DNA of 64,000 nt from an uncultured Acidobacteriota bacterium (GTDB taxonomy: Bacteria; Acidobacteriota; Thermoanaerobaculia; Multivoradales; UBA5704): assembly GCA_963698025.1 (NCBI GenBank), contig OY969112.1, positions 1,684,455 through 1,748,454 on the forward strand, written 5' to 3'. A program made the position numbers and the translations under genes. Under the pieces are notes generated by a model that saw only the letters and a list, made by a program, of their open reading frames with translations, was not told the origin of the DNA and did no database searches. Every line of letters begins with the position of its first letter. Positions within the stretch are counted from its first letter, which is position 1. Shown one piece after another: positions 1 through 64,000 of the stretch.

Positions 1-413
1 ACCCCCAGGGTGGCGAAGAGGCCGGGGTCCGCCTCCGCGCTCTGGGTGCGAGTGGGCTCGCCACGGGTGCCCGGCACGCGGATCGCGGTGATCTGGCCGC
101 TCCTCTCCCACGGCCGCAGGTCGGTGTGGGTGACGGCGCGCACGCCGGGGAGCGCCTGGAGGGCGCGCCGGTCCTGATCCACCAGCCGGTTGAGGGCGGC
201 CGGGTCGCGCAGGCGGTCGTCGAACGGGTTGCTCTGGACGACGGCGATGTGCTCGTCGTCGAAGCCGGAGGGCTTGGCGAGCTTGGCTCGCGTATCCAGG
301 ATCAGGCTCAGGCAGTTGGCCACGATGGCGAGCGTCAGCGCCACCTCGGCGATGATGAGGATCACCCGCGCGCGGTTGCGCAGCAGGGAGCGGAAGATCG
401 GTCCGAATTCCAT
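1..413 (-). CDS. ABC transporter permease (MacB/FtsX family), N-terminal part; runs off the left edge
   Basis: ATG at 413 with an upstream GGAG; translates MEFGPIFRSLLRNRARVILIIAEVALTLAIVANCL..., a typical MacB-like first TM; follows a paralogous permease. Confidence 0.85.
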   Translation of the reverse strand, partial: MEFGPIFRSLLRNRARVILIIAEVALTLAIVANCLSLILDTRAKLAKPSGFDDEHIAVVQSNPFDDRLRDPAALNRLVDQDRRALQALPGVRAVTHTDLRPWERSGQITAIRVPGTRGEPTRTQSAEADPGLFATLG

Positions 414-422
414 GGCGGTCTC

Positions 423-1751
423 CTACTGGCTCTTGAGGTGACGGGCGGGCGGGACGGCGCAGATCCGCCACGCGGGATAGAGGCCGGCGATCGCCCCGGC
501 CAAGAGCGACAGGGCCACGGCGGCGAGGACCATGGGAACGTCGAGCTGGAAGAACGCCACCCCCTCTAGACCATCGCCATAGACGCGGTTGAGGACGGCG
601 AGGCCGGCCACCGAGAGCAGCACTCCCAGCAGGCCGCCGGCCAGCCCCATCAGCTCGCACTCCACGAGGTGCTGGACGAAGATCGTCCACCGGCTCGCCC
701 CCAGCGCGCGGCGCACCCCTACGTTCGCTGCCCGGGCCAGGAACTTGCCGAGGAACAGACCGATGAGGTTCAGCGCCGCCACCACCAGGAAGAGCAGGGA
801 GATGACCGCCAAGGCCTTGGTCTGCGGCGGCACCACCCGCAGCTCCGCCATCAGGTCGAGCAGGGAGGTCAGCCGGTTGTTGGGGGTGTGCGGGAAGCGA
901 CCGAGCTTCTTCTGCTCGGCGACGTAGGCGTCGACATAGCTCTTGAAGGACCGTACCGCGCGGGCGTCCGGCAGCTCTGCCCAGAACCCCAGGAACAGCA
1001 CCTCGTTGATCATCAGCCGCGAGGCATAGGGAAGCTTCTCCTCTCCAGGCTCCGGGGTCCGCCAGTCCATCTGCATTTCGGAGACCTGGAGCTCCATCGG
1101 CCCCGCCAGCGCGAGGGGGACGAAGACCGGCTCCGGCGCCCCCAGCGGGTCGCTGATCAGCCCGTAGGCCCGCACCCGCGGGCGCCAGGGGCCGAGCACG
1201 CCGGCCACCTTGAGCTCGTGGCTGTCCAGCCGGATGGTGCGGCCGACGCTGTTGGCGCCGCCGAACAGGCGGTCGTTCAGGGCCGAGCTGATCACCGCCA
1301 CCGACTCCGGCCTGGCGTCCGCCTCGCGGCTCCACGGTCCGCCGTAGCGGAACGGCACGGCGAACATCGGAAAGAAGTCGGCCGTGGCGAGACGGACGCT
1401 CTCCCGGGACGGACGCTCGCTCCCGGCCGGAAAGAGGGTGGCCCGCGAGGAGAAGGTCGCCGTGCTGCGGACCGGGATGCGGCTCTTCAGCAGCTCCAGC
1501 GCGTCGCGCCAGGTGACCAGCGGCGGCGGATCCTGGCGGAACGGGGTGTCCGGCGCCCCCCAGGAATCCATGCGCACGTAGTAGAGGGAACCGCTCTTGC
1601 CGGGGACGGGGTCCCGCGCCAGGACGTGATAGGCGGTGATGAAGGTCGTCGAGACCCCCACCCCCAGGGCGATGCCGAGCAGGATCAACCCTGAGAGCAC
1701 CGGATAGCGCTGGACGCTCTTCCAGGCGAGGCGGACGTTGTAGAGCAGCAT
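423..1751 (-). CDS. ABC transporter permease (MacB-like periplasmic core plus FtsX domain)
   Basis: N-terminal TM, 'GVRRALGASR..IFVQHL.E' motif, C-terminal 'GLYPAWR'. Confidence 0.92.
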   Translation of the reverse strand: MLLYNVRLAWKSVQRYPVLSGLILLGIALGVGVSTTFITAYHVLARDPVPGKSGSLYYVRMDSWGAPDTPFRQDPPPLVTWRDALELLKSRIPVRSTATFSSRATLFPAGSERPSRESVRLATADFFPMFAVPFRYGGPWSREADARPESVAVISSALNDRLFGGANSVGRTIRLDSHELKVAGVLGPWRPRVRAYGLISDPLGAPEPVFVPLALAGPMELQVSEMQMDWRTPEPGEEKLPYASRLMINEVLFLGFWAELPDARAVRSFKSYVDAYVAEQKKLGRFPHTPNNRLTSLLDLMAELRVVPPQTKALAVISLLFLVVAALNLIGLFLGKFLARAANVGVRRALGASRWTIFVQHLVECELMGLAGGLLGVLLSVAGLAVLNRVYGDGLEGVAFFQLDVPMVLAAVALSLLAGAIAGLYPAWRICAVPPARHLKSQ

Positions 1752-1763
1752 GGCGTTCTCTCC

Positions 1764-2507
1764 TTATCTCGCCGCCAGGGCCGCCGCCTGACGCTTGTCC
1801 GCGTCAGACCGGTTGAGGGGGAACGGCGCGATCCGCTCGAAGTCGACCAGCCGGCCGTCGGCGATGTGGAGCTGCCGGTGGGCGCGCGCCGCGTGCTCCG
1901 GGTTGTGGGTCACCATCACGATGGTGGTGCCGGCCTCGTTGACAGCCTCGAGGATCTCCATGATCTCGCGCGCCATCGCGGAGTCGAGGTTCCCCGTGGG
2001 CTCGTCGGCCAGGATCAGCTTGGGATCGCCGGCGAGCACGCGGGCGATGGCTACCCGCTGCTGCTGGCCGCCCGAGAGCTGCGAGGGGAGATGGCGCAGG
2101 CGCGAGGAGAGCCCCACCATGGCGACCGCCTTCTCGATCCGCTCCTTGCGTTCCCGGGCCGGCAGGCGCCGGTAGCGCAACGGGACGTCGACGTTGTCGA
2201 ACACGTCGAGGTCCGGCAGCAGGTTGAAGCCCTGGAAGATGAAGCCGATCTTCGAGTTGCGCACGCGCGACATCTCGCGGTCCGAGAGGCGCGAGACGTC
2301 CATCCCGTCGAGCGTGTAGGTCCCCTGCTCGAAGGCGTCGAGCAGCCCCGAGACGTTGAGGAACGTCGTCTTCCCCGAGCCCGAGGGGCCGGTGATGGTG
2401 ACGAACTCCCCCTCCTCCACCTCCATCGAGAAGTCGCGCAACGCCCGGGTCTCGACCAGCCCCGTGCGGTAGATCTTCGAAACGTTATCCATTTTCAGCA
2501 TCGGCAT
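1764..2507 (-). CDS. ABC transporter ATP-binding protein (LolD/MacB type)
   Basis: Walker A GPSGSGKT, LSGGQQQR signature, ILADEPTGNLD. Confidence 0.96.
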   Translation of the reverse strand: MPMLKMDNVSKIYRTGLVETRALRDFSMEVEEGEFVTITGPSGSGKTTFLNVSGLLDAFEQGTYTLDGMDVSRLSDREMSRVRNSKIGFIFQGFNLLPDLDVFDNVDVPLRYRRLPARERKERIEKAVAMVGLSSRLRHLPSQLSGGQQQRVAIARVLAGDPKLILADEPTGNLDSAMAREIMEILEAVNEAGTTIVMVTHNPEHAARAHRQLHIADGRLVDFERIAPFPLNRSDADKRQAAALAAR

Positions 2508-2540
2508 GACGGTCTCCCTGATGGCTTTGAATGAAATTGA

Positions 2541-3815
2541 TCAGCGCCGTACGAGGACGGTTTTGGCACCCTTGAACGGTTCCATCTCGGAGAGGAGGAT
2601 GCGGTCCCCCTCCTTGAGGCCGTCGACGATCTCCACCTCGGAAACGCTGGTCGCGCCGACCCGGATGGGGCGCAGGCTGGCGAGGCCGTCGGCGAGCACG
2701 TAGGCCTGCCGGCCGCCGCCCCCTTCGAGGAACGGCCCGCGAGCCACCTTGAGCACGTTGGGACGGGTCTCGAAGATCAGCCGCACGGAGACCCGCTGGC
2801 TCTGGCGCAGCCCCTCCGGCATCCCCTCTTTGAACTGCACGGTCCCCTCGACCTGTCCGGCCCGCACCTCGGGTGAGACGGCGGTCAGCGTGCCCGGCAC
2901 CTCGCGGCCGCCGTAAGAGATGGCCGCCGGCGTGCCGGCCGTCGCCTCCGCGGCGTAGGATTCGGGGATCTCGACCTGGATCTCGAACTTCGAGAGGTCG
3001 ACGATGGTCAGCAGCGGCGCGTTGGGCGGCACGGCGTCGCGGTCCTGGGCGTCGACGGTGGCGATGAGGCCGTCGAACGGGGCGCGGATCGTCAGCTCCC
3101 CCACCCGGCGCTCGAGCTCGGCGACCACCAGACGCTGGCGCTCGACCTGCCGGCGACGGTCCTGCACCTCGAAGTCGCGCGATTCACGTCCCAGGCTCCC
3201 GCCCTTGTCCGCCTGCTCGAGCTGGACCTCGGCGATGTGCACGGCGTCGCGGCTGCGCTCGTAGTCGACGACGTTGAGCAGGCCGTCGGCGTGGAGCTTC
3301 TCGGCCCGCTGGAGGTCGCGGCGGGCGGCCTCCAGGCTGACCCGCCGGAGCTTGAGGGTCTGCTCGTCCCCCTGGTTCTGCTGGCGGGCGGCGAGATCGC
3401 CGCGGGCGAGGTCGGACTCGGTCGACTGCAGCCGGGCCTGCTCTTGGGCGAGCTGCGACTTCAGGTCCGGGCTCTCGATCGTGGCCAGCACGGTGCCGGC
3501 CTTCACCGCCTCGCCGGCCTTGACCGCCAGCGCGACGATCCCCTGGGCCGGGCTGTAGAGCCGGGGGTGGTTGGCGGCGACGACACGCCCCTGGGTGGAG
3601 GCGTCCCGTTGCAGGTCGCCGCGCACCACGGTGCCGACCTGCACGCGGTCGAGGTCGACCGACTGCTCGGCCCGCGCCCACCGCTGGAGCGAGGGGGCCA
3701 GGGCCGCGATCAGCGCCACGAAGGCGGCGATCACCCCCAGCCCGATCTTCACACGCCGGGAGAGCCCCGGCGCCTTCTGGAGAACCTGGTCCATGGAATC
3801 GGTTGGTTGGATCAT
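2541..3815 (-). CDS. Efflux periplasmic adaptor (HlyD/MacA family)
   Basis: N-terminal TM, lipoyl half-motifs, coiled coil, 'IRAPFDG', 'VEIVDGLKEGD'. Confidence 0.92.
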   Translation of the reverse strand: MIQPTDSMDQVLQKAPGLSRRVKIGLGVIAAFVALIAALAPSLQRWARAEQSVDLDRVQVGTVVRGDLQRDASTQGRVVAANHPRLYSPAQGIVALAVKAGEAVKAGTVLATIESPDLKSQLAQEQARLQSTESDLARGDLAARQQNQGDEQTLKLRRVSLEAARRDLQRAEKLHADGLLNVVDYERSRDAVHIAEVQLEQADKGGSLGRESRDFEVQDRRRQVERQRLVVAELERRVGELTIRAPFDGLIATVDAQDRDAVPPNAPLLTIVDLSKFEIQVEIPESYAAEATAGTPAAISYGGREVPGTLTAVSPEVRAGQVEGTVQFKEGMPEGLRQSQRVSVRLIFETRPNVLKVARGPFLEGGGGRQAYVLADGLASLRPIRVGATSVSEVEIVDGLKEGDRILLSEMEPFKGAKTVLVRR

Positions 3816-3830
3816 GCCGATCCCTTATAG

Positions 3831-3845
3831 GCAACCGCTGTGCCA
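3831..3845 (-). promoter_or_regulatory. sigma54 (-24/-12) promoter of the ABC export operon
   Basis: Minus strand reads TGGCAC-AGCGG-TTGC, the exact consensus, 15 nt upstream of the ATG at 3815. Confidence 0.8.
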
Positions 3846-3927
3846 TGGCGAAACGAATCCACAACTCCAATCTTTTCAGCCATATAAGATTCCGGACAAG
3901 CGTCCGCCCGGCCGTCCGGTTGACAGG

Positions 3928-3948
3928 TGTCCGGCGGACGGCCGGACA
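3928..3948. promoter_or_regulatory. Palindromic upstream activator site (candidate enhancer-binding-protein site)
   Basis: TGTCCGGC-N5-GCCGGACA, with further half-sites nearby, about 85-100 bp upstream of the sigma54 promoter. Confidence 0.55.
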
Positions 3949-4006
3949 GGTGTCCGGGCGTTTCCATCCATGTCCTGGCCGGAGATCGCGGGGGTATACT
4001 TACCTC

Positions 4007-4240
4007 ATGAGCAGAGCATCGGCAGCGGCACGGATCTGGCTCCTGGAAGAGGTTCGAGGACGCCGGTTAGGCCACGGCAAGGCCGCCGAGCTGGCGGGAG
4101 CTCCCCTTACGGATTTCCTTCGCCTGATGGGGGAGCACCACATCACTCCCTTTGACTTCGACGACGACGAGCTGGCGAGAGAGCTCGGTGCCGGGCCAGA
4201 ACCAAAAAAAGAGGCGCGCGACATTCGTCACGCGCCATGA
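4007..4240 (+). CDS. UPF0175-family small HTH protein (antitoxin-like, orphan)
   Basis: 'LGHGKAAELAG....FLRLMGEHHI....D.DEL..EL' pattern; TATACT 6 nt before the ATG. Confidence 0.7.
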   Translation: MSRASAAARIWLLEEVRGRRLGHGKAAELAGAPLTDFLRLMGEHHITPFDFDDDELARELGAGPEPKKEARDIRHAP

Positions 4241-4292
4241 ATGAGAGGAGGCTCCGCAGGAGGACCAGCGGGCGGCCGGCCCTCCTCGCGAT
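4203..4292 (-). ncRNA. Candidate sRNA A (hairpin, CCUCCUCUCAU, terminator)
   Basis: Minus strand: AGGAGGGCC..GGTCCTCCT stem, CCTCCTCTCAT, GGCGCGTGAC..GTCGCGCGCC stem, T7; no minus-strand gene ends here; 5' end approximate. Confidence 0.5.
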
Positions 4293-4477
4293 AGCCACTC
4301 AGTAGTAAGTTGCCGCACCCCCGGTTTTTTTGACACGGAATCGCAAAATCGATCCACGAAGTTGGACATCGGCGTCCACGGGCTTGGATTTACTCCCCTA
4401 CTTCCCCGCCTATCTCCCTCGGAGAGGGGCTGGAACCACTCTTGCTGTAGTCCTGGAAAACCGGGAGATCCAGACCC

Positions 4478-6991
4478 ATGCGAATGCCGCGACGCCTTGC
4501 TGTTGACAGCCTCCCCTTGCTGTTCGCCGTCTTTCTTCTCCCGCTCCCAAGCGGCGCCGCGACCGGGGGTGTAGCGGGCATGGTGGTGGACGGGAAAGGG
4601 AAGCCGGTCGCGGATGCCAGGATCGAGCTGACGCGGACCCCCGGTGGGTTTCCGCCCTCTTGTGGATGTTCCCAGGACCCGGAGATCTACCGCGCCCGCA
4701 CCGGTCCGACCGGCCGTTTTGAGGTTCGCGGCCTGCCCGCCTCCTGGTTCGAGCTGCGGATCGATCATCCGGCCTTCGCCCCCCTGATCCGGAAGGAGGT
4801 CGTCGTGCCGGACGCCGCCGGAGCGGTCGATCTCGGCAGGCTCACCCTGAATACCGGCAGGAAGCTCGACGGGATCGTGATCGACGGCGAGGGCCGGCCG
4901 CTGGCGAACACCGCGATCTGGATCCGGGATTCGGAACCCCGGCCGGAGGGGTACCCGTTCATCCAACGAGGCCCGCGGCAGGTTACGGGAGCCGACGGGA
5001 AGTTCTCGATTCCTATCGAGAAGGTGGAGGGCTTCGAGATCTATGCCTGCCGGCGCGACCGCTCGCGATTCACGTGGACGCTCGACGAGCTTCCTCAGCC
5101 TCTCCGGATCGTCCTGCCCTCCTCCGGACGCGTTCCCGGCCGGATCGTGGATCCGGAGGGGCACCCGGTTCCGGGCGCTCGGGTCTCGGCGGGGATGGCC
5201 GGGGGGACCTTCAGCGACTTCATCGACTCTTACGATCCCTGCCCGCAGAACGATCGTAGCGCCTCGGCCGTCACGGACGCGGAGGGACGGTTCGTCCTGG
5301 AGCCCATCGCGCAAGGTGCCTTCGGGGTCTGGGTATCCGCGGACGACTTCGTGCCGTACACACAGCAAGAAGTCGAGCTCGGAGGGGCGAGCGGCCTGCG
5401 GAATCTGGACATCGTTCTCCAGCGGGGCGCCGCCTCCCTCGCCGGCCAGGTCCGCACAGGGACCGGCGGAGCTCCGGTGCCTGGCGTCAGCATCTACTTG
5501 AGCTGCCAGGGAGGCCAATCGAGCACTTCGACGGGTCCTGACGGGCGCTACCGTCTGGGCAGTCTCACCCCCGGAGGAATGTGCCGCCTCTCGGCGCGCA
5601 GCGATCGGTTCAATGAGGTGGAGGCCACGGTCGAGGTCAAGGCCGCGGAGAACCATCTCGACCTTCAGCTCGTGCCCATCGAGACCCTGGAGATCCACGG
5701 CCGGGTGATCGGCCCCGCGAACGAGCCGGTCGCGGGCGCCGAGGTCGAGATCCGAAGCGCACTCGATGGAAAGAAGCATCTCACCGCCGCGGACGGCTCC
5801 TTCGCGGTGGAGACGTTCGCTGGAAGCACCGAATGCAGGCTTTCCGTCTGGAAGGACGGGTACGCCGCGTACCGCTCGCCAAACGTCAAGTGCGGCGAGG
5901 CTCCGGCGAAGGAGGGGGTGATCCGGCTGGAGCGGGCGCTCACCTTGACCGGACGTCTCCTCCATCTCAATCCGGAGCAGCTCAAGACCGCCCGGATCGC
6001 CGCGAACAATGAGTCTTTCCTCACTCCCCGTGCCAGCGTCTCCCCGGACGGGACCTATCGGATCGTGGACCTCGGCCCCGGCGAATGGAACGTGAGCGTC
6101 GTTGCCGGACGACGGATCGTCGAAGGCCATGTGACGCTGCGGCGCGGCCAGGACAACGCGACCCTCGATCTCTCCTTCCACACGCAGTTCCCGGTCCGCG
6201 GCCGGGTCTTCGGACCCGACGGCGAGGGGATCGCGGGCGCGTGGCTCAGTTTCAGAGGAGCGAAGTACTTCTCGGACCGGGCACGCACTCAGGGGGACGG
6301 ATCCTTCGAGATCCTGCTGGAGAACGGCTCCTATACGGTCCAAGTCAATGCGCCGTCTGGACCGTATGATTCGACCGAAGACCACTGGCACATCGACCTG
6401 CCCCCGATCCTGGTGGCGGACGCCCCGTTGGAGGGGATCGACGTCCACCTGAAGAAAGGCACGGCGCTCCACGGCTGCATTCCAGGTCTGCTCCCTGACG
6501 AGCACCCCGTGGTCCAGGCTTCCCACCAGGGCACCACCTGGACGTATACGATCAAGGCGGACGGGTGCTATCGGTTCAAGGACCTCGAACCCGGCGACTG
6601 GTCGGTCACCACGCAGCTCCGAACCGATTACCCCCAATTCTTCCGTGACGGGAAGGACCGGCAGGTCCAGAGTCACGTCACAGTGACGCCTGGAGCCTTG
6701 GAGACCGTTCTCGACCTGGATCTTGCCCTCGGCGACCGGACGCTGACCGTCCGTCCCACGGGGACGGAAAAGCCTGAAGGGCTCTTTTTGAGGCTGCTCT
6801 TCCCCGCGGGTGGAACCCTGATCGATTACGCGGGCCAGGAAGCGGATGGAGCGTTTCACGTCCCTCGGCTCCGGGCAGGGGACTACCGGATTCAGATCAT
6901 GGGCCCAAAAGACCGGGTCCTGCTGACGGGGTCCGTCGAGCTGACCTCGGACCAGGAGATGGTGGTCGATCTGCCGAAGGAGGACCGATGA
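4478..6991 (+). CDS. Secreted carboxypeptidase-regulatory-like (Cna-B/beta-sandwich) repeat protein
   Basis: Signal peptide; repeated 'G.V.D..G.PV.GA.V' and 'TD..GRF....L..G' modules. Confidence 0.85.
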   Translation: MRMPRRLAVDSLPLLFAVFLLPLPSGAATGGVAGMVVDGKGKPVADARIELTRTPGGFPPSCGCSQDPEIYRARTGPTGRFEVRGLPASWFELRIDHPAFAPLIRKEVVVPDAAGAVDLGRLTLNTGRKLDGIVIDGEGRPLANTAIWIRDSEPRPEGYPFIQRGPRQVTGADGKFSIPIEKVEGFEIYACRRDRSRFTWTLDELPQPLRIVLPSSGRVPGRIVDPEGHPVPGARVSAGMAGGTFSDFIDSYDPCPQNDRSASAVTDAEGRFVLEPIAQGAFGVWVSADDFVPYTQQEVELGGASGLRNLDIVLQRGAASLAGQVRTGTGGAPVPGVSIYLSCQGGQSSTSTGPDGRYRLGSLTPGGMCRLSARSDRFNEVEATVEVKAAENHLDLQLVPIETLEIHGRVIGPANEPVAGAEVEIRSALDGKKHLTAADGSFAVETFAGSTECRLSVWKDGYAAYRSPNVKCGEAPAKEGVIRLERALTLTGRLLHLNPEQLKTARIAANNESFLTPRASVSPDGTYRIVDLGPGEWNVSVVAGRRIVEGHVTLRRGQDNATLDLSFHTQFPVRGRVFGPDGEGIAGAWLSFRGAKYFSDRARTQGDGSFEILLENGSYTVQVNAPSGPYDSTEDHWHIDLPPILVADAPLEGIDVHLKKGTALHGCIPGLLPDEHPVVQASHQGTTWTYTIKADGCYRFKDLEPGDWSVTTQLRTDYPQFFRDGKDRQVQSHVTVTPGALETVLDLDLALGDRTLTVRPTGTEKPEGLFLRLLFPAGGTLIDYAGQEADGAFHVPRLRAGDYRIQIMGPKDRVLLTGSVELTSDQEMVVDLPKEDR

Positions 6992-8559
6992 GGACGCCGG
7001 GGCCGAGGTCTCTCTGCCTCCTTGCCCTGCTCCTGTCGGCCCCGCTGAGCGTGGCGGCCGGAGCCGCCCAACCAACAGCCTCGGCCAGCGGCGTCGAGAC
7101 CGGAAACCAGACGATGACGATCCGCCACCCGTCCGGCCAGGCGCGTCGCAAGCTGGCGGTGGCTCGCGGCGAAAACCGGCGGCCGGACCTGACCCTCGAC
7201 GACGACGAGATCCGTGAGATCCGGGGGCGCGTGACCGGACCGGACGGCGCGCCGGTCGCGGCCGCCGACGTCCGGATCGCGTCCCCCGCGGCTCTCCAAA
7301 CGGCAACGCAGGGTATGTCGACAGGTCCGGACGGCTCCTTTCGACTGAGCTTCCGGCGCGGTCTCTCCGGCGGTGACCCCATCGAGGTCGAGGCCGGCAA
7401 GCCGGGCTATCGGAAGCGGCTCCTGCGGCTCGATCCGGCCGTGGCGTTCCCGGACCCTCTCGAGATCCGGCTCGATCCCGGCATGCGCCTCACCGGGTAC
7501 GTCCTCGACTTCGATCCGGAGAGACTGGAAACCCTGTCCGTGGAAGCTCGCCAGGGCGAGGATCACTTCACGTCGCAGGTGAGCCGGGATGGAGAGTACC
7601 GGTTCGCCGGTCTGGATCCCGGAGACTGGACCGTCACGGCGGAGGACTACGGGATGGCGGAGGATTCCGAGCCTCATTGCGGCGCCGCCACGATAACCCT
7701 GGAGCCTGGAATGGAGGAGACCGTCCTGAATCTCCGGATGCTCTCCAAGGTCAAGGTCAAAGGGAGGGTCCTGGCGCCCGACGGCACGCCGGTCGGCGGC
7801 GCGATGGTCACCTTCCGTAACCTCGACGAGGGTGCCCCCGCCTGCGCGCAGGTTTTTGTGGCGCTCACCTACGACCAGAGCGACGGCGCCTTTTCGACCC
7901 AGATGCCGGAGGGGCGATACTCCGTGCTGGGGGACGTGCATGACTCGGGGGACTACGCTCCCAGGGTCCTGGAAACGCCGCTGACGGTCGCGGCCCTCCC
8001 CGTCGAGGACCTGGAGATCCGTCTCGAACCCGGCGGCAGTGTCAGCGGGCGGCTCCCCGGCCTGCTTCCCGAAGAGGCGGACGCCGTATCCATACGAGCC
8101 ACGGCCGGATCGGTCTCCCGTTCGGCCCAGGTCTCCGCCGACGGCACCTATCGCCTCGCCGGCCTGGGCCCCGGAGACTGGTCGATGGACGCCTCTCTCT
8201 ACCGGGATAGAGGCGTGAAGGAACTGGAAACCCGGACGAAGCTGGAGCCCGGGCAGACCGGGGCGCACCTCGACCTGGACCTCGTGGGGGAGCTGAGCCT
8301 CTCCCTCCACTTCGCCAGCGGCGACGAGCCGATCCAGCTCAAGATGCGGCTGTCGCGGTCCGACTCCCGAGGGGACCTGAGCGATAGCGCCGATCTCGCC
8401 GACCTCATGAACGCCGACCGCTACCGCTTCAGCCGGCTCCCGGCCGGGAGGTACCTCCTCAAGATCGAGGACGAGGGGCACCACCGGGAGCTCGAACGGT
8501 CGATCGACCTCTCATCCAGCCAGGAGATGACGATCGACCTGCTGGAAAAAGACCGCTGA
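6988..8559 (+). CDS. Secreted carboxypeptidase-regulatory-like repeat protein (paralog)
   Basis: ATGA overlap with the upstream gene; same module motifs; similar C-terminus (QEM..DL.....). Confidence 0.82.
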   Translation: MRTPGPRSLCLLALLLSAPLSVAAGAAQPTASASGVETGNQTMTIRHPSGQARRKLAVARGENRRPDLTLDDDEIREIRGRVTGPDGAPVAAADVRIASPAALQTATQGMSTGPDGSFRLSFRRGLSGGDPIEVEAGKPGYRKRLLRLDPAVAFPDPLEIRLDPGMRLTGYVLDFDPERLETLSVEARQGEDHFTSQVSRDGEYRFAGLDPGDWTVTAEDYGMAEDSEPHCGAATITLEPGMEETVLNLRMLSKVKVKGRVLAPDGTPVGGAMVTFRNLDEGAPACAQVFVALTYDQSDGAFSTQMPEGRYSVLGDVHDSGDYAPRVLETPLTVAALPVEDLEIRLEPGGSVSGRLPGLLPEEADAVSIRATAGSVSRSAQVSADGTYRLAGLGPGDWSMDASLYRDRGVKELETRTKLEPGQTGAHLDLDLVGELSLSLHFASGDEPIQLKMRLSRSDSRGDLSDSADLADLMNADRYRFSRLPAGRYLLKIEDEGHHRELERSIDLSSSQEMTIDLLEKDR

Positions 8560-8730
8560 GGCATGGACCGGCGCCGGAGCGCTCAGCTCCAGCACCGTCA
8601 CGGTGTCCGGCAGGGTCCGGGGGTGGCGGTGGGACAGGAAATACCAGACGACCAGGGCGAGCACGATCAGGGCCAGGAGCATCGCCCAGACGGGGATGCC
8701 CTTCTTCCGCGGGTTTCTGACTTCAGCCAT
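8512..8730 (-). CDS. Small single-TM membrane protein
   Basis: AGGAGG RBS; MAEVRNPRKKGIPVWAMLLALIVLALVVWYFL. Confidence 0.65.
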   Translation of the reverse strand: MAEVRNPRKKGIPVWAMLLALIVLALVVWYFLSHRHPRTLPDTVTVLELSAPAPVHASAVFFQQVDRHLLAG

Positions 8731-8756
8731 CGCAAACACCTCCTGGCAGCGAGAGC

Positions 8757-8772
8757 TGCAAGGGGCGGGCCG
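8757..8772 (-). promoter_or_regulatory. Probable sigma54 promoter for the small membrane protein
   Basis: CGGCCC-GCCCC-TTGCA with correct GG-N10-GC spacing. Confidence 0.5.
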
Positions 8773-8804
8773 AAATGAGCGGATCGGACCGGAATGAGTC
8801 GCGG

Positions 8805-9761
8805 TCAGACCCGGGACCCCAACAGGGCGATTCCAGACACCAGCAGGGCGATTCCGAGAATCGCCAATCCGGACAGAGAGAGCGCAGGCACGACGATCGG
8901 AGCGATGGCCACGAAGCCGGTAGTGGTGGCCCAGCTAGTGGGCGTAAAATTATCGTCCCTCGCTTCCGGGTGGATAATCGCCGTATTTGAGCCTTGGCCA
9001 ACTTGATTGGCGCGGACGAAGAACCGAATCGATTCGACTCCCGGCAGGAACTGGTCCCGTTCACAGAAGATCTGCCCGGAGGCTCCGACAGGTGGGAGGG
9101 TGCAACGCCAACCGGGGGCATCGATTCCGGCGAAGGAGGCGCAGGAAGGAAGGGTGTCTTGCAGTGTCGTGTAGTAGGCGCCCGAGGGCCCAAGATTCTT
9201 CACCGTGAGGACGAGAGTTGCGAGCTCCCCGACGGGAACCACCACGGGCGAGGCTGACGAAGTCACGGAAACGACTGCAATGGTATCGGCCACACTGATA
9301 ATGTGAGTGTCGGTCGCGGTGTTGTTGCTGGTGTTCGACTCGGGAGTGTCCGAAGAGATCGTGACCGTGTTACTCAAAGCCGTTCCGAGCGGGATATCAG
9401 GAGCAACCCCCAGAGTGATCTTCATGGTCGACCAGTTCGTGAAAATCACTGGCGGCGAGAGGGAAGGCGCCGTGCAGCGTACGGCCTGCTGTCCCCCTCC
9501 AGTAGAGAGACCGCAAGCCCATCCCGGAGCCGGCTGGACCGATACGAAAGTGGTGTAAGGGGGAAGGGGGTCCGTGATCACCAGGTTCTGCGCCGTCGCT
9601 CCGAAGTTGGCGAACAACACTGTATAGGTGAGAGCAGTTCCCGAGAAGAACGCGAGCGGCGGGCTGGAAACGAGCCTGAGATCCGCCTCCTGCGCCCACA
9701 GTCGGCAGGCGAGCAAAAGGAAAACGGCATACATCCCCAAAAACCGCGATCGTTGTTGCAT
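8805..9761 (-). CDS. DUF11 repeat protein with IPTL-CTERM-like sorting signal
   Basis: Signal peptide; two 'TYTV...N.G...A....TD.LP' DUF11 units; C-terminal VPALS plus TM. Confidence 0.85.
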   Translation of the reverse strand: MQQRSRFLGMYAVFLLLACRLWAQEADLRLVSSPPLAFFSGTALTYTVLFANFGATAQNLVITDPLPPYTTFVSVQPAPGWACGLSTGGGQQAVRCTAPSLSPPVIFTNWSTMKITLGVAPDIPLGTALSNTVTISSDTPESNTSNNTATDTHIISVADTIAVVSVTSSASPVVVPVGELATLVLTVKNLGPSGAYYTTLQDTLPSCASFAGIDAPGWRCTLPPVGASGQIFCERDQFLPGVESIRFFVRANQVGQGSNTAIIHPEARDDNFTPTSWATTTGFVAIAPIVVPALSLSGLAILGIALLVSGIALLGSRV

Positions 9762-9773
9762 TCGGCCTCCTAT

Positions 9774-12035
<2,262 letters not shown>

Positions 12036-12129
12036 CAGTTTGAATCCCTCCCCTGCCGGCACGGCCTTCGTGCCCGGCATCCGGCATTGTATTAGGATCT
12101 CGCCCAGGGAAGTCCGAAAGGAGACCGCC

Positions 12130-12903
12130 ATGTCCCGACGTGCCGCTCGAATCGCAGGATCGCTGTTGACCGCCACTATCGCCCTGGCGCCCCAGGTGGT
12201 TTTTTCCGTCCAGGATGCCGCTCAAGCCGCCCCGACGGCCGAGTCCGTCGCCGCCCACGTGATGCAGTCTCTCGGCGGCCAGCAGGCCTGGGACAACACG
12301 CACTACATCCGCTTCAACTTCGTCGGCCGCCGCACCCACTGGTGGGACAAGTGGACGGGGCGCCACCGGCTCGAGGGGCAGACCAAGGAGGGGCAGCACT
12401 ACGTGGTGCTGGAGAACGTCAACACCAAGGAGGGGACGGCCTGGCTCGACGGCAAGAAGCTCGAGGGGGAGAAGGCCAAGGAGATGGTCGACAACGCCTA
12501 CGGCGCCTGGGTGAACGACACCTACTGGCTGATCGAGCCCTACAAGCTCCGCGACCCCGGCGTGAACCTCTCCTACGCCGGCGAGGAGGCGATCGACGGC
12601 AAGACCTACGACAAGCTGGCGCTCAGCTTCGGCAAGGTCGGCCTCACCCCCGGCGACCACTACACGGTCTACGTCAACCGCGACACCGGTCTCGTGGACC
12701 GCTGGGCCTACGTCCTCCAGGACACGCCGAAGGGAGATCCGCCGACCGTCTGGCGCTGGGAGGGGTGGCAGAAGTACGGCAACATCATGCTCGCCCCGCA
12801 CCGCGTCCAGGTGGGCGCCGACCGCAAGCTGGAGCTCTCGGACATCGCGGTGATGGACCAGCTGCCGGACTCGGTGTTCGCGTCGCCCGACCCGGTGAAG
12901 TAG
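12130..12903 (+). CDS. Secreted beta-rich hypothetical protein
   Basis: AAGGAG RBS, signal peptide, strong GC3 codon bias; '[15 protein letters not shown]' and 'GLTPGD.Y' look like conserved family motifs. Confidence 0.85.
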
Positions 12904-12911
12904 GTGGTTTC

Positions 12912-13367
12912 ATGCCCGGCCGTCTTCGCGCCATCTACGTGAAGCGCTTCAAGAAGGGTCCCATGGACCCGCGGGAGACGGCCACGCTGGTGGCCGGGAA
13001 GGGGATCGCCGGCAACGCCAACCAGGGGGGGCGCCGGCAGGTGATCCTCCTCGCCGAAGAGGGCTGGGCGGACGCCACGGCCGAGCTCGGCGCGGCGCTC
13101 GATCCCGCCACCCGCCGGGGCAACCTCCTCCTCTCCGGCATCGACCTCGACAAGACGCGCGAGCGCATCCTCCGCATCGGCCCCGTCCGCCTGCGCATCT
13201 GGAGCGAATGCGCCCCCTGCCGCCAGATGGACGAGGCGTTCGGCGGCCTGCGCAAAGCCCTGCGCCCCCACTGGCGGGGCGGCGCCTGCGCCGAGGTTCT
13301 CGAAGGTGGAGAGATCCGGATCGGCGACGAGGCCGTCTGGGAGAATTCCCAGCAGGAAATCTCATAG
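12912..13367 (+). CDS. MOSC-domain protein
   Basis: 'RQV.L', 'RRGNLL.SG.DL', 'C.PC..MD', 'GG.IRIGD'. Confidence 0.88.
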   Translation: MPGRLRAIYVKRFKKGPMDPRETATLVAGKGIAGNANQGGRRQVILLAEEGWADATAELGAALDPATRRGNLLLSGIDLDKTRERILRIGPVRLRIWSECAPCRQMDEAFGGLRKALRPHWRGGACAEVLEGGEIRIGDEAVWENSQQEIS

Positions 13368-13575
13368 GGGGAGACTCCCCTCCCATAACCCGCGAAAAAA
13401 TCTCAAAGGGCGAGGCTCCCCTCCCAAGTTTTCTTCGAAAAGTTCGGAGGGGATCTCTCCCCTTCCAACTTTCCTTCCACAATTTCGAAGGGGAAGGCTC
13501 CCCTCCCAACTTTCTTCGCGGAATTTCGGAGGGCAGGCTTCCCTTTCGAGATTTTCGGCCGCAATCTCCAGAGAG
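13357..13575. repeat. Degenerate tandem array, 41-bp period, about 5.5 units
   Basis: AGGG core recurs at 13366, 13407, 13448, 13489 and 13530; each unit has an (G)AGGG..CCCCT(T/C)C palindrome plus an AT-rich half. Confidence 0.75.
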
Positions 13576-13615
13576 CAGACGCCAGACGGCCTTCGGGCGC
13601 TCGCCCTAGCCTGGA

Positions 13616-13823
13616 GGCCCAACGGGCTGTTTTCCCTCAGCCCAGGGCAGCGCCCTGGGCTTGGCCGTCTCCTCATGACCTGTTGCGGCCTGAAGGGTCG
13701 CGTTATCGGTTCGGTGAAAATCCGGACCGCCAGGTTAGCCCGGCCCTTCAGGCCGCGTCACCTTTCAGGGTCCCCTCGGAACCCAGGGCGGTGCCCTGGG
13801 CTGAGGAAGCCCGGGCCATTGGC
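13616..13823. repeat. Nested inverted-repeat REP/BIME-like element
   Basis: CAGCCCAGGGCAGCGCCCTGGG ... GGCCTGAAGGG/CCCTTCAGGCC ... CCCAGGGCGGTGCCCTGGGCTG. Confidence 0.75.
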
Positions 13824-13938
13824 CCGGTAATGCGGTGATGTCGCCGGGGCGGCCGCATAGGGTCGTCGCCCACAAAGAACCCGTCAATTCAGGTTGACGG
13901 TGCACCAGCCTGCCGTCACCTTGACGCAACGGGTTTCC

Positions 13939-14106
13939 ATGGACGAAGATCTTTCCATGATCCCGATCGTTACCCAGAAGAACATGGTCCGGGTGATTCC
14001 TGACCGTGGGGAGCGCGCGCGCCGTCTGCTGGGTGCCAGCCGCAGGTTCTCACCGGATCGCGATGCCGTGGCCGAGCTCGTGGCGGAGCGCGCGGCCGAA
14101 GGGTAA
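13939..14106 (+). CDS. Small antitoxin-like protein or fragment (orphan)
   Basis: C-terminal 'RDAVAELVAERAAE' resembles VapB/AbrB antitoxin tails; no toxin follows. Confidence 0.4.
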   Translation: MDEDLSMIPIVTQKNMVRVIPDRGERARRLLGASRRFSPDRDAVAELVAERAAEG

Positions 14107-14126
14107 ATGCTCTTCCCAAGACGCTT

Positions 14127-15080
14127 CTAGATCCCGAAATCCTCCCCCTCCTCCGCCATCCGGAACCCGCGCGCCTCGATCGCCTTCCGTGCCGCTCCGT
14201 CCTTCTCGAGCGCGGGGTTGGAGTGATTGAGGTGGGTGAAACAGACTCGCACCTTCCCCGCCTTCACCAGCGGCTCCAGCAGGTCCATGGTCGCGGTGAT
14301 CAGTGGGTGCTTGATCTTGGTGACGTCCCGGTCGGGCAATTCATCCGCGGAGTAGAAGGTGCCGTCGAGGAGGGCGACGTCCACCTTCTCGTCGCGGAGC
14401 ACGTCGGTCAGCGGCCTGGACCAGGCTTTCCAGGAGTCGGTGTCGGGGACGTAGAGGAGGGTCTTCCTGGGTCCCCGGATGAGAAAGGCCATGGTGTCGC
14501 TGTACTCGTCCCGATGCGGCACCTGGAGCGGCTTGACCGAGACCCCCGCCTCGAGATCGAAGGGCTGGCCCGGCTGGAATTCGCGCAGGGCGATGTTCTC
14601 CAGGCGGACCAGCTGGCTCCAGGGACCGTTCGCGCGCAGGTAGGCGGCCATGCGCGGCGAGGCCCAGACGGGGATGCCCCTGGTGTTGAGGCTCTCGAAG
14701 CCGAAATGGGCGAGGCCCAGATAGTGACCGATGTGGGCGTGGGTGAGCAGGACGCCGTCGACCGGCGCGCGGTCCACCTTCCCTTTGGGATAAGGGCGGA
14801 AGGCGTGGATCGCCTCGACCTGGGCCGGGAGGTCCGGCGTGGCGTCCACCAGATAGACGTGGTCCGTCTGCGGAAAGTGGATCGCCAGGCTCGCGACGTG
14901 GCGGGCGAGCGCCGGATTTTTCCGCGCCGCCGAGCAGTGCGAGCAGTCGCACCCCGTCTGCGGCATGCCGCCGTCCTGGGCGATGCCGAGGACGACGACG
15001 CGAGGGGGTGGAGTGGGCGCGGCGGCGAGCGTGGCGAGCGTGGCAAGAAGAAGGAACGGGAGCAGCAGAATGGACCTCAT
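14127..15080 (-). CDS. PqqB-like MBL-fold metallo-hydrolase with signal peptide
   Basis: 'LGIAQDGG.PQ.GC.C..C', THAHIGHY, 'THLNHSNP'. Confidence 0.88.
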   Translation of the reverse strand: MRSILLLPFLLLATLATLAAAPTPPPRVVVLGIAQDGGMPQTGCDCSHCSAARKNPALARHVASLAIHFPQTDHVYLVDATPDLPAQVEAIHAFRPYPKGKVDRAPVDGVLLTHAHIGHYLGLAHFGFESLNTRGIPVWASPRMAAYLRANGPWSQLVRLENIALREFQPGQPFDLEAGVSVKPLQVPHRDEYSDTMAFLIRGPRKTLLYVPDTDSWKAWSRPLTDVLRDEKVDVALLDGTFYSADELPDRDVTKIKHPLITATMDLLEPLVKAGKVRVCFTHLNHSNPALEKDGAARKAIEARGFRMAEEGEDFGI

Positions 15081-15126
15081 GGCTTGATTGTGTACCGGAG
15101 CCCCCCTCCGGATAAACTTCCCGCCC

Positions 15127-16743
15127 ATGGCCGACGCCCTCTCCCCCGCCCATTTCGCCCGCGCCAGGAAGATCCGGCGAGCTCAGAGGCCCGTGGAGCC
15201 GCCGGCGGCCGCCACGGTTGAGACGCCGGGGCGGATTCCACCCGTGGTCCGGCTCGTGCTGGCCGGCGTGGCGGTGGTGCTCCTGTTTTTCGGCCAGCGG
15301 CTGCAGAACCCCCAGCCGTGGTCCTATGACGAGTACTACCACCTCGGGCTGGCCCGCGAGATGCTCTCCTCGGGCCTGCGCATGGAGTCGTTCCGCTGGA
15401 CGCCGTTCTCGATCACCTTCGACCACTTCGCGGACGGCGAGCCGCTGTTTCACGTCCTGCTCCTCCCCTTCGCCCGGCTCCCCCTGCAGACCGCCGGGCT
15501 GCTCGGGGTCCTGCTCGGCCAGATCTTCCTGGTCGGCTCGTTCGCGGCGGCGCTCTGGATCGTGCGCGCGCCGCGCCCCTGGTGGTTCGTGATCGCGCTC
15601 GGCGGTCTCGGTACGCTGTTCGCCCAGCGGATGGAGATGTGCCGGCCGCACGTCTGGCTGATCGGATTCTCGGTGCTGGTGGCGGCCCTGCTGGTGGAGC
15701 GGCGGTGGAAGGCACTGTTCGTGGTCTGCGCCCTCTTCGCGTTGACTCACGCGGGGGCGTGGATCGCGATCCCCCTGGCGATCCTCTGGTCGCTCTCCGG
15801 CCTGATGGCCCACGAGGGGTCCGCCGAGCCGGGCGAGCGCCGCATCCCCTGGCAGCCGGTCGCCGTGGCGGCGGGCGGATGGCTCCTGGGGCAGCTCGTG
15901 CATCCGGACGTGCCGGAGAACTTCCGGCTGTTCGTGATCACCAACTTCGTCATCCCCTTCCAGGCCGCCACCGCCAGCAACGCGGCCCTGCACTCGCAGC
16001 TCGGAACGGAGCTCTCCCCGCCCGGGCTCGACCTGCTGCTGGAGCAGTGGACGGCGTTCATCCCCCCGGTCCTGGTCGCGATCGCGCTGCTCTCCCACCC
16101 CCGGCTGCGCAGCCGGGCGACGCTGACGGTGGGCCTCACCTCCCTCGCCTTCCTCCTCGCCGGCAGCCTGGTCATCCGCCGGTTCTTCGAGCTGGGGGCG
16201 CCGCTGGCGCTGCTCGCCCTGGCGCTGGTGGCGCGGGAGTGGCGGGCTCGCAGGCTGCCGCCGCCGCTGCCCGGCTGGGGGCGGCTGCTGGCCGGGACGG
16301 CGATCGTCCTGGGGATCCTCTGGACCTTCCTGGGGCTGCGCGCCCACGGCGTCCAGAACGCCTCGGCGCCGCTCGGGATGGCCGCCTGGCTGGGCGAGCA
16401 CGGCACGGCCGGGGAGCGCGTCTTCACCGCCCAGTGGGGGGACTCGGCTCCGCTGTTCTATTTCGCGCCGCAGCTCCAGTCGCTGGTGGCGCTCGACCCC
16501 ACCGCGTTCTATCTCAAGGACCCGCGGCTCTTCGCGGCCTACGTGAACGTGGTCTCCGGGCAGGACCCCGATCCGGCCCGCACCATCCGCGAGCGGTTCG
16601 GGGCGCGGTGGGTGACGATCCCGCCGTCGCTCTATCCGCAGTTCCTGAACCGTCTCGCCCAGGCGCCCGGCGCCCAGGCCCTCTACGGGGACGAGAATTA
16701 CTGGGTCGTGGATCTCGGGACGGCCGGTCTCGGGAAGCCCTGA
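15127..16743 (+). CDS. Polytopic membrane protein (GT-C glycosyltransferase-like)
   Basis: More than 10 hydrophobic segments; 'YDEYYH' acidic motif after TM1. Confidence 0.75.
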   Translation: MADALSPAHFARARKIRRAQRPVEPPAAATVETPGRIPPVVRLVLAGVAVVLLFFGQRLQNPQPWSYDEYYHLGLAREMLSSGLRMESFRWTPFSITFDHFADGEPLFHVLLLPFARLPLQTAGLLGVLLGQIFLVGSFAAALWIVRAPRPWWFVIALGGLGTLFAQRMEMCRPHVWLIGFSVLVAALLVERRWKALFVVCALFALTHAGAWIAIPLAILWSLSGLMAHEGSAEPGERRIPWQPVAVAAGGWLLGQLVHPDVPENFRLFVITNFVIPFQAATASNAALHSQLGTELSPPGLDLLLEQWTAFIPPVLVAIALLSHPRLRSRATLTVGLTSLAFLLAGSLVIRRFFELGAPLALLALALVAREWRARRLPPPLPGWGRLLAGTAIVLGILWTFLGLRAHGVQNASAPLGMAAWLGEHGTAGERVFTAQWGDSAPLFYFAPQLQSLVALDPTAFYLKDPRLFAAYVNVVSGQDPDPARTIRERFGARWVTIPPSLYPQFLNRLAQAPGAQALYGDENYWVVDLGTAGLGKP

Positions 16744-16757
16744 GCTAGACTGCCCGC

Positions 16758-17645
16758 ATGCGCGTCATCTCGCTCGTCCCCAACGGCACGGAGATCCTGT
16801 TCGCGGTCGGCGCGGGGGACCTCGTGGTCGGCGTCAGCCACGAGTGCGACTATCCGGCGGCGGCGCGGACGCGGCCGATCCTCACCGGCAGCGCGCTGAC
16901 GCCGGGAATGAGCGCCGCCGAGGTGGACGCCGCCGTCTCCAGCCAGGTCGGGAGCGGCCTCAGCCTCTACACGCTCGACGAGGCGCGGATCGCCGAGCTG
17001 GCGCCGGACGTGATCGTCACCCAGCAGCTCTGCCCGGTCTGCGCCGTCTCGACGGAGCAGGTGGACGGCGCCGTCCGCCCCCTCCCCCGCTGCCCCGAGC
17101 TGGTGTCGCTCGACCCGCGGACGATCGGCGAGGTCTTCGCGGACATCCGCCGGGTGGGCGAGGTCACCGGCCACACGCCTGAGGCCGAAGCGCTCCTCGG
17201 CGACCTGGAGCGGCGGCTGGCGGCGGTGCGCGCGGCGGTCGCGGATCACTCCCGTCCGCGCGTGCTGGCGCTCGAATGGCTCGATCCGCCGTTCGCCGGC
17301 GGCCACTGGGTGCCAGAGATGATCGATCTCGCGGGGGGCGTCGACGCCGTCGCCGAGCCCGGCGGCCACTCCGCCCGCCTCACCTGGGAGCAGGTCGCGG
17401 CGGCGGACCCGGACGTGATCGTGGTCATGCCCTGCGGCTTCGACGAGGCGGGAGCCCGCGAGCAGATCGGCACGATCGCCGGCTGCCCCGAGTGGCGCGC
17501 GCTGCGGGCGGTGCGCGAGGGGCGGGTCCACCCCGTGGACGCCAACGGCTGCTTCAGCCGTCCCGGCCCACGGCTGGTGGACGGCATCGAGCGGCTGGCA
17601 GCAATCTTCCACCCGGCCGGAAATCCTCCGGCTCCATCCGTCTAA
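16758..17645 (+). CDS. Cobalamin/iron-siderophore substrate-binding family protein
   Basis: 'RVISLVP..TEILFA.G....VGVSHECDYP', 'SRPGPRLVDG.E.LA'. Confidence 0.9.
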   Translation: MRVISLVPNGTEILFAVGAGDLVVGVSHECDYPAAARTRPILTGSALTPGMSAAEVDAAVSSQVGSGLSLYTLDEARIAELAPDVIVTQQLCPVCAVSTEQVDGAVRPLPRCPELVSLDPRTIGEVFADIRRVGEVTGHTPEAEALLGDLERRLAAVRAAVADHSRPRVLALEWLDPPFAGGHWVPEMIDLAGGVDAVAEPGGHSARLTWEQVAAADPDVIVVMPCGFDEAGAREQIGTIAGCPEWRALRAVREGRVHPVDANGCFSRPGPRLVDGIERLAAIFHPAGNPPAPSV

Positions 17646-17676
17646 ACCTTCAAGGCCCGACCGGGGTCTATCAGTT

Positions 17677-17780
17677 CTGCGGGGAGGGCTCAGCGTGAAC
17701 CCGATCCGCAGGCTGGTCCCCCAGACCGGCCTCCTCGTCAGACGCTCTCGGCACCGACCGCACGAGAGCGTCCTTTTTCT
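17677..17780 (+). ncRNA. Candidate sRNA B (two hairpins, CCUCCUC, terminator)
   Basis: CTGCGG..CCGCAG stem; GCTGGTC/GACCGGC stem; CTCCTC at 17731-17736; GACGCTCTCG/CGAGAGCGTC plus T5; upstream AAACCT-N17-TCTAT. Confidence 0.5.
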
Positions 17781-17789
17781 ATGGGGGGA

Positions 17790-17914
17790 CCCTCATCACC
17801 CCGGCCCTCTTCTCCCGACCCGGGAGAAGAGGGAGAAAAACGCCGGATCAAGGGGGTTGATGGCGGGCGGGGGTGCCCCTCTCCCGGGTCGGGAGAGGGG
17901 GTCAGGGGTGAGGG
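17790..17914. repeat. CCCTC-ACCCC/GGGAGAGGG palindromic intergenic repeat (REP/MITE-like), copy 1
   Basis: Terminal inverted CCCTCA..CCCC / GGGGTGAGGG; same family at 21406, 52658 and 58282. Confidence 0.8.
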
Positions 17915-17915
17915 C

Positions 17916-19535
17916 CTACCGCGGCGGTTCCTGCGGGTAGATCCCCGGCTCTTCCCACCGCGGCTCGGCCGGGCTGGTCAGGGGGTCGGTCAGCGGCAGG
18001 GGCTCCACCGGCAGGGTGGGGGACCCCGGCGGCACCGGAGCTCCCCGCTGTGGCCAGTAGCCGGGCGCGAGCCCGAGCCGGGCCAGGAGGACGGCGCCGA
18101 AGCCCATGACCAGGGCGGTCGTCGTGATCAGCGCTCCGAACAGCGAGGTCACGAACCCGAAGATCCCCAGAGGCCCGGGCAGCAGGTCGAGCAGATTGCC
18201 CAGCACATGCCAGCCCTGCAGCGCCACGACGCCCACCAGGGCCGCGGCATAGGGACCGCCGAAGCCGCGGTTGAAGCGGGTCTCCAGAAAGCGCCCCAGC
18301 CGGTACGCCGCCGCGGCGTAGCCGAGCAGGAGGAGCAGCCCCACGTAGAGGAAAAGGAACGGGTAGAGCAGGAACAGCACGCAGCCGACGATGGTGATCG
18401 CCAGCAGGATCGTCACCACGATCAGCAGCGGCCAGAAGAAGATCGAGCCCAGGAGCCCCACCAGCGCCGCCCGCCACGGCTGCGCCGTGAGCTGACGGTC
18501 CACCCGCTCGAGCGGCCGGCGCGCCACCAGTACCACCAGGCAGACCAGCAGACCGGTGAGGATGAGGCTCATCAGGCTGCCCAGCAGGTCGGACACGCCG
18601 TTCCAGAGGCCCCAGTGGCCGCCCCAGAGAGGACCGGTCCGGAAGCCCCGGTGATGGCGCAGGAAGGGGAGCATGCCGACCTGGGATTTGGCGCCCTGGA
18701 TCACCGAGCCCGGCTCCTGCTCGATGCTGCCGCCGACGCTGGTGACGTCCCCCTCGACGACCGCGTGGGGACCGAGATAGACGCTGCTGCCGACGCTGAC
18801 CACGTCGCCGCCCACCCTCCCCTCGATGCGCACCGGGCCGCCGATGGCGGTGACGTCGTGGCTCACCTCCCCCGCCACCTCGACCGAGCCGCCGACCGCG
18901 ACCGCTTCGTCGGCCGTCTCGTCGCGCCGCACGCTGACGCTGCCGCCCACGTTCACCCGGCTGCCGGAAGTGTGGCGCTCCGCGGACCTGGGCGGCACCG
19001 GGGGCTCAGGAGCCTCGACCGTGGGCTCGGTCTCGGTCACGTCGGTGTCGGAGGTCGCCTCCTCCGAGGTCTCCGGCTCCGCCGCGGAGGTCTCGGGCGT
19101 CGCGGCCGGCGGCTTGGCGGCGGTCTCCTCGCCGAGCCCGAGGAGCTGGCGCTGATCGGCGGCGGAGAGACCCTGCAGACGGATCACCGCGTCGGCATCC
19201 ACGCCAAGCCAGTCGCGAAGGATATGCGCGTTCACCGGCTCGCCGTTGACGGCGATCTGGCCGCCGGTCACCTCGATGGTGCGGATGCCCGCCTTGGCCT
19301 GGCGGGGCTTGAGCAGAACGCCGCCGCTGACCGGCAGCACCTCGTAGCGGCTTTCGAGCGCCCGGCGAAGATCGCTCTTCTCCTGCGCCGTGGCCGGGGG
19401 GCGGTCGGTGGATTGCGGAGCCGGCGCGGCGTACGCCGCACCGGTGAAGGCAAATCCGAGAACGAGAAGGAGGATCGCCGCGGCTTGCGGGGATCTCTTC
19501 CCGAAGAATCGCCGGAAACGGTCAGGGGTCCACAT
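17916..19535 (-). CDS. Membrane protein with bactofilin-like beta-helix and multi-TM C-terminus
   Basis: 'VAVGGSVEVAGEV..DV.AIGG.V.I.G.V.GDVVSVG' repeats, Pro/Glu/Thr linker, about 6 TMs. Confidence 0.82.
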   Translation of the reverse strand: MWTPDRFRRFFGKRSPQAAAILLLVLGFAFTGAAYAAPAPQSTDRPPATAQEKSDLRRALESRYEVLPVSGGVLLKPRQAKAGIRTIEVTGGQIAVNGEPVNAHILRDWLGVDADAVIRLQGLSAADQRQLLGLGEETAAKPPAATPETSAAEPETSEEATSDTDVTETEPTVEAPEPPVPPRSAERHTSGSRVNVGGSVSVRRDETADEAVAVGGSVEVAGEVSHDVTAIGGPVRIEGRVGGDVVSVGSSVYLGPHAVVEGDVTSVGGSIEQEPGSVIQGAKSQVGMLPFLRHHRGFRTGPLWGGHWGLWNGVSDLLGSLMSLILTGLLVCLVVLVARRPLERVDRQLTAQPWRAALVGLLGSIFFWPLLIVVTILLAITIVGCVLFLLYPFLFLYVGLLLLLGYAAAAYRLGRFLETRFNRGFGGPYAAALVGVVALQGWHVLGNLLDLLPGPLGIFGFVTSLFGALITTTALVMGFGAVLLARLGLAPGYWPQRGAPVPPGSPTLPVEPLPLTDPLTSPAEPRWEEPGIYPQEPPR

Positions 19536-19538
19536 GGG

Positions 19539-20090
19539 TCAATTCCTCTCACCCGTCGATGGGTCGCGGAGATAGCTGGTCACGGAGAGCTGGTCACGGA
19601 GATAACGGAACGCCAGGCTCGAAGCGAGCAGAGCGGCCACCAGGATCGCCATCACCTGCGGCACCGCGAGCGGCTGGGCGAGCGCCCGGACGATCGTCAG
19701 CAGGAGGTCCCAGAGGCGCAGGAGCGAGGCCAGCCCGTGAGCCGCCTCGGCCGTCGCCCGGATCCCGGTCCGCACCAGGCCGCCGACCGACCAGAGCCCC
19801 GCCAGGGCGCTCAGCACCGGCGGCAGCCAGAGCGCGCCGAAGCCGGTGGCGGCGAGGCAGAGCGCGAGCACGATCCGCAACGGACGCCAGGCGAACGGGT
19901 CCGCCGGCGCGGCCGCCGGCAGCCCGGCCCGGACGAGCACCCGGTCGGCGAAGCCGGCCGGAGGCGCGGCCATGGTGACCTCAGGCAGCGCCTCGAACAG
20001 CGCGAGCAGAGCGGCCTCGGCCTCGCCGGTCCGGTCGTTCCGCTCGGCGTCGAGCCAGCGGTCCAGTGCGTCTTGGTGGGAATGGCGCAT
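19539..20090 (-). CDS. Probable membrane anti-sigma factor
   Basis: AGGAG RBS; 'PPAGFADRV' motif typical of anti-sigma proteins; TMs; directly follows the ECF sigma gene. Confidence 0.7.
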   Translation of the reverse strand: MRHSHQDALDRWLDAERNDRTGEAEAALLALFEALPEVTMAAPPAGFADRVLVRAGLPAAAPADPFAWRPLRIVLALCLAATGFGALWLPPVLSALAGLWSVGGLVRTGIRATAEAAHGLASLLRLWDLLLTIVRALAQPLAVPQVMAILVAALLASSLAFRYLRDQLSVTSYLRDPSTGERN

Positions 20091-20112
20091 CCATCGTTCT
20101 CCTATGAACGCC

Positions 20113-20715
20113 CTACGAGGCCGCCGCCCGGCCGGTTTCACCGGGTCCCCACCCGGAGCCGGCCATCTCCTGGGCGAGCTCCTTGCGCGCCCGGTGGAGG
20201 TTCGTCTTCACGGTGCCGAGCGGCAGGCCGGTGACCTCGCAGATCTCCTGATACGAGGCGCCGTGGACGTAGAACATCAAAACCGCCTCCCGGTAGTCCG
20301 GGCGCAGGTGGGAGATGGCGCGCTCGAGCGACCGCGCGAGGTCCCGCCGCTCCGCCCTGGCGTGCGGGCTGGCGACCGTCTCGTCGGCGAGGACGGCGGC
20401 GAGGCTCCCGCGGTCGTCGTCCGCCCCGGTCTCCAGCGGCACCGTCTCCAGCACCCCGCGGCGGAGGTGGTCGATGGTCGTGTTGTGCGCGATCTTGAAC
20501 AGCCAGCTCGAGAACTTCCACCCCGGGTCGTAGGTGTCGAGGCGCCGGAACGCCTTGACGAAGACCTCCTGCGCCAGGTCCTCGGCGGTGGCGGAGTCCT
20601 GGACCATGCGCAGCACCAGGCTGTAGACGGGGCGCTCGAACCGCGTCACCAGCTCGCGGCAGGCGTCCTGCGAGCCCCGGAGGGCGCTGGTGACCAGCTC
20701 GGCGTCGGTTCTCAT
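20113..20715 (-). CDS. ECF RNA polymerase sigma factor (SigW/SigE-like)
   Basis: 'AEDLAQEVFVKA', 'FSSWLFKIAHN..ID.LRR', 'GTVKTNLHRAR'. Confidence 0.95.
   Translation of the reverse strand: MRTDAELVTSALRGSQDACRELVTRFERPVYSLVLRMVQDSATAEDLAQEVFVKAFRRLDTYDPGWKFSSWLFKIAHNTTIDHLRRGVLETVPLETGADDDRGSLAAVLADETVASPHARAERRDLARSLERAISHLRPDYREAVLMFYVHGASYQEICEVTGLPLGTVKTNLHRARKELAQEMAGSGWGPGETGRAAAS
20114..20140 (-). promoter_or_regulatory. SigW-type ECF promoter inside the sigma gene 3' end
   Basis: TGAAAC-N17-CGTA on the minus strand, upstream of the anti-sigma start. Confidence 0.55.
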
Positions 20716-20743
20716 TCCTTCTCAGATACCATCCGGTCCCAGA

Positions 20744-20769
20744 TACGGCCCCCCGGCCCCCGGGTTGCG
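20744..20769 (-). promoter_or_regulatory. Candidate autoregulatory ECF promoter
   Basis: CGCAAC-N16-CGTA upstream of the sigma ATG. Confidence 0.5.
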
Positions 20770-20839
20770 CCTCCCCTTGTGGCGGGGTGCTAGACTCCCC
20801 GCAAATCCCCAGTGCCAACTTTTGCCGGAGGATATCCCG

Positions 20840-21403
20840 ATGCGCATCGCCACGACCGCCCTCCTTACCCTGTCTCTCGCTTTGCCAGCCCTGCCGGCCG
20901 GCGCCGCCTCGCTCGCCGGAGCCACCCTGCCCGACAAGGTCGAGGCCGGGGGGCAGACCCTGGTGCTCAACGGCCTGGGCCTGCGCTCGAAGTTCTTCAT
21001 CAAGGTATACGTCGGCGCCCTCTATCTCCCCCAGAAGGAGAAGGCCGCGGCCAAGGTGATGGCGCAGGACGCGCCGCGCCGCATGGTCATGCACTTCCTC
21101 TACGGCGTCAGCAAGGAGCAGATGTGCGACGCCTGGAAAGAGGGGCTGGAGCAGAATACCCCCAAGGCGGCGGCCGACGTCAAGAAGTCGTTCGCCACGC
21201 TCTGCGGCTGGATGGAGCCGATCCCGAAGGGGAACGAGCTGGTGCTGACCTACACCCCCGGCAAGGGGACCGAGGTCGAGGTCAACGGCAAGTCGAAGGG
21301 GACCCTCGACGGCAAGCCCACCGCCGACGCCGTCCTCGGCACCTGGATCGGACCGGATCCCGGCCCGGGCGGGGACTTCAAGAAGGCCGTGCTCGGGGGG
21401 TAG
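20840..21403 (+). CDS. Chalcone-isomerase-like secreted protein
   Basis: GGAGG RBS, signal peptide, 'LVLNG.GLR.KFFIKVYVGALYL'. Confidence 0.9.
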   Translation: MRIATTALLTLSLALPALPAGAASLAGATLPDKVEAGGQTLVLNGLGLRSKFFIKVYVGALYLPQKEKAAAKVMAQDAPRRMVMHFLYGVSKEQMCDAWKEGLEQNTPKAAADVKKSFATLCGWMEPIPKGNELVLTYTPGKGTEVEVNGKSKGTLDGKPTADAVLGTWIGPDPGPGGDFKKAVLGG

Positions 21404-21405
21404 GG

Positions 21406-21610
21406 CCCTCATCACCCCGGCCCTCATCACCCCGGCCCTCATCTCCCGTCCCCTCCCGCCCTCCCTCACCGGGAGAAGAGGGAGCTGAAATCTTCCTCTC
21501 CCGGAACGGGGGAGGAACCAGATCGCCGCTCCATCCCCCACACCCCAAAGAATTTCTCCCTCTCCCGGTGAGGGAGGGCGGGAGGGGACGGGAGAGGGCC
21601 GGGGTGAGGG
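21406..21610. repeat. CCCTC/GAGGG palindromic repeat, copy 2 (with internal 15-bp tandem)
   Basis: CCCTCATCACCCCGG twice, ending GGGGTGAGGG; near-identical arms to 58282-58452. Confidence 0.8.
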
Positions 21611-21622
21611 CTCGCGGCACCC

Positions 21623-21687
21623 AAAAAAAGAAGGAGCGCGTTGCGCTCCTTTTTTGGGAGGGATGAGAGGAGGATTTGCCTCCCCGC
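21623..21687 (-). ncRNA. Candidate sRNA C (about 65 nt)
   Basis: Consensus-like sigma70 promoter; GCGGGGAGGCAAATCCTCCTCTCATCCCTCCC; AAGGAGCGC/GCGCTCCTT terminator plus T7; no ORF. Confidence 0.7.
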
Positions 21688-21694
21688 AAGAGGA

Positions 21695-21723
21695 ACAGTA
21701 GACCTCTCATAGCGAGTTGTCAA
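21695..21723 (-). promoter_or_regulatory. sigma70 promoter of sRNA C
   Basis: TTGACA-N17-TACTGT. Confidence 0.75.
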
Positions 21724-21741
21724 TATGAATCCTCTATTTTC

Positions 21742-22554
21742 TTAGCGGAAAGCGAGAGTCGCCAGGATCACCCCCGCCAGGATCACCCGGTAGACCACGA
21801 AGACCGTCAGGTCCCGCCGCCGCAGCCAGGCCAGCAGCCAGGCGATCACCCCGTAGCCGACCACCGCCGAGACCACCAGGCCGATCGCCATCGGCACGAG
21901 TTGGGCCGCTCCCGCGCCGGCGTCCATCAGGTCCTTGGCCGACTTCAGGGCGGCCAGCACGCTGATCGGGATGGCGAGCAGGAAGCTGAACCGGGCCGCC
22001 GACGGCCGCATGAAGCCGAGCAGCAGGGCGGCGGTGATGGTGATCCCGGAGCGCGAGGTGCCGGGGATCAGGGCCAGCGCCTGGGCGCAGCCGATCACCA
22101 CGCCGTCCATCATCGTGATCTGGTCCATGCCGCGGACCTTGCGGCCGATGCGGTCGGCCACGAAGAGGAGGATGGCGTAGACGAGAGTCGTGCCCGCGAT
22201 CACCTGCGGGGTGCGGAGGTGGGCCTCGATCCAGTGCTTGGCGAGCAGCCCGGCGATGCCGGCGGGGATGGTGCCGACGATGATCGCCCAGGCCACCGGG
22301 CGGGGGGCGAACTCGCCGTCGTGGGAGCGCGGGGCGCCGGTGAAGAAGCCGGTGATCAGGTCGCGCACGTCGCGGTGGAAGTAGGCGAGGACGGCCAGCA
22401 GGGTCCCGGTGTTGGTGGCGATGTCGAAGTCCAGCCCCTGGTCGGGCCAGTGGAGGAAGTAGGGCACCAGGATCAGGTGCCCCGAGGAGCTGACGGGCAG
22501 GAACTCGGTGAGCCCCTGGACGATGCCGAGGACGATGGCCTGGAATGCGGTCAC
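21742..22554 (-). CDS. uppP: Undecaprenyl-diphosphate phosphatase
   Basis: 'GIVQGLTEFLPVSSSGHL', 'PGTSRSG.TI'. Confidence 0.96.
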   Translation of the reverse strand: MTAFQAIVLGIVQGLTEFLPVSSSGHLILVPYFLHWPDQGLDFDIATNTGTLLAVLAYFHRDVRDLITGFFTGAPRSHDGEFAPRPVAWAIIVGTIPAGIAGLLAKHWIEAHLRTPQVIAGTTLVYAILLFVADRIGRKVRGMDQITMMDGVVIGCAQALALIPGTSRSGITITAALLLGFMRPSAARFSFLLAIPISVLAALKSAKDLMDAGAGAAQLVPMAIGLVVSAVVGYGVIAWLLAWLRRRDLTVFVVYRVILAGVILATLAFR

Positions 22555-22671
22555 GGAAGTCTCCTCTGGAAGATCGGATCGAAGCCCTCCCTGCGGGCCG
22601 CGTGGATTCTATGCCCAGACCTGCCGATCACCTGCTGCCTGATCTCACGGGGGTCCTCACAGGGCGCTGTT

Positions 22672-22699
22672 GTAGGGGCGCAGCATGCTGCGCCCCTAC
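22672..22699. repeat. GTAG-type REP, perfect 28-bp palindrome
   Basis: GTAGGGGCGCAGCATGCTGCGCCCCTAC. Confidence 0.75.
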
Positions 22700-22851
22700 C
22701 TGCCGATCGGGATCAGGATCGTCCACCCAGACGCCCGGCGGGGCTCGACCGTGTGACCTCCCCGACCGTATGACTCCGTGGGAACGGGCTTATACTCCCC
22801 GGCTGCAAGCGCCCCGGCTGCAAACGCCCCAGGAGGGCCCAGGAAACCCAC

Positions 22852-23997
22852 ATGGAAACGATCCTCGTCACCGGCGGAGCCGGTTTCATCGGCTGCAACT
22901 TCGTGAGGCTCGCCCTCGCGGAGACCAGCGCCCATATCGTCGTGCTCGACAAGCTCACCTACGCCGGCAGCCTGGAGAGCCTGGCGGACGTGCTGAACGA
23001 TCCCAACCTGGAGTTCGTCGAGGGGGACATCGCCGACCGCGCCACGGTGCGCCGGCTGTTCGCCGCGAAGCGCCCGACGGCGGTGGTCAACTTCGCCGCC
23101 GAGAGCCACGTCGACCGCTCGATCGACGACGCCAGCGCCTTCATCCAGACCAACATCGTGGGCGCCTTCGAGCTGCTCGAGGCCGCCCGCTGTTATCTTG
23201 CGGGCCGCCTCCCGGCGGCGGGCGAGGCCATGGATGAGGCCATGGATGAGGAGAAACGGAGCGCCTTCCGCTTCCTCCACGTCTCCACCGACGAGGTCTA
23301 CGGCAGCCTCGGCCCCACCGGGGCGTTCACCGAGACCACCCCGTACGCCCCCAACTCCCCCTACTCGGCCTCGAAGGCGGCGGCGGACCATCTGGTGCGG
23401 GCCTACCACGAGACCTACGGCCTGCCGGCCCTGCTCACCAACTGCTCGAACAACTACGGCCCCTACCAGTTCCCCGAGAAGCTGATCCCGCTGATGGTGC
23501 TCAACGCCATCGACGGCCGGCCGCTGCCGATCTACGGCGACGGCGGCAACGTCCGCGACTGGATCTACGTCGAGGACCACTGCCGGGGCGTGCTCGAGGT
23601 GCTGCGGCGGGGGCGGCCGGGGGAGCGCTACAACCTCGGAGGGCGGAGCGAGCGGACCAACCTGCAGATCGTCGACGCGATCTGCGCCCTCCTGGAGGAC
23701 GAGCTCCCGGCGGTCGCCAACCCCGCCCTCGCCGGCCGCGGCATCGCCGCCTACCGGGAGCTCAGGAAGTTCGTCGCCGACCGCCCCGGGCACGACCGCC
23801 GCTACGCCATCGACGACGCCAAGATCCAGGCCGAGCTCGGCTGGCAGCCCCGGCAGAGCTTCGAGGAGGGGCTGCGCGCCACCGTCCGCTGGTACCTCGG
23901 CCACCGCGCCTGGTGCGAGGCGGTGCAGTCGGGGCGCTACGGCCGCGAGCGGCTCGGCCTGGGGGCAAAAAGGGAAAGTGAGGTCAAAGCGGGATGA
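22852..23997 (+). CDS. rfbB: dTDP-glucose 4,6-dehydratase
   Basis: [41 protein letters not shown]. Confidence 0.97.
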
Positions 23998-24557
23998 AAT
24001 TTCTTCCAACGGCGATTCCGGAGGTCGTGCTCGTCCAGCCGGACGTCTTCGGCGACGACCGCGGCTTCTTCCTGGAGACCTACCAGCAGCGCAAGTACGG
24101 CGCCGCCGGGCTCCCCGAGACGTTCGTCCAGGACAACCACTCCTACTCCGTGCGCGGCACCCTGCGCGGGCTCCACGCCCAGGTCCGCCGGCCGCAGGGG
24201 AAGCTGATCCGCGCCATCCTCGGCGAGATCTTCGACGTGGCGGTGGACATCCGGCCGGGCTCGCCGACCTTCGGCCACTGGGTGAGCGCGGTCCTCTCCG
24301 GGGAGAACCACCACCAGCTCTACGTGCCGCCCGGCTTCGCCCACGGCTTCTGCGTCACCTCCGAGGCGGCGCACGTCCAGTACAAGTGCACCGAGCTCTA
24401 CGAAAAGGACGACGAGATCGCCATCCTCTGGAACGACCCCCGGATCGGCGTCGCCTGGCCCACCGCGGAGCCGCTGCTCAGCCCGCGCGACGTGGCCGCC
24501 CTGCCACTGGCGGAAATTGTGCATAAGCTGACCGAACATGGGGAAAAGCATCTCTGA
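23994..24557 (+). CDS. rfbC: dTDP-4-dehydrorhamnose 3,5-epimerase
   Basis: 'DDRGFFLE', 'QDNHS.S..GTLRGLH', 'PPGFAHGF'. Confidence 0.96.
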
Positions 24558-26172
24558 GAAATCGACAGGCCCTGGCGCCCGCTCCGCGCCCGCCGGGGTG
24601 ATCTCCGCCGACGCTCGGACGGGGGATCTGTTCTCGCCGCGCGACCTCCGGCAGATGGCCGCGATGGGACTGGCGCCGGAGGAGGCCGCCCGGCAGGTGG
24701 AGCTCTTCCGCAACCCGCCCCCCTATACCCGGGTGCTGCGACCCTGCCGCCCCGGCGACGGCATCCGCGCCATCGCGCCGGCCGATCACGACGAGCTCCT
24801 CGAGCATTTTGACGCGGCGGCCCGGCGTGGAAGGACGGCCAAGTTCGTCCCGGCCTCCGGCGCCGCCTCACGGATGTTCAAGGACCTGCTCGCCTTCCTC
24901 GCCGCCCCGGCCGGCGCCGAGCCCTCGGCTCCGGTCCGGACGTTCTTCGCGAACCTCCACCACTTCGCCTTCCGCGAGAAACTCGCGGCGGCCCTCAGCG
25001 CCATCGGGATCGACCTCGACGAGGCGGCGCGCAACGGCGACTGGCGCGTGGTCCTGAGCCAGCTCCTGGAGACGCCCGGCCTTGGCTACGCCGAGTGCCC
25101 CAAGGGGCTGCTCCTCTTCCATCGCTATCCACAAAGACCGCGGACCCCGTTCGAGGAGCACCTGGTGGAGGCGGCGGCGATCGAGTGCTCCGAGGACGGC
25201 CTCTGCCTCCTCCACTTCACCGTCTCGCCCCACCACCAGGAGGATTTCGAGCGCCTGCTCGACCGCGTGCGTCCGGAGCTCGAGGAGCGCTTCGATTGCC
25301 GCTTCGAGGTCTCCTTCTCCACCCAGCGGCAGGCGACCGACACCTTGGCCGTCGATCTCCAGAACCGGCCGTTCCGGCTGGAGAGCGGCGAGCTCCTGTT
25401 CCGCCCCGGCGGCCACGGCGCGCTGCTCGACAACCTCAACGACCTCGGCCGCGACGGCTGGGACATCGTCCTGCTGAAGAACATCGACAACGTCGTGCCC
25501 GACGCCCGCAAGCCGGTGGTCCACCTCTGGAAGCGGCTGCTGGGCGGCTGCCTGCTGGCGGTGCGGGAGGCGGCCTTCGGCCATCTCGACCGCCTGGAGG
25601 CGCTCGACGGCGTCAAGGGCAAGAAGGCGGAAGCGGTGCTGCGTGAGGCCGGGGAGTTCCTCGCCGCCGAGCTCTGCCGGCCGCTGCCGGAGGGGTTCGC
25701 GGCCGCCGACCTCCAGGAACGGAAGCGTTTCCTGATGGAGGCGCTCGACCGGCCGATCCGCGTCTGCGGCGTGGTGCGCAACCAGGGGGAGCCGGGCGGC
25801 GGCCCCTTCTGGGTGGAGTCCCCGTCGGGCGGCATCTCGCCGCAGATCGTCGAGACCTCGCAGATCGATCCCAAGGATCCCGAGCAGCAGACCGCCCTCA
25901 AGGCCTCGACCCACTTCAACCCGGTCGACATCTCCTGCGGCCTGCGCGACCGCCACGGCCGCCCCTACGACCTCCACCGCTACGTCGACCCCTCGACCGT
26001 CTTCATCGCCGAGAAGTCCCACGACGGGCGTCCGCTGAAGTCCCTGGAGCGCCCCGGCCTCTGGAACGGCGCCATGGCGGGTTGGAACACCGTGTTCGTG
26101 GAGGTGCCCGACGCCACCTTCGCGCCGGTGAAGACCGTGCTGGACCTGCTGCGGCCGGAGCACCAGGGGTAG
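24538..26172 (+). CDS. DUF4301-family protein (NDP-sugar pyrophosphorylase-like fold)
   Basis: '[14 protein letters not shown]', 'FRPGGHGAL', 'KNIDNVVP', 'GEPGGGPFW', 'THFNPVD', 'F.PVKTV.DLL'. Confidence 0.88.
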
Positions 26173-26174
26173 GG

Positions 26175-26396
26175 TCAGGTGCTCGATCCAGGAGGCTTCG
26201 GCAGCTCCTTGGCCTTCTGGAGGAGCGTCGAGGCATCCCAGTCCGGCAGCAGATCTCGACGTTCCTCGGTATAGTTGCCTGAGCCGGGGTCATACTGGCG
26301 CAGGAACCGGACCGCGTTGACCCAGCCGAGGGCTTCAACGAGGGCACGAAATCCACGATTCCTCAGCTCACTCTGGTTGGTGATCAATGCTTCCAT
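26175..26396 (-). CDS. Small putative antitoxin
   Basis: 'GF.AL...LG...A.RFL.QY..G.GNYT.ER' family pattern; overlaps the PIN gene. Confidence 0.75.
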   Translation of the reverse strand: MEALITNQSELRNRGFRALVEALGWVNAVRFLRQYDPGSGNYTEERRDLLPDWDASTLLQKAKELPKPPGSST

Positions 26397-26833
26397 TGAG
26401 AGATCTCCTCGATCAAGTGAACGGGATCGGTCACGCGCACGCGAAGCTCGCCGGACATCCGCGCCGCAAGACTGAGAAACTGACGGTCTGCGGTGAGAAA
26501 GACGTCCACACCGGACAGCTCTGCGGACGCGAGATGAAAGGCATCGAAGCTCTTGAAACCTTTTGCGATGAGCTCATCAATGCGAACGGATAGACCGCTC
26601 TCATGGGACGAGATTGCCACTGCCTCAGAGAGCCAGAGAGCGACCGCCTCGCGGCGGGCTTGGTTCGGATTCAGGCTATTTTCAAGGACGAGAGCCTCGC
26701 TTTGGATCAGCTCGACGATGTCCGGCGGAAGAGCGAGGATACTGAGGACAGCCTCGGTCTGAAGCCGGATGAGAGGTTGCTCCTGAAGGTCGAAGGGCCT
26801 CTTGAGGCAGCAGAGATCGAGGTAGACGCGCAC
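26384..26833 (-). CDS. PIN-domain toxin
   Basis: 'RVYLD.CCL.RPFD', 'DAFHLA.AE....VFLT.D'. Confidence 0.85.
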   Translation of the reverse strand: MRVYLDLCCLKRPFDLQEQPLIRLQTEAVLSILALPPDIVELIQSEALVLENSLNPNQARREAVALWLSEAVAISSHESGLSVRIDELIAKGFKSFDAFHLASAELSGVDVFLTADRQFLSLAARMSGELRVRVTDPVHLIEEISQWKH

Positions 26834-26880
26834 GGCGAGAGTTTACCGAAAGCTCGCGGCAGCAACAACAGCTCAAATTC

Positions 26881-27180
26881 TCAAGCCGCGAAACCCGCCG
26901 CTCTCGAACAGGACGCCGCCCCACCCCCTCCACCGCCCCCTTGGATCGTGCTGGTCGCGTCCGCCGGATCGCTCCCCCCGTCCTCCTCGTCGCCGTCGAG
27001 GATGCCGTCCTCGTCGCGGTCGATGCCGACGCGTCTCCCGATTCCGGAGGGGTGCAAGTGTAGGTCAGCCCCCCGCCGTTCTGCGAGGCGCGCAGCCGCA
27101 GGCCGGCATCGGAGAGCGGCGCGTCGCACCGCCGGTTGCCGAGGAACCGGCTCGAGGCGACGTCATAGAGATAGGCCGGA
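26881..27180 (-). pseudogene. Frameshifted C-terminal remnant of a large secreted protein (beta-propeller/cytochrome-associated type)
   Basis: One frame reads YLYD...LTYTCTPPESG and the adjacent frame continues RRVGIDRDEDGILDGDE; no N-terminus. Confidence 0.55.
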
Positions 27181-27283
27181 CACCTTGATCTGATCGGCGA
27201 CGTTCGGCGTGAACGTATTCTGGAGCGCTGCGGGGTGTGGTACCTCCCTTGCAGTCTCCGGCCGGAAAGGACAGGAGGTTCCG

Positions 27284-28411
27284 ATGCGAGGCCGAGACCG
27301 GCGTTTTTCCCTCTTCCTGTTTTCGTTGGCCCTCGCCGTGGGAGCGAGCGCACAGGACCTTTCATCTTTTTCTGGTGAGGCCCCCTCCGGCAAGGCCGGT
27401 TGCGTGGCCGGTCCCACGGCGCTCTGTCTCAACGGCGGGCGTTTCCGGGTCGAGATCACCTGGAAGGACTTCGACGGCAGGACCGGCGACGGTCACGCCA
27501 CCGCCCTGACGGACGACACGGGAACGTTCTGGTTCTTCGATCCCGCCAACTTCGAGGTCATGGCCAAAGTCCTCGACGGCCGGGCGGTGAACGGCCACTG
27601 GTGGTTCTTCTTCGGCGCCTTGTCCAACGTCGAATACAGGATCACTCTCACCGACACGTCGACCGGCGCGCGCAAGATCTATCGCAATCCGGCGGGACGT
27701 TTCGCCAGTCAGGGGGATACGGAAGCCTTTCCGGCCGCGGCGGAGAGCTTCCGCGTCCTGGTCTTCACCAAGACCGCCGCTTTCCGCCACGATTCGATCC
27801 CTGACGGCGTCGCCCTGGTGCAGGCCCTGGGAGCCGCCAACGGCTTCGGCGTCGACGTCGGCGAGGACGCCGCGGTCTTCACCCCCCAGGGCCTCGGCGC
27901 CTACCGGGCGGTGATCTTCCTCAACACGTCCGGCGAGGTTTTGAACGCTGCCCAGCAGGCGGCCTTCGAAGCCTACATCCGTGGGGGAGGCGGCTGGGTG
28001 GGCGTCCACGCGGCGGCCGACACCGAGCATGCCTGGCCCTTCTATGGCGAGATCCTCGGGAGAGGGGCCTGGTTCGTGAGCCATCCGCCCATCCAGACCG
28101 CCACGCTCCTGCGCGAGAACGGGACTCATCCTTCCACCCGGCACTACCCGGCGCGATTCACCTTTACCGACGAGTGGTACAACTTCAGCTCCAACCCCCG
28201 TGGCGCGGTCGACGTGCTCCTCGCGATCGACGAGGCCAGCTACAGCCCCGGCAGCGGCGCCATGGGCGACCATCCCATCGCCTGGTGCCACACGATCGGC
28301 CGCGGCCGGGCCTGGTACACCGCTCTCGGCCACCGCTCCGAGACCTACGCCGACGCGTCCTTCGCCCAGCATCTCCTGGGGGGCATTCTGTGGGCTGCCG
28401 GGAAGTCTTAG
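27284..28411 (+). CDS. ThuA-domain secreted protein with an N-terminal Trp/Phe-rich accessory domain
   Basis: AGGAGG RBS; 'LCLNGGRFRV...FWFF...N.E...KVLDG..VNG.WW' domain; 'VLVFTKTAAFRHDSI', 'DEWYNF', 'WYTALGH'. Confidence 0.9.
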   Translation: MRGRDRRFSLFLFSLALAVGASAQDLSSFSGEAPSGKAGCVAGPTALCLNGGRFRVEITWKDFDGRTGDGHATALTDDTGTFWFFDPANFEVMAKVLDGRAVNGHWWFFFGALSNVEYRITLTDTSTGARKIYRNPAGRFASQGDTEAFPAAAESFRVLVFTKTAAFRHDSIPDGVALVQALGAANGFGVDVGEDAAVFTPQGLGAYRAVIFLNTSGEVLNAAQQAAFEAYIRGGGGWVGVHAAADTEHAWPFYGEILGRGAWFVSHPPIQTATLLRENGTHPSTRHYPARFTFTDEWYNFSSNPRGAVDVLLAIDEASYSPGSGAMGDHPIAWCHTIGRGRAWYTALGHRSETYADASFAQHLLGGILWAAGKS

Positions 28412-28416
28412 CGATC
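28309..28416 (+). repeat. Direct repeat copy A (3' end of the ThuA gene)
   Basis: Matches 31211-31317; the last 57 bp are identical. Confidence 0.9.
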
Positions 28417-28461
28417 TCGATCAAAGCGTTCAACCACTTCGCAGGTAGAGACGAACCCAAA
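28416..28461 (-). pseudogene. Diverged 46-bp internal fragment of the VOC gene
   Basis: CTCGATCAAAGCGTTCAACCACTTCGCAGGTAGAGACGAACCCAAA versus 31573-31617. Confidence 0.8.
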
Positions 28462-28464
28462 CAC

Positions 28465-29514
28465 CTACTCGGAATAGTGGTGCGTATCGCAACGCCCCTC
28501 CTCGTTCACGTCCTGGCGCTCATACACCGGCGCCAGGAAAGCCGTTTCGAAATCCGGACCTGTCACCGGTACCTGGAGAAACACCTGCCAGTAGGTGGCC
28601 TTGGCTCGGTCCAGACGGGTGCCGGGGAGATCCGGCGGGATATCGAAGGAAAACGGCATCTCCCGCAGAGCGTCCCCTCCCCCGTCGATCTCGCGGATCT
28701 GTTGATAGATCACGAACGGCTCCAGTGTCGCCGACTCCCCGCCGCCGACGTCCTCGATGCAACGCAGGGTCGCCTTCACCGGCCCTCTCGGCCGCAGGGC
28801 GGGGCGGATCAGAAAAACCCCTTCGAGGCGATCGCCGAGAAAGGCGGGAAAGGTCGTCCAGCGCATCCGCGGCCGTCCGTGGCGAATGGCCTGCCAAGCC
28901 TTGCGGAGAGCGTCCAGGAGGAAGAGTAGCCCGACGAGGTCGAAGAAGAGGACGAGCCCGCGGAGGATCCACGGGCTCGGCGCAAGGAAGGCCAGGTTGA
29001 ACAGTCCCAGCACGCCGAGAAAGGCGATCAGTCCGAGGAGAAAGCCGCCGCTGTTCCCCGCGTAGTCCGGACCCTGGCCTTCCGGCCGCCAGGGGTGATC
29101 CGACTCCCAGGGGCGTTTGGGATTCCCACGGCGGTCTCGGCCGTCCTTCCGTATCGAGTTGAGCTCGATCTGAAGCATCCTCAGGGCGAGGAGAGCGAAG
29201 ACGGTGCCGAAGCCCATCATGACCAGGAAGAACCTCGGCTCGCCGTTCCCCCGCAGCCCCTCCTTGTAGGGACCCCATGTGCTGGCCGCCCCGAACAGGA
29301 AGATCCCAACCCCCACCGCGATGAAAAACAGGAGCATGCAGCCGCCGCCCCGTGGATTCCGCATCATGCGCAGCAACCCCCGGCCGAAGGCGAACCCCTC
29401 GCCAGGGACGCTCAACGCCGCGCGCGGCGGCGCATAGAGCCGTGAACGCTCTCGGGACTCCTGTACGGAGGCGGTGGAGGGTCCGGGGAATCCGATGTCC
29501 ATGGATGGTACCAC
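28465..29514 (-). CDS. Hypothetical membrane protein (4 TMs plus C-terminal beta domain)
   Basis: GGAGG upstream; hydrophobic segments; start uncertain (29514 or 29502). Confidence 0.72.
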   Translation of the reverse strand: MVPSMDIGFPGPSTASVQESRERSRLYAPPRAALSVPGEGFAFGRGLLRMMRNPRGGGCMLLFFIAVGVGIFLFGAASTWGPYKEGLRGNGEPRFFLVMMGFGTVFALLALRMLQIELNSIRKDGRDRRGNPKRPWESDHPWRPEGQGPDYAGNSGGFLLGLIAFLGVLGLFNLAFLAPSPWILRGLVLFFDLVGLLFLLDALRKAWQAIRHGRPRMRWTTFPAFLGDRLEGVFLIRPALRPRGPVKATLRCIEDVGGGESATLEPFVIYQQIREIDGGGDALREMPFSFDIPPDLPGTRLDRAKATYWQVFLQVPVTGPDFETAFLAPVYERQDVNEEGRCDTHHYSE

Positions 29515-29588
29515 CTCCGGTGGGAGACGCGCGATGCCGCTTTTCCCTGGCTGGCCTCTCCCTGCCTCTCGCGCAACCAGGATTACCT

Positions 29589-30986
29589 TTATGGGGACCT
29601 GTACTCAATAGAGAACCGAATGCGAGCGGCTGCCGCATTAGTTTCCGTGTAGAGAATCGAGAGGAGGTCTCCATCGCTAAAGGTCACGCTGTCCACCATG
29701 TCAGAGCAGGTGGTGGCCGTACCGGAGACTGTACAGGTCAGGGCTGTATTGCTTCCGTTCTTGCGGATCACAACAGTCACTGAACCTCCCGTGCCCGGTG
29801 CCGCGGTTAAATTTACCACGAGTTTTCGCGCGCTGCCGGACGGTAGTGGAACGTTGACATTACTCTCAGTCCCACTGGTGGTCACACCCCAGGGCATTAA
29901 GAAGTTGTTGGTGCCAGTGTTAGGATAATTCCCGCCGATTGCGGAGCCGCTAGTGCCGTTCGCGCCTGGAGTCCCCTGTGCACCTTGCGGTCCTTGAGGA
30001 CCGGTGAGCCCTGTATCTCCTTTCAATGCGACGGCTTCCCAACTTTCAGGCGAGATGTCTGGCTCGCTTCCCGAATTGCCGCTTATCAGGCTAACGTAGC
30101 TTGTTCCGTTGAAGCTTACGGTGTCTCCGGCTCCGTACACCACACTGTTAGACCATGAGCCTTTCCATATGAAGCCGACGATTGGGACAACCATAGTTTG
30201 GCCACTGCCGCCGTTATAAAGATCTGCACGTTCCTGCGAAGTGAGGACCTTAGACCAGATGCCCAACTCGTCGATCTTGAAATCGAGGTTGATAAGGCTA
30301 TTATCAACTTCAAGACCCACCCCTATGTTGCCATTCGAAGCTGTAGCAGTGCCACTTTCGGTCGCGGTGCAGTCCTGTGAGTTATTTACATAGGCCACAA
30401 GTTGACTACCGGTACCAGCGTAGGTGACGACAATGTAGTACCACGCTCCAGGAGTAAGAACTGTCGTGCCCGAGCAATCCGCTAGCGCGAGGATGCCACG
30501 CTTTATGAGCAGGTATCTGAGTTTACCATCGGACTCCTGCCGAAGGGAAACTCCAAACTGGCCCGCTCCTCCTTGTTGGACCGATAAGTAGGACTGTTCC
30601 GAAACAGGTATAGAGGGAATGTTGTACCAGAAACCAAAAGACCATGAGTTCGCGTCGGTCCACGTAGGCAGGCCGTTGAGCTGCGCCCCGTTTGTGGCAG
30701 CAGTCAAGGCCATGCCACTGCCGACCTTCCCGGAACTCAGGTTCCAAGTGGGACTACCCGTTAAGGTCGCGCTACGGCCATGAACGCTCACATCATCGGA
30801 GTCGGCGTCTTCCCGAGCGTAGTACTCAAGGTTAGTGAGGAGTGTACCGTCATTGTCGACCTGAAAGGCATAGGTGGCGGCCCCGAGGCGGGCAATTCCC
30901 AAGAGGAGCATCAGTGGAAAAACAAACCAACAGATGCGAGCGGCGCTTAAGGGGCGTGTGACGATCCAAACCGGGCGTAAGGTCAT
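29589..30986 (-). CDS. Secreted LamG-like jellyroll protein with CBM5/12-like and short collagen segments
   Basis: GGGAGG RBS; 'WYYIVVTY...YVN', 'IDELGIWSKVLT.QE..LY'; 'WKGSW....Y..GD.V.FNG.SY'; Gly-X-Y run; visibly lower GC. Confidence 0.85.
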   Translation of the reverse strand: MTLRPVWIVTRPLSAARICWFVFPLMLLLGIARLGAATYAFQVDNDGTLLTNLEYYAREDADSDDVSVHGRSATLTGSPTWNLSSGKVGSGMALTAATNGAQLNGLPTWTDANSWSFGFWYNIPSIPVSEQSYLSVQQGGAGQFGVSLRQESDGKLRYLLIKRGILALADCSGTTVLTPGAWYYIVVTYAGTGSQLVAYVNNSQDCTATESGTATASNGNIGVGLEVDNSLINLDFKIDELGIWSKVLTSQERADLYNGGSGQTMVVPIVGFIWKGSWSNSVVYGAGDTVSFNGTSYVSLISGNSGSEPDISPESWEAVALKGDTGLTGPQGPQGAQGTPGANGTSGSAIGGNYPNTGTNNFLMPWGVTTSGTESNVNVPLPSGSARKLVVNLTAAPGTGGSVTVVIRKNGSNTALTCTVSGTATTCSDMVDSVTFSDGDLLSILYTETNAAAARIRFSIEYRSP

Positions 30987-31210
30987 GCGGACCTCCCTTC
31001 ATTACAGAAAATCATAACACGAGGAAAAGGATCTGGTGGCTCACGACTTGGCGGCGTCCGTCGAAACGGCGGGGAGCGGTCGATAGACTAAGTGCGACAT
31101 ACGCACTAATCTCACGAATGTCCCGCGGGAGGAAGTTAGAGATTACACGTAGCAGCCGGTAGAGAGCAGGAGCCAAGCCAGAGAAGCGCCTGGCACCTCT
31201 TGCCTAGCCA

Positions 31211-31317
31211 GGCCTGGTCCACCGCCCTGGGTCACCGCTCCGAGACCTACGCGGACGCTTCTTCGCCCAGCATCTCCTGGGGGGCATTCTGTGGGCTGCC
31301 GGGAAGTCTTAGCGATC
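31211..31317 (+). repeat. Direct repeat copy B (ThuA 3'-end fragment)
   Basis: Same as 28309-28416 but with mostly synonymous changes and a 1-bp deletion. Confidence 0.9.
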
Positions 31318-31323
31318 GTCGAA

Positions 31324-31692
31324 TCAGGCATCTTTCCGGAACACGCGGCTTGAGATTGAAACGGTGTTCTTGTCGGGGTCTTTCGCGTTGGCAAAGGAGT
31401 AGCCGTTCGCAAGATGTGTGCTGCCGAAGACCAGACCGAGCTCCGCGCTCCGGCTCTTGAAGGCTTCAATGTCCTGAACATCGAACATGAGCTTCACCCC
31501 GACCTGGCCAAGCTTAACGCTCTTCGCCGCCTGGTGGATCAAGAGGCTCGCTCCTCCGTTTGACGCCGACAGCTCGATCAAGCCTTCAACCACTTCGCCC
31601 GTAGAGACGAACCCAAAGAACTTCCGATAGAACTCGGCGGTCCTTTTCATGTCCTTGGCGTAAATGATGATCGTGTTCAGCGCTGGGCTCAT
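31324..31692 (-). CDS. VOC/glyoxalase family protein
   Basis: 'IIIYAKDM...AEFY...FGF', 'FDVQDI', 'KDPD.N.VSI'. Confidence 0.88.
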   Translation of the reverse strand: MSPALNTIIIYAKDMKRTAEFYRKFFGFVSTGEVVEGLIELSASNGGASLLIHQAAKSVKLGQVGVKLMFDVQDIEAFKSRSAELGLVFGSTHLANGYSFANAKDPDKNTVSISSRVFRKDA

Positions 31693-31718
31693 AAGCTCTC
31701 CAAGATGCCTACTCGGAC

Positions 31719-32045
31719 ATGCATCAGAAGGAGGCGGAGACCGGGCAGTGCCGAAAGGCTAGAACCCAACTTGTCGAGCACCTCCAGAAGAAGCTTTACG
31801 GCCGTGCCACGTGGGAAACACAAGGTCTTCGCCAACACGAAAGACCAGAGTGTCGCGTTCTCCCGTGCATGCCCGGCTGTGAAGCCCATCCGAGAGCCGG
31901 ATGCGGGAGATCCGCAAGTCCGGTTCGATGAGCGGCGGTGGAAAAAGGAGCTACGGCCGAGACTGAGGCACCGGAATCAGGACGAAAGCCGCCGACAACA
32001 ACAACTCCCTCGGCCTACGGGTACCGCGCCCGCCGTCGACTCTAC
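31719..32045 (+). mobile_element. Group II intron remnant (domains V and VI, possible maturase scar)
   Basis: DV GAGCCGGATGCGGGAGATCCGCAAGTCCGGTTC (31894-31926) with AGC triad; DVI with bulged A, ending GACTCTAC at 32045. Confidence 0.85.
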
Positions 32046-32195
32046 CCTGTTCCACACACCTATTCCCAGGCCAGCACCTTTTCCCAGCGCTACCAGCAAC
32101 GGATGCGGATATGTCTTTGTAGCACAAGGACTCTAGGCTTGAGCGCGGTCACTCTTTCCTTCATCATTGAAGTATGAATAGTTCAGGAGGTCGAC

Positions 32196-35100
32196 ATGGA
32201 TTTAGAGGAACGGGACTATGAAGGTTATGTGCGCAGGATCGATCAGATCGACAGAATCCTGCAGAGCCCCATCGAAAGCCTGGTGAAGATCGTCGTAAAG
32301 GGGCCCAAAAGCCCGGAGGGAACGTGGACGCCTGCAAAACGGCTGATCTACGTTCCTTCCAGCATCCGGGCGGATCAAATGCCCGAAACAGCCCCTATCC
32401 ACGCCGCTCTCTGCTGCTCCACATTACAACGCGTATGGATCCACCGCCGCCGTTTCCCTAAGCTGAGCAAGGCGTTGGAGGATTTGGAGAAGACGCTGAA
32501 GGAAGAGAGGCCCTCGTCCGATTCCAGCGTGCCGGAGCTTCTGGCCGAGCCGTTCCTCCCCAAGGCTCCGCAAGCGATTGGCCTTCAAGATCTGGCCGCG
32601 CTCTTCACCGGTCTTGACGATGGTCCCTGTGATCCCTATACCGCATCCCAGGTCTTCTGGGTCCTGCTGAACGCGGGGGAAAAGAACACGCACACGGCCA
32701 CGGGATTCTTTGCATTCTTTCTGATGACTTGGGCTCTTCTTCGCCAATACCCGGAGCCTGGGGGCGTCTCGATCAGGAACTCCCCGGCGACGGCATACCT
32801 TACCGCTAAGTCTCTGGCGCCGCTCTTGAGCTTGCGATCGATCTGCCGACGCCGCACCAAGCTTCTCGACAAGATCACCGGTCTTCTAAGGGAACTTGCA
32901 GAGCTCATGAATGGCACGAACGAGCTTCGGAAAAGGCAATGGTTGCCTCTGCGTTTGGACGAACTGTCCGCCAGGCTGTATGAGTTGGCAGACATCGCGG
33001 TCAACCGCAAGGGCTTCCAGGATTGCGCCAAGGAGATCGAGGAGATCGCGGGCGGCCTCAAGATCGGCCCGGACTCGGAGACCGCGAAGGCTTGGATCCA
33101 AGTCGTAGCGTCATTTCTCGGTGCACTCCGGAAGCTGGGAACGGTGGGAAAGGAGGGCCTGACCGAGGCACAGCGGGTCGTCAACGGCTTCCTGCCCGAC
33201 ATCCTGCGGGCTCTCGAAAAGGACGAGCCGAAGGCGTGCGCTAAAGAGCTGGAAAAAATCGGCCTTTCCGTTCCCACACCCCGGTTCCGTGACGAACAGA
33301 AAGAGAAGCAGTATTGCCGCGATCTGAAGACCTCCGCAGAGAACGCCAAGAAGGCCTGCCTAACCGCCTTCGGCGCGCTTTATGATGTAAGTGATAAGTG
33401 CAGCAAGCTGCCGGAGTTCGACCCCGCGACGCTCGAGCAAAGGCCGCAGGACCTTGCTGGCGTTGTGGAGAGTCTACTGGGCAATAAGGTTCCGGAGAGC
33501 GGAGACCCGGAGGCCCGAGAGGGTGTGCTTGAGGCTCTGTCCAGGGCGAACAAAAAAATCGTCGCTGAGATCGAAGACGTAGTAGAAGAAGCAGTGCAAT
33601 GGTGCGAGCGTGTCTTGACGCGGGAGATCGCCCATGCCAGCGCCCGCAATCTGACCGAGTTCGACCCCGCCGAGTTGCTCAGCGCCTTATTTGTGACCAG
33701 CTCGTACAGGACGGGCAGCTCGCTTCGGGTCAAGGACGCCATCGACAAGGCACTCGTCGGTCTGCGCGAGGATGGGAGCTGGATTCCCGGGCAGCCGTTC
33801 CTGGTCATGAGTCAGGACATGGGAATCTGGCCCTCCACGTCGGACATCCTGTGGATGCTCTCGAGCATCCTCTCGCGCTACCAGGACGTGCAAATCGCCG
33901 ACGACGCGGTCGGCGCCTATGTGGATTGGATGGAGAGGACCAAGAAGAATATTCGCTACAAGAACGGGGAGACTTTCGAAAGCGTAGATGGCTGGATCTC
34001 AGAGCGCAACCTAAGGGAAGACCGTATCGACCTCTGGGCCACGACATTCGCCATAAACGCCCTGTTGGGGATTCGCGACCTCATGGAGTTCAGGCTCTGG
34101 CAGCTCTGCGAGAAACGCTTTACAATTCTCGAGCCCAGCCGGTCGCTGATCGAGATTGACGCCGTCGATCTCGGGGCGATCCATTCGGAACGCTTACACC
34201 ATAAGCTCGCCAGGACTGCTCGCCAATCCGCAGGGGACCATTACAAAGACGCCGAGTATTCTCTGATCCTACATGGACCGCCGGGCTCCTCCAAGACAGT
34301 GATTACGGAGGCGCTGGCAATGGAGATGTGGAGGGCAGCATACCCTGAGCGGCGGGGAGCGCGTCTGATCCGGATCACCCCGGCGGACTTCACCCGGAAG
34401 GGGGAAGACCGCCTGGATTCGGAAGCGCGCATCATCTTCAGTCTCCTGGGACGGGTGCGCGGGGTCACCATCCTGTTCGATGAGATTGACGATCTCCTAC
34501 GTATCCGCGAAGGCCGAGGCGACGCCTCCTTCTTCAAATTGGTCGTGCCCGCAATGCTCAACCGTCTCCAGGACCTTCGGGATGCCTGCCCCCAGCAGGA
34601 GATCTGTTTCGTCATGGCGACCAACTACGTGGACCGCATTGAGCCCGCCTTATTGAGAAAAGGTCGTATCGATTCCCTCTACCCTCTCGTCTATCCAGAC
34701 CCGGACAGCCGCTGCTGTACCCTCGGCAAGAGCATCGCGAAGCTGCACGAGCGGTATCGAAAAGATCAAAAGGAGTGGCCGTGGGCGGAGTGGGCAGCCG
34801 ACCTCTTGGAGAAGAACTTAGGAAAACTCATCATCAATGAGACGAACTACTGGCCTTGGAAGACGTTCGACAGCTTCTGCAAGACTGTCGTGGAAGATTT
34901 GAAGCAGGTCTGGCAAGCGAAGGCGGAGCCCGAGAGAATCGATGTTGCTCTGAGTAAAGTTCGAGTTAATCTAAAGGATAAGAACACCGAGATCCTGACT
35001 CATGTCTATGATTCGTCGCGCACGAGGCGTCTCAAAGCATCCCCTGAGTTGCGGAGCGAATTGGTCCAGTATAGTTTCGCTGGTGCCCCAAACCTTACGT

Positions 35101-35294
35101 CGTTCGTAAACGAGATCCTCGGCCATATGAGGGGAATGGGGTTAAAGCTGAAGGTCGGAGATGAAAAATTAAAAATATTTGGCAATGAAAAAACTTGGCC
35201 GGAAGGGCTTAGCGACGATCTGGAGATCGTCCTCGGGAAAAAAGAAGATCTGCAGCATAAGATTAATCAGATCAGGCGGTGGCGAGGTTGGTAG
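32196..35294 (+). CDS. Large AAA+ ATPase with helical/alpha-toroid N-terminal region
   Basis: AGGAGG RBS; Walker A GPPGSSKT, Walker B ILFDEID, sensor ATN, ALLRKGRID; 'LREDGSW' and 'DGW' motifs. Confidence 0.88.
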   Translation: MDLEERDYEGYVRRIDQIDRILQSPIESLVKIVVKGPKSPEGTWTPAKRLIYVPSSIRADQMPETAPIHAALCCSTLQRVWIHRRRFPKLSKALEDLEKTLKEERPSSDSSVPELLAEPFLPKAPQAIGLQDLAALFTGLDDGPCDPYTASQVFWVLLNAGEKNTHTATGFFAFFLMTWALLRQYPEPGGVSIRNSPATAYLTAKSLAPLLSLRSICRRRTKLLDKITGLLRELAELMNGTNELRKRQWLPLRLDELSARLYELADIAVNRKGFQDCAKEIEEIAGGLKIGPDSETAKAWIQVVASFLGALRKLGTVGKEGLTEAQRVVNGFLPDILRALEKDEPKACAKELEKIGLSVPTPRFRDEQKEKQYCRDLKTSAENAKKACLTAFGALYDVSDKCSKLPEFDPATLEQRPQDLAGVVESLLGNKVPESGDPEAREGVLEALSRANKKIVAEIEDVVEEAVQWCERVLTREIAHASARNLTEFDPAELLSALFVTSSYRTGSSLRVKDAIDKALVGLREDGSWIPGQPFLVMSQDMGIWPSTSDILWMLSSILSRYQDVQIADDAVGAYVDWMERTKKNIRYKNGETFESVDGWISERNLREDRIDLWATTFAINALLGIRDLMEFRLWQLCEKRFTILEPSRSLIEIDAVDLGAIHSERLHHKLARTARQSAGDHYKDAEYSLILHGPPGSSKTVITEALAMEMWRAAYPERRGARLIRITPADFTRKGEDRLDSEARIIFSLLGRVRGVTILFDEIDDLLRIREGRGDASFFKLVVPAMLNRLQDLRDACPQQEICFVMATNYVDRIEPALLRKGRIDSLYPLVYPDPDSRCCTLGKSIAKLHERYRKDQKEWPWAEWAADLLEKNLGKLIINETNYWPWKTFDSFCKTVVEDLKQVWQAKAEPERIDVALSKVRVNLKDKNTEILTHVYDSSRTRRLKASPELRSELVQYSFAGAPNLTSFVNEILGHMRGMGLKLKVGDEKLKIFGNEKTWPEGLSDDLEIVLGKKEDLQHKINQIRRWRGW

Positions 35295-35607
35295 CCCCCT
35301 AAGCCTAAACGAGGTTCCATCTGAATAGCCATGCATAGAACTCTTCGCGCTCCGAATGAGGTACCCGAAAAAGGTGCTGCCGGAACGGAACGAGGTTCCA
35401 TCCTAACAGTTACGGCGAGTGCGCGGGCGCGACTCACCTTGACCATGAGTACCAATCTCGCTATACGAGAGGAGTTGTTGCGTCACAGCCAGATCCTCAA
35501 AGCGGCGGCTTGATCACTCGGCCCGATTTTGCAACAGTTGGGTACACTCTCAGGCCGGAGAAGCGTCCGACACCTCTTGGCCTGACGATCTCGAGCTGAC
35601 GGGGGAC

Positions 35608-35636
35608 TTGCAGTCTCTCCGTCAATGGCGTATAGT
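35608..35636 (+). promoter_or_regulatory. sigma70 promoter of HigBA (leaderless)
   Basis: TTGCAG-N17-TATAGT, 6 nt before the GTG. Confidence 0.65.
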
Positions 35637-35642
35637 CGGGCT

Positions 35643-35960
35643 GTGTGGTTCGTGGAGACCTCCCTGTTTTCTGGCCAACTCTCTGAGCACCTTCACGACG
35701 ACGACTATCGGTCCCTGCAGTTGGCTCTTACCTTGCGGCCTGAGCAAGGAGCCCTGATCCCGGGCAGCGGTGGACTTCGCAAGCTCCGTTGGGCTCTTCG
35801 CGGCAAAGGAAAACGCGGTGGCCTCCGAGTCATCTACTACTGGGATCCGGCCGAGGACGTGATCTACCTCATCTACCTTTACTCGAAGAACCAGCAGGCG
35901 AACCTTAGGCCCGATCAGCTCAAGCTATTGAGGCGGACGATCGAGGAGGATCTGCAGTGA
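35643..35960 (+). CDS. RelE/HigB-family toxin
   Basis: 'FVET..F', 'G.LIPGSGGLRKLRW...GKGKRGG.RVIYY', 'Y.KN.Q..L'. Confidence 0.92.
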   Translation: MWFVETSLFSGQLSEHLHDDDYRSLQLALTLRPEQGALIPGSGGLRKLRWALRGKGKRGGLRVIYYWDPAEDVIYLIYLYSKNQQANLRPDQLKLLRRTIEEDLQ

Positions 35961-36295
35961 ACGACTCTGATTTTCAACAGCTCCTTGCCAGCGTGAAGGA
36001 GGCGGGGCGGATCAAGCGCGGAGAACAGGAGCCCGCGCGCAAGTTCGAGGTGCGGGCAGAGGATGTAAAGGCGATCCGTGCGAAGCTGGACAAGTCCCAA
36101 TCGGAATTTGCCCTCATGATTGGTGTGAGCGTAGCGACTCTCCAGAATTGGGAACAAGGGCGACGCCAGCCGGAAGGTCCGGCGCGAGCACTCCTGAAGG
36201 TGGCGTCGGTCAATCCACGGGCCGTTGCGGCTGCGCTGGATCCCAGCCAAGCGCCCAACCCGAGGCTTGCAGCGGGCAGCTCGCGCCGCCGCTGA
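35957..36295 (+). CDS. HigA/NadS-like HTH antitoxin
   Basis: 'IR.KL..SQ.EFA..IGVS..TLQNWEQGRR.P.GPA..LL'. Confidence 0.92.
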   Translation: MNDSDFQQLLASVKEAGRIKRGEQEPARKFEVRAEDVKAIRAKLDKSQSEFALMIGVSVATLQNWEQGRRQPEGPARALLKVASVNPRAVAAALDPSQAPNPRLAAGSSRRR

Positions 36296-36315
36296 AGCCC
36301 AGGGTTTCTTGCGGA

Positions 36316-36343
36316 AAGGGCGGGGACTTGTCCCCGCCCCTAC
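36316..36343. repeat. GTAG-type REP or terminator between higA and glnA
   Basis: GGGCGGGGAC-TT-GTCCCCGCCC followed by CTAC. Confidence 0.6.
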
Positions 36344-36368
36344 GTTCCCTCTCTCAAGCAGTGAAGCC

Positions 36369-37697
36369 TCAATACTCCGCCAGATACCGCTCCTGCTCCC
36401 ACGGATGCACGTGCGAGATGTAGTCCGCCCACTCCTGGCGCTTGGCGCGCAGGTAGTTGTCCAGGATGTGCTCGCCGAGGGCCTCCTTGACGACCTCGTC
36501 CTTCTCCATCTCGTCGAGGGCCTCGGAGAGGTTGGCGGGGAGCTGGCCGATGCGCAGGCGCCGCTTCTCGCGGTTGCTCATGGTGAAGATGTTCTTGTTG
36601 ATCGGCGGCCCAGGGTGCAGCTCGCGCTTCACGCCGTCGAGCCCGGCCGCCATCATCACCGCCAGCGCCAGGTAGGGGTTGCAGGACGGGTCCGGCATGC
36701 GCACCTCGCAGCGGGTGGACATGCCGCGCTTGGCCGGCACGCGCACCAGCGGGCTGCGGTTCTTCTCGGACCAGGCGACGTTGATCGGCGCCTCGTAGCC
36801 CGGCACCAGCCGCTTGTAGGAGTTGACCAGCGGGTTGGTCACCGCCGCGAAGCCCATCGCGTGCTCGAGGATGCCCCCCATGTACCCCATCGCCACCTTG
36901 GAGAGCTGGAACTCGGCCTTCGGATCGTAGAAGGCGTTGTCCCCCTTCTTGTTCATCAGGCTCTGGTGGACGTGCATGCCGGAGCCGTTGACGCCGAAGA
37001 TCGGCTTCGGCATGAAGGTGGCGTGCAGGCCGTGGTCCATCGCCACCTTCTTGACCACGAAACGGAAGGTGGTCACGTTGTCGGCGCAGTTCACCGCCTC
37101 GGAATACTTGAAGTCGATCTCGTGCTGCCCCGGCGCCACCTCGTGGTGCGCGGCCTCGACCTCGAAGCCCATCGCCTCCAGCACGATCACGATGTCGCGC
37201 CGGGCCTCTTCTCCCATGTCGACCGGGGTGAGGTCGAAGTAGCCGCCGACGTCGTGCGTCTCGACCAGCACCTTGCCGTCCTCGTCTTTGTGGAAGAGGA
37301 AGAACTCGGCCTCGGGCCCGGCCACCATCGTGTAGCCCATGCCTTGAGCCCGCTCGACCTGCCGCTTGAGCGTCATCCGCGGGCAGCCCGGGAAGGGGGA
37401 GCCGTCCGGCAGGTAGATGTCGCAGATCATCCGCGCCACCTTGGAGCCGTCGGGGTTGGACCAGGGGTTGACCCGGAAGGTATCGTAGTCGGGGGTCAGC
37501 AGCATGTCCGACTCCTCGATGCGGGTGAAACCCTGGATCGACGAGCCGTCGAACATGATCTGGCCGTCCAGCGCCTTCTCGAACTGGCTGCGGGGGATCT
37601 CCACGTTCTTGATGATCCCCATGATGTCCGTGAACTGCAGTCGCATGAAGCGGACGCCCTCGTCGTCGGCCGACTTCAGGATCTCCTCTCTCTTCAT
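36369..37697 (-). CDS. glnA: Glutamine synthetase type I (GSI-alpha length)
   Basis: FDGSSI.GF, HHEVAPGQHEI, FMPKP..G.NGSGMH.H, NSYKRLVPGYEAP. Confidence 0.97.
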   Translation of the reverse strand: MKREEILKSADDEGVRFMRLQFTDIMGIIKNVEIPRSQFEKALDGQIMFDGSSIQGFTRIEESDMLLTPDYDTFRVNPWSNPDGSKVARMICDIYLPDGSPFPGCPRMTLKRQVERAQGMGYTMVAGPEAEFFLFHKDEDGKVLVETHDVGGYFDLTPVDMGEEARRDIVIVLEAMGFEVEAAHHEVAPGQHEIDFKYSEAVNCADNVTTFRFVVKKVAMDHGLHATFMPKPIFGVNGSGMHVHQSLMNKKGDNAFYDPKAEFQLSKVAMGYMGGILEHAMGFAAVTNPLVNSYKRLVPGYEAPINVAWSEKNRSPLVRVPAKRGMSTRCEVRMPDPSCNPYLALAVMMAAGLDGVKRELHPGPPINKNIFTMSNREKRRLRIGQLPANLSEALDEMEKDEVVKEALGEHILDNYLRAKRQEWADYISHVHPWEQERYLAEY

Positions 37698-37729
37698 CGG
37701 TGCCCTCCCAATAAGCTCAGGTTAGGCGC

Positions 37730-37758
37730 ATCATAGGGGGTGATCCAGGGGTTTGCAA
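37730..37758 (-). promoter_or_regulatory. sigma70 promoter of glnA
   Basis: TTGCAA-N17-TATGAT; palindrome GTGCAG-GAT-CTGCAC at 37789-37803 upstream. Confidence 0.65.
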
Positions 37759-37931
37759 CCCCTGATTTCGCGGAGTGATCCTGAAAACGTGCAGGATCTG
37801 CACATTTCTCGTTGCAGCGCGATTCCACGGACCACGTGCTATTCTGGGCTGAGCTCCCGGCATCGAAGGCCGTGGCCATCCAGCGCCACCGTTCCGGACG
37901 TAGAGTTCTCGGAGCACAGAGAGGAGCCCTC

Positions 37932-38696
37932 GTGAACGCATCCAGCGATGCCGTAGCCGCCCCGCCCGCCAAGTCCCGCGGCAAGCTCGTCCTCTACATC
38001 GTGATCGGCGTGGCCGTCCTCGCCGCCCTGTTCCTGGCCGGCCGGCAGGCCGGCGCCTACGTGCCGCGCTTCGCGCAGTGGGTCGCGAGTCTGGGGGTCT
38101 GGGGGCCGGTCGTCTTCATCCTCGGCTACGCGGTGGCGGCCGTGGCGTTCATCCCCGGCTCGCTGCTGACGCTCGCCGCCGGCGCCATCTTCGGCCTTGC
38201 CAAGGGGACGATCTACACCCTGATCGGCGCCACCCTCGGCGCCGCGGCGGCCTTCCTGGTGGCGCGCTACGTCGCCCGCGGCGCGATCGAGCGGCGGATC
38301 GCCGGCAACCCCAGGTTCGCCGCCATCGACAAGGCGGTGGGGCGTGAGGGGTTCAAGATCGTGGCGCTGCTGCGCCTCTCCCCCATCTTCCCGTTCAACC
38401 TGCTCAACTACTCGCTGGGGCTGACCAAGGTCCGCTTCCTGCCGTATCTCGCCGCCTCGATCGCCATGCTGCCGGGCACGCTGCTCTACGTCTACTACGG
38501 CAAGGCGGCGGGGAGCCTGGCGGCGGTCGCCGGCGGCGCCAAGACGGAGAAGGGGACCAGCTACTGGGTGGTGCTCGGCGTCGGCCTCCTCGCCACGATC
38601 GTGGTCACCACCTTCGTCACCCGCCTGGCGGGCAAGGCGCTGCGCCAGCAGATCGACGCTCCGGCAGCGTCCACGGGGGAGGATCGCCATGGCTGA
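37932..38696 (+). CDS. TVP38/TMEM64 (DedA/VTT) membrane protein
   Basis: GAGGAG RBS and GTG start; 'PGS.LTLAAG..FG', 'LLRLSP.FPFN.LNY..GLT'. Confidence 0.92.
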   Translation: MNASSDAVAAPPAKSRGKLVLYIVIGVAVLAALFLAGRQAGAYVPRFAQWVASLGVWGPVVFILGYAVAAVAFIPGSLLTLAAGAIFGLAKGTIYTLIGATLGAAAAFLVARYVARGAIERRIAGNPRFAAIDKAVGREGFKIVALLRLSPIFPFNLLNYSLGLTKVRFLPYLAASIAMLPGTLLYVYYGKAAGSLAAVAGGAKTEKGTSYWVVLGVGLLATIVVTTFVTRLAGKALRQQIDAPAASTGEDRHG

Positions 38697-40236
38697 GCCC
38701 GCGGCCGCGCATCCGCCATTCGCCGTCGAGCCGCTGGACGAATCCAACCGCCGGCTCCTCGAGAACGTCCATCCACCCTCGTGGGTGAACCCCGAGCCGG
38801 CCCCGCGCTACCACATGGTGGTGATCGGCGCCGGCACGGCCGGCCTGGTGTCGGCCAAGGGGGCGGCCGGGCTCGGCGCCCGCGTGGCCCTGATCGAGCG
38901 CCATCTGATGGGCGGCGACTGCCTCAACGTCGGCTGCGTCCCTTCCAAGGGGATCATCCGCGCCTCTCGCGCCTGGCAGGACGCCCGCGAGGCCGCCGGG
39001 CGCTTCGGCGGTCCAGCGGTTTCCGCCTCCGCGGACGGCGGCTTCGGTTTCGCCATGGCCCGCATGCGCCGCCTGCGCGCCGGCATCAGCGACGTCGACA
39101 GCGCGGAGGCGGCCCGTAAGGCCGGGGTCGACGTCTTCCTCGGCGACGGCCGTTTCGTCTCCCCCGACACCATCGAGGTGGGCGGCAAGCGCCTCTGCTT
39201 CCGCCGCGCCGTCATCGCCACCGGCGCCCGCGCCGCCGAGCCCCCCATCCCGGGGCTCGCCGAGGCCGGCTTCCGGACCAACGAGACGATCTTCAACCTC
39301 ACCGAGCTGCCGAAGCGGCTGGTGGTGATCGGCGGCGGCCCGATCGGCTGCGAGATGGCGCAGTCCTTCGCGCGCTTCGGCAGCCAGGTCACCCACCTCG
39401 TCCAGGAGGGGCACGTGCTGCCGCGCGAGGACGCCGACGCCGCGGAGATCGTCCAGCAGGCGATGCTCGCCGACGGCGTGGGCTTCGAATTCGGCATGAA
39501 GGTCGTCGGGGCCCGCCGCCAGGGCGCGGACAAGGTGGTCGCTTTCGAGCGGGAGGGCAAGCGCCACGAGGTGGTCGCGGACGAGATCCTGGTCGCCGCC
39601 GGCCGGGCGCCGAACGTCGAGGGGCTGGGGCTGGAGGCGGCGGGAGTACGCTGTGGCAAGTGGGGGGTCGAGGTGGACGACAACCTGCGCACCAGCAACC
39701 GGAACGTCTTCGCCTGCGGCGACGTCGCCTCACGTTTCCAGTTCACCCACATCGCGGACGCCCAGGCGCGCATCGTGATCCAGAACGCCCTCTTCTTCGG
39801 CCGCTCCAAGTCCTCGGCGCTGACCATTCCCTGGTGCACCTACACCACCCCCGAGATCGCCCACGTCGGGATGTACGAGAAAGACGCGCGAGAGAAGGGG
39901 CTCGAGGTCGACACTCTGACGATTCACATGGCGGACGTCGACCGCGCCATCCTCGACGGCGACGACGAGGGGTTCCTGCGCGTCCACGTCGAAAAGGGGT
40001 CGAAAGAGGGGAAGATCCTCGGCGCCACCCTGGTCGCCGAGCACGCCGGAGACATGATCGGCGAGCTCTGCCTGGCGGTGACCCACGGCATCGGGCTCGA
40101 CAAGATCGCCAGCGTCATCCACCCCTACCCCACCCAGGGCGAGGTCGTGAAGAAGGCGGCGGACACCTGGAGGCGGGGGAAGCTGACGCCGACGGTAAAG
40201 AAGGTTTTCGACTGGTTTTTCCGGACGTTCAAATGA
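38689..40236 (+). CDS. FAD-dependent pyridine nucleotide-disulfide oxidoreductase (MerA/LpdA-like, no MerA Cys-Cys tail)
   Basis: GAGTAG, GGDCLNVGCVPSK, GGGPIG.E, HPYPT. Confidence 0.92.
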   Translation: MAEPAAAHPPFAVEPLDESNRRLLENVHPPSWVNPEPAPRYHMVVIGAGTAGLVSAKGAAGLGARVALIERHLMGGDCLNVGCVPSKGIIRASRAWQDAREAAGRFGGPAVSASADGGFGFAMARMRRLRAGISDVDSAEAARKAGVDVFLGDGRFVSPDTIEVGGKRLCFRRAVIATGARAAEPPIPGLAEAGFRTNETIFNLTELPKRLVVIGGGPIGCEMAQSFARFGSQVTHLVQEGHVLPREDADAAEIVQQAMLADGVGFEFGMKVVGARRQGADKVVAFEREGKRHEVVADEILVAAGRAPNVEGLGLEAAGVRCGKWGVEVDDNLRTSNRNVFACGDVASRFQFTHIADAQARIVIQNALFFGRSKSSALTIPWCTYTTPEIAHVGMYEKDAREKGLEVDTLTIHMADVDRAILDGDDEGFLRVHVEKGSKEGKILGATLVAEHAGDMIGELCLAVTHGIGLDKIASVIHPYPTQGEVVKKAADTWRRGKLTPTVKKVFDWFFRTFK

Positions 40237-40297
40237 TCCCTGGGCTTGGAGGAACCGTCCGTACTCAGCGGGCAATCGCTGCCCGTTGAGGGGGGAG

Positions 40298-40465
40298 CCC
40301 TGTTCCCGCTTGGGAGACCCCTATACCAGGAGGGTATACCCCTCTCCCAACTTGGGAGACCCCTATACCTCGGAGGTATACCCCTGTACCCGCTTGGGGG
40401 ATCCCTGTACCCGGCGGGTATACCCCTCTCCCAAGTTGGGGGACCCCTCTCCCAAACGGTGGGCG
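40298..40465. repeat. Tandem array of eight 21-bp palindromic units
   Basis: Units start at 40298, 40319, 40340, 40361, 40382, 40403, 40424 and 40445, all with CCCT. Confidence 0.85.
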
Positions 40466-40487
40466 CTGTGCGATCATCCGGTCCGCC

Positions 40488-41027
40488 ATGGCCCTGACCT
40501 CAACGATCTACAACTTCGACGTCGAGCTCGCCGATTCGGACCGCGGAGTCTACGAGACGCTCGCCATCCGCGCCGCGCTCCACCCCTCGGAGACCGAGGA
40601 GTACCTCTGGACCCGCGTGCTCGCCTACTGCCTTCAGTACGAGCAGGACATCGCCTTCTCGAAGGGGCTCTCGGACGGCGACGAGCCCGCCCTCTGGGTG
40701 CGCGACCCGGCCGGCCGGATCAAGGCCTGGATCGAGGTCGGCACCCCGGACGCCGCGCGCCTCCACAAAGCCGCCAAGGCGGCGGACCGGGTGGCAGTCT
40801 ACACCCACAAGGACCCGCACTCCCTCCTCCGCCGTCTCGAAGGCGAGCGTATCCACCGCGGCGAGGAGATCCCCATCTACGCCGTGGACCGCCAGCTCCT
40901 CCAGGACCTCGTCGCCATACTCGACCGGCGGATGAAGCTTCACTTGTCGGTGACCGGGAGGTCGCTGTACGTGGATGTAGGTGGGAAGAGCTTTTCGGGG
41001 GTGGTGACGGAGCACCGGATCGGGTGA
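40488..41027 (+). CDS. yaeQ: YaeQ-family protein
   Basis: 'MAL.STIY......AD.DR..Y', 'HPSET', 'F.KGLS..DEP.LW', 'WIEVG.PD'. Confidence 0.92.
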   Translation: MALTSTIYNFDVELADSDRGVYETLAIRAALHPSETEEYLWTRVLAYCLQYEQDIAFSKGLSDGDEPALWVRDPAGRIKAWIEVGTPDAARLHKAAKAADRVAVYTHKDPHSLLRRLEGERIHRGEEIPIYAVDRQLLQDLVAILDRRMKLHLSVTGRSLYVDVGGKSFSGVVTEHRIG

Positions 41028-41048
41028 GCCCTGAACAGGAGCAGGCAA

Positions 41049-41600
41049 ATGAAGAAATCCCCTGAGGAAATCACCCTGCCTCCTCTGGCCGCCAAGGCTG
41101 AACGCGCCATGAAAGAAGCCGTGGCCGCTGCGATTGCCGAGCACTGGCGGGCCGGCCGACCGCTCCATATCTGGCGGGATGAACAGGTCATGGCCCTATA
41201 CCCGGACGGTACCACCCGACCCTCAAAGGAGGCGTTCTTGACTCCCAACTTCAACACAGCCTCGACATCCGATTTCAACGCCGCCCTCGGCCTGCGCTCC
41301 GGAGATGAGCCGGGCACGCTGATTCTCGATCCCCGGCCCGAGCATCAGGTCGCTCCCGACGTCGTCCATTTCGCCATCCTGACCACCCTGGCCGAGATCT
41401 CGGCCGCGAGCGCCGTGGGCGCGCCGGTGGTGCCGGCGACGGTGACCGTCCACCTCCTCTCCCGCGCCCGCCTCGCGCCTCTGGTGGGGAGAGGACGGTT
41501 GCTGCGGAAAGGAAAGCGCCTGGCGGTGGCGGAGGGGGAGGTCACCCAGGATGGCCAGCTGGTGGCCAAGGCGACGGTGCAGTTCGCGGTCCTCGGCTGA
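41049..41600 (+). CDS. PaaI/hotdog thioesterase with an unrelated small N-terminal domain in frame (internal start probably TTG 41238)
   Basis: Hotdog motifs 'H......VH', 'G..LR.GK..AV.EGEV...G.LVAKA'; internal AAGGAGG RBS before TTG 41238. Confidence 0.75.
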   Translation: MKKSPEEITLPPLAAKAERAMKEAVAAAIAEHWRAGRPLHIWRDEQVMALYPDGTTRPSKEAFLTPNFNTASTSDFNAALGLRSGDEPGTLILDPRPEHQVAPDVVHFAILTTLAEISAASAVGAPVVPATVTVHLLSRARLAPLVGRGRLLRKGKRLAVAEGEVTQDGQLVAKATVQFAVLG

Positions 41601-41649
41601 AGAAGACAGCCGCCTTCGAGAGATGAAGACGGCTGTCAAGCCACGGGAA

Positions 41650-42852
41650 TCAAGGGCAGGTGATCGATTGCCGCCAAGTGCTGTCGATCATCTGGATCAC
41701 ACTGAATCCGTTCGGGGTGTCGAGTCCTGTCTGCCCATCTCTCAAGTCGGGTCTGTTGTAACCCCCGGGCCCGCTATATGCCCAGACGATCCACATCCGA
41801 GCGCCCCAGTTGAAGACGTTGTAGGCGTGGTTCGTGAAGCAACTCGAGCGGTTGGCCGCCGTCCCGCTACCCGGGGCTCCTACGTTACAACCCCACTCAC
41901 CAACGTAGATTCTGTCGTGAGGTAGCCCGCTTGCCGAGGCGATACTGTTCAGCTTTGTCACGATCTTCGACGCGTTGGCATCCCACGCGGAATAAGAAAG
42001 GAAGTCGGGGCGCGGGTTCATATTGGCAACAATTCGCTCGAGAACGTTTTTGCCAGGGTTGTGCGGGGACGGAAAGTCCGGCACCTGCTTGAGCTCCACC
42101 GCATGAAATACACGCAGGTTGGCGGTGGCATACTGCTGCCGCGCGGCGGCGACTCCGTTCTGCCGCGCCTGGAGAAGCGCCTGGTAGGAGTCGACGTCGA
42201 CCTGATTCGGGGGCCATGTCGCACCGGAAAGGCAGGCGGGATTGTTCCTCGGCCAGTACGCGATCTGATTGTCGGACTCCCATCCGGTCAGGATCACGGT
42301 TTTGTTGAGCGTGCCGTACCTCTGATAAAGCATTTGGGCCACCAGGCCATAGTCGGTGTCCAGGTCGGCCACCTGGAAGCCGGTGGTCCCGCAGATCGTG
42401 GACTGCTGTGCCTGCTGGGGAGGCATGATGGTCTGGTTGTAGAACGGCCTGAAGACCACGACGCTGATGCGGCTGTCGTTGAAGACGGCATCCAGCTGGT
42501 TGTTCACGAGCGATTGATAGATCGGCCAGATCTTGGCGATCGCGAAGCCGCGGGTCGCGATATTCCCCACCGTCGTCGTCGTCGGTTGCCCGAGGCTGAA
42601 GCCGACAAGGTCGGTGAATCCTTCATTGATCCCCGGCGCCCGCAGAGGTATGCAGGCGTCAAGCGACCGCGCCCAGCCCGGAACCGTGGCCGCCGAGCAG
42701 AGAAGCATGGCGAGTAAAAAGGCACGCCAGCGGTAATGAAACGATCCTCCACCGGATGCCGGCTGCGGAACAACGGATGAAACATCCCGGTTCTCCACCG
42801 GCCTTTGATCTTTCATGGCACTTTGCATCGGGGTCTCCTTTTTTTGAATCAT
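41650..42852 (-). CDS. Secreted hypothetical protein, possibly a glycoside-hydrolase-like barrel
   Basis: Signal-like segment; 'WESDN', 'DFLSYSAW', 'YVGEWG'; start uncertain (42852 or 42828). Confidence 0.7.
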   Translation of the reverse strand: MIQKKETPMQSAMKDQRPVENRDVSSVVPQPASGGGSFHYRWRAFLLAMLLCSAATVPGWARSLDACIPLRAPGINEGFTDLVGFSLGQPTTTTVGNIATRGFAIAKIWPIYQSLVNNQLDAVFNDSRISVVVFRPFYNQTIMPPQQAQQSTICGTTGFQVADLDTDYGLVAQMLYQRYGTLNKTVILTGWESDNQIAYWPRNNPACLSGATWPPNQVDVDSYQALLQARQNGVAAARQQYATANLRVFHAVELKQVPDFPSPHNPGKNVLERIVANMNPRPDFLSYSAWDANASKIVTKLNSIASASGLPHDRIYVGEWGCNVGAPGSGTAANRSSCFTNHAYNVFNWGARMWIVWAYSGPGGYNRPDLRDGQTGLDTPNGFSVIQMIDSTWRQSITCP

Positions 42853-42918
42853 GATGCCGAAGTTGAAACCATGATGATTGTAGCCAGGCGGATCTATATT
42901 CCAAGCTTAATCCGATCT

Positions 42919-42960
42919 CTGATTTTAAATGGGTACCCCCTGATTTTAAATGGGTATCCC
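42919..42960. repeat. AT-rich 21-bp direct repeat, two copies
   Basis: CTGATTTTAAATGGGTACCCC / CTGATTTTAAATGGGTATCCC. Confidence 0.8.
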
Positions 42961-43072
42961 ATGGCGCCATCGCCGGCGCACCTCATGCAAGCGGTGCCGC
43001 AGCAATGATTTCTCTATTGCGGATTTTACCGCGGGTTTTACTGCGGCTTTCGCGCGCCGGCTGGAGGCGGAT

Positions 43073-45295
43073 TCAGTTCACGTATCCCAGAGCCCGCAGC
43101 CGCTTGCGGGTCTCGCGATCGACGGTATCCTCCTCGGGTCCTTTCGAGGTGGTCCGTCCGCGTTCGATCCAGGCCAGGAGGCGCGAGCGCAGCCAGGCAG
43201 CCTCGAGAGTGCCGCTGCCGACGAGATTCACGGTCTCGCCCGGATCCTTTTCGAGGTCGAACAGGTACTCGGGATCGTGCGAGCGCCCCAACCCCTCTCC
43301 CATGCCCCAGCCGAGACCCGTCCGCGGTGCCCAGATCAGCTTGAGGCGGCGCGAAGAAGCGGCGTAGATGCCTCCCTTTACATTCGAAGCCGCTGCCAGG
43401 TGGAGCTCTTCGTTCTCTTTCCCCAACCGGAGCAACGAACGACCTCTGGTCCCCTGGGGTGGCGCGACACCGGCGAGCTCGAGGAGAGTCGCGTAGAGGT
43501 CCATGGTGTTGGTCGGTGCCGCGATGGCCGCAGGCCGCAGCCGGCTCGGGGCCCAGAGGATCAGCGGGATGCGCAGCATCTCTTCGAACAGGGTGTAGCC
43601 GTGAAGAACGCCCCCATGGTCGAAGAGCTCCTCGCCATGGTCGGCGGTGAGCGCGACCAGGGTATCGGCGGGAAGAGCCCAGGCGCCGAGGCCCGCCAGG
43701 AAATGCCCCAGCTCGGCGTCGTTATAGGCGTAGGAGCCGGTGTAGAGCCCGGCGAGCCTCTGCCGGTCCGCCGGCGTCGCCGCGATCCGTTTCTGCTTGA
43801 TGCCGAGCAGGGTCTCGGTGCTGCCGTCGATGCCCGATCCGATCCCCGCCGTGAAACGGGACCGGAAGGGCTCGGGTGGCTCATAGGGATTGTGGGGGTG
43901 GATGGTGTGCAGATACAGAAACGCCTTCTCCCCCGGCGGCAGTGAGCGGAGCCAGGCCAGGGCGCGCTCCTGGACCCGCGCAGCATTGTCGTTGTAGGGC
44001 GGCTTGACAGGACCGGCGTAGTAGTAGCTGTCGAAGTACACGTCGCCGGCCACGTGATCGAATCCACGGTCGGTGCCGAAGGCTGGGCCGACATGGGGGT
44101 TGCCGGAGAAGAGGCCGGTGCGATAGCCCGCCGCGTGGAGGAGCTCGGCGAGGGTCTTGCCGTCCTCGGGGTGGAGCTTCCAGCCGCCGTGCTCGACGAA
44201 GGTCCGGCCGGTGAAAAGAGCCTTCGTGGACGGCAGAGTGTCCGGAGCGACGCTGCGATGGGCCCGGAAGGTCAACCCTTCCTGCGCCAGACGGTCGGAC
44301 GTGGGAGAGGCGCCCGCCGGTCCGCCCAGATAGCCGGGCCGGTCGGCCCGCAACGCGTCCATGACGTAGAGCACGATCAGTTTCGGGGGTTGCCTCTTTT
44401 GCGGCTGGCGGGGCGCTTTTTCCTGGTCCGCCGAGATGGGCCTGTCCGCTGCCGCTCGCCCAGCCAACCCCAGGGCCTGCCAGCGCCCCGCGGGGCCGGC
44501 GCCCGAGGCCCGCAGCCGGACTCGCACGAATCCCTTCTCCTTCCCCACCGGCAGCGAGAGTGCCCGCCGGCCGCGCCGCCACCAGCTGGGAGCCCAGGAA
44601 AAACGCTGCACCTCCCGGCCATCCTCCCGTTCCAGGGTGAGCTCGAAGCTCTGCCCGGGACGCGGAGCGTCTGGAGGCATGAAGCTTCCCACCAGGACCT
44701 CGCCGCCCGCCACCGGCCGCACGAAGTCCACCAGCGAAGGTCCGCTCTGTACGAGGTCGGCCCCCGCGGTCTTCGCCCCCCCGACCTCGGAGGGCGCGCG
44801 GACAGCGGCGGCGGCCACCTCGATTTGCCCGGCTTCGAAGGTCAGGTCGACCGGCACCCGTCCCAGCGGCAGCTGCGAAAGCGGCAAGCGCAGCTCGAGC
44901 GGATCGGCAAGCGGAAAGGTTCCCACGGTCCGCCCGCCGGCCCGAACCCGCACGTTGCCCCTGGGCGATCCCGCTCCATCGGCGAAGTCGATCGCCAGCG
45001 TCCGGTCCTGCTGTTCCAGGTTGACCAGCTCGAGGCGCGCCGGCTGCCCGTCGAGGGGCGGGATCAGGACCCGGAGCCCGTCCGCTCGCCGCTCGCCGAG
45101 CCAGCCGGTGAGGAAACGGCCGCCTTCGAGGGCGGGCGGCCAGGCAACCTCTCGGCGCTCGACGAGCACGTCGGGTGCGTGATCGCCGTCGAGCAGCAAC
45201 CTCACGGGCCCCGGCGAAACGGACCGCGCCCCTCTGGAGCACCCCACCAGAAGCGTGAGTGTCAGGAGACGCGCTAGAGGGTCGATCGGCTTCAT
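43073..45295 (-). CDS. Sulfatase-like (alkaline phosphatase superfamily) lipoprotein
   Basis: LLVGC lipobox; 'DALRAD', 'TLPS...LFTG', 'PH.PY.PP', 'ADHGEE..DHG...HG'. Confidence 0.88.
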   Translation of the reverse strand: MKPIDPLARLLTLTLLVGCSRGARSVSPGPVRLLLDGDHAPDVLVERREVAWPPALEGGRFLTGWLGERRADGLRVLIPPLDGQPARLELVNLEQQDRTLAIDFADGAGSPRGNVRVRAGGRTVGTFPLADPLELRLPLSQLPLGRVPVDLTFEAGQIEVAAAAVRAPSEVGGAKTAGADLVQSGPSLVDFVRPVAGGEVLVGSFMPPDAPRPGQSFELTLEREDGREVQRFSWAPSWWRRGRRALSLPVGKEKGFVRVRLRASGAGPAGRWQALGLAGRAAADRPISADQEKAPRQPQKRQPPKLIVLYVMDALRADRPGYLGGPAGASPTSDRLAQEGLTFRAHRSVAPDTLPSTKALFTGRTFVEHGGWKLHPEDGKTLAELLHAAGYRTGLFSGNPHVGPAFGTDRGFDHVAGDVYFDSYYYAGPVKPPYNDNAARVQERALAWLRSLPPGEKAFLYLHTIHPHNPYEPPEPFRSRFTAGIGSGIDGSTETLLGIKQKRIAATPADRQRLAGLYTGSYAYNDAELGHFLAGLGAWALPADTLVALTADHGEELFDHGGVLHGYTLFEEMLRIPLILWAPSRLRPAAIAAPTNTMDLYATLLELAGVAPPQGTRGRSLLRLGKENEELHLAAASNVKGGIYAASSRRLKLIWAPRTGLGWGMGEGLGRSHDPEYLFDLEKDPGETVNLVGSGTLEAAWLRSRLLAWIERGRTTSKGPEEDTVDRETRKRLRALGYVN

Positions 45296-45332
45296 CGATC
45301 AAACTGGCCGGGAACTAAGGAGGGACCTGGTC

Positions 45333-46102
45333 TTAGCCGCCGCTCGCCGCCGTCTTCGCCGTCCCCTTGGTCTTGGCCTTGAGGTAATCCCGATTCATCC
45401 GGGCGATGAAGTCGATCGAGATCTCCTTCGGGCAGACGGCTTCGCATTCGGCGTAGTTGGAGCAGTAGCCGAAGCCCTCCTGGTCCATCGCCTCGACCAT
45501 CGAGAGGGCGCGGTCGAAGCGCTCGGCCTGCCCCTGCGGCAGCATGTTGAGGTGCGAGACCTTGGCGGAGGTGAAGAGGTTCGCCGCGCCGTTCGGACAC
45601 TGGGCCACGCAGGCGCCGCAGGCGATGCACTGGGCGGCGTCGAAGGCGCGGTCGGCGATCGGCTTGGGGATCGGCGTCAGGTTGGCCTCCGGCGCGCTGC
45701 CGGTCGAAACCGAGATGAAGCCGCCGGACTGGACGATGCGGTCGAAGGCGCCGCGGTCCACCACCAGATCCTTGATCACCGGGAACGCCCGGGACCGCCA
45801 CGGCTCGACGTGCAGCACGTCGCCGTCCTTGAAGTGGCGCATGTGGAGCTGGCAGACGGTGGTGGCCGGCATCGGCCCGTGCGCCTCGCCGTTGATCATG
45901 AAGCCGCAGGAGCCGCAGATCCCCTCGCGGCAGTCGTGCTCGAAGGCGATCGGCTCCTCGCCGCGCTCGGCGAGCTGCTCGTTGAGGATGTCCAGCATCT
46001 CGAGGAAGGAGGCGTGCTCGTTGACGTCCCTGGCCTCGTATTTGACCATGCGACCCTCGTCCGCGGGGCCCCTCTGACGCCAGACGTGGAGAGTCAGGTT
46101 CA

Positions 46103-46103
<1 letters not shown>
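45333..46103 (-). CDS. sdhB: Succinate dehydrogenase/fumarate reductase Fe-S subunit
   Basis: [32 protein letters not shown]. Confidence 0.96.
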
Positions 46104-48043
<1,940 letters not shown>

Positions 48044-48055
48044 TCGCGCGCGCTC

Positions 48056-48769
48056 CTAACGGACCAGGCCGGTCAGCACGGCCAGGGGAAACGAGATGTT
48101 GCCGATCGTGATGATCCAGGCGAAGGCGTGGGCGAAGCCGCTGCGCCAGCGGTTGAAGCGCGGCTGGTTCCAGCCGAGCGACTGGAACAGGCTCCACAGC
48201 CCGTGGTAGAGGTGGAAGCCGAGCGCCACCTGGGCCAGGATGTAGAACAGCGCCACGTACCAGAGCGAGAAGCTGGCGACCACGTTGTGGTAGACGTCCC
48301 CCTCGACGTAGTTGGGGTTGACGACGCCGGCGGTGAAGTCCAGCAGGTGATAGATGACGAACAGGAGCACGATCACCCCGCCCCAGCGCATGGTGCGCGA
48401 GGCGTAGGTGGTGTGGATCTTGGGGCGGACCGCGTAGCTCCGCGGCCGCGCCGCCCGGCTCATCCGCGCCAGCTGCCAGGCGGCCCAGATGTGCAGGAGG
48501 ACCGCGGCCAGCAGGACGACGCGGACGATCCAGAGCGCTCCGTAGTCCGGGAGCGCCGGCGATCCCACGTGGCGCAGGAAGGTGCCGTAGGCGTTGAGGT
48601 AGCGAACCCCCTCGCCGGTCTCCCCCGGCGCCTTGTAGAGGCCGGGCTCGTACAGCTTCAGGTTGCCGATCAGGTGCAAGACGATGAAGCCGAAGAGGAC
48701 GATGCCGGTGACGGCCATCACCGCCTTCTTGCCCACCGCGGATCGATAGAGATCAGAGAACCAGGACAT
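48056..48769 (-). CDS. sdhC: Succinate dehydrogenase cytochrome b558 subunit (5-TM)
   Basis: 'VGKK.VMAVTG', conserved His residues, 'HL.HG.WS.FQSLG'. Confidence 0.94.
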   Translation of the reverse strand: MSWFSDLYRSAVGKKAVMAVTGIVLFGFIVLHLIGNLKLYEPGLYKAPGETGEGVRYLNAYGTFLRHVGSPALPDYGALWIVRVVLLAAVLLHIWAAWQLARMSRAARPRSYAVRPKIHTTYASRTMRWGGVIVLLFVIYHLLDFTAGVVNPNYVEGDVYHNVVASFSLWYVALFYILAQVALGFHLYHGLWSLFQSLGWNQPRFNRWRSGFAHAFAWIITIGNISFPLAVLTGLVR

Positions 48770-48838
48770 GGGGTTTCCTCATCGGAAGCTCGGACCGGCT
48801 CCTATCCTATGCCAGGGGCTTCCGGTTTGTGAAACCTG

Positions 48839-50194
48839 TCACAAGGGGGGACGGCGGCGGCGGCGGCGGCGCGGTCGCGCGCCGGCCTCGCTCTCGGCCG
48901 GCGCCTTGAGCGGCGGCCGGCGGCGGGCGGCGGCCTGCCAGGCGGCGAGCGCCTCGGTCCCCTCTCCCGTGGCCAGGACGAGGATCTCGAACAGGAACAG
49001 GGCATCGTCGAAGTAGGGCTTGCGGGCGAGCTTCTGCCGCTCGTGGGGGGTGCCGCCCGGCTCGCACAGGCGCTGGAATCCCATCAGCGCGTGGAACACC
49101 TGCTGGGCCCGCAGGTTGGAGAGGGTGAGACGGGAGAAGAACGGCGCGATCTCCTCCTGGATCAGGGTCTCGATCTCCGGCCGGCTCATCGGCTTGCCAT
49201 CCAGGGCCTCGACGTCGAGCCGCCTGAGCATGACCTTGGGCAGCAGCAGGGCGGCGAGGAGGCCGGTGTCGGAGAGCGGCCGGTCGGCGGCCACCATGCG
49301 GTCGATCACCGGCAGGATCTGCCCGAAATCCCCCAATCCGCGCGCACCGGCGGTCAGCATGGCGTAGGCCTCGGGGATCAGCACCTGCAGCAGGTCGAGC
49401 TCCAGCATCCACTGCATGGCGGCGCCGGCGCGCCCGCACTTGAGGAGCTGGACGATCTCCTCGGTCACCCGCGCCGGCGAGGCCTTTTCGAGCTCCTTGC
49501 TGTGGCGATGGATCGACTCCTGGGTTTTGGTCTCGATGCCGAATCCCATCCGCCCGGCGAACTCGCAGGCGCGCAGCATCCGCACCGGATCCTCACGGAA
49601 TCGCAGGTCCGGATCGCCGATGGCGCGGATCAGCTTGCGCTCGAGGTCCTCGATGCCGCCGACGTGGTCGATGACCGAGTAGTCGCCGACGCTGTAGAAC
49701 AGGGCGTTGACCGTGAAGTCGCGGCGGAAGGCGTCCTGCCGGGGGGTGCCGTAGGTGTTGTCGCTGGTGATCAGCAGCTCCCCCGGCTCCCCCCGCTGCT
49801 CCTCCGGATCGGGGTCGCGGCGGAAGGTCGAGACCTCGACGGTGCTGCCGTCGTGGAAGAAGACGTGCACCAGCCGGAAGCGCCGGCCGATGATCCGCGA
49901 GTTGGAGAACAGGCGCCGGATCTCGTTTGGCTTGGCGTTGGTGCCGATGTCGAAGTCTTTGGGCGTGCGTCCCATCATGAGGTCGCGCACGCTCCCCCCC
50001 ACCAGGTAGGCCGCATAGCCCGAATTGTGGAGGCGGTAGAGGACCTTGAGAGCGTTCTTGTCGATATCCCGGCGGGAGATGGGGTGCTCGGCGCGAGCCA
50101 GGATGCGCGGCTCCACCTCGGCGTTCTCGCTCACGGGTTGGTGGCTCACGGGTCGCTGGCTCACGGGTGGATCATAAGGGGCGTGGACTGACAT
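48839..50194 (-). CDS. pcnB: Poly(A) polymerase I
   Basis: 'VGG.VRD....PKDFD', PAP signature 'IIGRRFRLVHV', RRDFT.NA, EDPVRMLRA, basic tail. Confidence 0.93.
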   Translation of the reverse strand: MSVHAPYDPPVSQRPVSHQPVSENAEVEPRILARAEHPISRRDIDKNALKVLYRLHNSGYAAYLVGGSVRDLMMGRTPKDFDIGTNAKPNEIRRLFSNSRIIGRRFRLVHVFFHDGSTVEVSTFRRDPDPEEQRGEPGELLITSDNTYGTPRQDAFRRDFTVNALFYSVGDYSVIDHVGGIEDLERKLIRAIGDPDLRFREDPVRMLRACEFAGRMGFGIETKTQESIHRHSKELEKASPARVTEEIVQLLKCGRAGAAMQWMLELDLLQVLIPEAYAMLTAGARGLGDFGQILPVIDRMVAADRPLSDTGLLAALLLPKVMLRRLDVEALDGKPMSRPEIETLIQEEIAPFFSRLTLSNLRAQQVFHALMGFQRLCEPGGTPHERQKLARKPYFDDALFLFEILVLATGEGTEALAAWQAAARRRPPLKAPAESEAGARPRRRRRRRPPL

Positions 50195-50303
50195 CGATAA
50201 ACAGCTATATCTTGCAACGCAAGGGATTTAGCGCTCCCGGAAGCGGTCCGAGGGCGCAGGCCAGACTCTATCGGGGTCCGACAAGGGAGGCAAGCGGGGG
50301 GAG

Positions 50304-50484
50304 AAAAAAAGAGGGCCGAGGCGGGCGGAGGGCATTAAGACCCGCCCCGGCACCGGAGGGAGAGGAGATTGCCTTGCTATCTTCTTCGCCGCCGCGGCGG
50401 CTTCGCAGCCTCTCCGCGGCGTCTGTCTTCGGGTTCAAAGATCCGCCGGCTCCGCCCGTCCTCGCATCCACCCGGCTCTTGCCA
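50304..50484 (-). ncRNA. Candidate sRNA D (about 180 nt)
   Basis: Minus strand: hairpins, CTCCTCTCCCTCC, GCCGGGGCGGG..CCCGCCTCGGC stem plus T7; upstream TGGCAC-GGTTC-GTGGA (imperfect -12) and an IHF-like tract; 5' end approximate. Confidence 0.5.
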
Positions 50485-50646
50485 TTCTCTAGATTCCACG
50501 AACCGTGCCAGGGGTGCGGCGGATCGGCCCATGCTTTGTTTTCAGCAACTTACCTGCGGGAGAAGATCGGAGGGGCGTATGGTGGGACGGACGCGTGTCC
50601 CTTGGCGGTGACGGGGGTGGAGCCTGGGGGTGACTACGCTTCGAAA

Positions 50647-51867
50647 TCACCCCAACTTGGTGACGATGTCGATCTCCGAGATCAGCGTGCGGTGCACGGG
50701 GCAGCGATCGGCCATCTCCAGCAGGCGCACGCGCTGCTCGCCGGTGAGCGCGCCGAGCACCTCGATCTCGCGTTCGATGCGGTCGATCTTGCCGATCTTG
50801 GTCTCGCACTTGGCGCAGTCGAGGGCGTGGACCTTGGAGTAGCGGAGCCGCACGCGGACCCCTTCCAGCGGCAGCTGCTTGCGATCGGCGTACATCCGGA
50901 GCGTCATCGAGGTGCAGGCCCCGAGCGCCCCGAGCAGCAGGTCGTAGGGGGTCGGCCCCAATTCGGTCCCCCCCACCTCCCTGGGCTCGTCGGCCACCAG
51001 GCGGTGCCGGTGGGCGATGATCTCCTGCGCGAAGCCGCTGGGAGGCCCCACGACCAGCACCTCCCCCTCCTTGCCGATCTCGGGCTCGGTCTCCCCTACA
51101 GGCTGCACCCCTTCGAGATACCGCTCCGCCCAGACGGCCAGCACGTCGCCGACGTAGCGGGCGTCCCGCTCGTCGCTCAGCAGATGATTGGCCGTATCCA
51201 GGGAGATGAAGCTCTTGGGGTGCTTCGCCATCTCGAAGAGCCGCCGGGCGTGATCGATGCCGACGGTGGCGTCCACCGGCGAGTGGAAGATCAGCAGCGC
51301 CCGGTGGAGCCTTTCGAGGACACCCCTGAGATGATCCTCCGCCAGATCGTCCAGCAGCTCGCGGCGGACGCGAAACGGACGGCCGCCGAGATGGACCTCG
51401 ACCTCGCCGCGCGCTTCGAGCTCGGGAGCGAGGCGGACCAGCGCCTGCTTCAGGTGCTCGGTGTCGCTGGGGGCCGCGATCGTCGAGATGGCGCGGGCCT
51501 CGGGGATCCGCTCCGCCGCCGCCAGCACGGCGCAGCCGCCGAGGCTGTGGCCGATCAGCAGGACCGGGGCCGCGCGCTCGCGGCGCAGGAAGTCGGCCGC
51601 CGCCACCAGGTCCTCCACGTTCGAGGAGAAGTCGGTGTCCGCGAAGTCCCCCTCGCTCTCCCCCGTGCCGGTGAAGTCGAAGCGCAGCACGGCGATCCCC
51701 CGTTCCGTGAGGGCGCTGCTGATCCAGCCGGCCGCCTTCAGATCCTTCGAGCAGGTGAAGCAGTGGGCGAAGAGGGCGTAGGCGACGGGGGTCCCCGCCG
51801 GGCTGTCGAGACGCGCCGCCAGGCTCTGACCCCGGGAGCCGGGAAACCGCAGGTGCTCGCTGTTCAT
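50647..51867 (-). CDS. Alpha/beta hydrolase-OsmC fusion protein
   Basis: 'AHCFTCSKD', GHSLGG, 'DEP...GG...GP.PY.LL..ALG.CT..T', 'CPVHRTL'. Confidence 0.94.
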
Positions 51868-51906
51868 GGTCCCACGATCGTAGCACCCCCGGGATACACT
51901 ACCCGC

Positions 51907-52656
51907 GTGGACCCTGAGCCCATCCTCGAGGCGGTCGGCGTCGCCAAGACCTACGGCGACGGCGGCAACCAGACCATCGCGCTCGCCGGCGTGACGCTGG
52001 CCGTCCGGCCTGGGGAGACGGTGGCGCTGGTCGGCGAGAGCGGCTCGGGGAAGACGACGCTGCTGCGGACGTTCAACCGGATGATCGAGCCCTCGGCCGG
52101 CACGGTGCGGGTGGCGGGGACGCCGGTGGCGGAGCTCGATCCGATCGCCCTGCGCCGGCGCACCGGCTACGTGCCGCAGGACGGTGGGCTGATCCCCCAC
52201 TGGCGGATCGAGCGCAACGTCGAGCTCGTCCCCCGTCTCCTCGGCTGGGACCGCGACCGTCGCCGGGAGAGGACGCGCGAGATGCTGGAGCTGGTCGGCC
52301 TCTCCGCGGCCCAGGGCAACCGTTACCCCGCCGAGCTCTCAGGCGGCCAGCGCCAGCGCGTGGCCTTCGCCCGCGCCCTCGCCGCCGATCCGCCGCTGAT
52401 CCTGCTCGACGAGCCCTTCGGCGCCCTCGACGCCCTGACCCGCCTCGAGCTCCACCGCCAGTTCCTCGAGCTCAAGAGCCGCCTCGGCAAGACCGCCGTG
52501 CTGGTGACCCACGACCTCGGCGAGGCCTTCCGCCTGGCCGACCGGATCGGCGTCATGCGCGGCGGCAAGCTCCTCCAGCTCGGCCTTCCCAAGGAGCTGG
52601 CGGAGCACCCGGCGGACCCGTATGTGTCGGCTCTGCTGGAGATGCGGCGTGGGTAG
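51907..52656 (+). CDS. Osmoprotectant ABC transporter ATP-binding subunit
   Basis: [26 protein letters not shown]. Confidence 0.93.
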
Positions 52657-52657
52657 G

Positions 52658-52817
52658 CCCTCACTCCCCCAACCCCCTCTCTCCCAGCCCTCCGCCCACC
52701 CTGCCGGGGAGAGAGGGGGCTCAAACAGGCTGTTCCCAGGCCTTTCGACTGACTTCTCCCTCTTCTCCCCGGCAGGGTGGGCGGAGGGCTGGGAGAAGAG
52801 GGCCGGGGTGATGAGGG
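52658..52817. repeat. CCCTC/GAGGG palindromic repeat, copy 3
   Basis: CCCAGCCCTCCGCCCACCCTGCCGGGG and its inverse; ends GGGGTGATGAGGG. Confidence 0.8.
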
Positions 52818-54388
52818 CCTCCGACGGCACTCCGCGATTCCGATGGATCTGGATTCTGGGAGCGGCGATCCTTCTCCTCGCCACCCCCCTCCACGCCGCC
52901 GACCGCATCGTCGTCGGCTCCAAGAACTTCGAGGAGAGCCGCCTGCTCGCCGAGATGTTCGCCCAACTCCTCGAAAACCGTACCCATCTGCAGGTGGAGC
53001 GCCGGCTGGGCCTCGCGGGCACGCAGGTCTGTTTCGAGGCGCTGAAGTCCGGCGCCATCGACGTCTACCCCGAGTACACCGGCACGGGGCTGGTCTCCAT
53101 CCTGGGAGAGCCGGCGAAGGGGGGCCCGGAGCAGACCCTGAACCGGGTGCGCTCCGAGTTCCTCCGCCGCTGGAACGTCTGGTGGCTCGCCCCCTTAGGG
53201 TTCGAAAACTCCTGGGAGATCGCCGTCCCCAAGGAGCTGGCCGATCGCGAGCACCTGGAGACGATCTCCGATCTCGCCCGGGTCGCGAAGCGGCTGCACG
53301 GTGGCTTCGGCCACGAGTTCGTGGGCCGCGACGACGGCCTGCTGGGCCTCCAGAAGACCTACGGCCTGGAGTTCGGCTCCGTGGCCCACCTCCAGCAGGC
53401 GATCCAGTACCAGGCGGCCAAACAGCGGACGATCGATGCCCTGGACGTCTACTCGACCGACGGCCGGCTGATCCTCTACAACCTGAAGGTCCTCCGGGAC
53501 GACAGAAACTTCTTCCCCCCCTACGAAGCGGCGGCCCTGGTGCGGGGGGAGACCCTGAAGAAGCACCCCGAGGTCGGCGCCGTCCTCGGCCTGCTCGCCG
53601 GCTCGCTGAGCGAGGACGCCATGCGCGGCTACAACCTGCGCCTCCAGGAGAAGCACGAGAGCGAGGTGGTGGTGGCCCGGGACGCCCTCGGCTCGATCGG
53701 CCTGGTCGTCAAAAAAGGGAACGCGCCGGAACGCGCCTCGCGGAAGCCCGGCGTCCTCGCCTATCTCTGGGGGGCGCGCCGGGACCTTGGCCGGCTGACC
53801 CTCCAGCATCTGGGCCTCTCGGGGGCGGCCCTGCTGCTGGGCGCCCTGGTCGCCATCCCGCTGGGGCTCTGGCTGGAGCGCCACCGGCGCTGGGCGGAGA
53901 CGGTGATCCGCCTCCTGGGCCTCCTTCAGACCGTCCCCTCGCTCGCCCTGCTGGCCTTCATGATCCCGCTGCTGGGCGTGGGGGCCGTCCCCGCCATCGT
54001 GGCGCTCTGGATCTACTCGCTCTTCCCCATTGTCAGGAACACCTATACCGGGGTGCGGGACGCCGATCCCAAGGCCGTCGAGGCGGCGACCGCGCTGGGC
54101 ATGACCCCGGGCCAGATCCTCCGCGAGGTCCGCCTCCCCCTCGCCGCCCCCGTCGTGATGGCCGGCCTGCGCACCGCCGCCGTGATCACCGTCGGTACCG
54201 CGACCCTGGCCGCCTTCATCGGCGCCGGCGGCCTCGGCGAGCCGATCGTCACCGGCCTGCAGCTCGCCGACAGCGCCATGATCCTCTCCGGGGCGATCCC
54301 CGCGGCGTTGCTGGCGTTGGGGGTGGATGCCGCGCTGGGGGTGGTCGAGAAGTCGCTCCGGCCGGCGGGGCTGGAACAGCGTACATGA
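52811..54388 (+). CDS. Glycine betaine/choline ABC transporter, substrate-binding plus permease fusion
   Basis: 'VGSKNF.E..LL', 'YPEYTGT', 'QT.PSLALL', 'EAA.ALGM', 'IGAGGLG'. Confidence 0.93.
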   Translation: MRASDGTPRFRWIWILGAAILLLATPLHAADRIVVGSKNFEESRLLAEMFAQLLENRTHLQVERRLGLAGTQVCFEALKSGAIDVYPEYTGTGLVSILGEPAKGGPEQTLNRVRSEFLRRWNVWWLAPLGFENSWEIAVPKELADREHLETISDLARVAKRLHGGFGHEFVGRDDGLLGLQKTYGLEFGSVAHLQQAIQYQAAKQRTIDALDVYSTDGRLILYNLKVLRDDRNFFPPYEAAALVRGETLKKHPEVGAVLGLLAGSLSEDAMRGYNLRLQEKHESEVVVARDALGSIGLVVKKGNAPERASRKPGVLAYLWGARRDLGRLTLQHLGLSGAALLLGALVAIPLGLWLERHRRWAETVIRLLGLLQTVPSLALLAFMIPLLGVGAVPAIVALWIYSLFPIVRNTYTGVRDADPKAVEAATALGMTPGQILREVRLPLAAPVVMAGLRTAAVITVGTATLAAFIGAGGLGEPIVTGLQLADSAMILSGAIPAALLALGVDAALGVVEKSLRPAGLEQRT

Positions 54389-54413
54389 CGAGCGTACATG
54401 ATACAATTTGACG

Positions 54414-54674
54414 ATGCCTGTTCCTTCCAAAGTCTCCGTCATCACAGAAAGAGGCCAAGTCTCCATCCCGGCCCAACTCCGCAAGGAGCTGTCCCTCGCC
54501 AAGGGTCAGCGGCTTCTCTGGGAGAAAACCGGAGAGCATGAAATTCGCGTGACGGTGCTCTCGGAGCCCGAGCCTCGCGGGGCCATGGCGATGCTGGGCT
54601 TCGCTAAACGTTTTCGACCAACGCGTCGGACTGAAGACTGGATGGCCGAATTGCGGGAGGGCGAGGAAACCTGA
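54414..54674 (+). CDS. AbrB/MazE-family antitoxin
   Basis: 'ITERGQVSIP..LR..L.L..G'. Confidence 0.88.
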   Translation: MPVPSKVSVITERGQVSIPAQLRKELSLAKGQRLLWEKTGEHEIRVTVLSEPEPRGAMAMLGFAKRFRPTRRTEDWMAELREGEET

Positions 54675-55099
54675 TGCCCTGGGTCGTCGACACGTGCATT
54701 CTCCTCGACGTCCTGGAGGACCACCCGGAGTTCGGGCCAGCCTCGGCGTTGACTCTCGACAGCTTAGCCGAGGACGGACTGACGATCTGTCCGGTTACTT
54801 ATGCGGAGATGGCTCCCGCCTTTGAAGGCAACTCATCTCTTCAGGACGAGTTTTTGATCGGGGTCGGAGTGGACTTCCGCCAAGGCTGGCTCTGGGAAGA
54901 TACCCTTCGGTCGCACGAGGCTTGGAATGATTTCGTTCGACGCAGGCGATCTCGACTGGTCCCCAAGAGACCTCTGGCCGATGTATTGATCGGAGCTTTT
55001 GCTTCCCGTTATCAGGGACTGATCACGCGAAACCAGAGCGATTTCGCACTGATTTTTCCAGAGCTGCCGATCCGGTCTCCTCTCCGCGCAAGCCAGTAG
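54674..55099 (+). CDS. VapC PIN-domain toxin
   Basis: 'VVDT.ILLD', 'YAE', 'AD.LIGA.A', 'LITRN..DF'; TGATG coupling. Confidence 0.9.
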   Translation: MPWVVDTCILLDVLEDHPEFGPASALTLDSLAEDGLTICPVTYAEMAPAFEGNSSLQDEFLIGVGVDFRQGWLWEDTLRSHEAWNDFVRRRRSRLVPKRPLADVLIGAFASRYQGLITRNQSDFALIFPELPIRSPLRASQ

Positions 55100-55102
55100 G
55101 GC

Positions 55103-55762
55103 TCAACCTCCAAACGTCTCCCGCCACCCTCGGCTCCCCCGCAGCAGCTCCAGCGCCCGGTCGAGCAGCTCCTGGTTCTCCGGCTTCACCAGCCAGGTGC
55201 TCCGGCCCGAGGGGTGGGGCAATGGGATGACATCGAACTCCAGATCCCCCCGCGAGCCCGGGAACGCCCTCCCCACCCGGTCCTGGAGTGGTGCGGTTTC
55301 CGGAAGGAAGATCTTGATCGCGAGCTGGCCGACCGCGATCACCGTCGCCGGACGGATCAGCCGCAGCTCCTCTTCCAGGTAGGGCGCGCAGTTGGCGATC
55401 TCCAGGGGATTGGGGACCCGGTCGCCACCCTGGGGCGCGCGGCCGGGGAAGCAGCGGATCACCGCGGCCATCCAGACCCGCCGCCGGAACTCCTCCTCGG
55501 GGACCCCCAGACGGTTGAACCAGGCGAACAGGCGCGACCCCGCCGTGTAGGCGAACGGCCGCTGCAACACCACCTCCTTCGGCCCCGGAGCCTGCCCCAC
55601 CAGCATCACGCGCGGCCAGGATTCGGGGCGGGCGGCCACCGGCGGCGGCTCGACGGTCGGGCAGATCCGGCACCCCCGCACCTGGACGAGATGGCGGTCG
55701 AGGGCCTCCCAGCCGGCCTGCACGACGGGCAGGAGAGCTTTCTTCGGTTTCAGATCCGCCAC
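55103..55762 (-). CDS. Uracil-DNA glycosylase family protein (4Fe-4S type)
   Basis: CRIC, 'LVGQAPG', 'RCFPG...GDR.P...EI..C', 'LPHPSG'. Confidence 0.88.
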   Translation of the reverse strand: MADLKPKKALLPVVQAGWEALDRHLVQVRGCRICPTVEPPPVAARPESWPRVMLVGQAPGPKEVVLQRPFAYTAGSRLFAWFNRLGVPEEEFRRRVWMAAVIRCFPGRAPQGGDRVPNPLEIANCAPYLEEELRLIRPATVIAVGQLAIKIFLPETAPLQDRVGRAFPGSRGDLEFDVIPLPHPSGRSTWLVKPENQELLDRALELLRGSRGWRETFGG

Positions 55763-57423
55763 GGGCGCTCGGCGAGACTGTCGAGGAAGGCGTCCACCAC
55801 CCGCGGATCGAACTGCCGCCCCCGCTCCCGGCGAAGCACCGCCGCGGCCTCCACCTGGGGCAGGGCGTTGCGGTACGGCCGGGTCGTGGTCATGGCGTCG
55901 AAGGCGTCCACCACGGAGATGACGCGCGCGCCGAGCGGGATCTGCTCCCCCGAGATCCCCTGCGGATAGCCCGGATGCTGCCCGTCGCGCTCGCCGTCGA
56001 AGCGTTCCTGGTGGTGGAGGACGAGAGGGGCCGCGCCTCGCAGCAGCTCCAGACGCTCCAGCATCCGCGCGCCGATCTCGGGGTGCAGCCGCATGAGCCC
56101 CGTCTCCTGGGCGTCGAGCGGACCCTCCTTGCGCAGCACCGACTCGGGCACGCCGAGCTTGCCGACGTCGTGGAGCAGGCTCGCGTAATGGAGCGTTTCG
56201 AGGTCCCGGCCGCGCAGCCCCAGCCTCTCCCCCACCGCCACCGCGTACTCGCTCACCCGTCGCAGGTGCCCGCCCGTATAGGCGTCCTTGGCCTCGACCG
56301 CCTGGATCAGCGCGTCCGAGAGGCGGACGAGATCGCGCCGCAGCAGCCGGTTCGATTCGATCAGCTCCTCGCGCAACCGCACCTCCCGCTGGCGTGACCA
56401 CCCCACCAGGGCGCCCGCCACCGAGAGGATCAACAGGTCGGCCCGTTCGGTCCAGAGCTCGTGCCCCATCCCCGGTCCGCCGAGACGGGTCACCAGCGCC
56501 GCGAGGCCCAGCAGGTGGCAGATGCCGCTCCCCGAAGCGGCCAGGATGCCGCCGCGCAAGCCGTAATGAAGGGCGGCCCAGAGGATCGGCAGGAGATAGA
56601 CCAGCGGCGTCCACTCGGTGCCGCCGGGCAGAAACCAGATCAGGGTGAATCCCACGGCCGCCGCGGCCAGCACCATCCCGGAGCCCAGCAGGAGATCCCG
56701 CAGGCCCTTCCCCGCATCGCCCGCCGGAGCGGCGAAGACGACGACCGTCTCCTCGCCGCTGCCCGGAATCCTGCCATCCCGCTGCCGGTCCTCCTCCCGG
56801 AGCTCGTCCGGGACCGGCACCATCCAGCGCCGGCCGTAGCGGTCGAACAGGAGCAGGATCGGCGGCGCCAGCAGCGCCACGCTGACCAGGGCGCTGGTCC
56901 CCCAGTTCCAGATCCACATCGCCGGCGAGATCCCCTCCCTGAGGCCGGCCGGGCCGGAGGCGGCCAGCGTGAGGACCGAGCCGGCCAGCCCTCCGGCGAA
57001 GGCGGCGGCCAGGATCCAGAGGAACGAGCGGAGATTCGGCAGGCCGCGCCCGAGCTTGGGGACGTAGTGGAAGATCGCCCATCCGGCCGCGCCGACGAGG
57101 GCGAAGGAGAGCGCGAAGACCAGGGGACCCGCGAAGCTGCCGCGGGTAATCCAGAGCGCCGCGAGCTGGCCGGCGACGGTGCCGGCGATGCCCATCCACC
57201 CGAACAGGAGGCCGGCGGTGAGCGAGATGGCGGGGGTGAAGGGGAAGACGAGGCCGCCGCTCCAATGGCGGATCAGTACCCCGCAGAGCCCCGCGGCCAG
57301 CGACAGGGCGAGACGGAAGCCATTCCCCCGCCGGAGCCATTCCACGAACTGGCTCGAGCGGTGGTAGGCGAAAGCCGCTCCAGGGGATGGGGCGGCTCGC
57401 GGTTCGGGGTTCACGACGCTCAT
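55750..57423 (-). CDS. Membrane-anchored HD-GYP phosphodiesterase (MASE1-like sensor)
   Basis: Multiple TMs; 'EAKD.YT.GH..RV', HDVGK, HH.ER.DG...GYP, 'D.FDAM...RPY'. Confidence 0.92.
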   Translation of the reverse strand: MSVVNPEPRAAPSPGAAFAYHRSSQFVEWLRRGNGFRLALSLAAGLCGVLIRHWSGGLVFPFTPAISLTAGLLFGWMGIAGTVAGQLAALWITRGSFAGPLVFALSFALVGAAGWAIFHYVPKLGRGLPNLRSFLWILAAAFAGGLAGSVLTLAASGPAGLREGISPAMWIWNWGTSALVSVALLAPPILLLFDRYGRRWMVPVPDELREEDRQRDGRIPGSGEETVVVFAAPAGDAGKGLRDLLLGSGMVLAAAAVGFTLIWFLPGGTEWTPLVYLLPILWAALHYGLRGGILAASGSGICHLLGLAALVTRLGGPGMGHELWTERADLLILSVAGALVGWSRQREVRLREELIESNRLLRRDLVRLSDALIQAVEAKDAYTGGHLRRVSEYAVAVGERLGLRGRDLETLHYASLLHDVGKLGVPESVLRKEGPLDAQETGLMRLHPEIGARMLERLELLRGAAPLVLHHQERFDGERDGQHPGYPQGISGEQIPLGARVISVVDAFDAMTTTRPYRNALPQVEAAAVLRRERGRQFDPRVVDAFLDSLAERPWRI

Positions 57424-57466
57424 CCCGGCTGGATGAACCCTCCTCCCTCTCTGCTACGTTCTCTGG

Positions 57467-57763
57467 CTACGGCGACGTCCCCTTGACGGGAGCCCCGATC
57501 ACCAGGTCCTCTCCAGCCTTCTCGACCGCCTCCGGCAGCACCTCCACCGCGGGCTGCCACCAGTTGGCGTTCTCCTCGAACGCGTCCCCCTCGTGGGAAC
57601 ACGGCGCCGCGATGTGATCGCGACCGTATACGGCCCTGCCTCGGTGGAGCTTGCGGTGGAGCGGATAGATGCTCCCGCAGACCAGGCAGAAACGCCCGAT
57701 CGTGCGCCCCTGCCGCTCCTCGGGGATCTGGTTCTGCGGCGCCGCGTGCGGAAATCGATACAT
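57467..57763 (-). CDS. Small hypothetical protein with CxxC and His/Cys (possible Zn binding)
   Basis: GAGG RBS just after the ndk stop; CLVC..H..H..C.H. Confidence 0.65.
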   Translation of the reverse strand: MYRFPHAAPQNQIPEERQGRTIGRFCLVCGSIYPLHRKLHRGRAVYGRDHIAAPCSHEGDAFEENANWWQPAVEVLPEAVEKAGEDLVIGAPVKGTSP

Positions 57764-57775
57764 AGAGCCTCGACC

Positions 57776-58198
57776 TCAGCGGGCGGCTTGCAGCTCGGCC
57801 CGCGAGAAAAAGAAGGAGAGCTCGATGGCGGCGTTCTCCGGCGAATCGCTGCCGTGGATGGCGTTGCGCTCGATCGAGGTACCGAAGAGCTTGCGGACCG
57901 TCCCCTCCTCCGCCTTCGCCACGTCCGTCGCGCCCATCGCCTTGCGCAATTGAGACACCGCGTCCTCACGCTCCAGCGCCACCGGGATCACCGGGCCGCT
58001 CGTCATGAACTCCACCAGGCTGCCGTAGAACGGCCGCTCCTTGTGAACCTCGTAAAAGGCCTGCGCCTGGGCTTCCGTCAACCGCAACATCCTGAGGCCA
58101 CGGATCGTAAAACCTTCTTTCTCCAAATGAGCAAGAACCTTGCCCGCATTGCCGGCCTCGACGGTGTCCGGCTTGAGGATCGCCAACGTCATCTGCAT
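57776..58198 (-). CDS. ndk: Nucleoside diphosphate kinase
   Basis: 'TLAILKPD', 'FY.VH.ERPF', 'NAIHGSDS'. Confidence 0.97.
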   Translation of the reverse strand: MQMTLAILKPDTVEAGNAGKVLAHLEKEGFTIRGLRMLRLTEAQAQAFYEVHKERPFYGSLVEFMTSGPVIPVALEREDAVSQLRKAMGATDVAKAEEGTVRKLFGTSIERNAIHGSDSPENAAIELSFFFSRAELQAAR

Positions 58199-58281
58199 GG
58201 ATGGTACTCCCTCTCGGTTGAATATTCGTCGAGCCGGCGTCGGCCGGCCGTGACAAGTTGATTCGTAGTCCCCCACCCGGG

Positions 58282-58452
58282 CCCTCACCACCCCGGCCCT
58301 CCTCTCCCGATCCCACTCCCCTCCCTCACCGGGAGAGGAGGGAGCAAGGCCGTGGCATTGTAGGGCGCCTCCCGAGCATCGCCAAACTTTCCTTCTCCCC
58401 TCTCCCGGTGAGGGAGGGTGGGAGGGGTCGGGAGAGGGGCCGGGGGTGAGGG
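58282..58452. repeat. CCCTC/GAGGG palindromic repeat, copy 4
   Basis: CCTCCCTCACCGGGAGA / TCTCCCGGTGAGGGAGG arms, as in copy 2. Confidence 0.8.
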
Positions 58453-58464
58453 TCCGGGCGGGGT

Positions 58465-59136
58465 TCAGAGAACCTCGATGTCCCCCTCCGCTCCCTCGAT
58501 CCGGAACACCGTCCCCACCACGTCCACCGCGTCCTCCGGCCCCATCAGCACCGCTGAGCCGGCGGGGATGCCGAGACCGTACTCCACTCCGGCGCCCACC
58601 AGCATCTTGCGCAGCCGGCGGTCGTGGGCGGGGTCGAAGTTCGGCTCCACCACCCCGTCCGGCAGCCAGCCGAAGCCGGGGATCAGGTCCCCCTTGAAGA
58701 TGCTGCGGGCGAGCTTGCCGGCGCACTGGGCGGCGGCGGCGATCGTCACCACCACTCCACCCTCCGCGATCTTCCGCGCCAGCGCCTCGGCGGCCGGCGT
58801 ATCGAGGATCGCGTCCAGGAGATGGTCGGCCACCCCGCCGCCGATATAGACCGCCGCGACGTCCCGGATGCGTTCCGAGTTCCGCATCCGCCGGCCGTCC
58901 CGGTCGCGGTAGATGGGGATGATCTCGAGCTCGCGGTCGAACGTCGCCCTCAGATACTCCGCGAAATGGCGCGGATAGTCGTTCGACCCCGAAGCCGCCG
59001 GAATGAACCCCACCGGCCCCGGAGGCGCCTTCTCGATCCAGACCCGGTCCGCGTCCTCCGTCTCCCCGAAGCTGAACTCGCCCCCCCCGAGGAGAGCGAG
59101 CCAGCCGGCGGTTGGGGTTCCGTTGCCTTCGGTCAT
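58465..59136 (-). CDS. Peptidase S51/cyanophycinase-like GATase-fold protein (catalytic Ser appears replaced)
   Basis: 'LLGGGE', 'IPAAS', 'YIGGG'; 'TIAAAA' where G-x-S-A-G-A is expected. Confidence 0.75.
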   Translation of the reverse strand: MTEGNGTPTAGWLALLGGGEFSFGETEDADRVWIEKAPPGPVGFIPAASGSNDYPRHFAEYLRATFDRELEIIPIYRDRDGRRMRNSERIRDVAAVYIGGGVADHLLDAILDTPAAEALARKIAEGGVVVTIAAAAQCAGKLARSIFKGDLIPGFGWLPDGVVEPNFDPAHDRRLRKMLVGAGVEYGLGIPAGSAVLMGPEDAVDVVGTVFRIEGAEGDIEVL

Positions 59137-59146
59137 GTCGTCTCCG

Positions 59147-59218
59147 AAAGGGCGACCGCAGGTCGCCCCTACAACTCCGGCGAGATCTGTTGTAGGGGCG
59201 ACCTGCGGTCGCCCTTTT
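59147..59218. repeat. Inverted pair of GTAG-type REPs
   Basis: GGGCGACCGCAGGTCGCCCCTACAAC ... GTTGTAGGGGCGACCTGCGGTCGCCC. Confidence 0.8.
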
Positions 59219-59231
59219 CCCGGTGAGGGTC

Positions 59232-60103
59232 CTACTTCCCCAACGCCTTCGCCATCGTCTCCCCGAGCTTCGCCGGAGAATCCACCACCAGAATCCCGGC
59301 CGCCCGCATGGCCTCCATCTTCTCCGCCGCCGTGCCCTTGCCGCCGGCGACGATGGCGCCCGCGTGGCCCATGCGGCGTCCGGGGGGGGCGGTGACGCCG
59401 GCGATGAAGCCGACGACCGGCTTCTTGCAGTTCGCCTTCACCCAGGCGGCGCCGTCCTCCTCGGCGTTGCCGCCGATCTCGCCGATCATGATGATCCCCT
59501 CCGTCTGCGGATCGGCCGCGAACTGCTCCAGCACGTCGATGAAGTTCGTGCCGTTGACCGGATCGCCGCCGATGCCGACGCAGGTCGACTGCCCGAGGTC
59601 GAGGTTCGAGAGCTGCCAGACCGCCTCATAGGTCAGCGTGCCCGAGCGGGAGACGACCCCGACCGAGCCCTGCTTGTGGATGTGCCCCGGCATGATGCCG
59701 ATCTTGGCCATCCCCGGCGAGATCACGCCCGGGCAGTTGGGGCCGATCAGGCGGGTGGGGTGCGAGCGCAGGAAATCCTTCACCTTCAGCATGTCGTTGG
59801 CCGGGATCCCCTCGGTGATGCAGACCACCAGCTCGATCTCGGCCGCGGCGGCCTCCATGATGGCGTCGGCGGCGAACGGCGGCGGCACGAAGATCATCGA
59901 CGCGTTGGCGCCGGTGGCCTCGCGGGCCTCGGCGACCGAGTCGTAGACCGGGATCCCCTCGACGCTCTCCCCCCCTTGCCCGGCGTGACACCGGCCATCA
60001 CCTTGGTCCCGTAGTCGCGGCAGCCGAGGGCGTGGAAGGTCCCCTCCTTGCCGGTGATGCCCTGCACGAGCAGGCGCGTGTCGTTGTCGACCCAGACGGC
60101 CAT
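59232..60103 (-). CDS. sucD: Succinyl-CoA synthetase alpha subunit (1-bp frameshift at C7 run 59969-59975)
   Basis: 'VQGITG..G.FH', 'GVTPGKG' in one frame, then 'IFVPP', 'GPNCPG', 'MGHAGA' in another; one extra base restores 290 aa. Confidence 0.92.
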
Positions 60104-60105
60104 GA

Positions 60106-61284
<1,179 letters not shown>

Positions 61285-61492
61285 GACGTTCTCCTCCGAG
61301 AAAGTTCCCTGGGAACTTGGATTCGAGACTTGGGATCGTCCCCGGAAGGGGACAGAAGGCGCCGGCAGGCCGGGCCGGGGGGAGTGTATCAGAGAGGACG
61401 GCGGTTCAAATCTTGGCCTGGATCGCGCCGGGCTGGCTTGTCCGAATACTGTCCACTTGGCTGAATGTAGGGGCGGACGCTACCTTCGGCGC

Positions 61493-61828
61493 TCATGGCT
61501 CGGAATCGGCGCGGAGACGCTTCGCCTCGCGCTTCGCCGCCTTCTTCTCCTCCTGCTTTTTGGCGATCTCCTCGATAGACAGCACGACATCCGGGCGCTC
61601 CTTGCCGAACCGCTTGAAGTACAGATCCTCGATGAAGATGGGCAGGGGCGCCTTCCAGGGTTGCTGGCGGTGGTTGTCGATCTTCCCCAGCTTCGCCGGG
61701 TTCATTCCCAGCTCCCGCGCCATCTGCACGTGGGCATGGGACAGGTGATGCCGCTTCCGCGCGTCGATCCAGAGCTGGAGACTCGGGGGAATTCTTCCAT
61801 GGGATGATTTCTTGGGCGGGCCTGACAT
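61493..61828 (-). CDS. Small basic hypothetical protein
   Basis: 'WIDARKR.HLS.AH.QMARELGMNP.KLG...NH.Q.PWK.PL..FIE.LY.KRF' looks like a conserved family. Confidence 0.72.
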   Translation of the reverse strand: MSGPPKKSSHGRIPPSLQLWIDARKRHHLSHAHVQMARELGMNPAKLGKIDNHRQQPWKAPLPIFIEDLYFKRFGKERPDVVLSIEEIAKKQEEKKAAKREAKRLRADSEP

Positions 61829-61952
61829 GTCTGGAGAAGAATCGTACCGCAGATCGGGAACGGTACGCTATACTTGCCGGGTTGGACTCTCGCAACGAAT
61901 TGAAGGGAGCTTCGTCGGACGATGGGGCGACCTGCCGTGGTAGCATTTTTCT

Positions 61953-62543
61953 ATGAGCCAGAGCACTTTAGGCCAGCCGCACGCCACACCTGAGCTTTCG
62001 CTCGACGAGTGGTTCAGCCTGCCCGAGGACCAGCCTGGCGAGCTCGTGGAAGGACGTCTCGAGGAGGAGGAGGTGCCCGATTATCTTCACGAGCTTCTGG
62101 TCTCCCTTCTGATACAGATCCTCGGCCCCTGGATCACCCCGCGCGGTGGCTTGGTGGCCGGCTCTGAGGCCAAGTTCGCGGTCGGCTCCGGACGCGGCCG
62201 GAAACCCGATCTCACGGCCTACCTGCCGGGTAGCCGCCGCCCCCCGGCCCGCGGCCTGATCCGCGTCCCGCCCGACATCGCCATCGAGATCGTCTCGCCG
62301 ACACCCCGCGACGGCCGGCGCGACCGGGTGGAAAAGATGGCGGACTACGCGGCTTTCGGCGTGGCATGGTACTGGCTGCTCGACCCGCAGTTGCGCAGCC
62401 TGGAAGTCCTGCAGCTCGACCCCCAGGGCCGTTATCTCCATGTCCTGGGAGCCAGCACGGGCACGCTGGAGAAGATCCCCGGCTGCGAGGGGCTGACCCT
62501 CGATCTCGACGCGCTCTGGGCAGCGATCGACTCTCTTGAATAA
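61953..62543 (+). CDS. Uma2-family (DUF820) PD-(D/E)XK endonuclease
   Basis: 'ELVEG', 'KPD', 'PD.AIEIVSP', 'K...Y..FGV..YWL.DP'. Confidence 0.93.
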
Positions 62544-62631
62544 CGGATCGCGGGCTGGAGAGTCTATGGAAGCCTGGGCGTCTCGATAGCCGCTCAGTGG
62601 CACTGTTGTTTTCAGACAAGTTAGGATGCCG

Positions 62632-63071
62632 GAGACGTACAGCTCCTGGGCGATGTCGGCGGCCTCCTCGATGAGGACCTTGCGGACGAGCTGCCCTTCG
62701 GGGCCGGTCTGGTGGGTGACGAGCTGCATGCCGAGGATCTTGCCGGCGTATTCGCGGGCCTCCTCGGGGGACTTGGCGAGCTTGACGCCTCCCCCCTTGC
62801 CGCGTCCGCCGGCGTGGATCTGGGCCTTGACGACACACCGGCCGCCGAACTCCTCACAGATCTTTGCCGCCCTCCTCGGCGCTCTCCGTCACCCTGCCCT
62901 TGGGGGTCGCGACCCCATACCGGCGCAGGATCTCCTTGGCCTGATACTCGTGGATCTTCAAGACGTTCTCCTCCGAGAAAGTTCCCTGGGAACTTGGATT
63001 CGAGACTTGGGGTTGTCCTCAGAAAAGGACAGAAGGCGCCGGCAGGCCGGGCCGGGGGGAGTGTATCAGAG
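62632..63071 (-). pseudogene. sucC: Truncated second copy of the sucC 5' end (about 110 codons) with leader and -10 box
   Basis: Aligns to 60956-61394; EYAGKIL versus QYASQIL; 1-bp insertion near 62870; breaks after ELYVS. Confidence 0.9.
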
Positions 63072-63215
63072 GAGGCGAAAGGAAGAGGAATCACCTCTCG
63101 GCGGCGCCAGCCACACACCTCGTCCGAACCGGCGCCCGCAGAGGCCCCTGCGTGTGCGGCACGGCCGCTAAACAAGCGTATCGAACCGGGGTCTTCGTCG
63201 AGGGAGGACAGACCC

Positions 63216-64000
63216 GTGTTCGACTTCACTCTCAGTTTCGTGAAAAGCCAAGGAGGTTATGTGCTCTGCGCGGAGAGCCCATTCCTCGCGGGGCAAGCTC
63301 CTCCGGTCTCCTTCCAGATGAAAAATGTACGCACCACCGACTCCTCGCCGCAGCTGACGCGGGATCTCGAAGGAGGGTTTCGACACGGACACTCTCCGGT
63401 CGACCCGTGCACAGGCCCCGTCCAGATCGGCCAAGCTCTCTACAGGCAGATCTTTTCGGGCGAGGTCGGAGAACTTTTTTCACGTGCCCGGGAACTGGCC
63501 GGCAAGGAACGATCCGGTTTACGCATTCTGATCAAGTCATGGCACGACCCTGAAATTCACGATCTGCCATGGGAGCTTCTCCACGACGGCCGGCGGTTTC
63601 TGGCTCAGTCGACTGAAACCCCGGTCGTGCGCTTGCTGGAGCAGCGGCGTCCTCTCAGGGAATTCCGGATCGAGCCACCCATTCGCCTCCTGCTGACCAC
63701 TGCCTGTCCCCCGGAGTGCTCTCCGCTCAGCCTTCAGGAAGAGGAGGAGCGATTGCGCGCGGCGCTCATGCCGATCAGAGAGCAGGTGGTCCTGGTTCCC
63801 GAGCATCAAATCAGCCTCGAACGTCTTCGGTTTCTCCTCTTCCGGGCGCGGTCGCAAGGAAGGCCCTTCCACGTCTGGCATCATGCCGGGCATGGAGCGC
63901 TGGAAGCAGGCGGCTTCTCCCTGGCGCTGACGAACTCGAAAGGTTCGGTTCAATGGGCGAGCGTCGCCGATCTCACTCCGGTGTTCACACCGTGTGAAGA
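63216..64000 (+). CDS. CHAT (caspase HetF-associated) domain protein, N-terminal part; runs off the right edge
   Basis: AGGGAGGA RBS and GTG start; open frame with 'IGQALYRQIF', 'DLPWELLHD', 'FHVWHHAGHG'; absent from the ORF track because it has no stop. Confidence 0.82.
   Translation, partial: MFDFTLSFVKSQGGYVLCAESPFLAGQAPPVSFQMKNVRTTDSSPQLTRDLEGGFRHGHSPVDPCTGPVQIGQALYRQIFSGEVGELFSRARELAGKERSGLRILIKSWHDPEIHDLPWELLHDGRRFLAQSTETPVVRLLEQRRPLREFRIEPPIRLLLTTACPPECSPLSLQEEEERLRAALMPIREQVVLVPEHQISLERLRFLLFRARSQGRPFHVWHHAGHGALEAGGFSLALTNSKGSVQWASVADLTPVFTPCE

Follow-up and report, generated by a model that had tools for sequence, protein, structure and literature searches.

Four candidate small RNA genes with a C/U-rich tract before the terminator, apparently of at least three families, in a soil acidobacterium

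Four units with a common layout

The window—the whole stretch of 64,000 nucleotides analysed here—belongs to the 7.05-Mb genome of a soil acidobacterium of the class Thermoanaerobaculia. A first-pass annotation had placed in it four sRNA-like units, A to D, each with a G-rich 5′ motif and with a CUCCUC tract directly before a GC stem and U-run. The motifs were located in all four sequences at the positions it gave: unit A contains GCGAGGAGG and CCTCCTCTCAT, unit B GCGGGGAGG and CCTCCTC, unit C GCGGGGAGG and CCTCCTCTCAT, and unit D GCGAGGACG and TCTCCTCTCCCTCC. A CUCCUC-type tract lies immediately 5′ of a GC stem and T-run in every one of them. The 11-mer CCTCCTCTCAT, said to be common to A and C, is indeed found in both, which account for two of its five copies on both strands of the genome. 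The 5′ motif GCG[AG]GGA[GC]G fared less well: it is present in the units, and C keeps it as a hairpin arm and A in part, but it varies among the homologues of B and is variable or absent in those of D. It is also a common word, with 1917 copies in the genome.

The C/U-rich tract is not a general terminator trait. Genome-wide, CTCCTC occurs within 30 nt upstream of 12 of 292 strict terminators and CCTCCTC upstream of 6, compared with 3 and 2 occurrences in a control window (-90 to -61) of the same terminators; random 30-mers contain the two words in 2.6% and 0.9% of cases. All four units are conserved in related genomes, and their stems display compensatory changes.

Unit C and its family

Unit C comprises the following features:

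21623..21688, minus strand: sRNA C, about 65 nt (sequence, fold, unpaired probabilities and conservation)
21685-21679 and 21673-21667, minus strand: hairpin 1, GGGGAGG paired with CCUCCUC (predicted fold)
21673-21656, minus strand: invariant 18-mer CCUCCUCUCAUCCCUCCC, its 3′ half predicted to be unpaired
21651-21631, minus strand: terminator stem, with a U-run to 21623 (predicted fold)
21695..21723, minus strand: promoter, with -35 TTGACA (21723-21718), a 17-nt spacer and -10 TACTGT (21700-21695) (conserved motifs)

The promoter, preceded by an A/T-rich stretch, stands directly after the stop codon of the uppP gene (21742-22554). Its proposed sigma-70 type agrees with the homologues: TTGACn-N16-18-TAnnnT is found in 99 of 106 copies and TTGAC in all 106. 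Across 15 same-genus loci the 36-nt body and the -35 are invariant and the -10 keeps TAnnnT; the start region and the terminator loop vary, and the downstream flank is unalignable. Five loci from other families show the same conservation pattern, again with an invariant 18-mer, and the 18-nt module is unchanged in no fewer than five families sampled from the order. Among the 24 congeners, matches that cover the sRNA itself can be seen in 22, the tally of 24 of 24 being inflated by a REP-like repeat in the query. The full layout of promoter, hairpin and CCUCCUCUCAUCCCUCCC recurs downstream of uppP in 85 of the 119 public loci that hold the 18-mer, and the loci with this layout come mostly from Thermoanaerobaculia/Acidobacteriota MAGs. 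C is associated with an envelope-related gene cluster that comprises uppP and an ECF sigma factor.

The structure of C is retained along with its sequence. Helix 1 is 98.6% paired among 62 distinct homologues, and its only changes are G-U to A-U switches that keep the pairing, while eight of nine terminator pairs change on both sides; none of 500 shuffles reached the observed level of covariation. The conserved body has no start codon. CCUCCUC is predicted to be base-paired (unpaired probability 0.02) and UCCCUCCC to be exposed (at least 0.97). A covariance model of the C family, R1, scores C at 94.1 bits as a single copy in the genome; C has all elements of the family definition (purine arm, loop, invariant CCUCCUCUCAUCCCUCCC and terminator). 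Two other genome matches of R1, at 17 bits, were rejected: one lies in an NRPS-like gene and the other at an ordinary gene terminator.

An ORF downstream of C (20138-21541, minus strand) was likewise discarded, its translation being an antisense-frame artefact of the real Chalcone_3 gene (20690-21403, plus strand). The ribosome-binding site of Chalcone_3 was considered as a specific target of C and set aside: it offers only ordinary Shine-Dalgarno (SD) complementarity, with GGAGG in 63 of 83 loci. At one public locus, L108, one of the tandem small ORFs has a perfect 18-nt complement within its ribosome-binding site; the source genome has no counterpart, and a further locus, L117, carries the same 18-mer context as L108.

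Unit A, a probable paralogue of C

Unit A was delimited as follows:

4203..4322, minus strand: sRNA A, 5′ end not defined (fold, conservation in congeners)
4322-4303, minus strand: conserved block GGGGGTGCGGCAACTTACTA (congener alignment)
about 4297-4252, minus strand: covarying hairpin (consensus fold)
4251-4241, minus strand: the 11-mer, with invariant AGCCUCCUCUCAUUC (congener alignment)
4236-4213, minus strand: terminator stem, with a U-run at 4210-4204 (predicted fold)

Full-length copies of A occur in 6 of 24 genomes of the genus, and the consensus fold includes three pairs with compensatory changes. A UPF0175 ORF on the opposite strand runs with its 3′ end into the terminator, and no co-directional gene lies upstream of A. 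No promoter had been recognised for A at first, and sigma-70, sigma-54 and ECF readings tried on the alignment did not fit either. A is the best non-self match of the C model in the window (15.0 bits, E 0.0028), lacks CCCUCCC, and is by R1 a borderline relative of the C family. The common 11-mer, the layout and this match suggest that A is probably a divergent paralogue of C.

Unit B

Unit B lies on the opposite strand to the other three:

17652..17783, plus strand: sRNA B, about 130 nt, with four hairpins and invariant GACCGGCCUCCUC (fold, congener alignment)
17730-17736, plus strand: CCUCCUC (sequence)
17741-17772, plus strand: terminator stem, then a U-run (predicted fold)
17619..17645, plus strand: ECF-type promoter, GGAAAT (17619-17624), 14 nt, CGTCTAA (17639-17645) (17 aligned loci)

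Promoters of RpoE-like ECF sigma factors combine a GGAAC-like -35 with a CGTC/TCTAA-like -10 about 16 bp apart. The promoter of B conforms to this consensus, and its relatives bear out the ECF type proposed for it: all 17 aligned loci have the -10 CCGTCTAAAC unchanged, and a GGAAT/GAAAT/GAAAA-like -35 lies about 15-16 nt upstream. The composite motif has only four sites in the genome, two others of which are situated about 50-65 nt upstream of ATG-initiated ORFs. The TAA of CGTCTAA is the stop codon of a Peripla_BP_2 gene (16758-17645, Pfam), and because the promoter overlaps this codon the RNA probably starts near 17652, before position 17677 where its start had been placed. A neighbouring ECF sigma gene (20113-20715, 2.3 kb away) was rejected as the regulator of B, as its own upstream region is without the B motif.

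B is found in 16 of 24 same-genus genomes, in none of 16 genomes from other families and in none of five further genomes. Compensatory changes affect 7 of 24 consensus pairs, and UCCUCGUCA is predicted to be unpaired with a probability of at least 0.97. The homologues of B, as well as those of D, differ by indels that are not multiples of three, which speaks against coding potential, as does the absence of a start codon from the conserved body of C.

Unit D

Unit D is the longest of the four and carries conserved blocks upstream of its promoter:

50304..50484, minus strand: sRNA D, about 181 nt (fold, congener alignment)
50375-50304, minus strand: invariant 3′ module, containing CAAUCUCCUCUCCCUCC (50371-50355), the terminator (50351-50315) and a U-run (50310-50304)
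50496..50510, minus strand: sigma-54-like promoter, TGGCAC (50510-50505), N5, -12 gTGg (50499-50496) (20 aligned loci)
50619-50581, minus strand: upstream block CACCCCCGTCA..CA.GGGACA..CGTCC, putatively enhancer-like (conserved in the 20-locus alignment)
50545-50534, minus strand: upstream block CTGAAAACAAAG, A/T-rich and putatively IHF-like (conserved in the 20-locus alignment)

Sigma-54 promoters are recognised by TGGCAC at -24 and the GC of TTGC at -12, 11 bp apart. CTGGCA(C/T)G..(T/C)C.TG is kept in all 20 aligned D loci, with varying flanks; the -24 reads TGGCAC in 19 loci and TGGCAT in the other, whereas the -12 keeps no more than its central TG, with G, A or T in place of the consensus C. 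The conservation of TGGCAC-N5-nTG together with the blocks upstream is consistent with the sigma-54-like reading of the first-pass annotation; judged by the architecture of sigma-54 promoters, these blocks may be enhancer-like and IHF-like sites. The genome contains rpoN. Genome-wide, the D-type variant TGGCACG-N3-CGTG shows no enrichment: the two strands together have 8 sites, and about 10 are estimated by chance from base composition.

D is present in 22 of 24 same-genus genomes and in none of 16 genomes from other families; a weak D-like BLAST match in another genus of the family was rejected, as it falls in coding-like sequence. The 5′ body varies in sequence and length, so that the whole, promoter through U-run, is between 108 and 215 nt long, while the 3′ module retains 89% mean column identity over 20 loci. 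The stems show compensatory changes, and the C/U-rich tract is mostly paired in the predicted ensemble. D shares a 13-mer, which has three copies in the genome, with an extra gene, E, located outside the window.

Relations among the units

The four units had been read as one multi-copy family, and descent of all four from one ancestral sRNA gene would account for the CUCCUC before each terminator, for a G-rich 5′ segment able to pair with it, and for the common 11-mer and layout of A and C. The pairing, however, amounts to a 7-bp helix between G-rich and CU-rich segments, which is the sole common element that RNAalifold finds in a four-way alignment, so a covariance model built from all four would be meaningless. 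The C model gives A 15 bits and D 12 bits, the latter with hairpin 1 misplaced onto the D terminator, and does not match B at E up to 10. The units differ in length (65 to 181 nt), in how many hairpins they form and in their promoters; the G-rich motif at the 5′ end is not kept within the B and D families, and C extends over several families where B and D are found only in the genus. We therefore abandon the single homologous family, a weak explanation that we regard as very unlikely. C and its probable paralogue A appear to form one family, and B and D two separate genus-level families.

Comparison with known small RNAs

An Rfam 15 scan of the window at gathering thresholds returns only Intron_gpII (31892-32045) and none of the four units, and no description of them was found in the literature searched, which upholds their reading as undescribed. 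When the four loci were scanned by E-value, the only match on a unit was RF00519 (mmgR/suhB) on A, at 19.8 bits against a threshold of 41 (E 2.8); it rests on the 3′ C/U tract and terminator and is a resemblance, not membership. Other E-value matches are sub-threshold, mostly to microRNA models, and fall on neighbouring repeat or flank sequence.

The cuckoo RNAs of Alphaproteobacteria (RSs0680/CcsR1-4 and the SmelC397/NfeR1 group) resemble the units in their C/U-rich anti-SD-like tract. This motif is described as their only conserved sequence, with variable stems; they occur in several copies per genome, are controlled by the stress sigma factors RpoHI/HII and bind Hfq, and occlusion of the ribosome-binding site is the proposed mechanism (PMC4615179). 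Their motif CCUCCUCCC is reported there in the loops of 2-4 adjacent hairpins (PMC4615179). Our units differ in phylum, and the Rfam scan, run at E up to 5, gave no match linking them to the cuckoo RNAs. The nonamer CCUCCUCCC (searched as CCTCCTCCC) is absent from all four, which read CCTCCTCTC (A and C), CCTCCTCGT (B) and TCTCCTCTCCCTCC (D). The placement differs as well: the tract of C forms the 3′ arm of hairpin 1 and the linker, and those of A, B and D lie in the pre-terminator linker or stem. The set appears to comprise new families within a known kind of sRNA.

The promoters invite other comparisons. MicA, RybB and MicL are sigma-E-dependent envelope-stress sRNAs of enterobacteria, and the MicL promoter lies inside cutC. 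B likewise has an RpoE-like ECF promoter, embedded like that of MicL in the 3′ end of the upstream gene, but no sequence or Rfam similarity to these RNAs. Sigma-54/enhancer-dependent sRNAs include Qrr1-5, GlmY, CrcZ and NrsZ. D is like them in the TGGCAC -24, in the palindrome-like and A/T-rich blocks about 25-110 nt upstream, and in joining a conserved 3′ seed module to a variable 5′ body; it differs in its -12, which keeps TG without the consensus GC, and has no sequence similarity to them. DapZ and CpxQ exemplify sRNAs embedded in 3′ UTRs, which arise from their own promoter or by processing. C, B and D each similarly lie directly downstream of a co-directional coding gene and use the same terminator, but C is set apart by a near-consensus promoter, which belongs to it alone and is present in 99 of 106 copies.

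Proposed action and alternatives

The conservation pattern is that of independent sRNA genes: the promoter is kept, the start region is variable, the C/U tract is invariant and terminator pairing is retained. The conserved promoter elements at C, B and D support the proposal of discrete sRNA-like genes with promoters of their own, and all four units appear to be real, conserved sRNA candidates, belonging to at least three families. We favor, with a probability of about 0.6, a reading in which they are four separate conserved sRNA genes of at least three families, with their own promoters and with the C/U tract as a trans base-pairing seed, probably aided by Hfq.

What we infer beyond the genes, their conservation, structures and promoter elements—transcription, Hfq dependence, targets, and sigma factors as separate input signals—would take the following form. 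Transcription of each unit would begin at a promoter of its own, which is of sigma-70 type in C, of ECF type in B and sigma-54-like in D, and stop at an intrinsic terminator directly after the invariant C/U-rich tract with CUCCUC. The RNAs would then act in trans, probably with the help of Hfq, their C/U-rich seeds pairing with G-rich, SD-like mRNA sequences and lowering translation or stability. In C, A and gene E, an SD-like purine arm locks the 5′ half of the tract into a hairpin and leaves the 3′ half exposed, an arrangement in which pairing might proceed from a toehold, followed by opening of the hairpin. Hfq is encoded in the genome (PF17209 match of 58.5 bits, G000:C1:6347200-6347382), and all four units end in an intrinsic terminator with a U-tail, as expected of Hfq-dependent base-pairing sRNAs. 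An anti-SD action of the tract is plausible: the 16S rRNA of the source genome ends in GGATCACCTCCTTTCT, the canonical anti-SD, and predicted starts are preceded by AGGAG and GGAGG about four times as often as controls (488 and 435 of 3098, compared with 106 and 102). The gene calls are crude, with 4125 genes over 76% of the genome.

Other observations weigh against this model. The sequencing runs listed for positions 17500-21900 include none recorded as RNA; four runs that were examined gave only contigs, which do not reveal RNA ends, and the one among them labelled metatranscriptomic gave nothing usable on B or C. The predicted pairing of CCUCCUC in C and of most of the D tract, and the missing consensus C in the -12 of D, count against it as well. 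Target energies are unspecific. With RNAduplex and the four seeds, 17,937 candidate start regions were indistinguishable from 2,448 gene-internal windows: the means for C are -11.7 kcal/mol at starts and -10.5 kcal/mol internally, B is slightly worse at starts, and the best matches are mostly G-rich repeat-like sequence and doubtful starts. The complementarity is not specific to ribosome-binding sites because GAGGAG (Glu-Glu) occurs frequently in frame in this genome, whose GC content is 68%. The complement of the C 18-mer has no genome site with fewer than three mismatches besides its own antisense, and one long duplex therefore does not explain the invariance of the 18-mer.

This invariance over several families, with no long complementary target in the genome, would also be consistent with the RNAs being decoys or sponges that titrate an RNA-binding protein or the 30S subunit through the SD-like/anti-SD-like hairpin or the C/U tract. 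The lack of specificity in the target energies is in keeping with such a role, as is the pairing of an SD-like arm with an anti-SD-like arm in which the only changes preserve pairing. We nevertheless consider titration unlikely, since no known protein-binding motif was identified and the combination of seed, terminator, U-tail and genomic Hfq is the classic base-pairing design; invariant seeds are also typical of base-pairing sRNAs with multiple targets. A more far-reaching version of the anti-SD model would apply to Thermoanaerobaculia as a class. In it, unrelated CCUCC-type scaffolds, at least five of them in this genome and each half-masked by an internal SD-like arm, mimic the 16S tail under separate sigma factors (sigma-70, ECF, sigma-54 or a further one) and distinct stresses, tunably throttling SD-dependent translation globally in place of gene-specific regulation and reusing the C 18-nt module on other scaffolds as core effector; this version is speculative and improbable at present.

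The genomic context raises a further alternative, that the units are cis-acting 3′-UTR/terminator modules or leader attenuators of flanking genes, not independent trans-acting sRNAs. On this view C and B would be the 3′ UTRs of uppP and of the Peripla_BP_2 gene, respectively, and D an element flanked by the hydrolase-OsmC and PolyA_pol genes. In 80 of 105 loci C shares the strand of uppP and follows the last aligned UppP codon at a median distance of 66.5 nt, a gap too small for a separate uppP terminator; B begins at the stop codon of the upstream gene, with synteny in 15 of 16 loci; and D is always found between the same two genes, upstream of PolyA_pol on the same strand (matches in 19 of 20 loci). 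Five loci with a degenerate C -10, where C follows a Chalcone_3 gene, also fit a cis role. However, C, B and D are each immediately preceded by conserved promoter elements of fixed spacing, whereas the stretch from the -10 to the body drifts, A has no co-directional gene upstream, and the flank past the D terminator is unconserved except for a CTTGCC-like -35 of the next gene. B cannot be a leader because it is convergent with the next gene, and the invariance of 15-36 nt exceeds what a terminator requires. The two roles may, moreover, occur together, as they do in 3′-UTR-derived sRNAs with promoters of their own, and a purely cis-acting role seems to us an outside chance.

Significance

To our knowledge, hardly anything has been learnt about riboregulation in Acidobacteriota. 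For the whole phylum, four distinct annotated sRNAs appear in Table 1 of a review from 2022 (PMC9029176). The units described here would add at least three, and probably four, new sRNA families, with promoter, structure and seed models that make them possible additions to Rfam. One family maintains an 18-nt segment that is invariant in over 100 uncultured soil and sediment genomes and is tied to uppP and an ECF sigma factor, which form an envelope cluster, and two others carry alternative-sigma promoters. They may thus provide entry points to post-transcriptional control and to the sigma-54 and ECF regulons of an abundant but experimentally opaque soil lineage.

Four candidate sRNA genes and their C/U tracts

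The first-pass annotation had placed four sRNA-like units in the window (A, 4203-4292, −; B, 17677-17780, +; C, 21623-21687, −; D, 50304-50484, −), and reading the sequence at each locus confirms the units and their motifs. From sequence comparison, all four are very probably genuine sRNA genes, each transcribed independently. In a terminator scan of 3.5-22.5 kb, A and C have the two top-ranking terminators, and the predicted folds of B and D end in a GC hairpin followed by a U-run. The 11-mer common to A and C (CCTCCTCTCAT) has only five copies in the genome, the remaining three lying at unrelated sites. That CUCCUC is no commoner here than before other terminators had been named beforehand as a result that would refute the proposal, which survives this test: genome-wide, CTCCTC occurs within 30 nt upstream of 12 of the 292 strict terminators and CCTCCTC of 6, against 3 and 2 in the control interval at −90 to −61 of the same terminators. 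The C/U tract is thus no normal companion of terminators. The 5' motif GCG[AG]GGA[GC]G is also present where it had been reported, but with 1917 copies in the genome it is weaker evidence than the tract.

Conservation of unit C

The 241-nt query used for C includes a REP-like repeat, and its congener tally of 24/24 also counts repeat matches; among the matches listed, rows spanning the sRNA itself are found for 22 of 24 congeners. In 15 aligned loci the promoter consists of an invariant ATTCATATTGACAA, a variable spacer of 17 nt and a −10 element TAnnnT, followed by about 7 variable nucleotides and a fully invariant GCGGGGAGGCAAATCCTCCTCTCATCCCTCCCAAAAA, while the terminator loops vary and the downstream flank is unalignable. 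In five genomes from four further families of this order, the 18-mer CCUCCUCUCAUCCCUCCC persists together with the promoter and the hairpin, whose loops vary. Searched for exact copies of the 18-mer, GTDB species representatives yield at least 119 loci, and the full layout is present in 85 of 119 among the matches listed; public records carrying the 18-mer are, among those listed, mostly Thermoanaerobaculia or Acidobacteriota MAGs. Again among the matches listed, TTGAC is present in all 106 copies with enough upstream sequence, and TTGACn-N16-18-TAnnnT lies 7-11 nt from the hairpin in 99 of them. We aligned 62 distinct homologues to R1, a covariance model built on the C family. Helix 1 is 98.6% paired, and its changes (G-U to A-U and A-U to G-U) are confined to the 5' arm because the 3' arm is invariant; in the terminator, 8 of 9 pairs change on both sides. 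None of 500 shuffles equals the observed covariation. C is single-copy in its own genome by R1 search, and in an evenly sampled class set, searched with Infernal's stricter filters, it occurs in 6 of the 151 genomes (in families f1, f2 and f4, with one weak match in f14).

In some Thermoanaerobaculia MAGs the C-type sRNA is duplicated in tandem, at a distance of about 200 nt, and both copies have their own promoter (L103, 4206-4461; L122, 1152-1442). At two other loci (L114 and L121) the 18-mer follows closely on an IstB-like (IS21-type) gene, without the sRNA promoter or terminator.

The gene cluster around C (window 19539-22554) is kept across families in about 80 of 105 loci among the matches listed:

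19539-20141, −, probable anti-sigma factor gene, part of the cluster
20113-20715, −, ECF sigma factor gene, part of the cluster
about 20840-21403, +, gene for a secreted Chalcone_3-domain protein, convergent with C
21742-22554, −, uppP/BacA, part of the cluster

Among the listed loci, uppP lies upstream of C on the same strand in 80/105 (median distance 66.5 nt), the Chalcone_3-domain gene is convergent with C in 80/105 (median 57 nt), the two sharing a bidirectional terminator, and an ECF sigma gene is nearby in 84/105; in 5 loci the C cassette is inverted and its −10 degenerate.

Locus L108 (3900-4260, −) of another genome contains four tandem small ORFs (MRVKT.LKAGG..., 16-18 aa) that look like precursor-peptide candidates. 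The ribosome-binding site of one of them is a perfect 18-nt complement of the invariant segment of C, and the same genome also has a C-type sRNA, at L116. In the window, REP-like dispersed repeats with GGGAGAGGG...CCCTCTCCC palindromes occupy 17790-17900 and 21405-21622; they have very many copies across the genome and the genus, and draw spurious Rfam microRNA matches. The 216-nt block 21405-21622 is missing from the contig of a related strain and is therefore an insertion polymorphism. At 31892-32045 (+) the sequence matches domain V/VI of a group II intron (RF00029, 42.4 bits; gathering threshold, 40).

Units A, B and D

Unit D is found in 22 of 24 congeners as against none of 16 genomes from other families. 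TGGCAC-N5-nTG is kept in all 20 aligned loci, once as TGGCAT, and two conserved blocks, CACCCCCGTCA...GGGACA...CGTCC and CTGAAAACAAAG, lie upstream of it. The promoter is probably of the sigma-54 kind, and we call it sigma-54-like because its −12 element lacks the consensus C; the predicted +1 (50484) coincides with the start proposed earlier. The transcribed 5' body is variable, with 108-215 nt from promoter to U-run, and the final 72 nt are nearly invariant.

Unit B is present in 16 of 24 congeners versus none of the 16 genomes from other families, and is absent from five further genomes, two of them from other genera of its family. CCGTCTAAAC is invariant in its promoter and preceded by a GGAAT-like −35, with drifting coding sequence between; in the source genome a Peripla_BP_2 gene stops at the TAA of this element. 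The RNA, of about 130 nt, has four predicted hairpins, compensatory changes in 7 of 24 consensus pairs, an invariant GACCGGCCTCCTC and a UCCUCGUCA predicted to be free. The composite promoter motif (GGAAA[TG]-N14-15-CGTCTAA) has four sites in the genome, and a motif scan places the other three on contig C1 as follows:

5638988, +, B promoter motif
6138108, +, B promoter motif
1924467-1924492, −, B promoter motif

Two of these are followed after about 50-65 nt by an ATG-initiated ORF, in one case of 320 aa, which suggests a small ECF regulon behind the motif.

Of 24 congeners, 6 carry unit A at full length. Its hairpin covaries (CCGG/CCGG versus TTGG/CCAA), AGCCTCCTCTCATTC is invariant among its homologues and its terminator shows G-C to U-A changes. 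No promoter was recognised in the alignment of A loci; a conserved block, GGGGTGCGGCAACTTACTA, lies upstream of the hairpin, and the conserved GTGTCAAAAAAA, TTGACA when read from the opposite strand, may function for the divergent gene. The 3' end of a UPF0175-family (antitoxin-like) ORF (3803-4240, +) overlaps the A terminator on the opposite strand.

A functional class rather than one family

The first-pass annotation had joined the four units into a single homologous family, a reading that the comparison does not bear out. Their alignment has one common element, a helix of 7 bp in which a G-rich segment pairs with the C/U tract, and R1 recognises neither B nor D in a scan of the window. With filters off, A is the top non-self match of R1 over the window (15.0 bits, E 0.0028), leaving aside the antisense terminator of C. 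It aligns as GCGAGGAGG, a 29-nt insert and CCUCCUCUCAUUC, and so resembles a C whose loop has expanded and which lacks CCCUCCC. The kinship of A and C is suggestive, not proven, as A is not among the matches that the genome-scale R1 search lists up to an E-value of 1.

A fifth C/U-rich sRNA-like gene, E, lies outside the window (C1, about 5444650-5444772, +; loci L197 and L199-L212) and was detected in 29 of 30 congeners. Its terminator comes after an unvarying tract, CAAUCUCCUCUCC(A)AACCUCCCUCCUCCAAAA (AGACAATCTCCTCTCC(A)AACCTCCCTCCTCCAAAA), and the gene also carries an invariant CTAAACA and a conserved hairpin CCGTATAGATGGATGGAGACGG; no promoter type was recognised at its conserved loci. A 13-mer common to D and E has three copies in the genome, the third inside a histidine-kinase gene. 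The single shared helix, the blindness of R1 to B and D and the D/E 13-mer argue for a functional class of C/U-seed candidate sRNAs rather than a family, built on at least three unrelated scaffolds, with A/C and D/E as seed-sharing pairs.

Also outside the window, locus L198 (C1, 3790600-3791210, +) holds a tandem pair of sRNA-like units, similar to each other and about 190 nt long; each has a consensus sigma-54 promoter (GGCAC-N5-TTGCA) in front and a C-rich tract plus terminator at its end.

Proposed function and novelty

The genome, a single contig (C1) of 7.05 Mb with 68% GC in which the window spans 1684455-1748454, has a canonical 16S 3' end (GGATCACCTCCTTTCT) and encodes Hfq (C1, 6347200-6347382) and RpoN. 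SD-like pentamers are about fourfold enriched 5' of gene starts (AGGAG, 488/3098 versus 106 in controls), the starts being our own crude gene calls (n=3098). With a conserved C/U seed adjoining a U-tailed terminator, Hfq present and a host that uses SD sequences, the candidate RNAs would pair with SD-like sites. In this design they resemble known C/U-rich anti-SD sRNAs. The computed targets of the four seeds are unspecific by in silico prediction, and CCUCCUC is sequestered in C by predicted pairing. For the statement as a whole, sRNA genes whose products pair with SD-like sites, we estimate a probability of about 0.6.

No Rfam family reaches its gathering threshold on A-D in a scan of the window or an E-value scan of the four loci. 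Units A-D also differ from the cuckoo family, which is defined by CCUCCUCCC in hairpin loops (PMC4615179); they fall outside this definition in sequence and loop position. We found no description of these sRNAs in the searched literature, and for Acidobacteriota, Table 1 of a 2022 review holds four annotated sRNAs (PMC9029176). Units A-D represent new sRNA families within an already known kind of sRNA.
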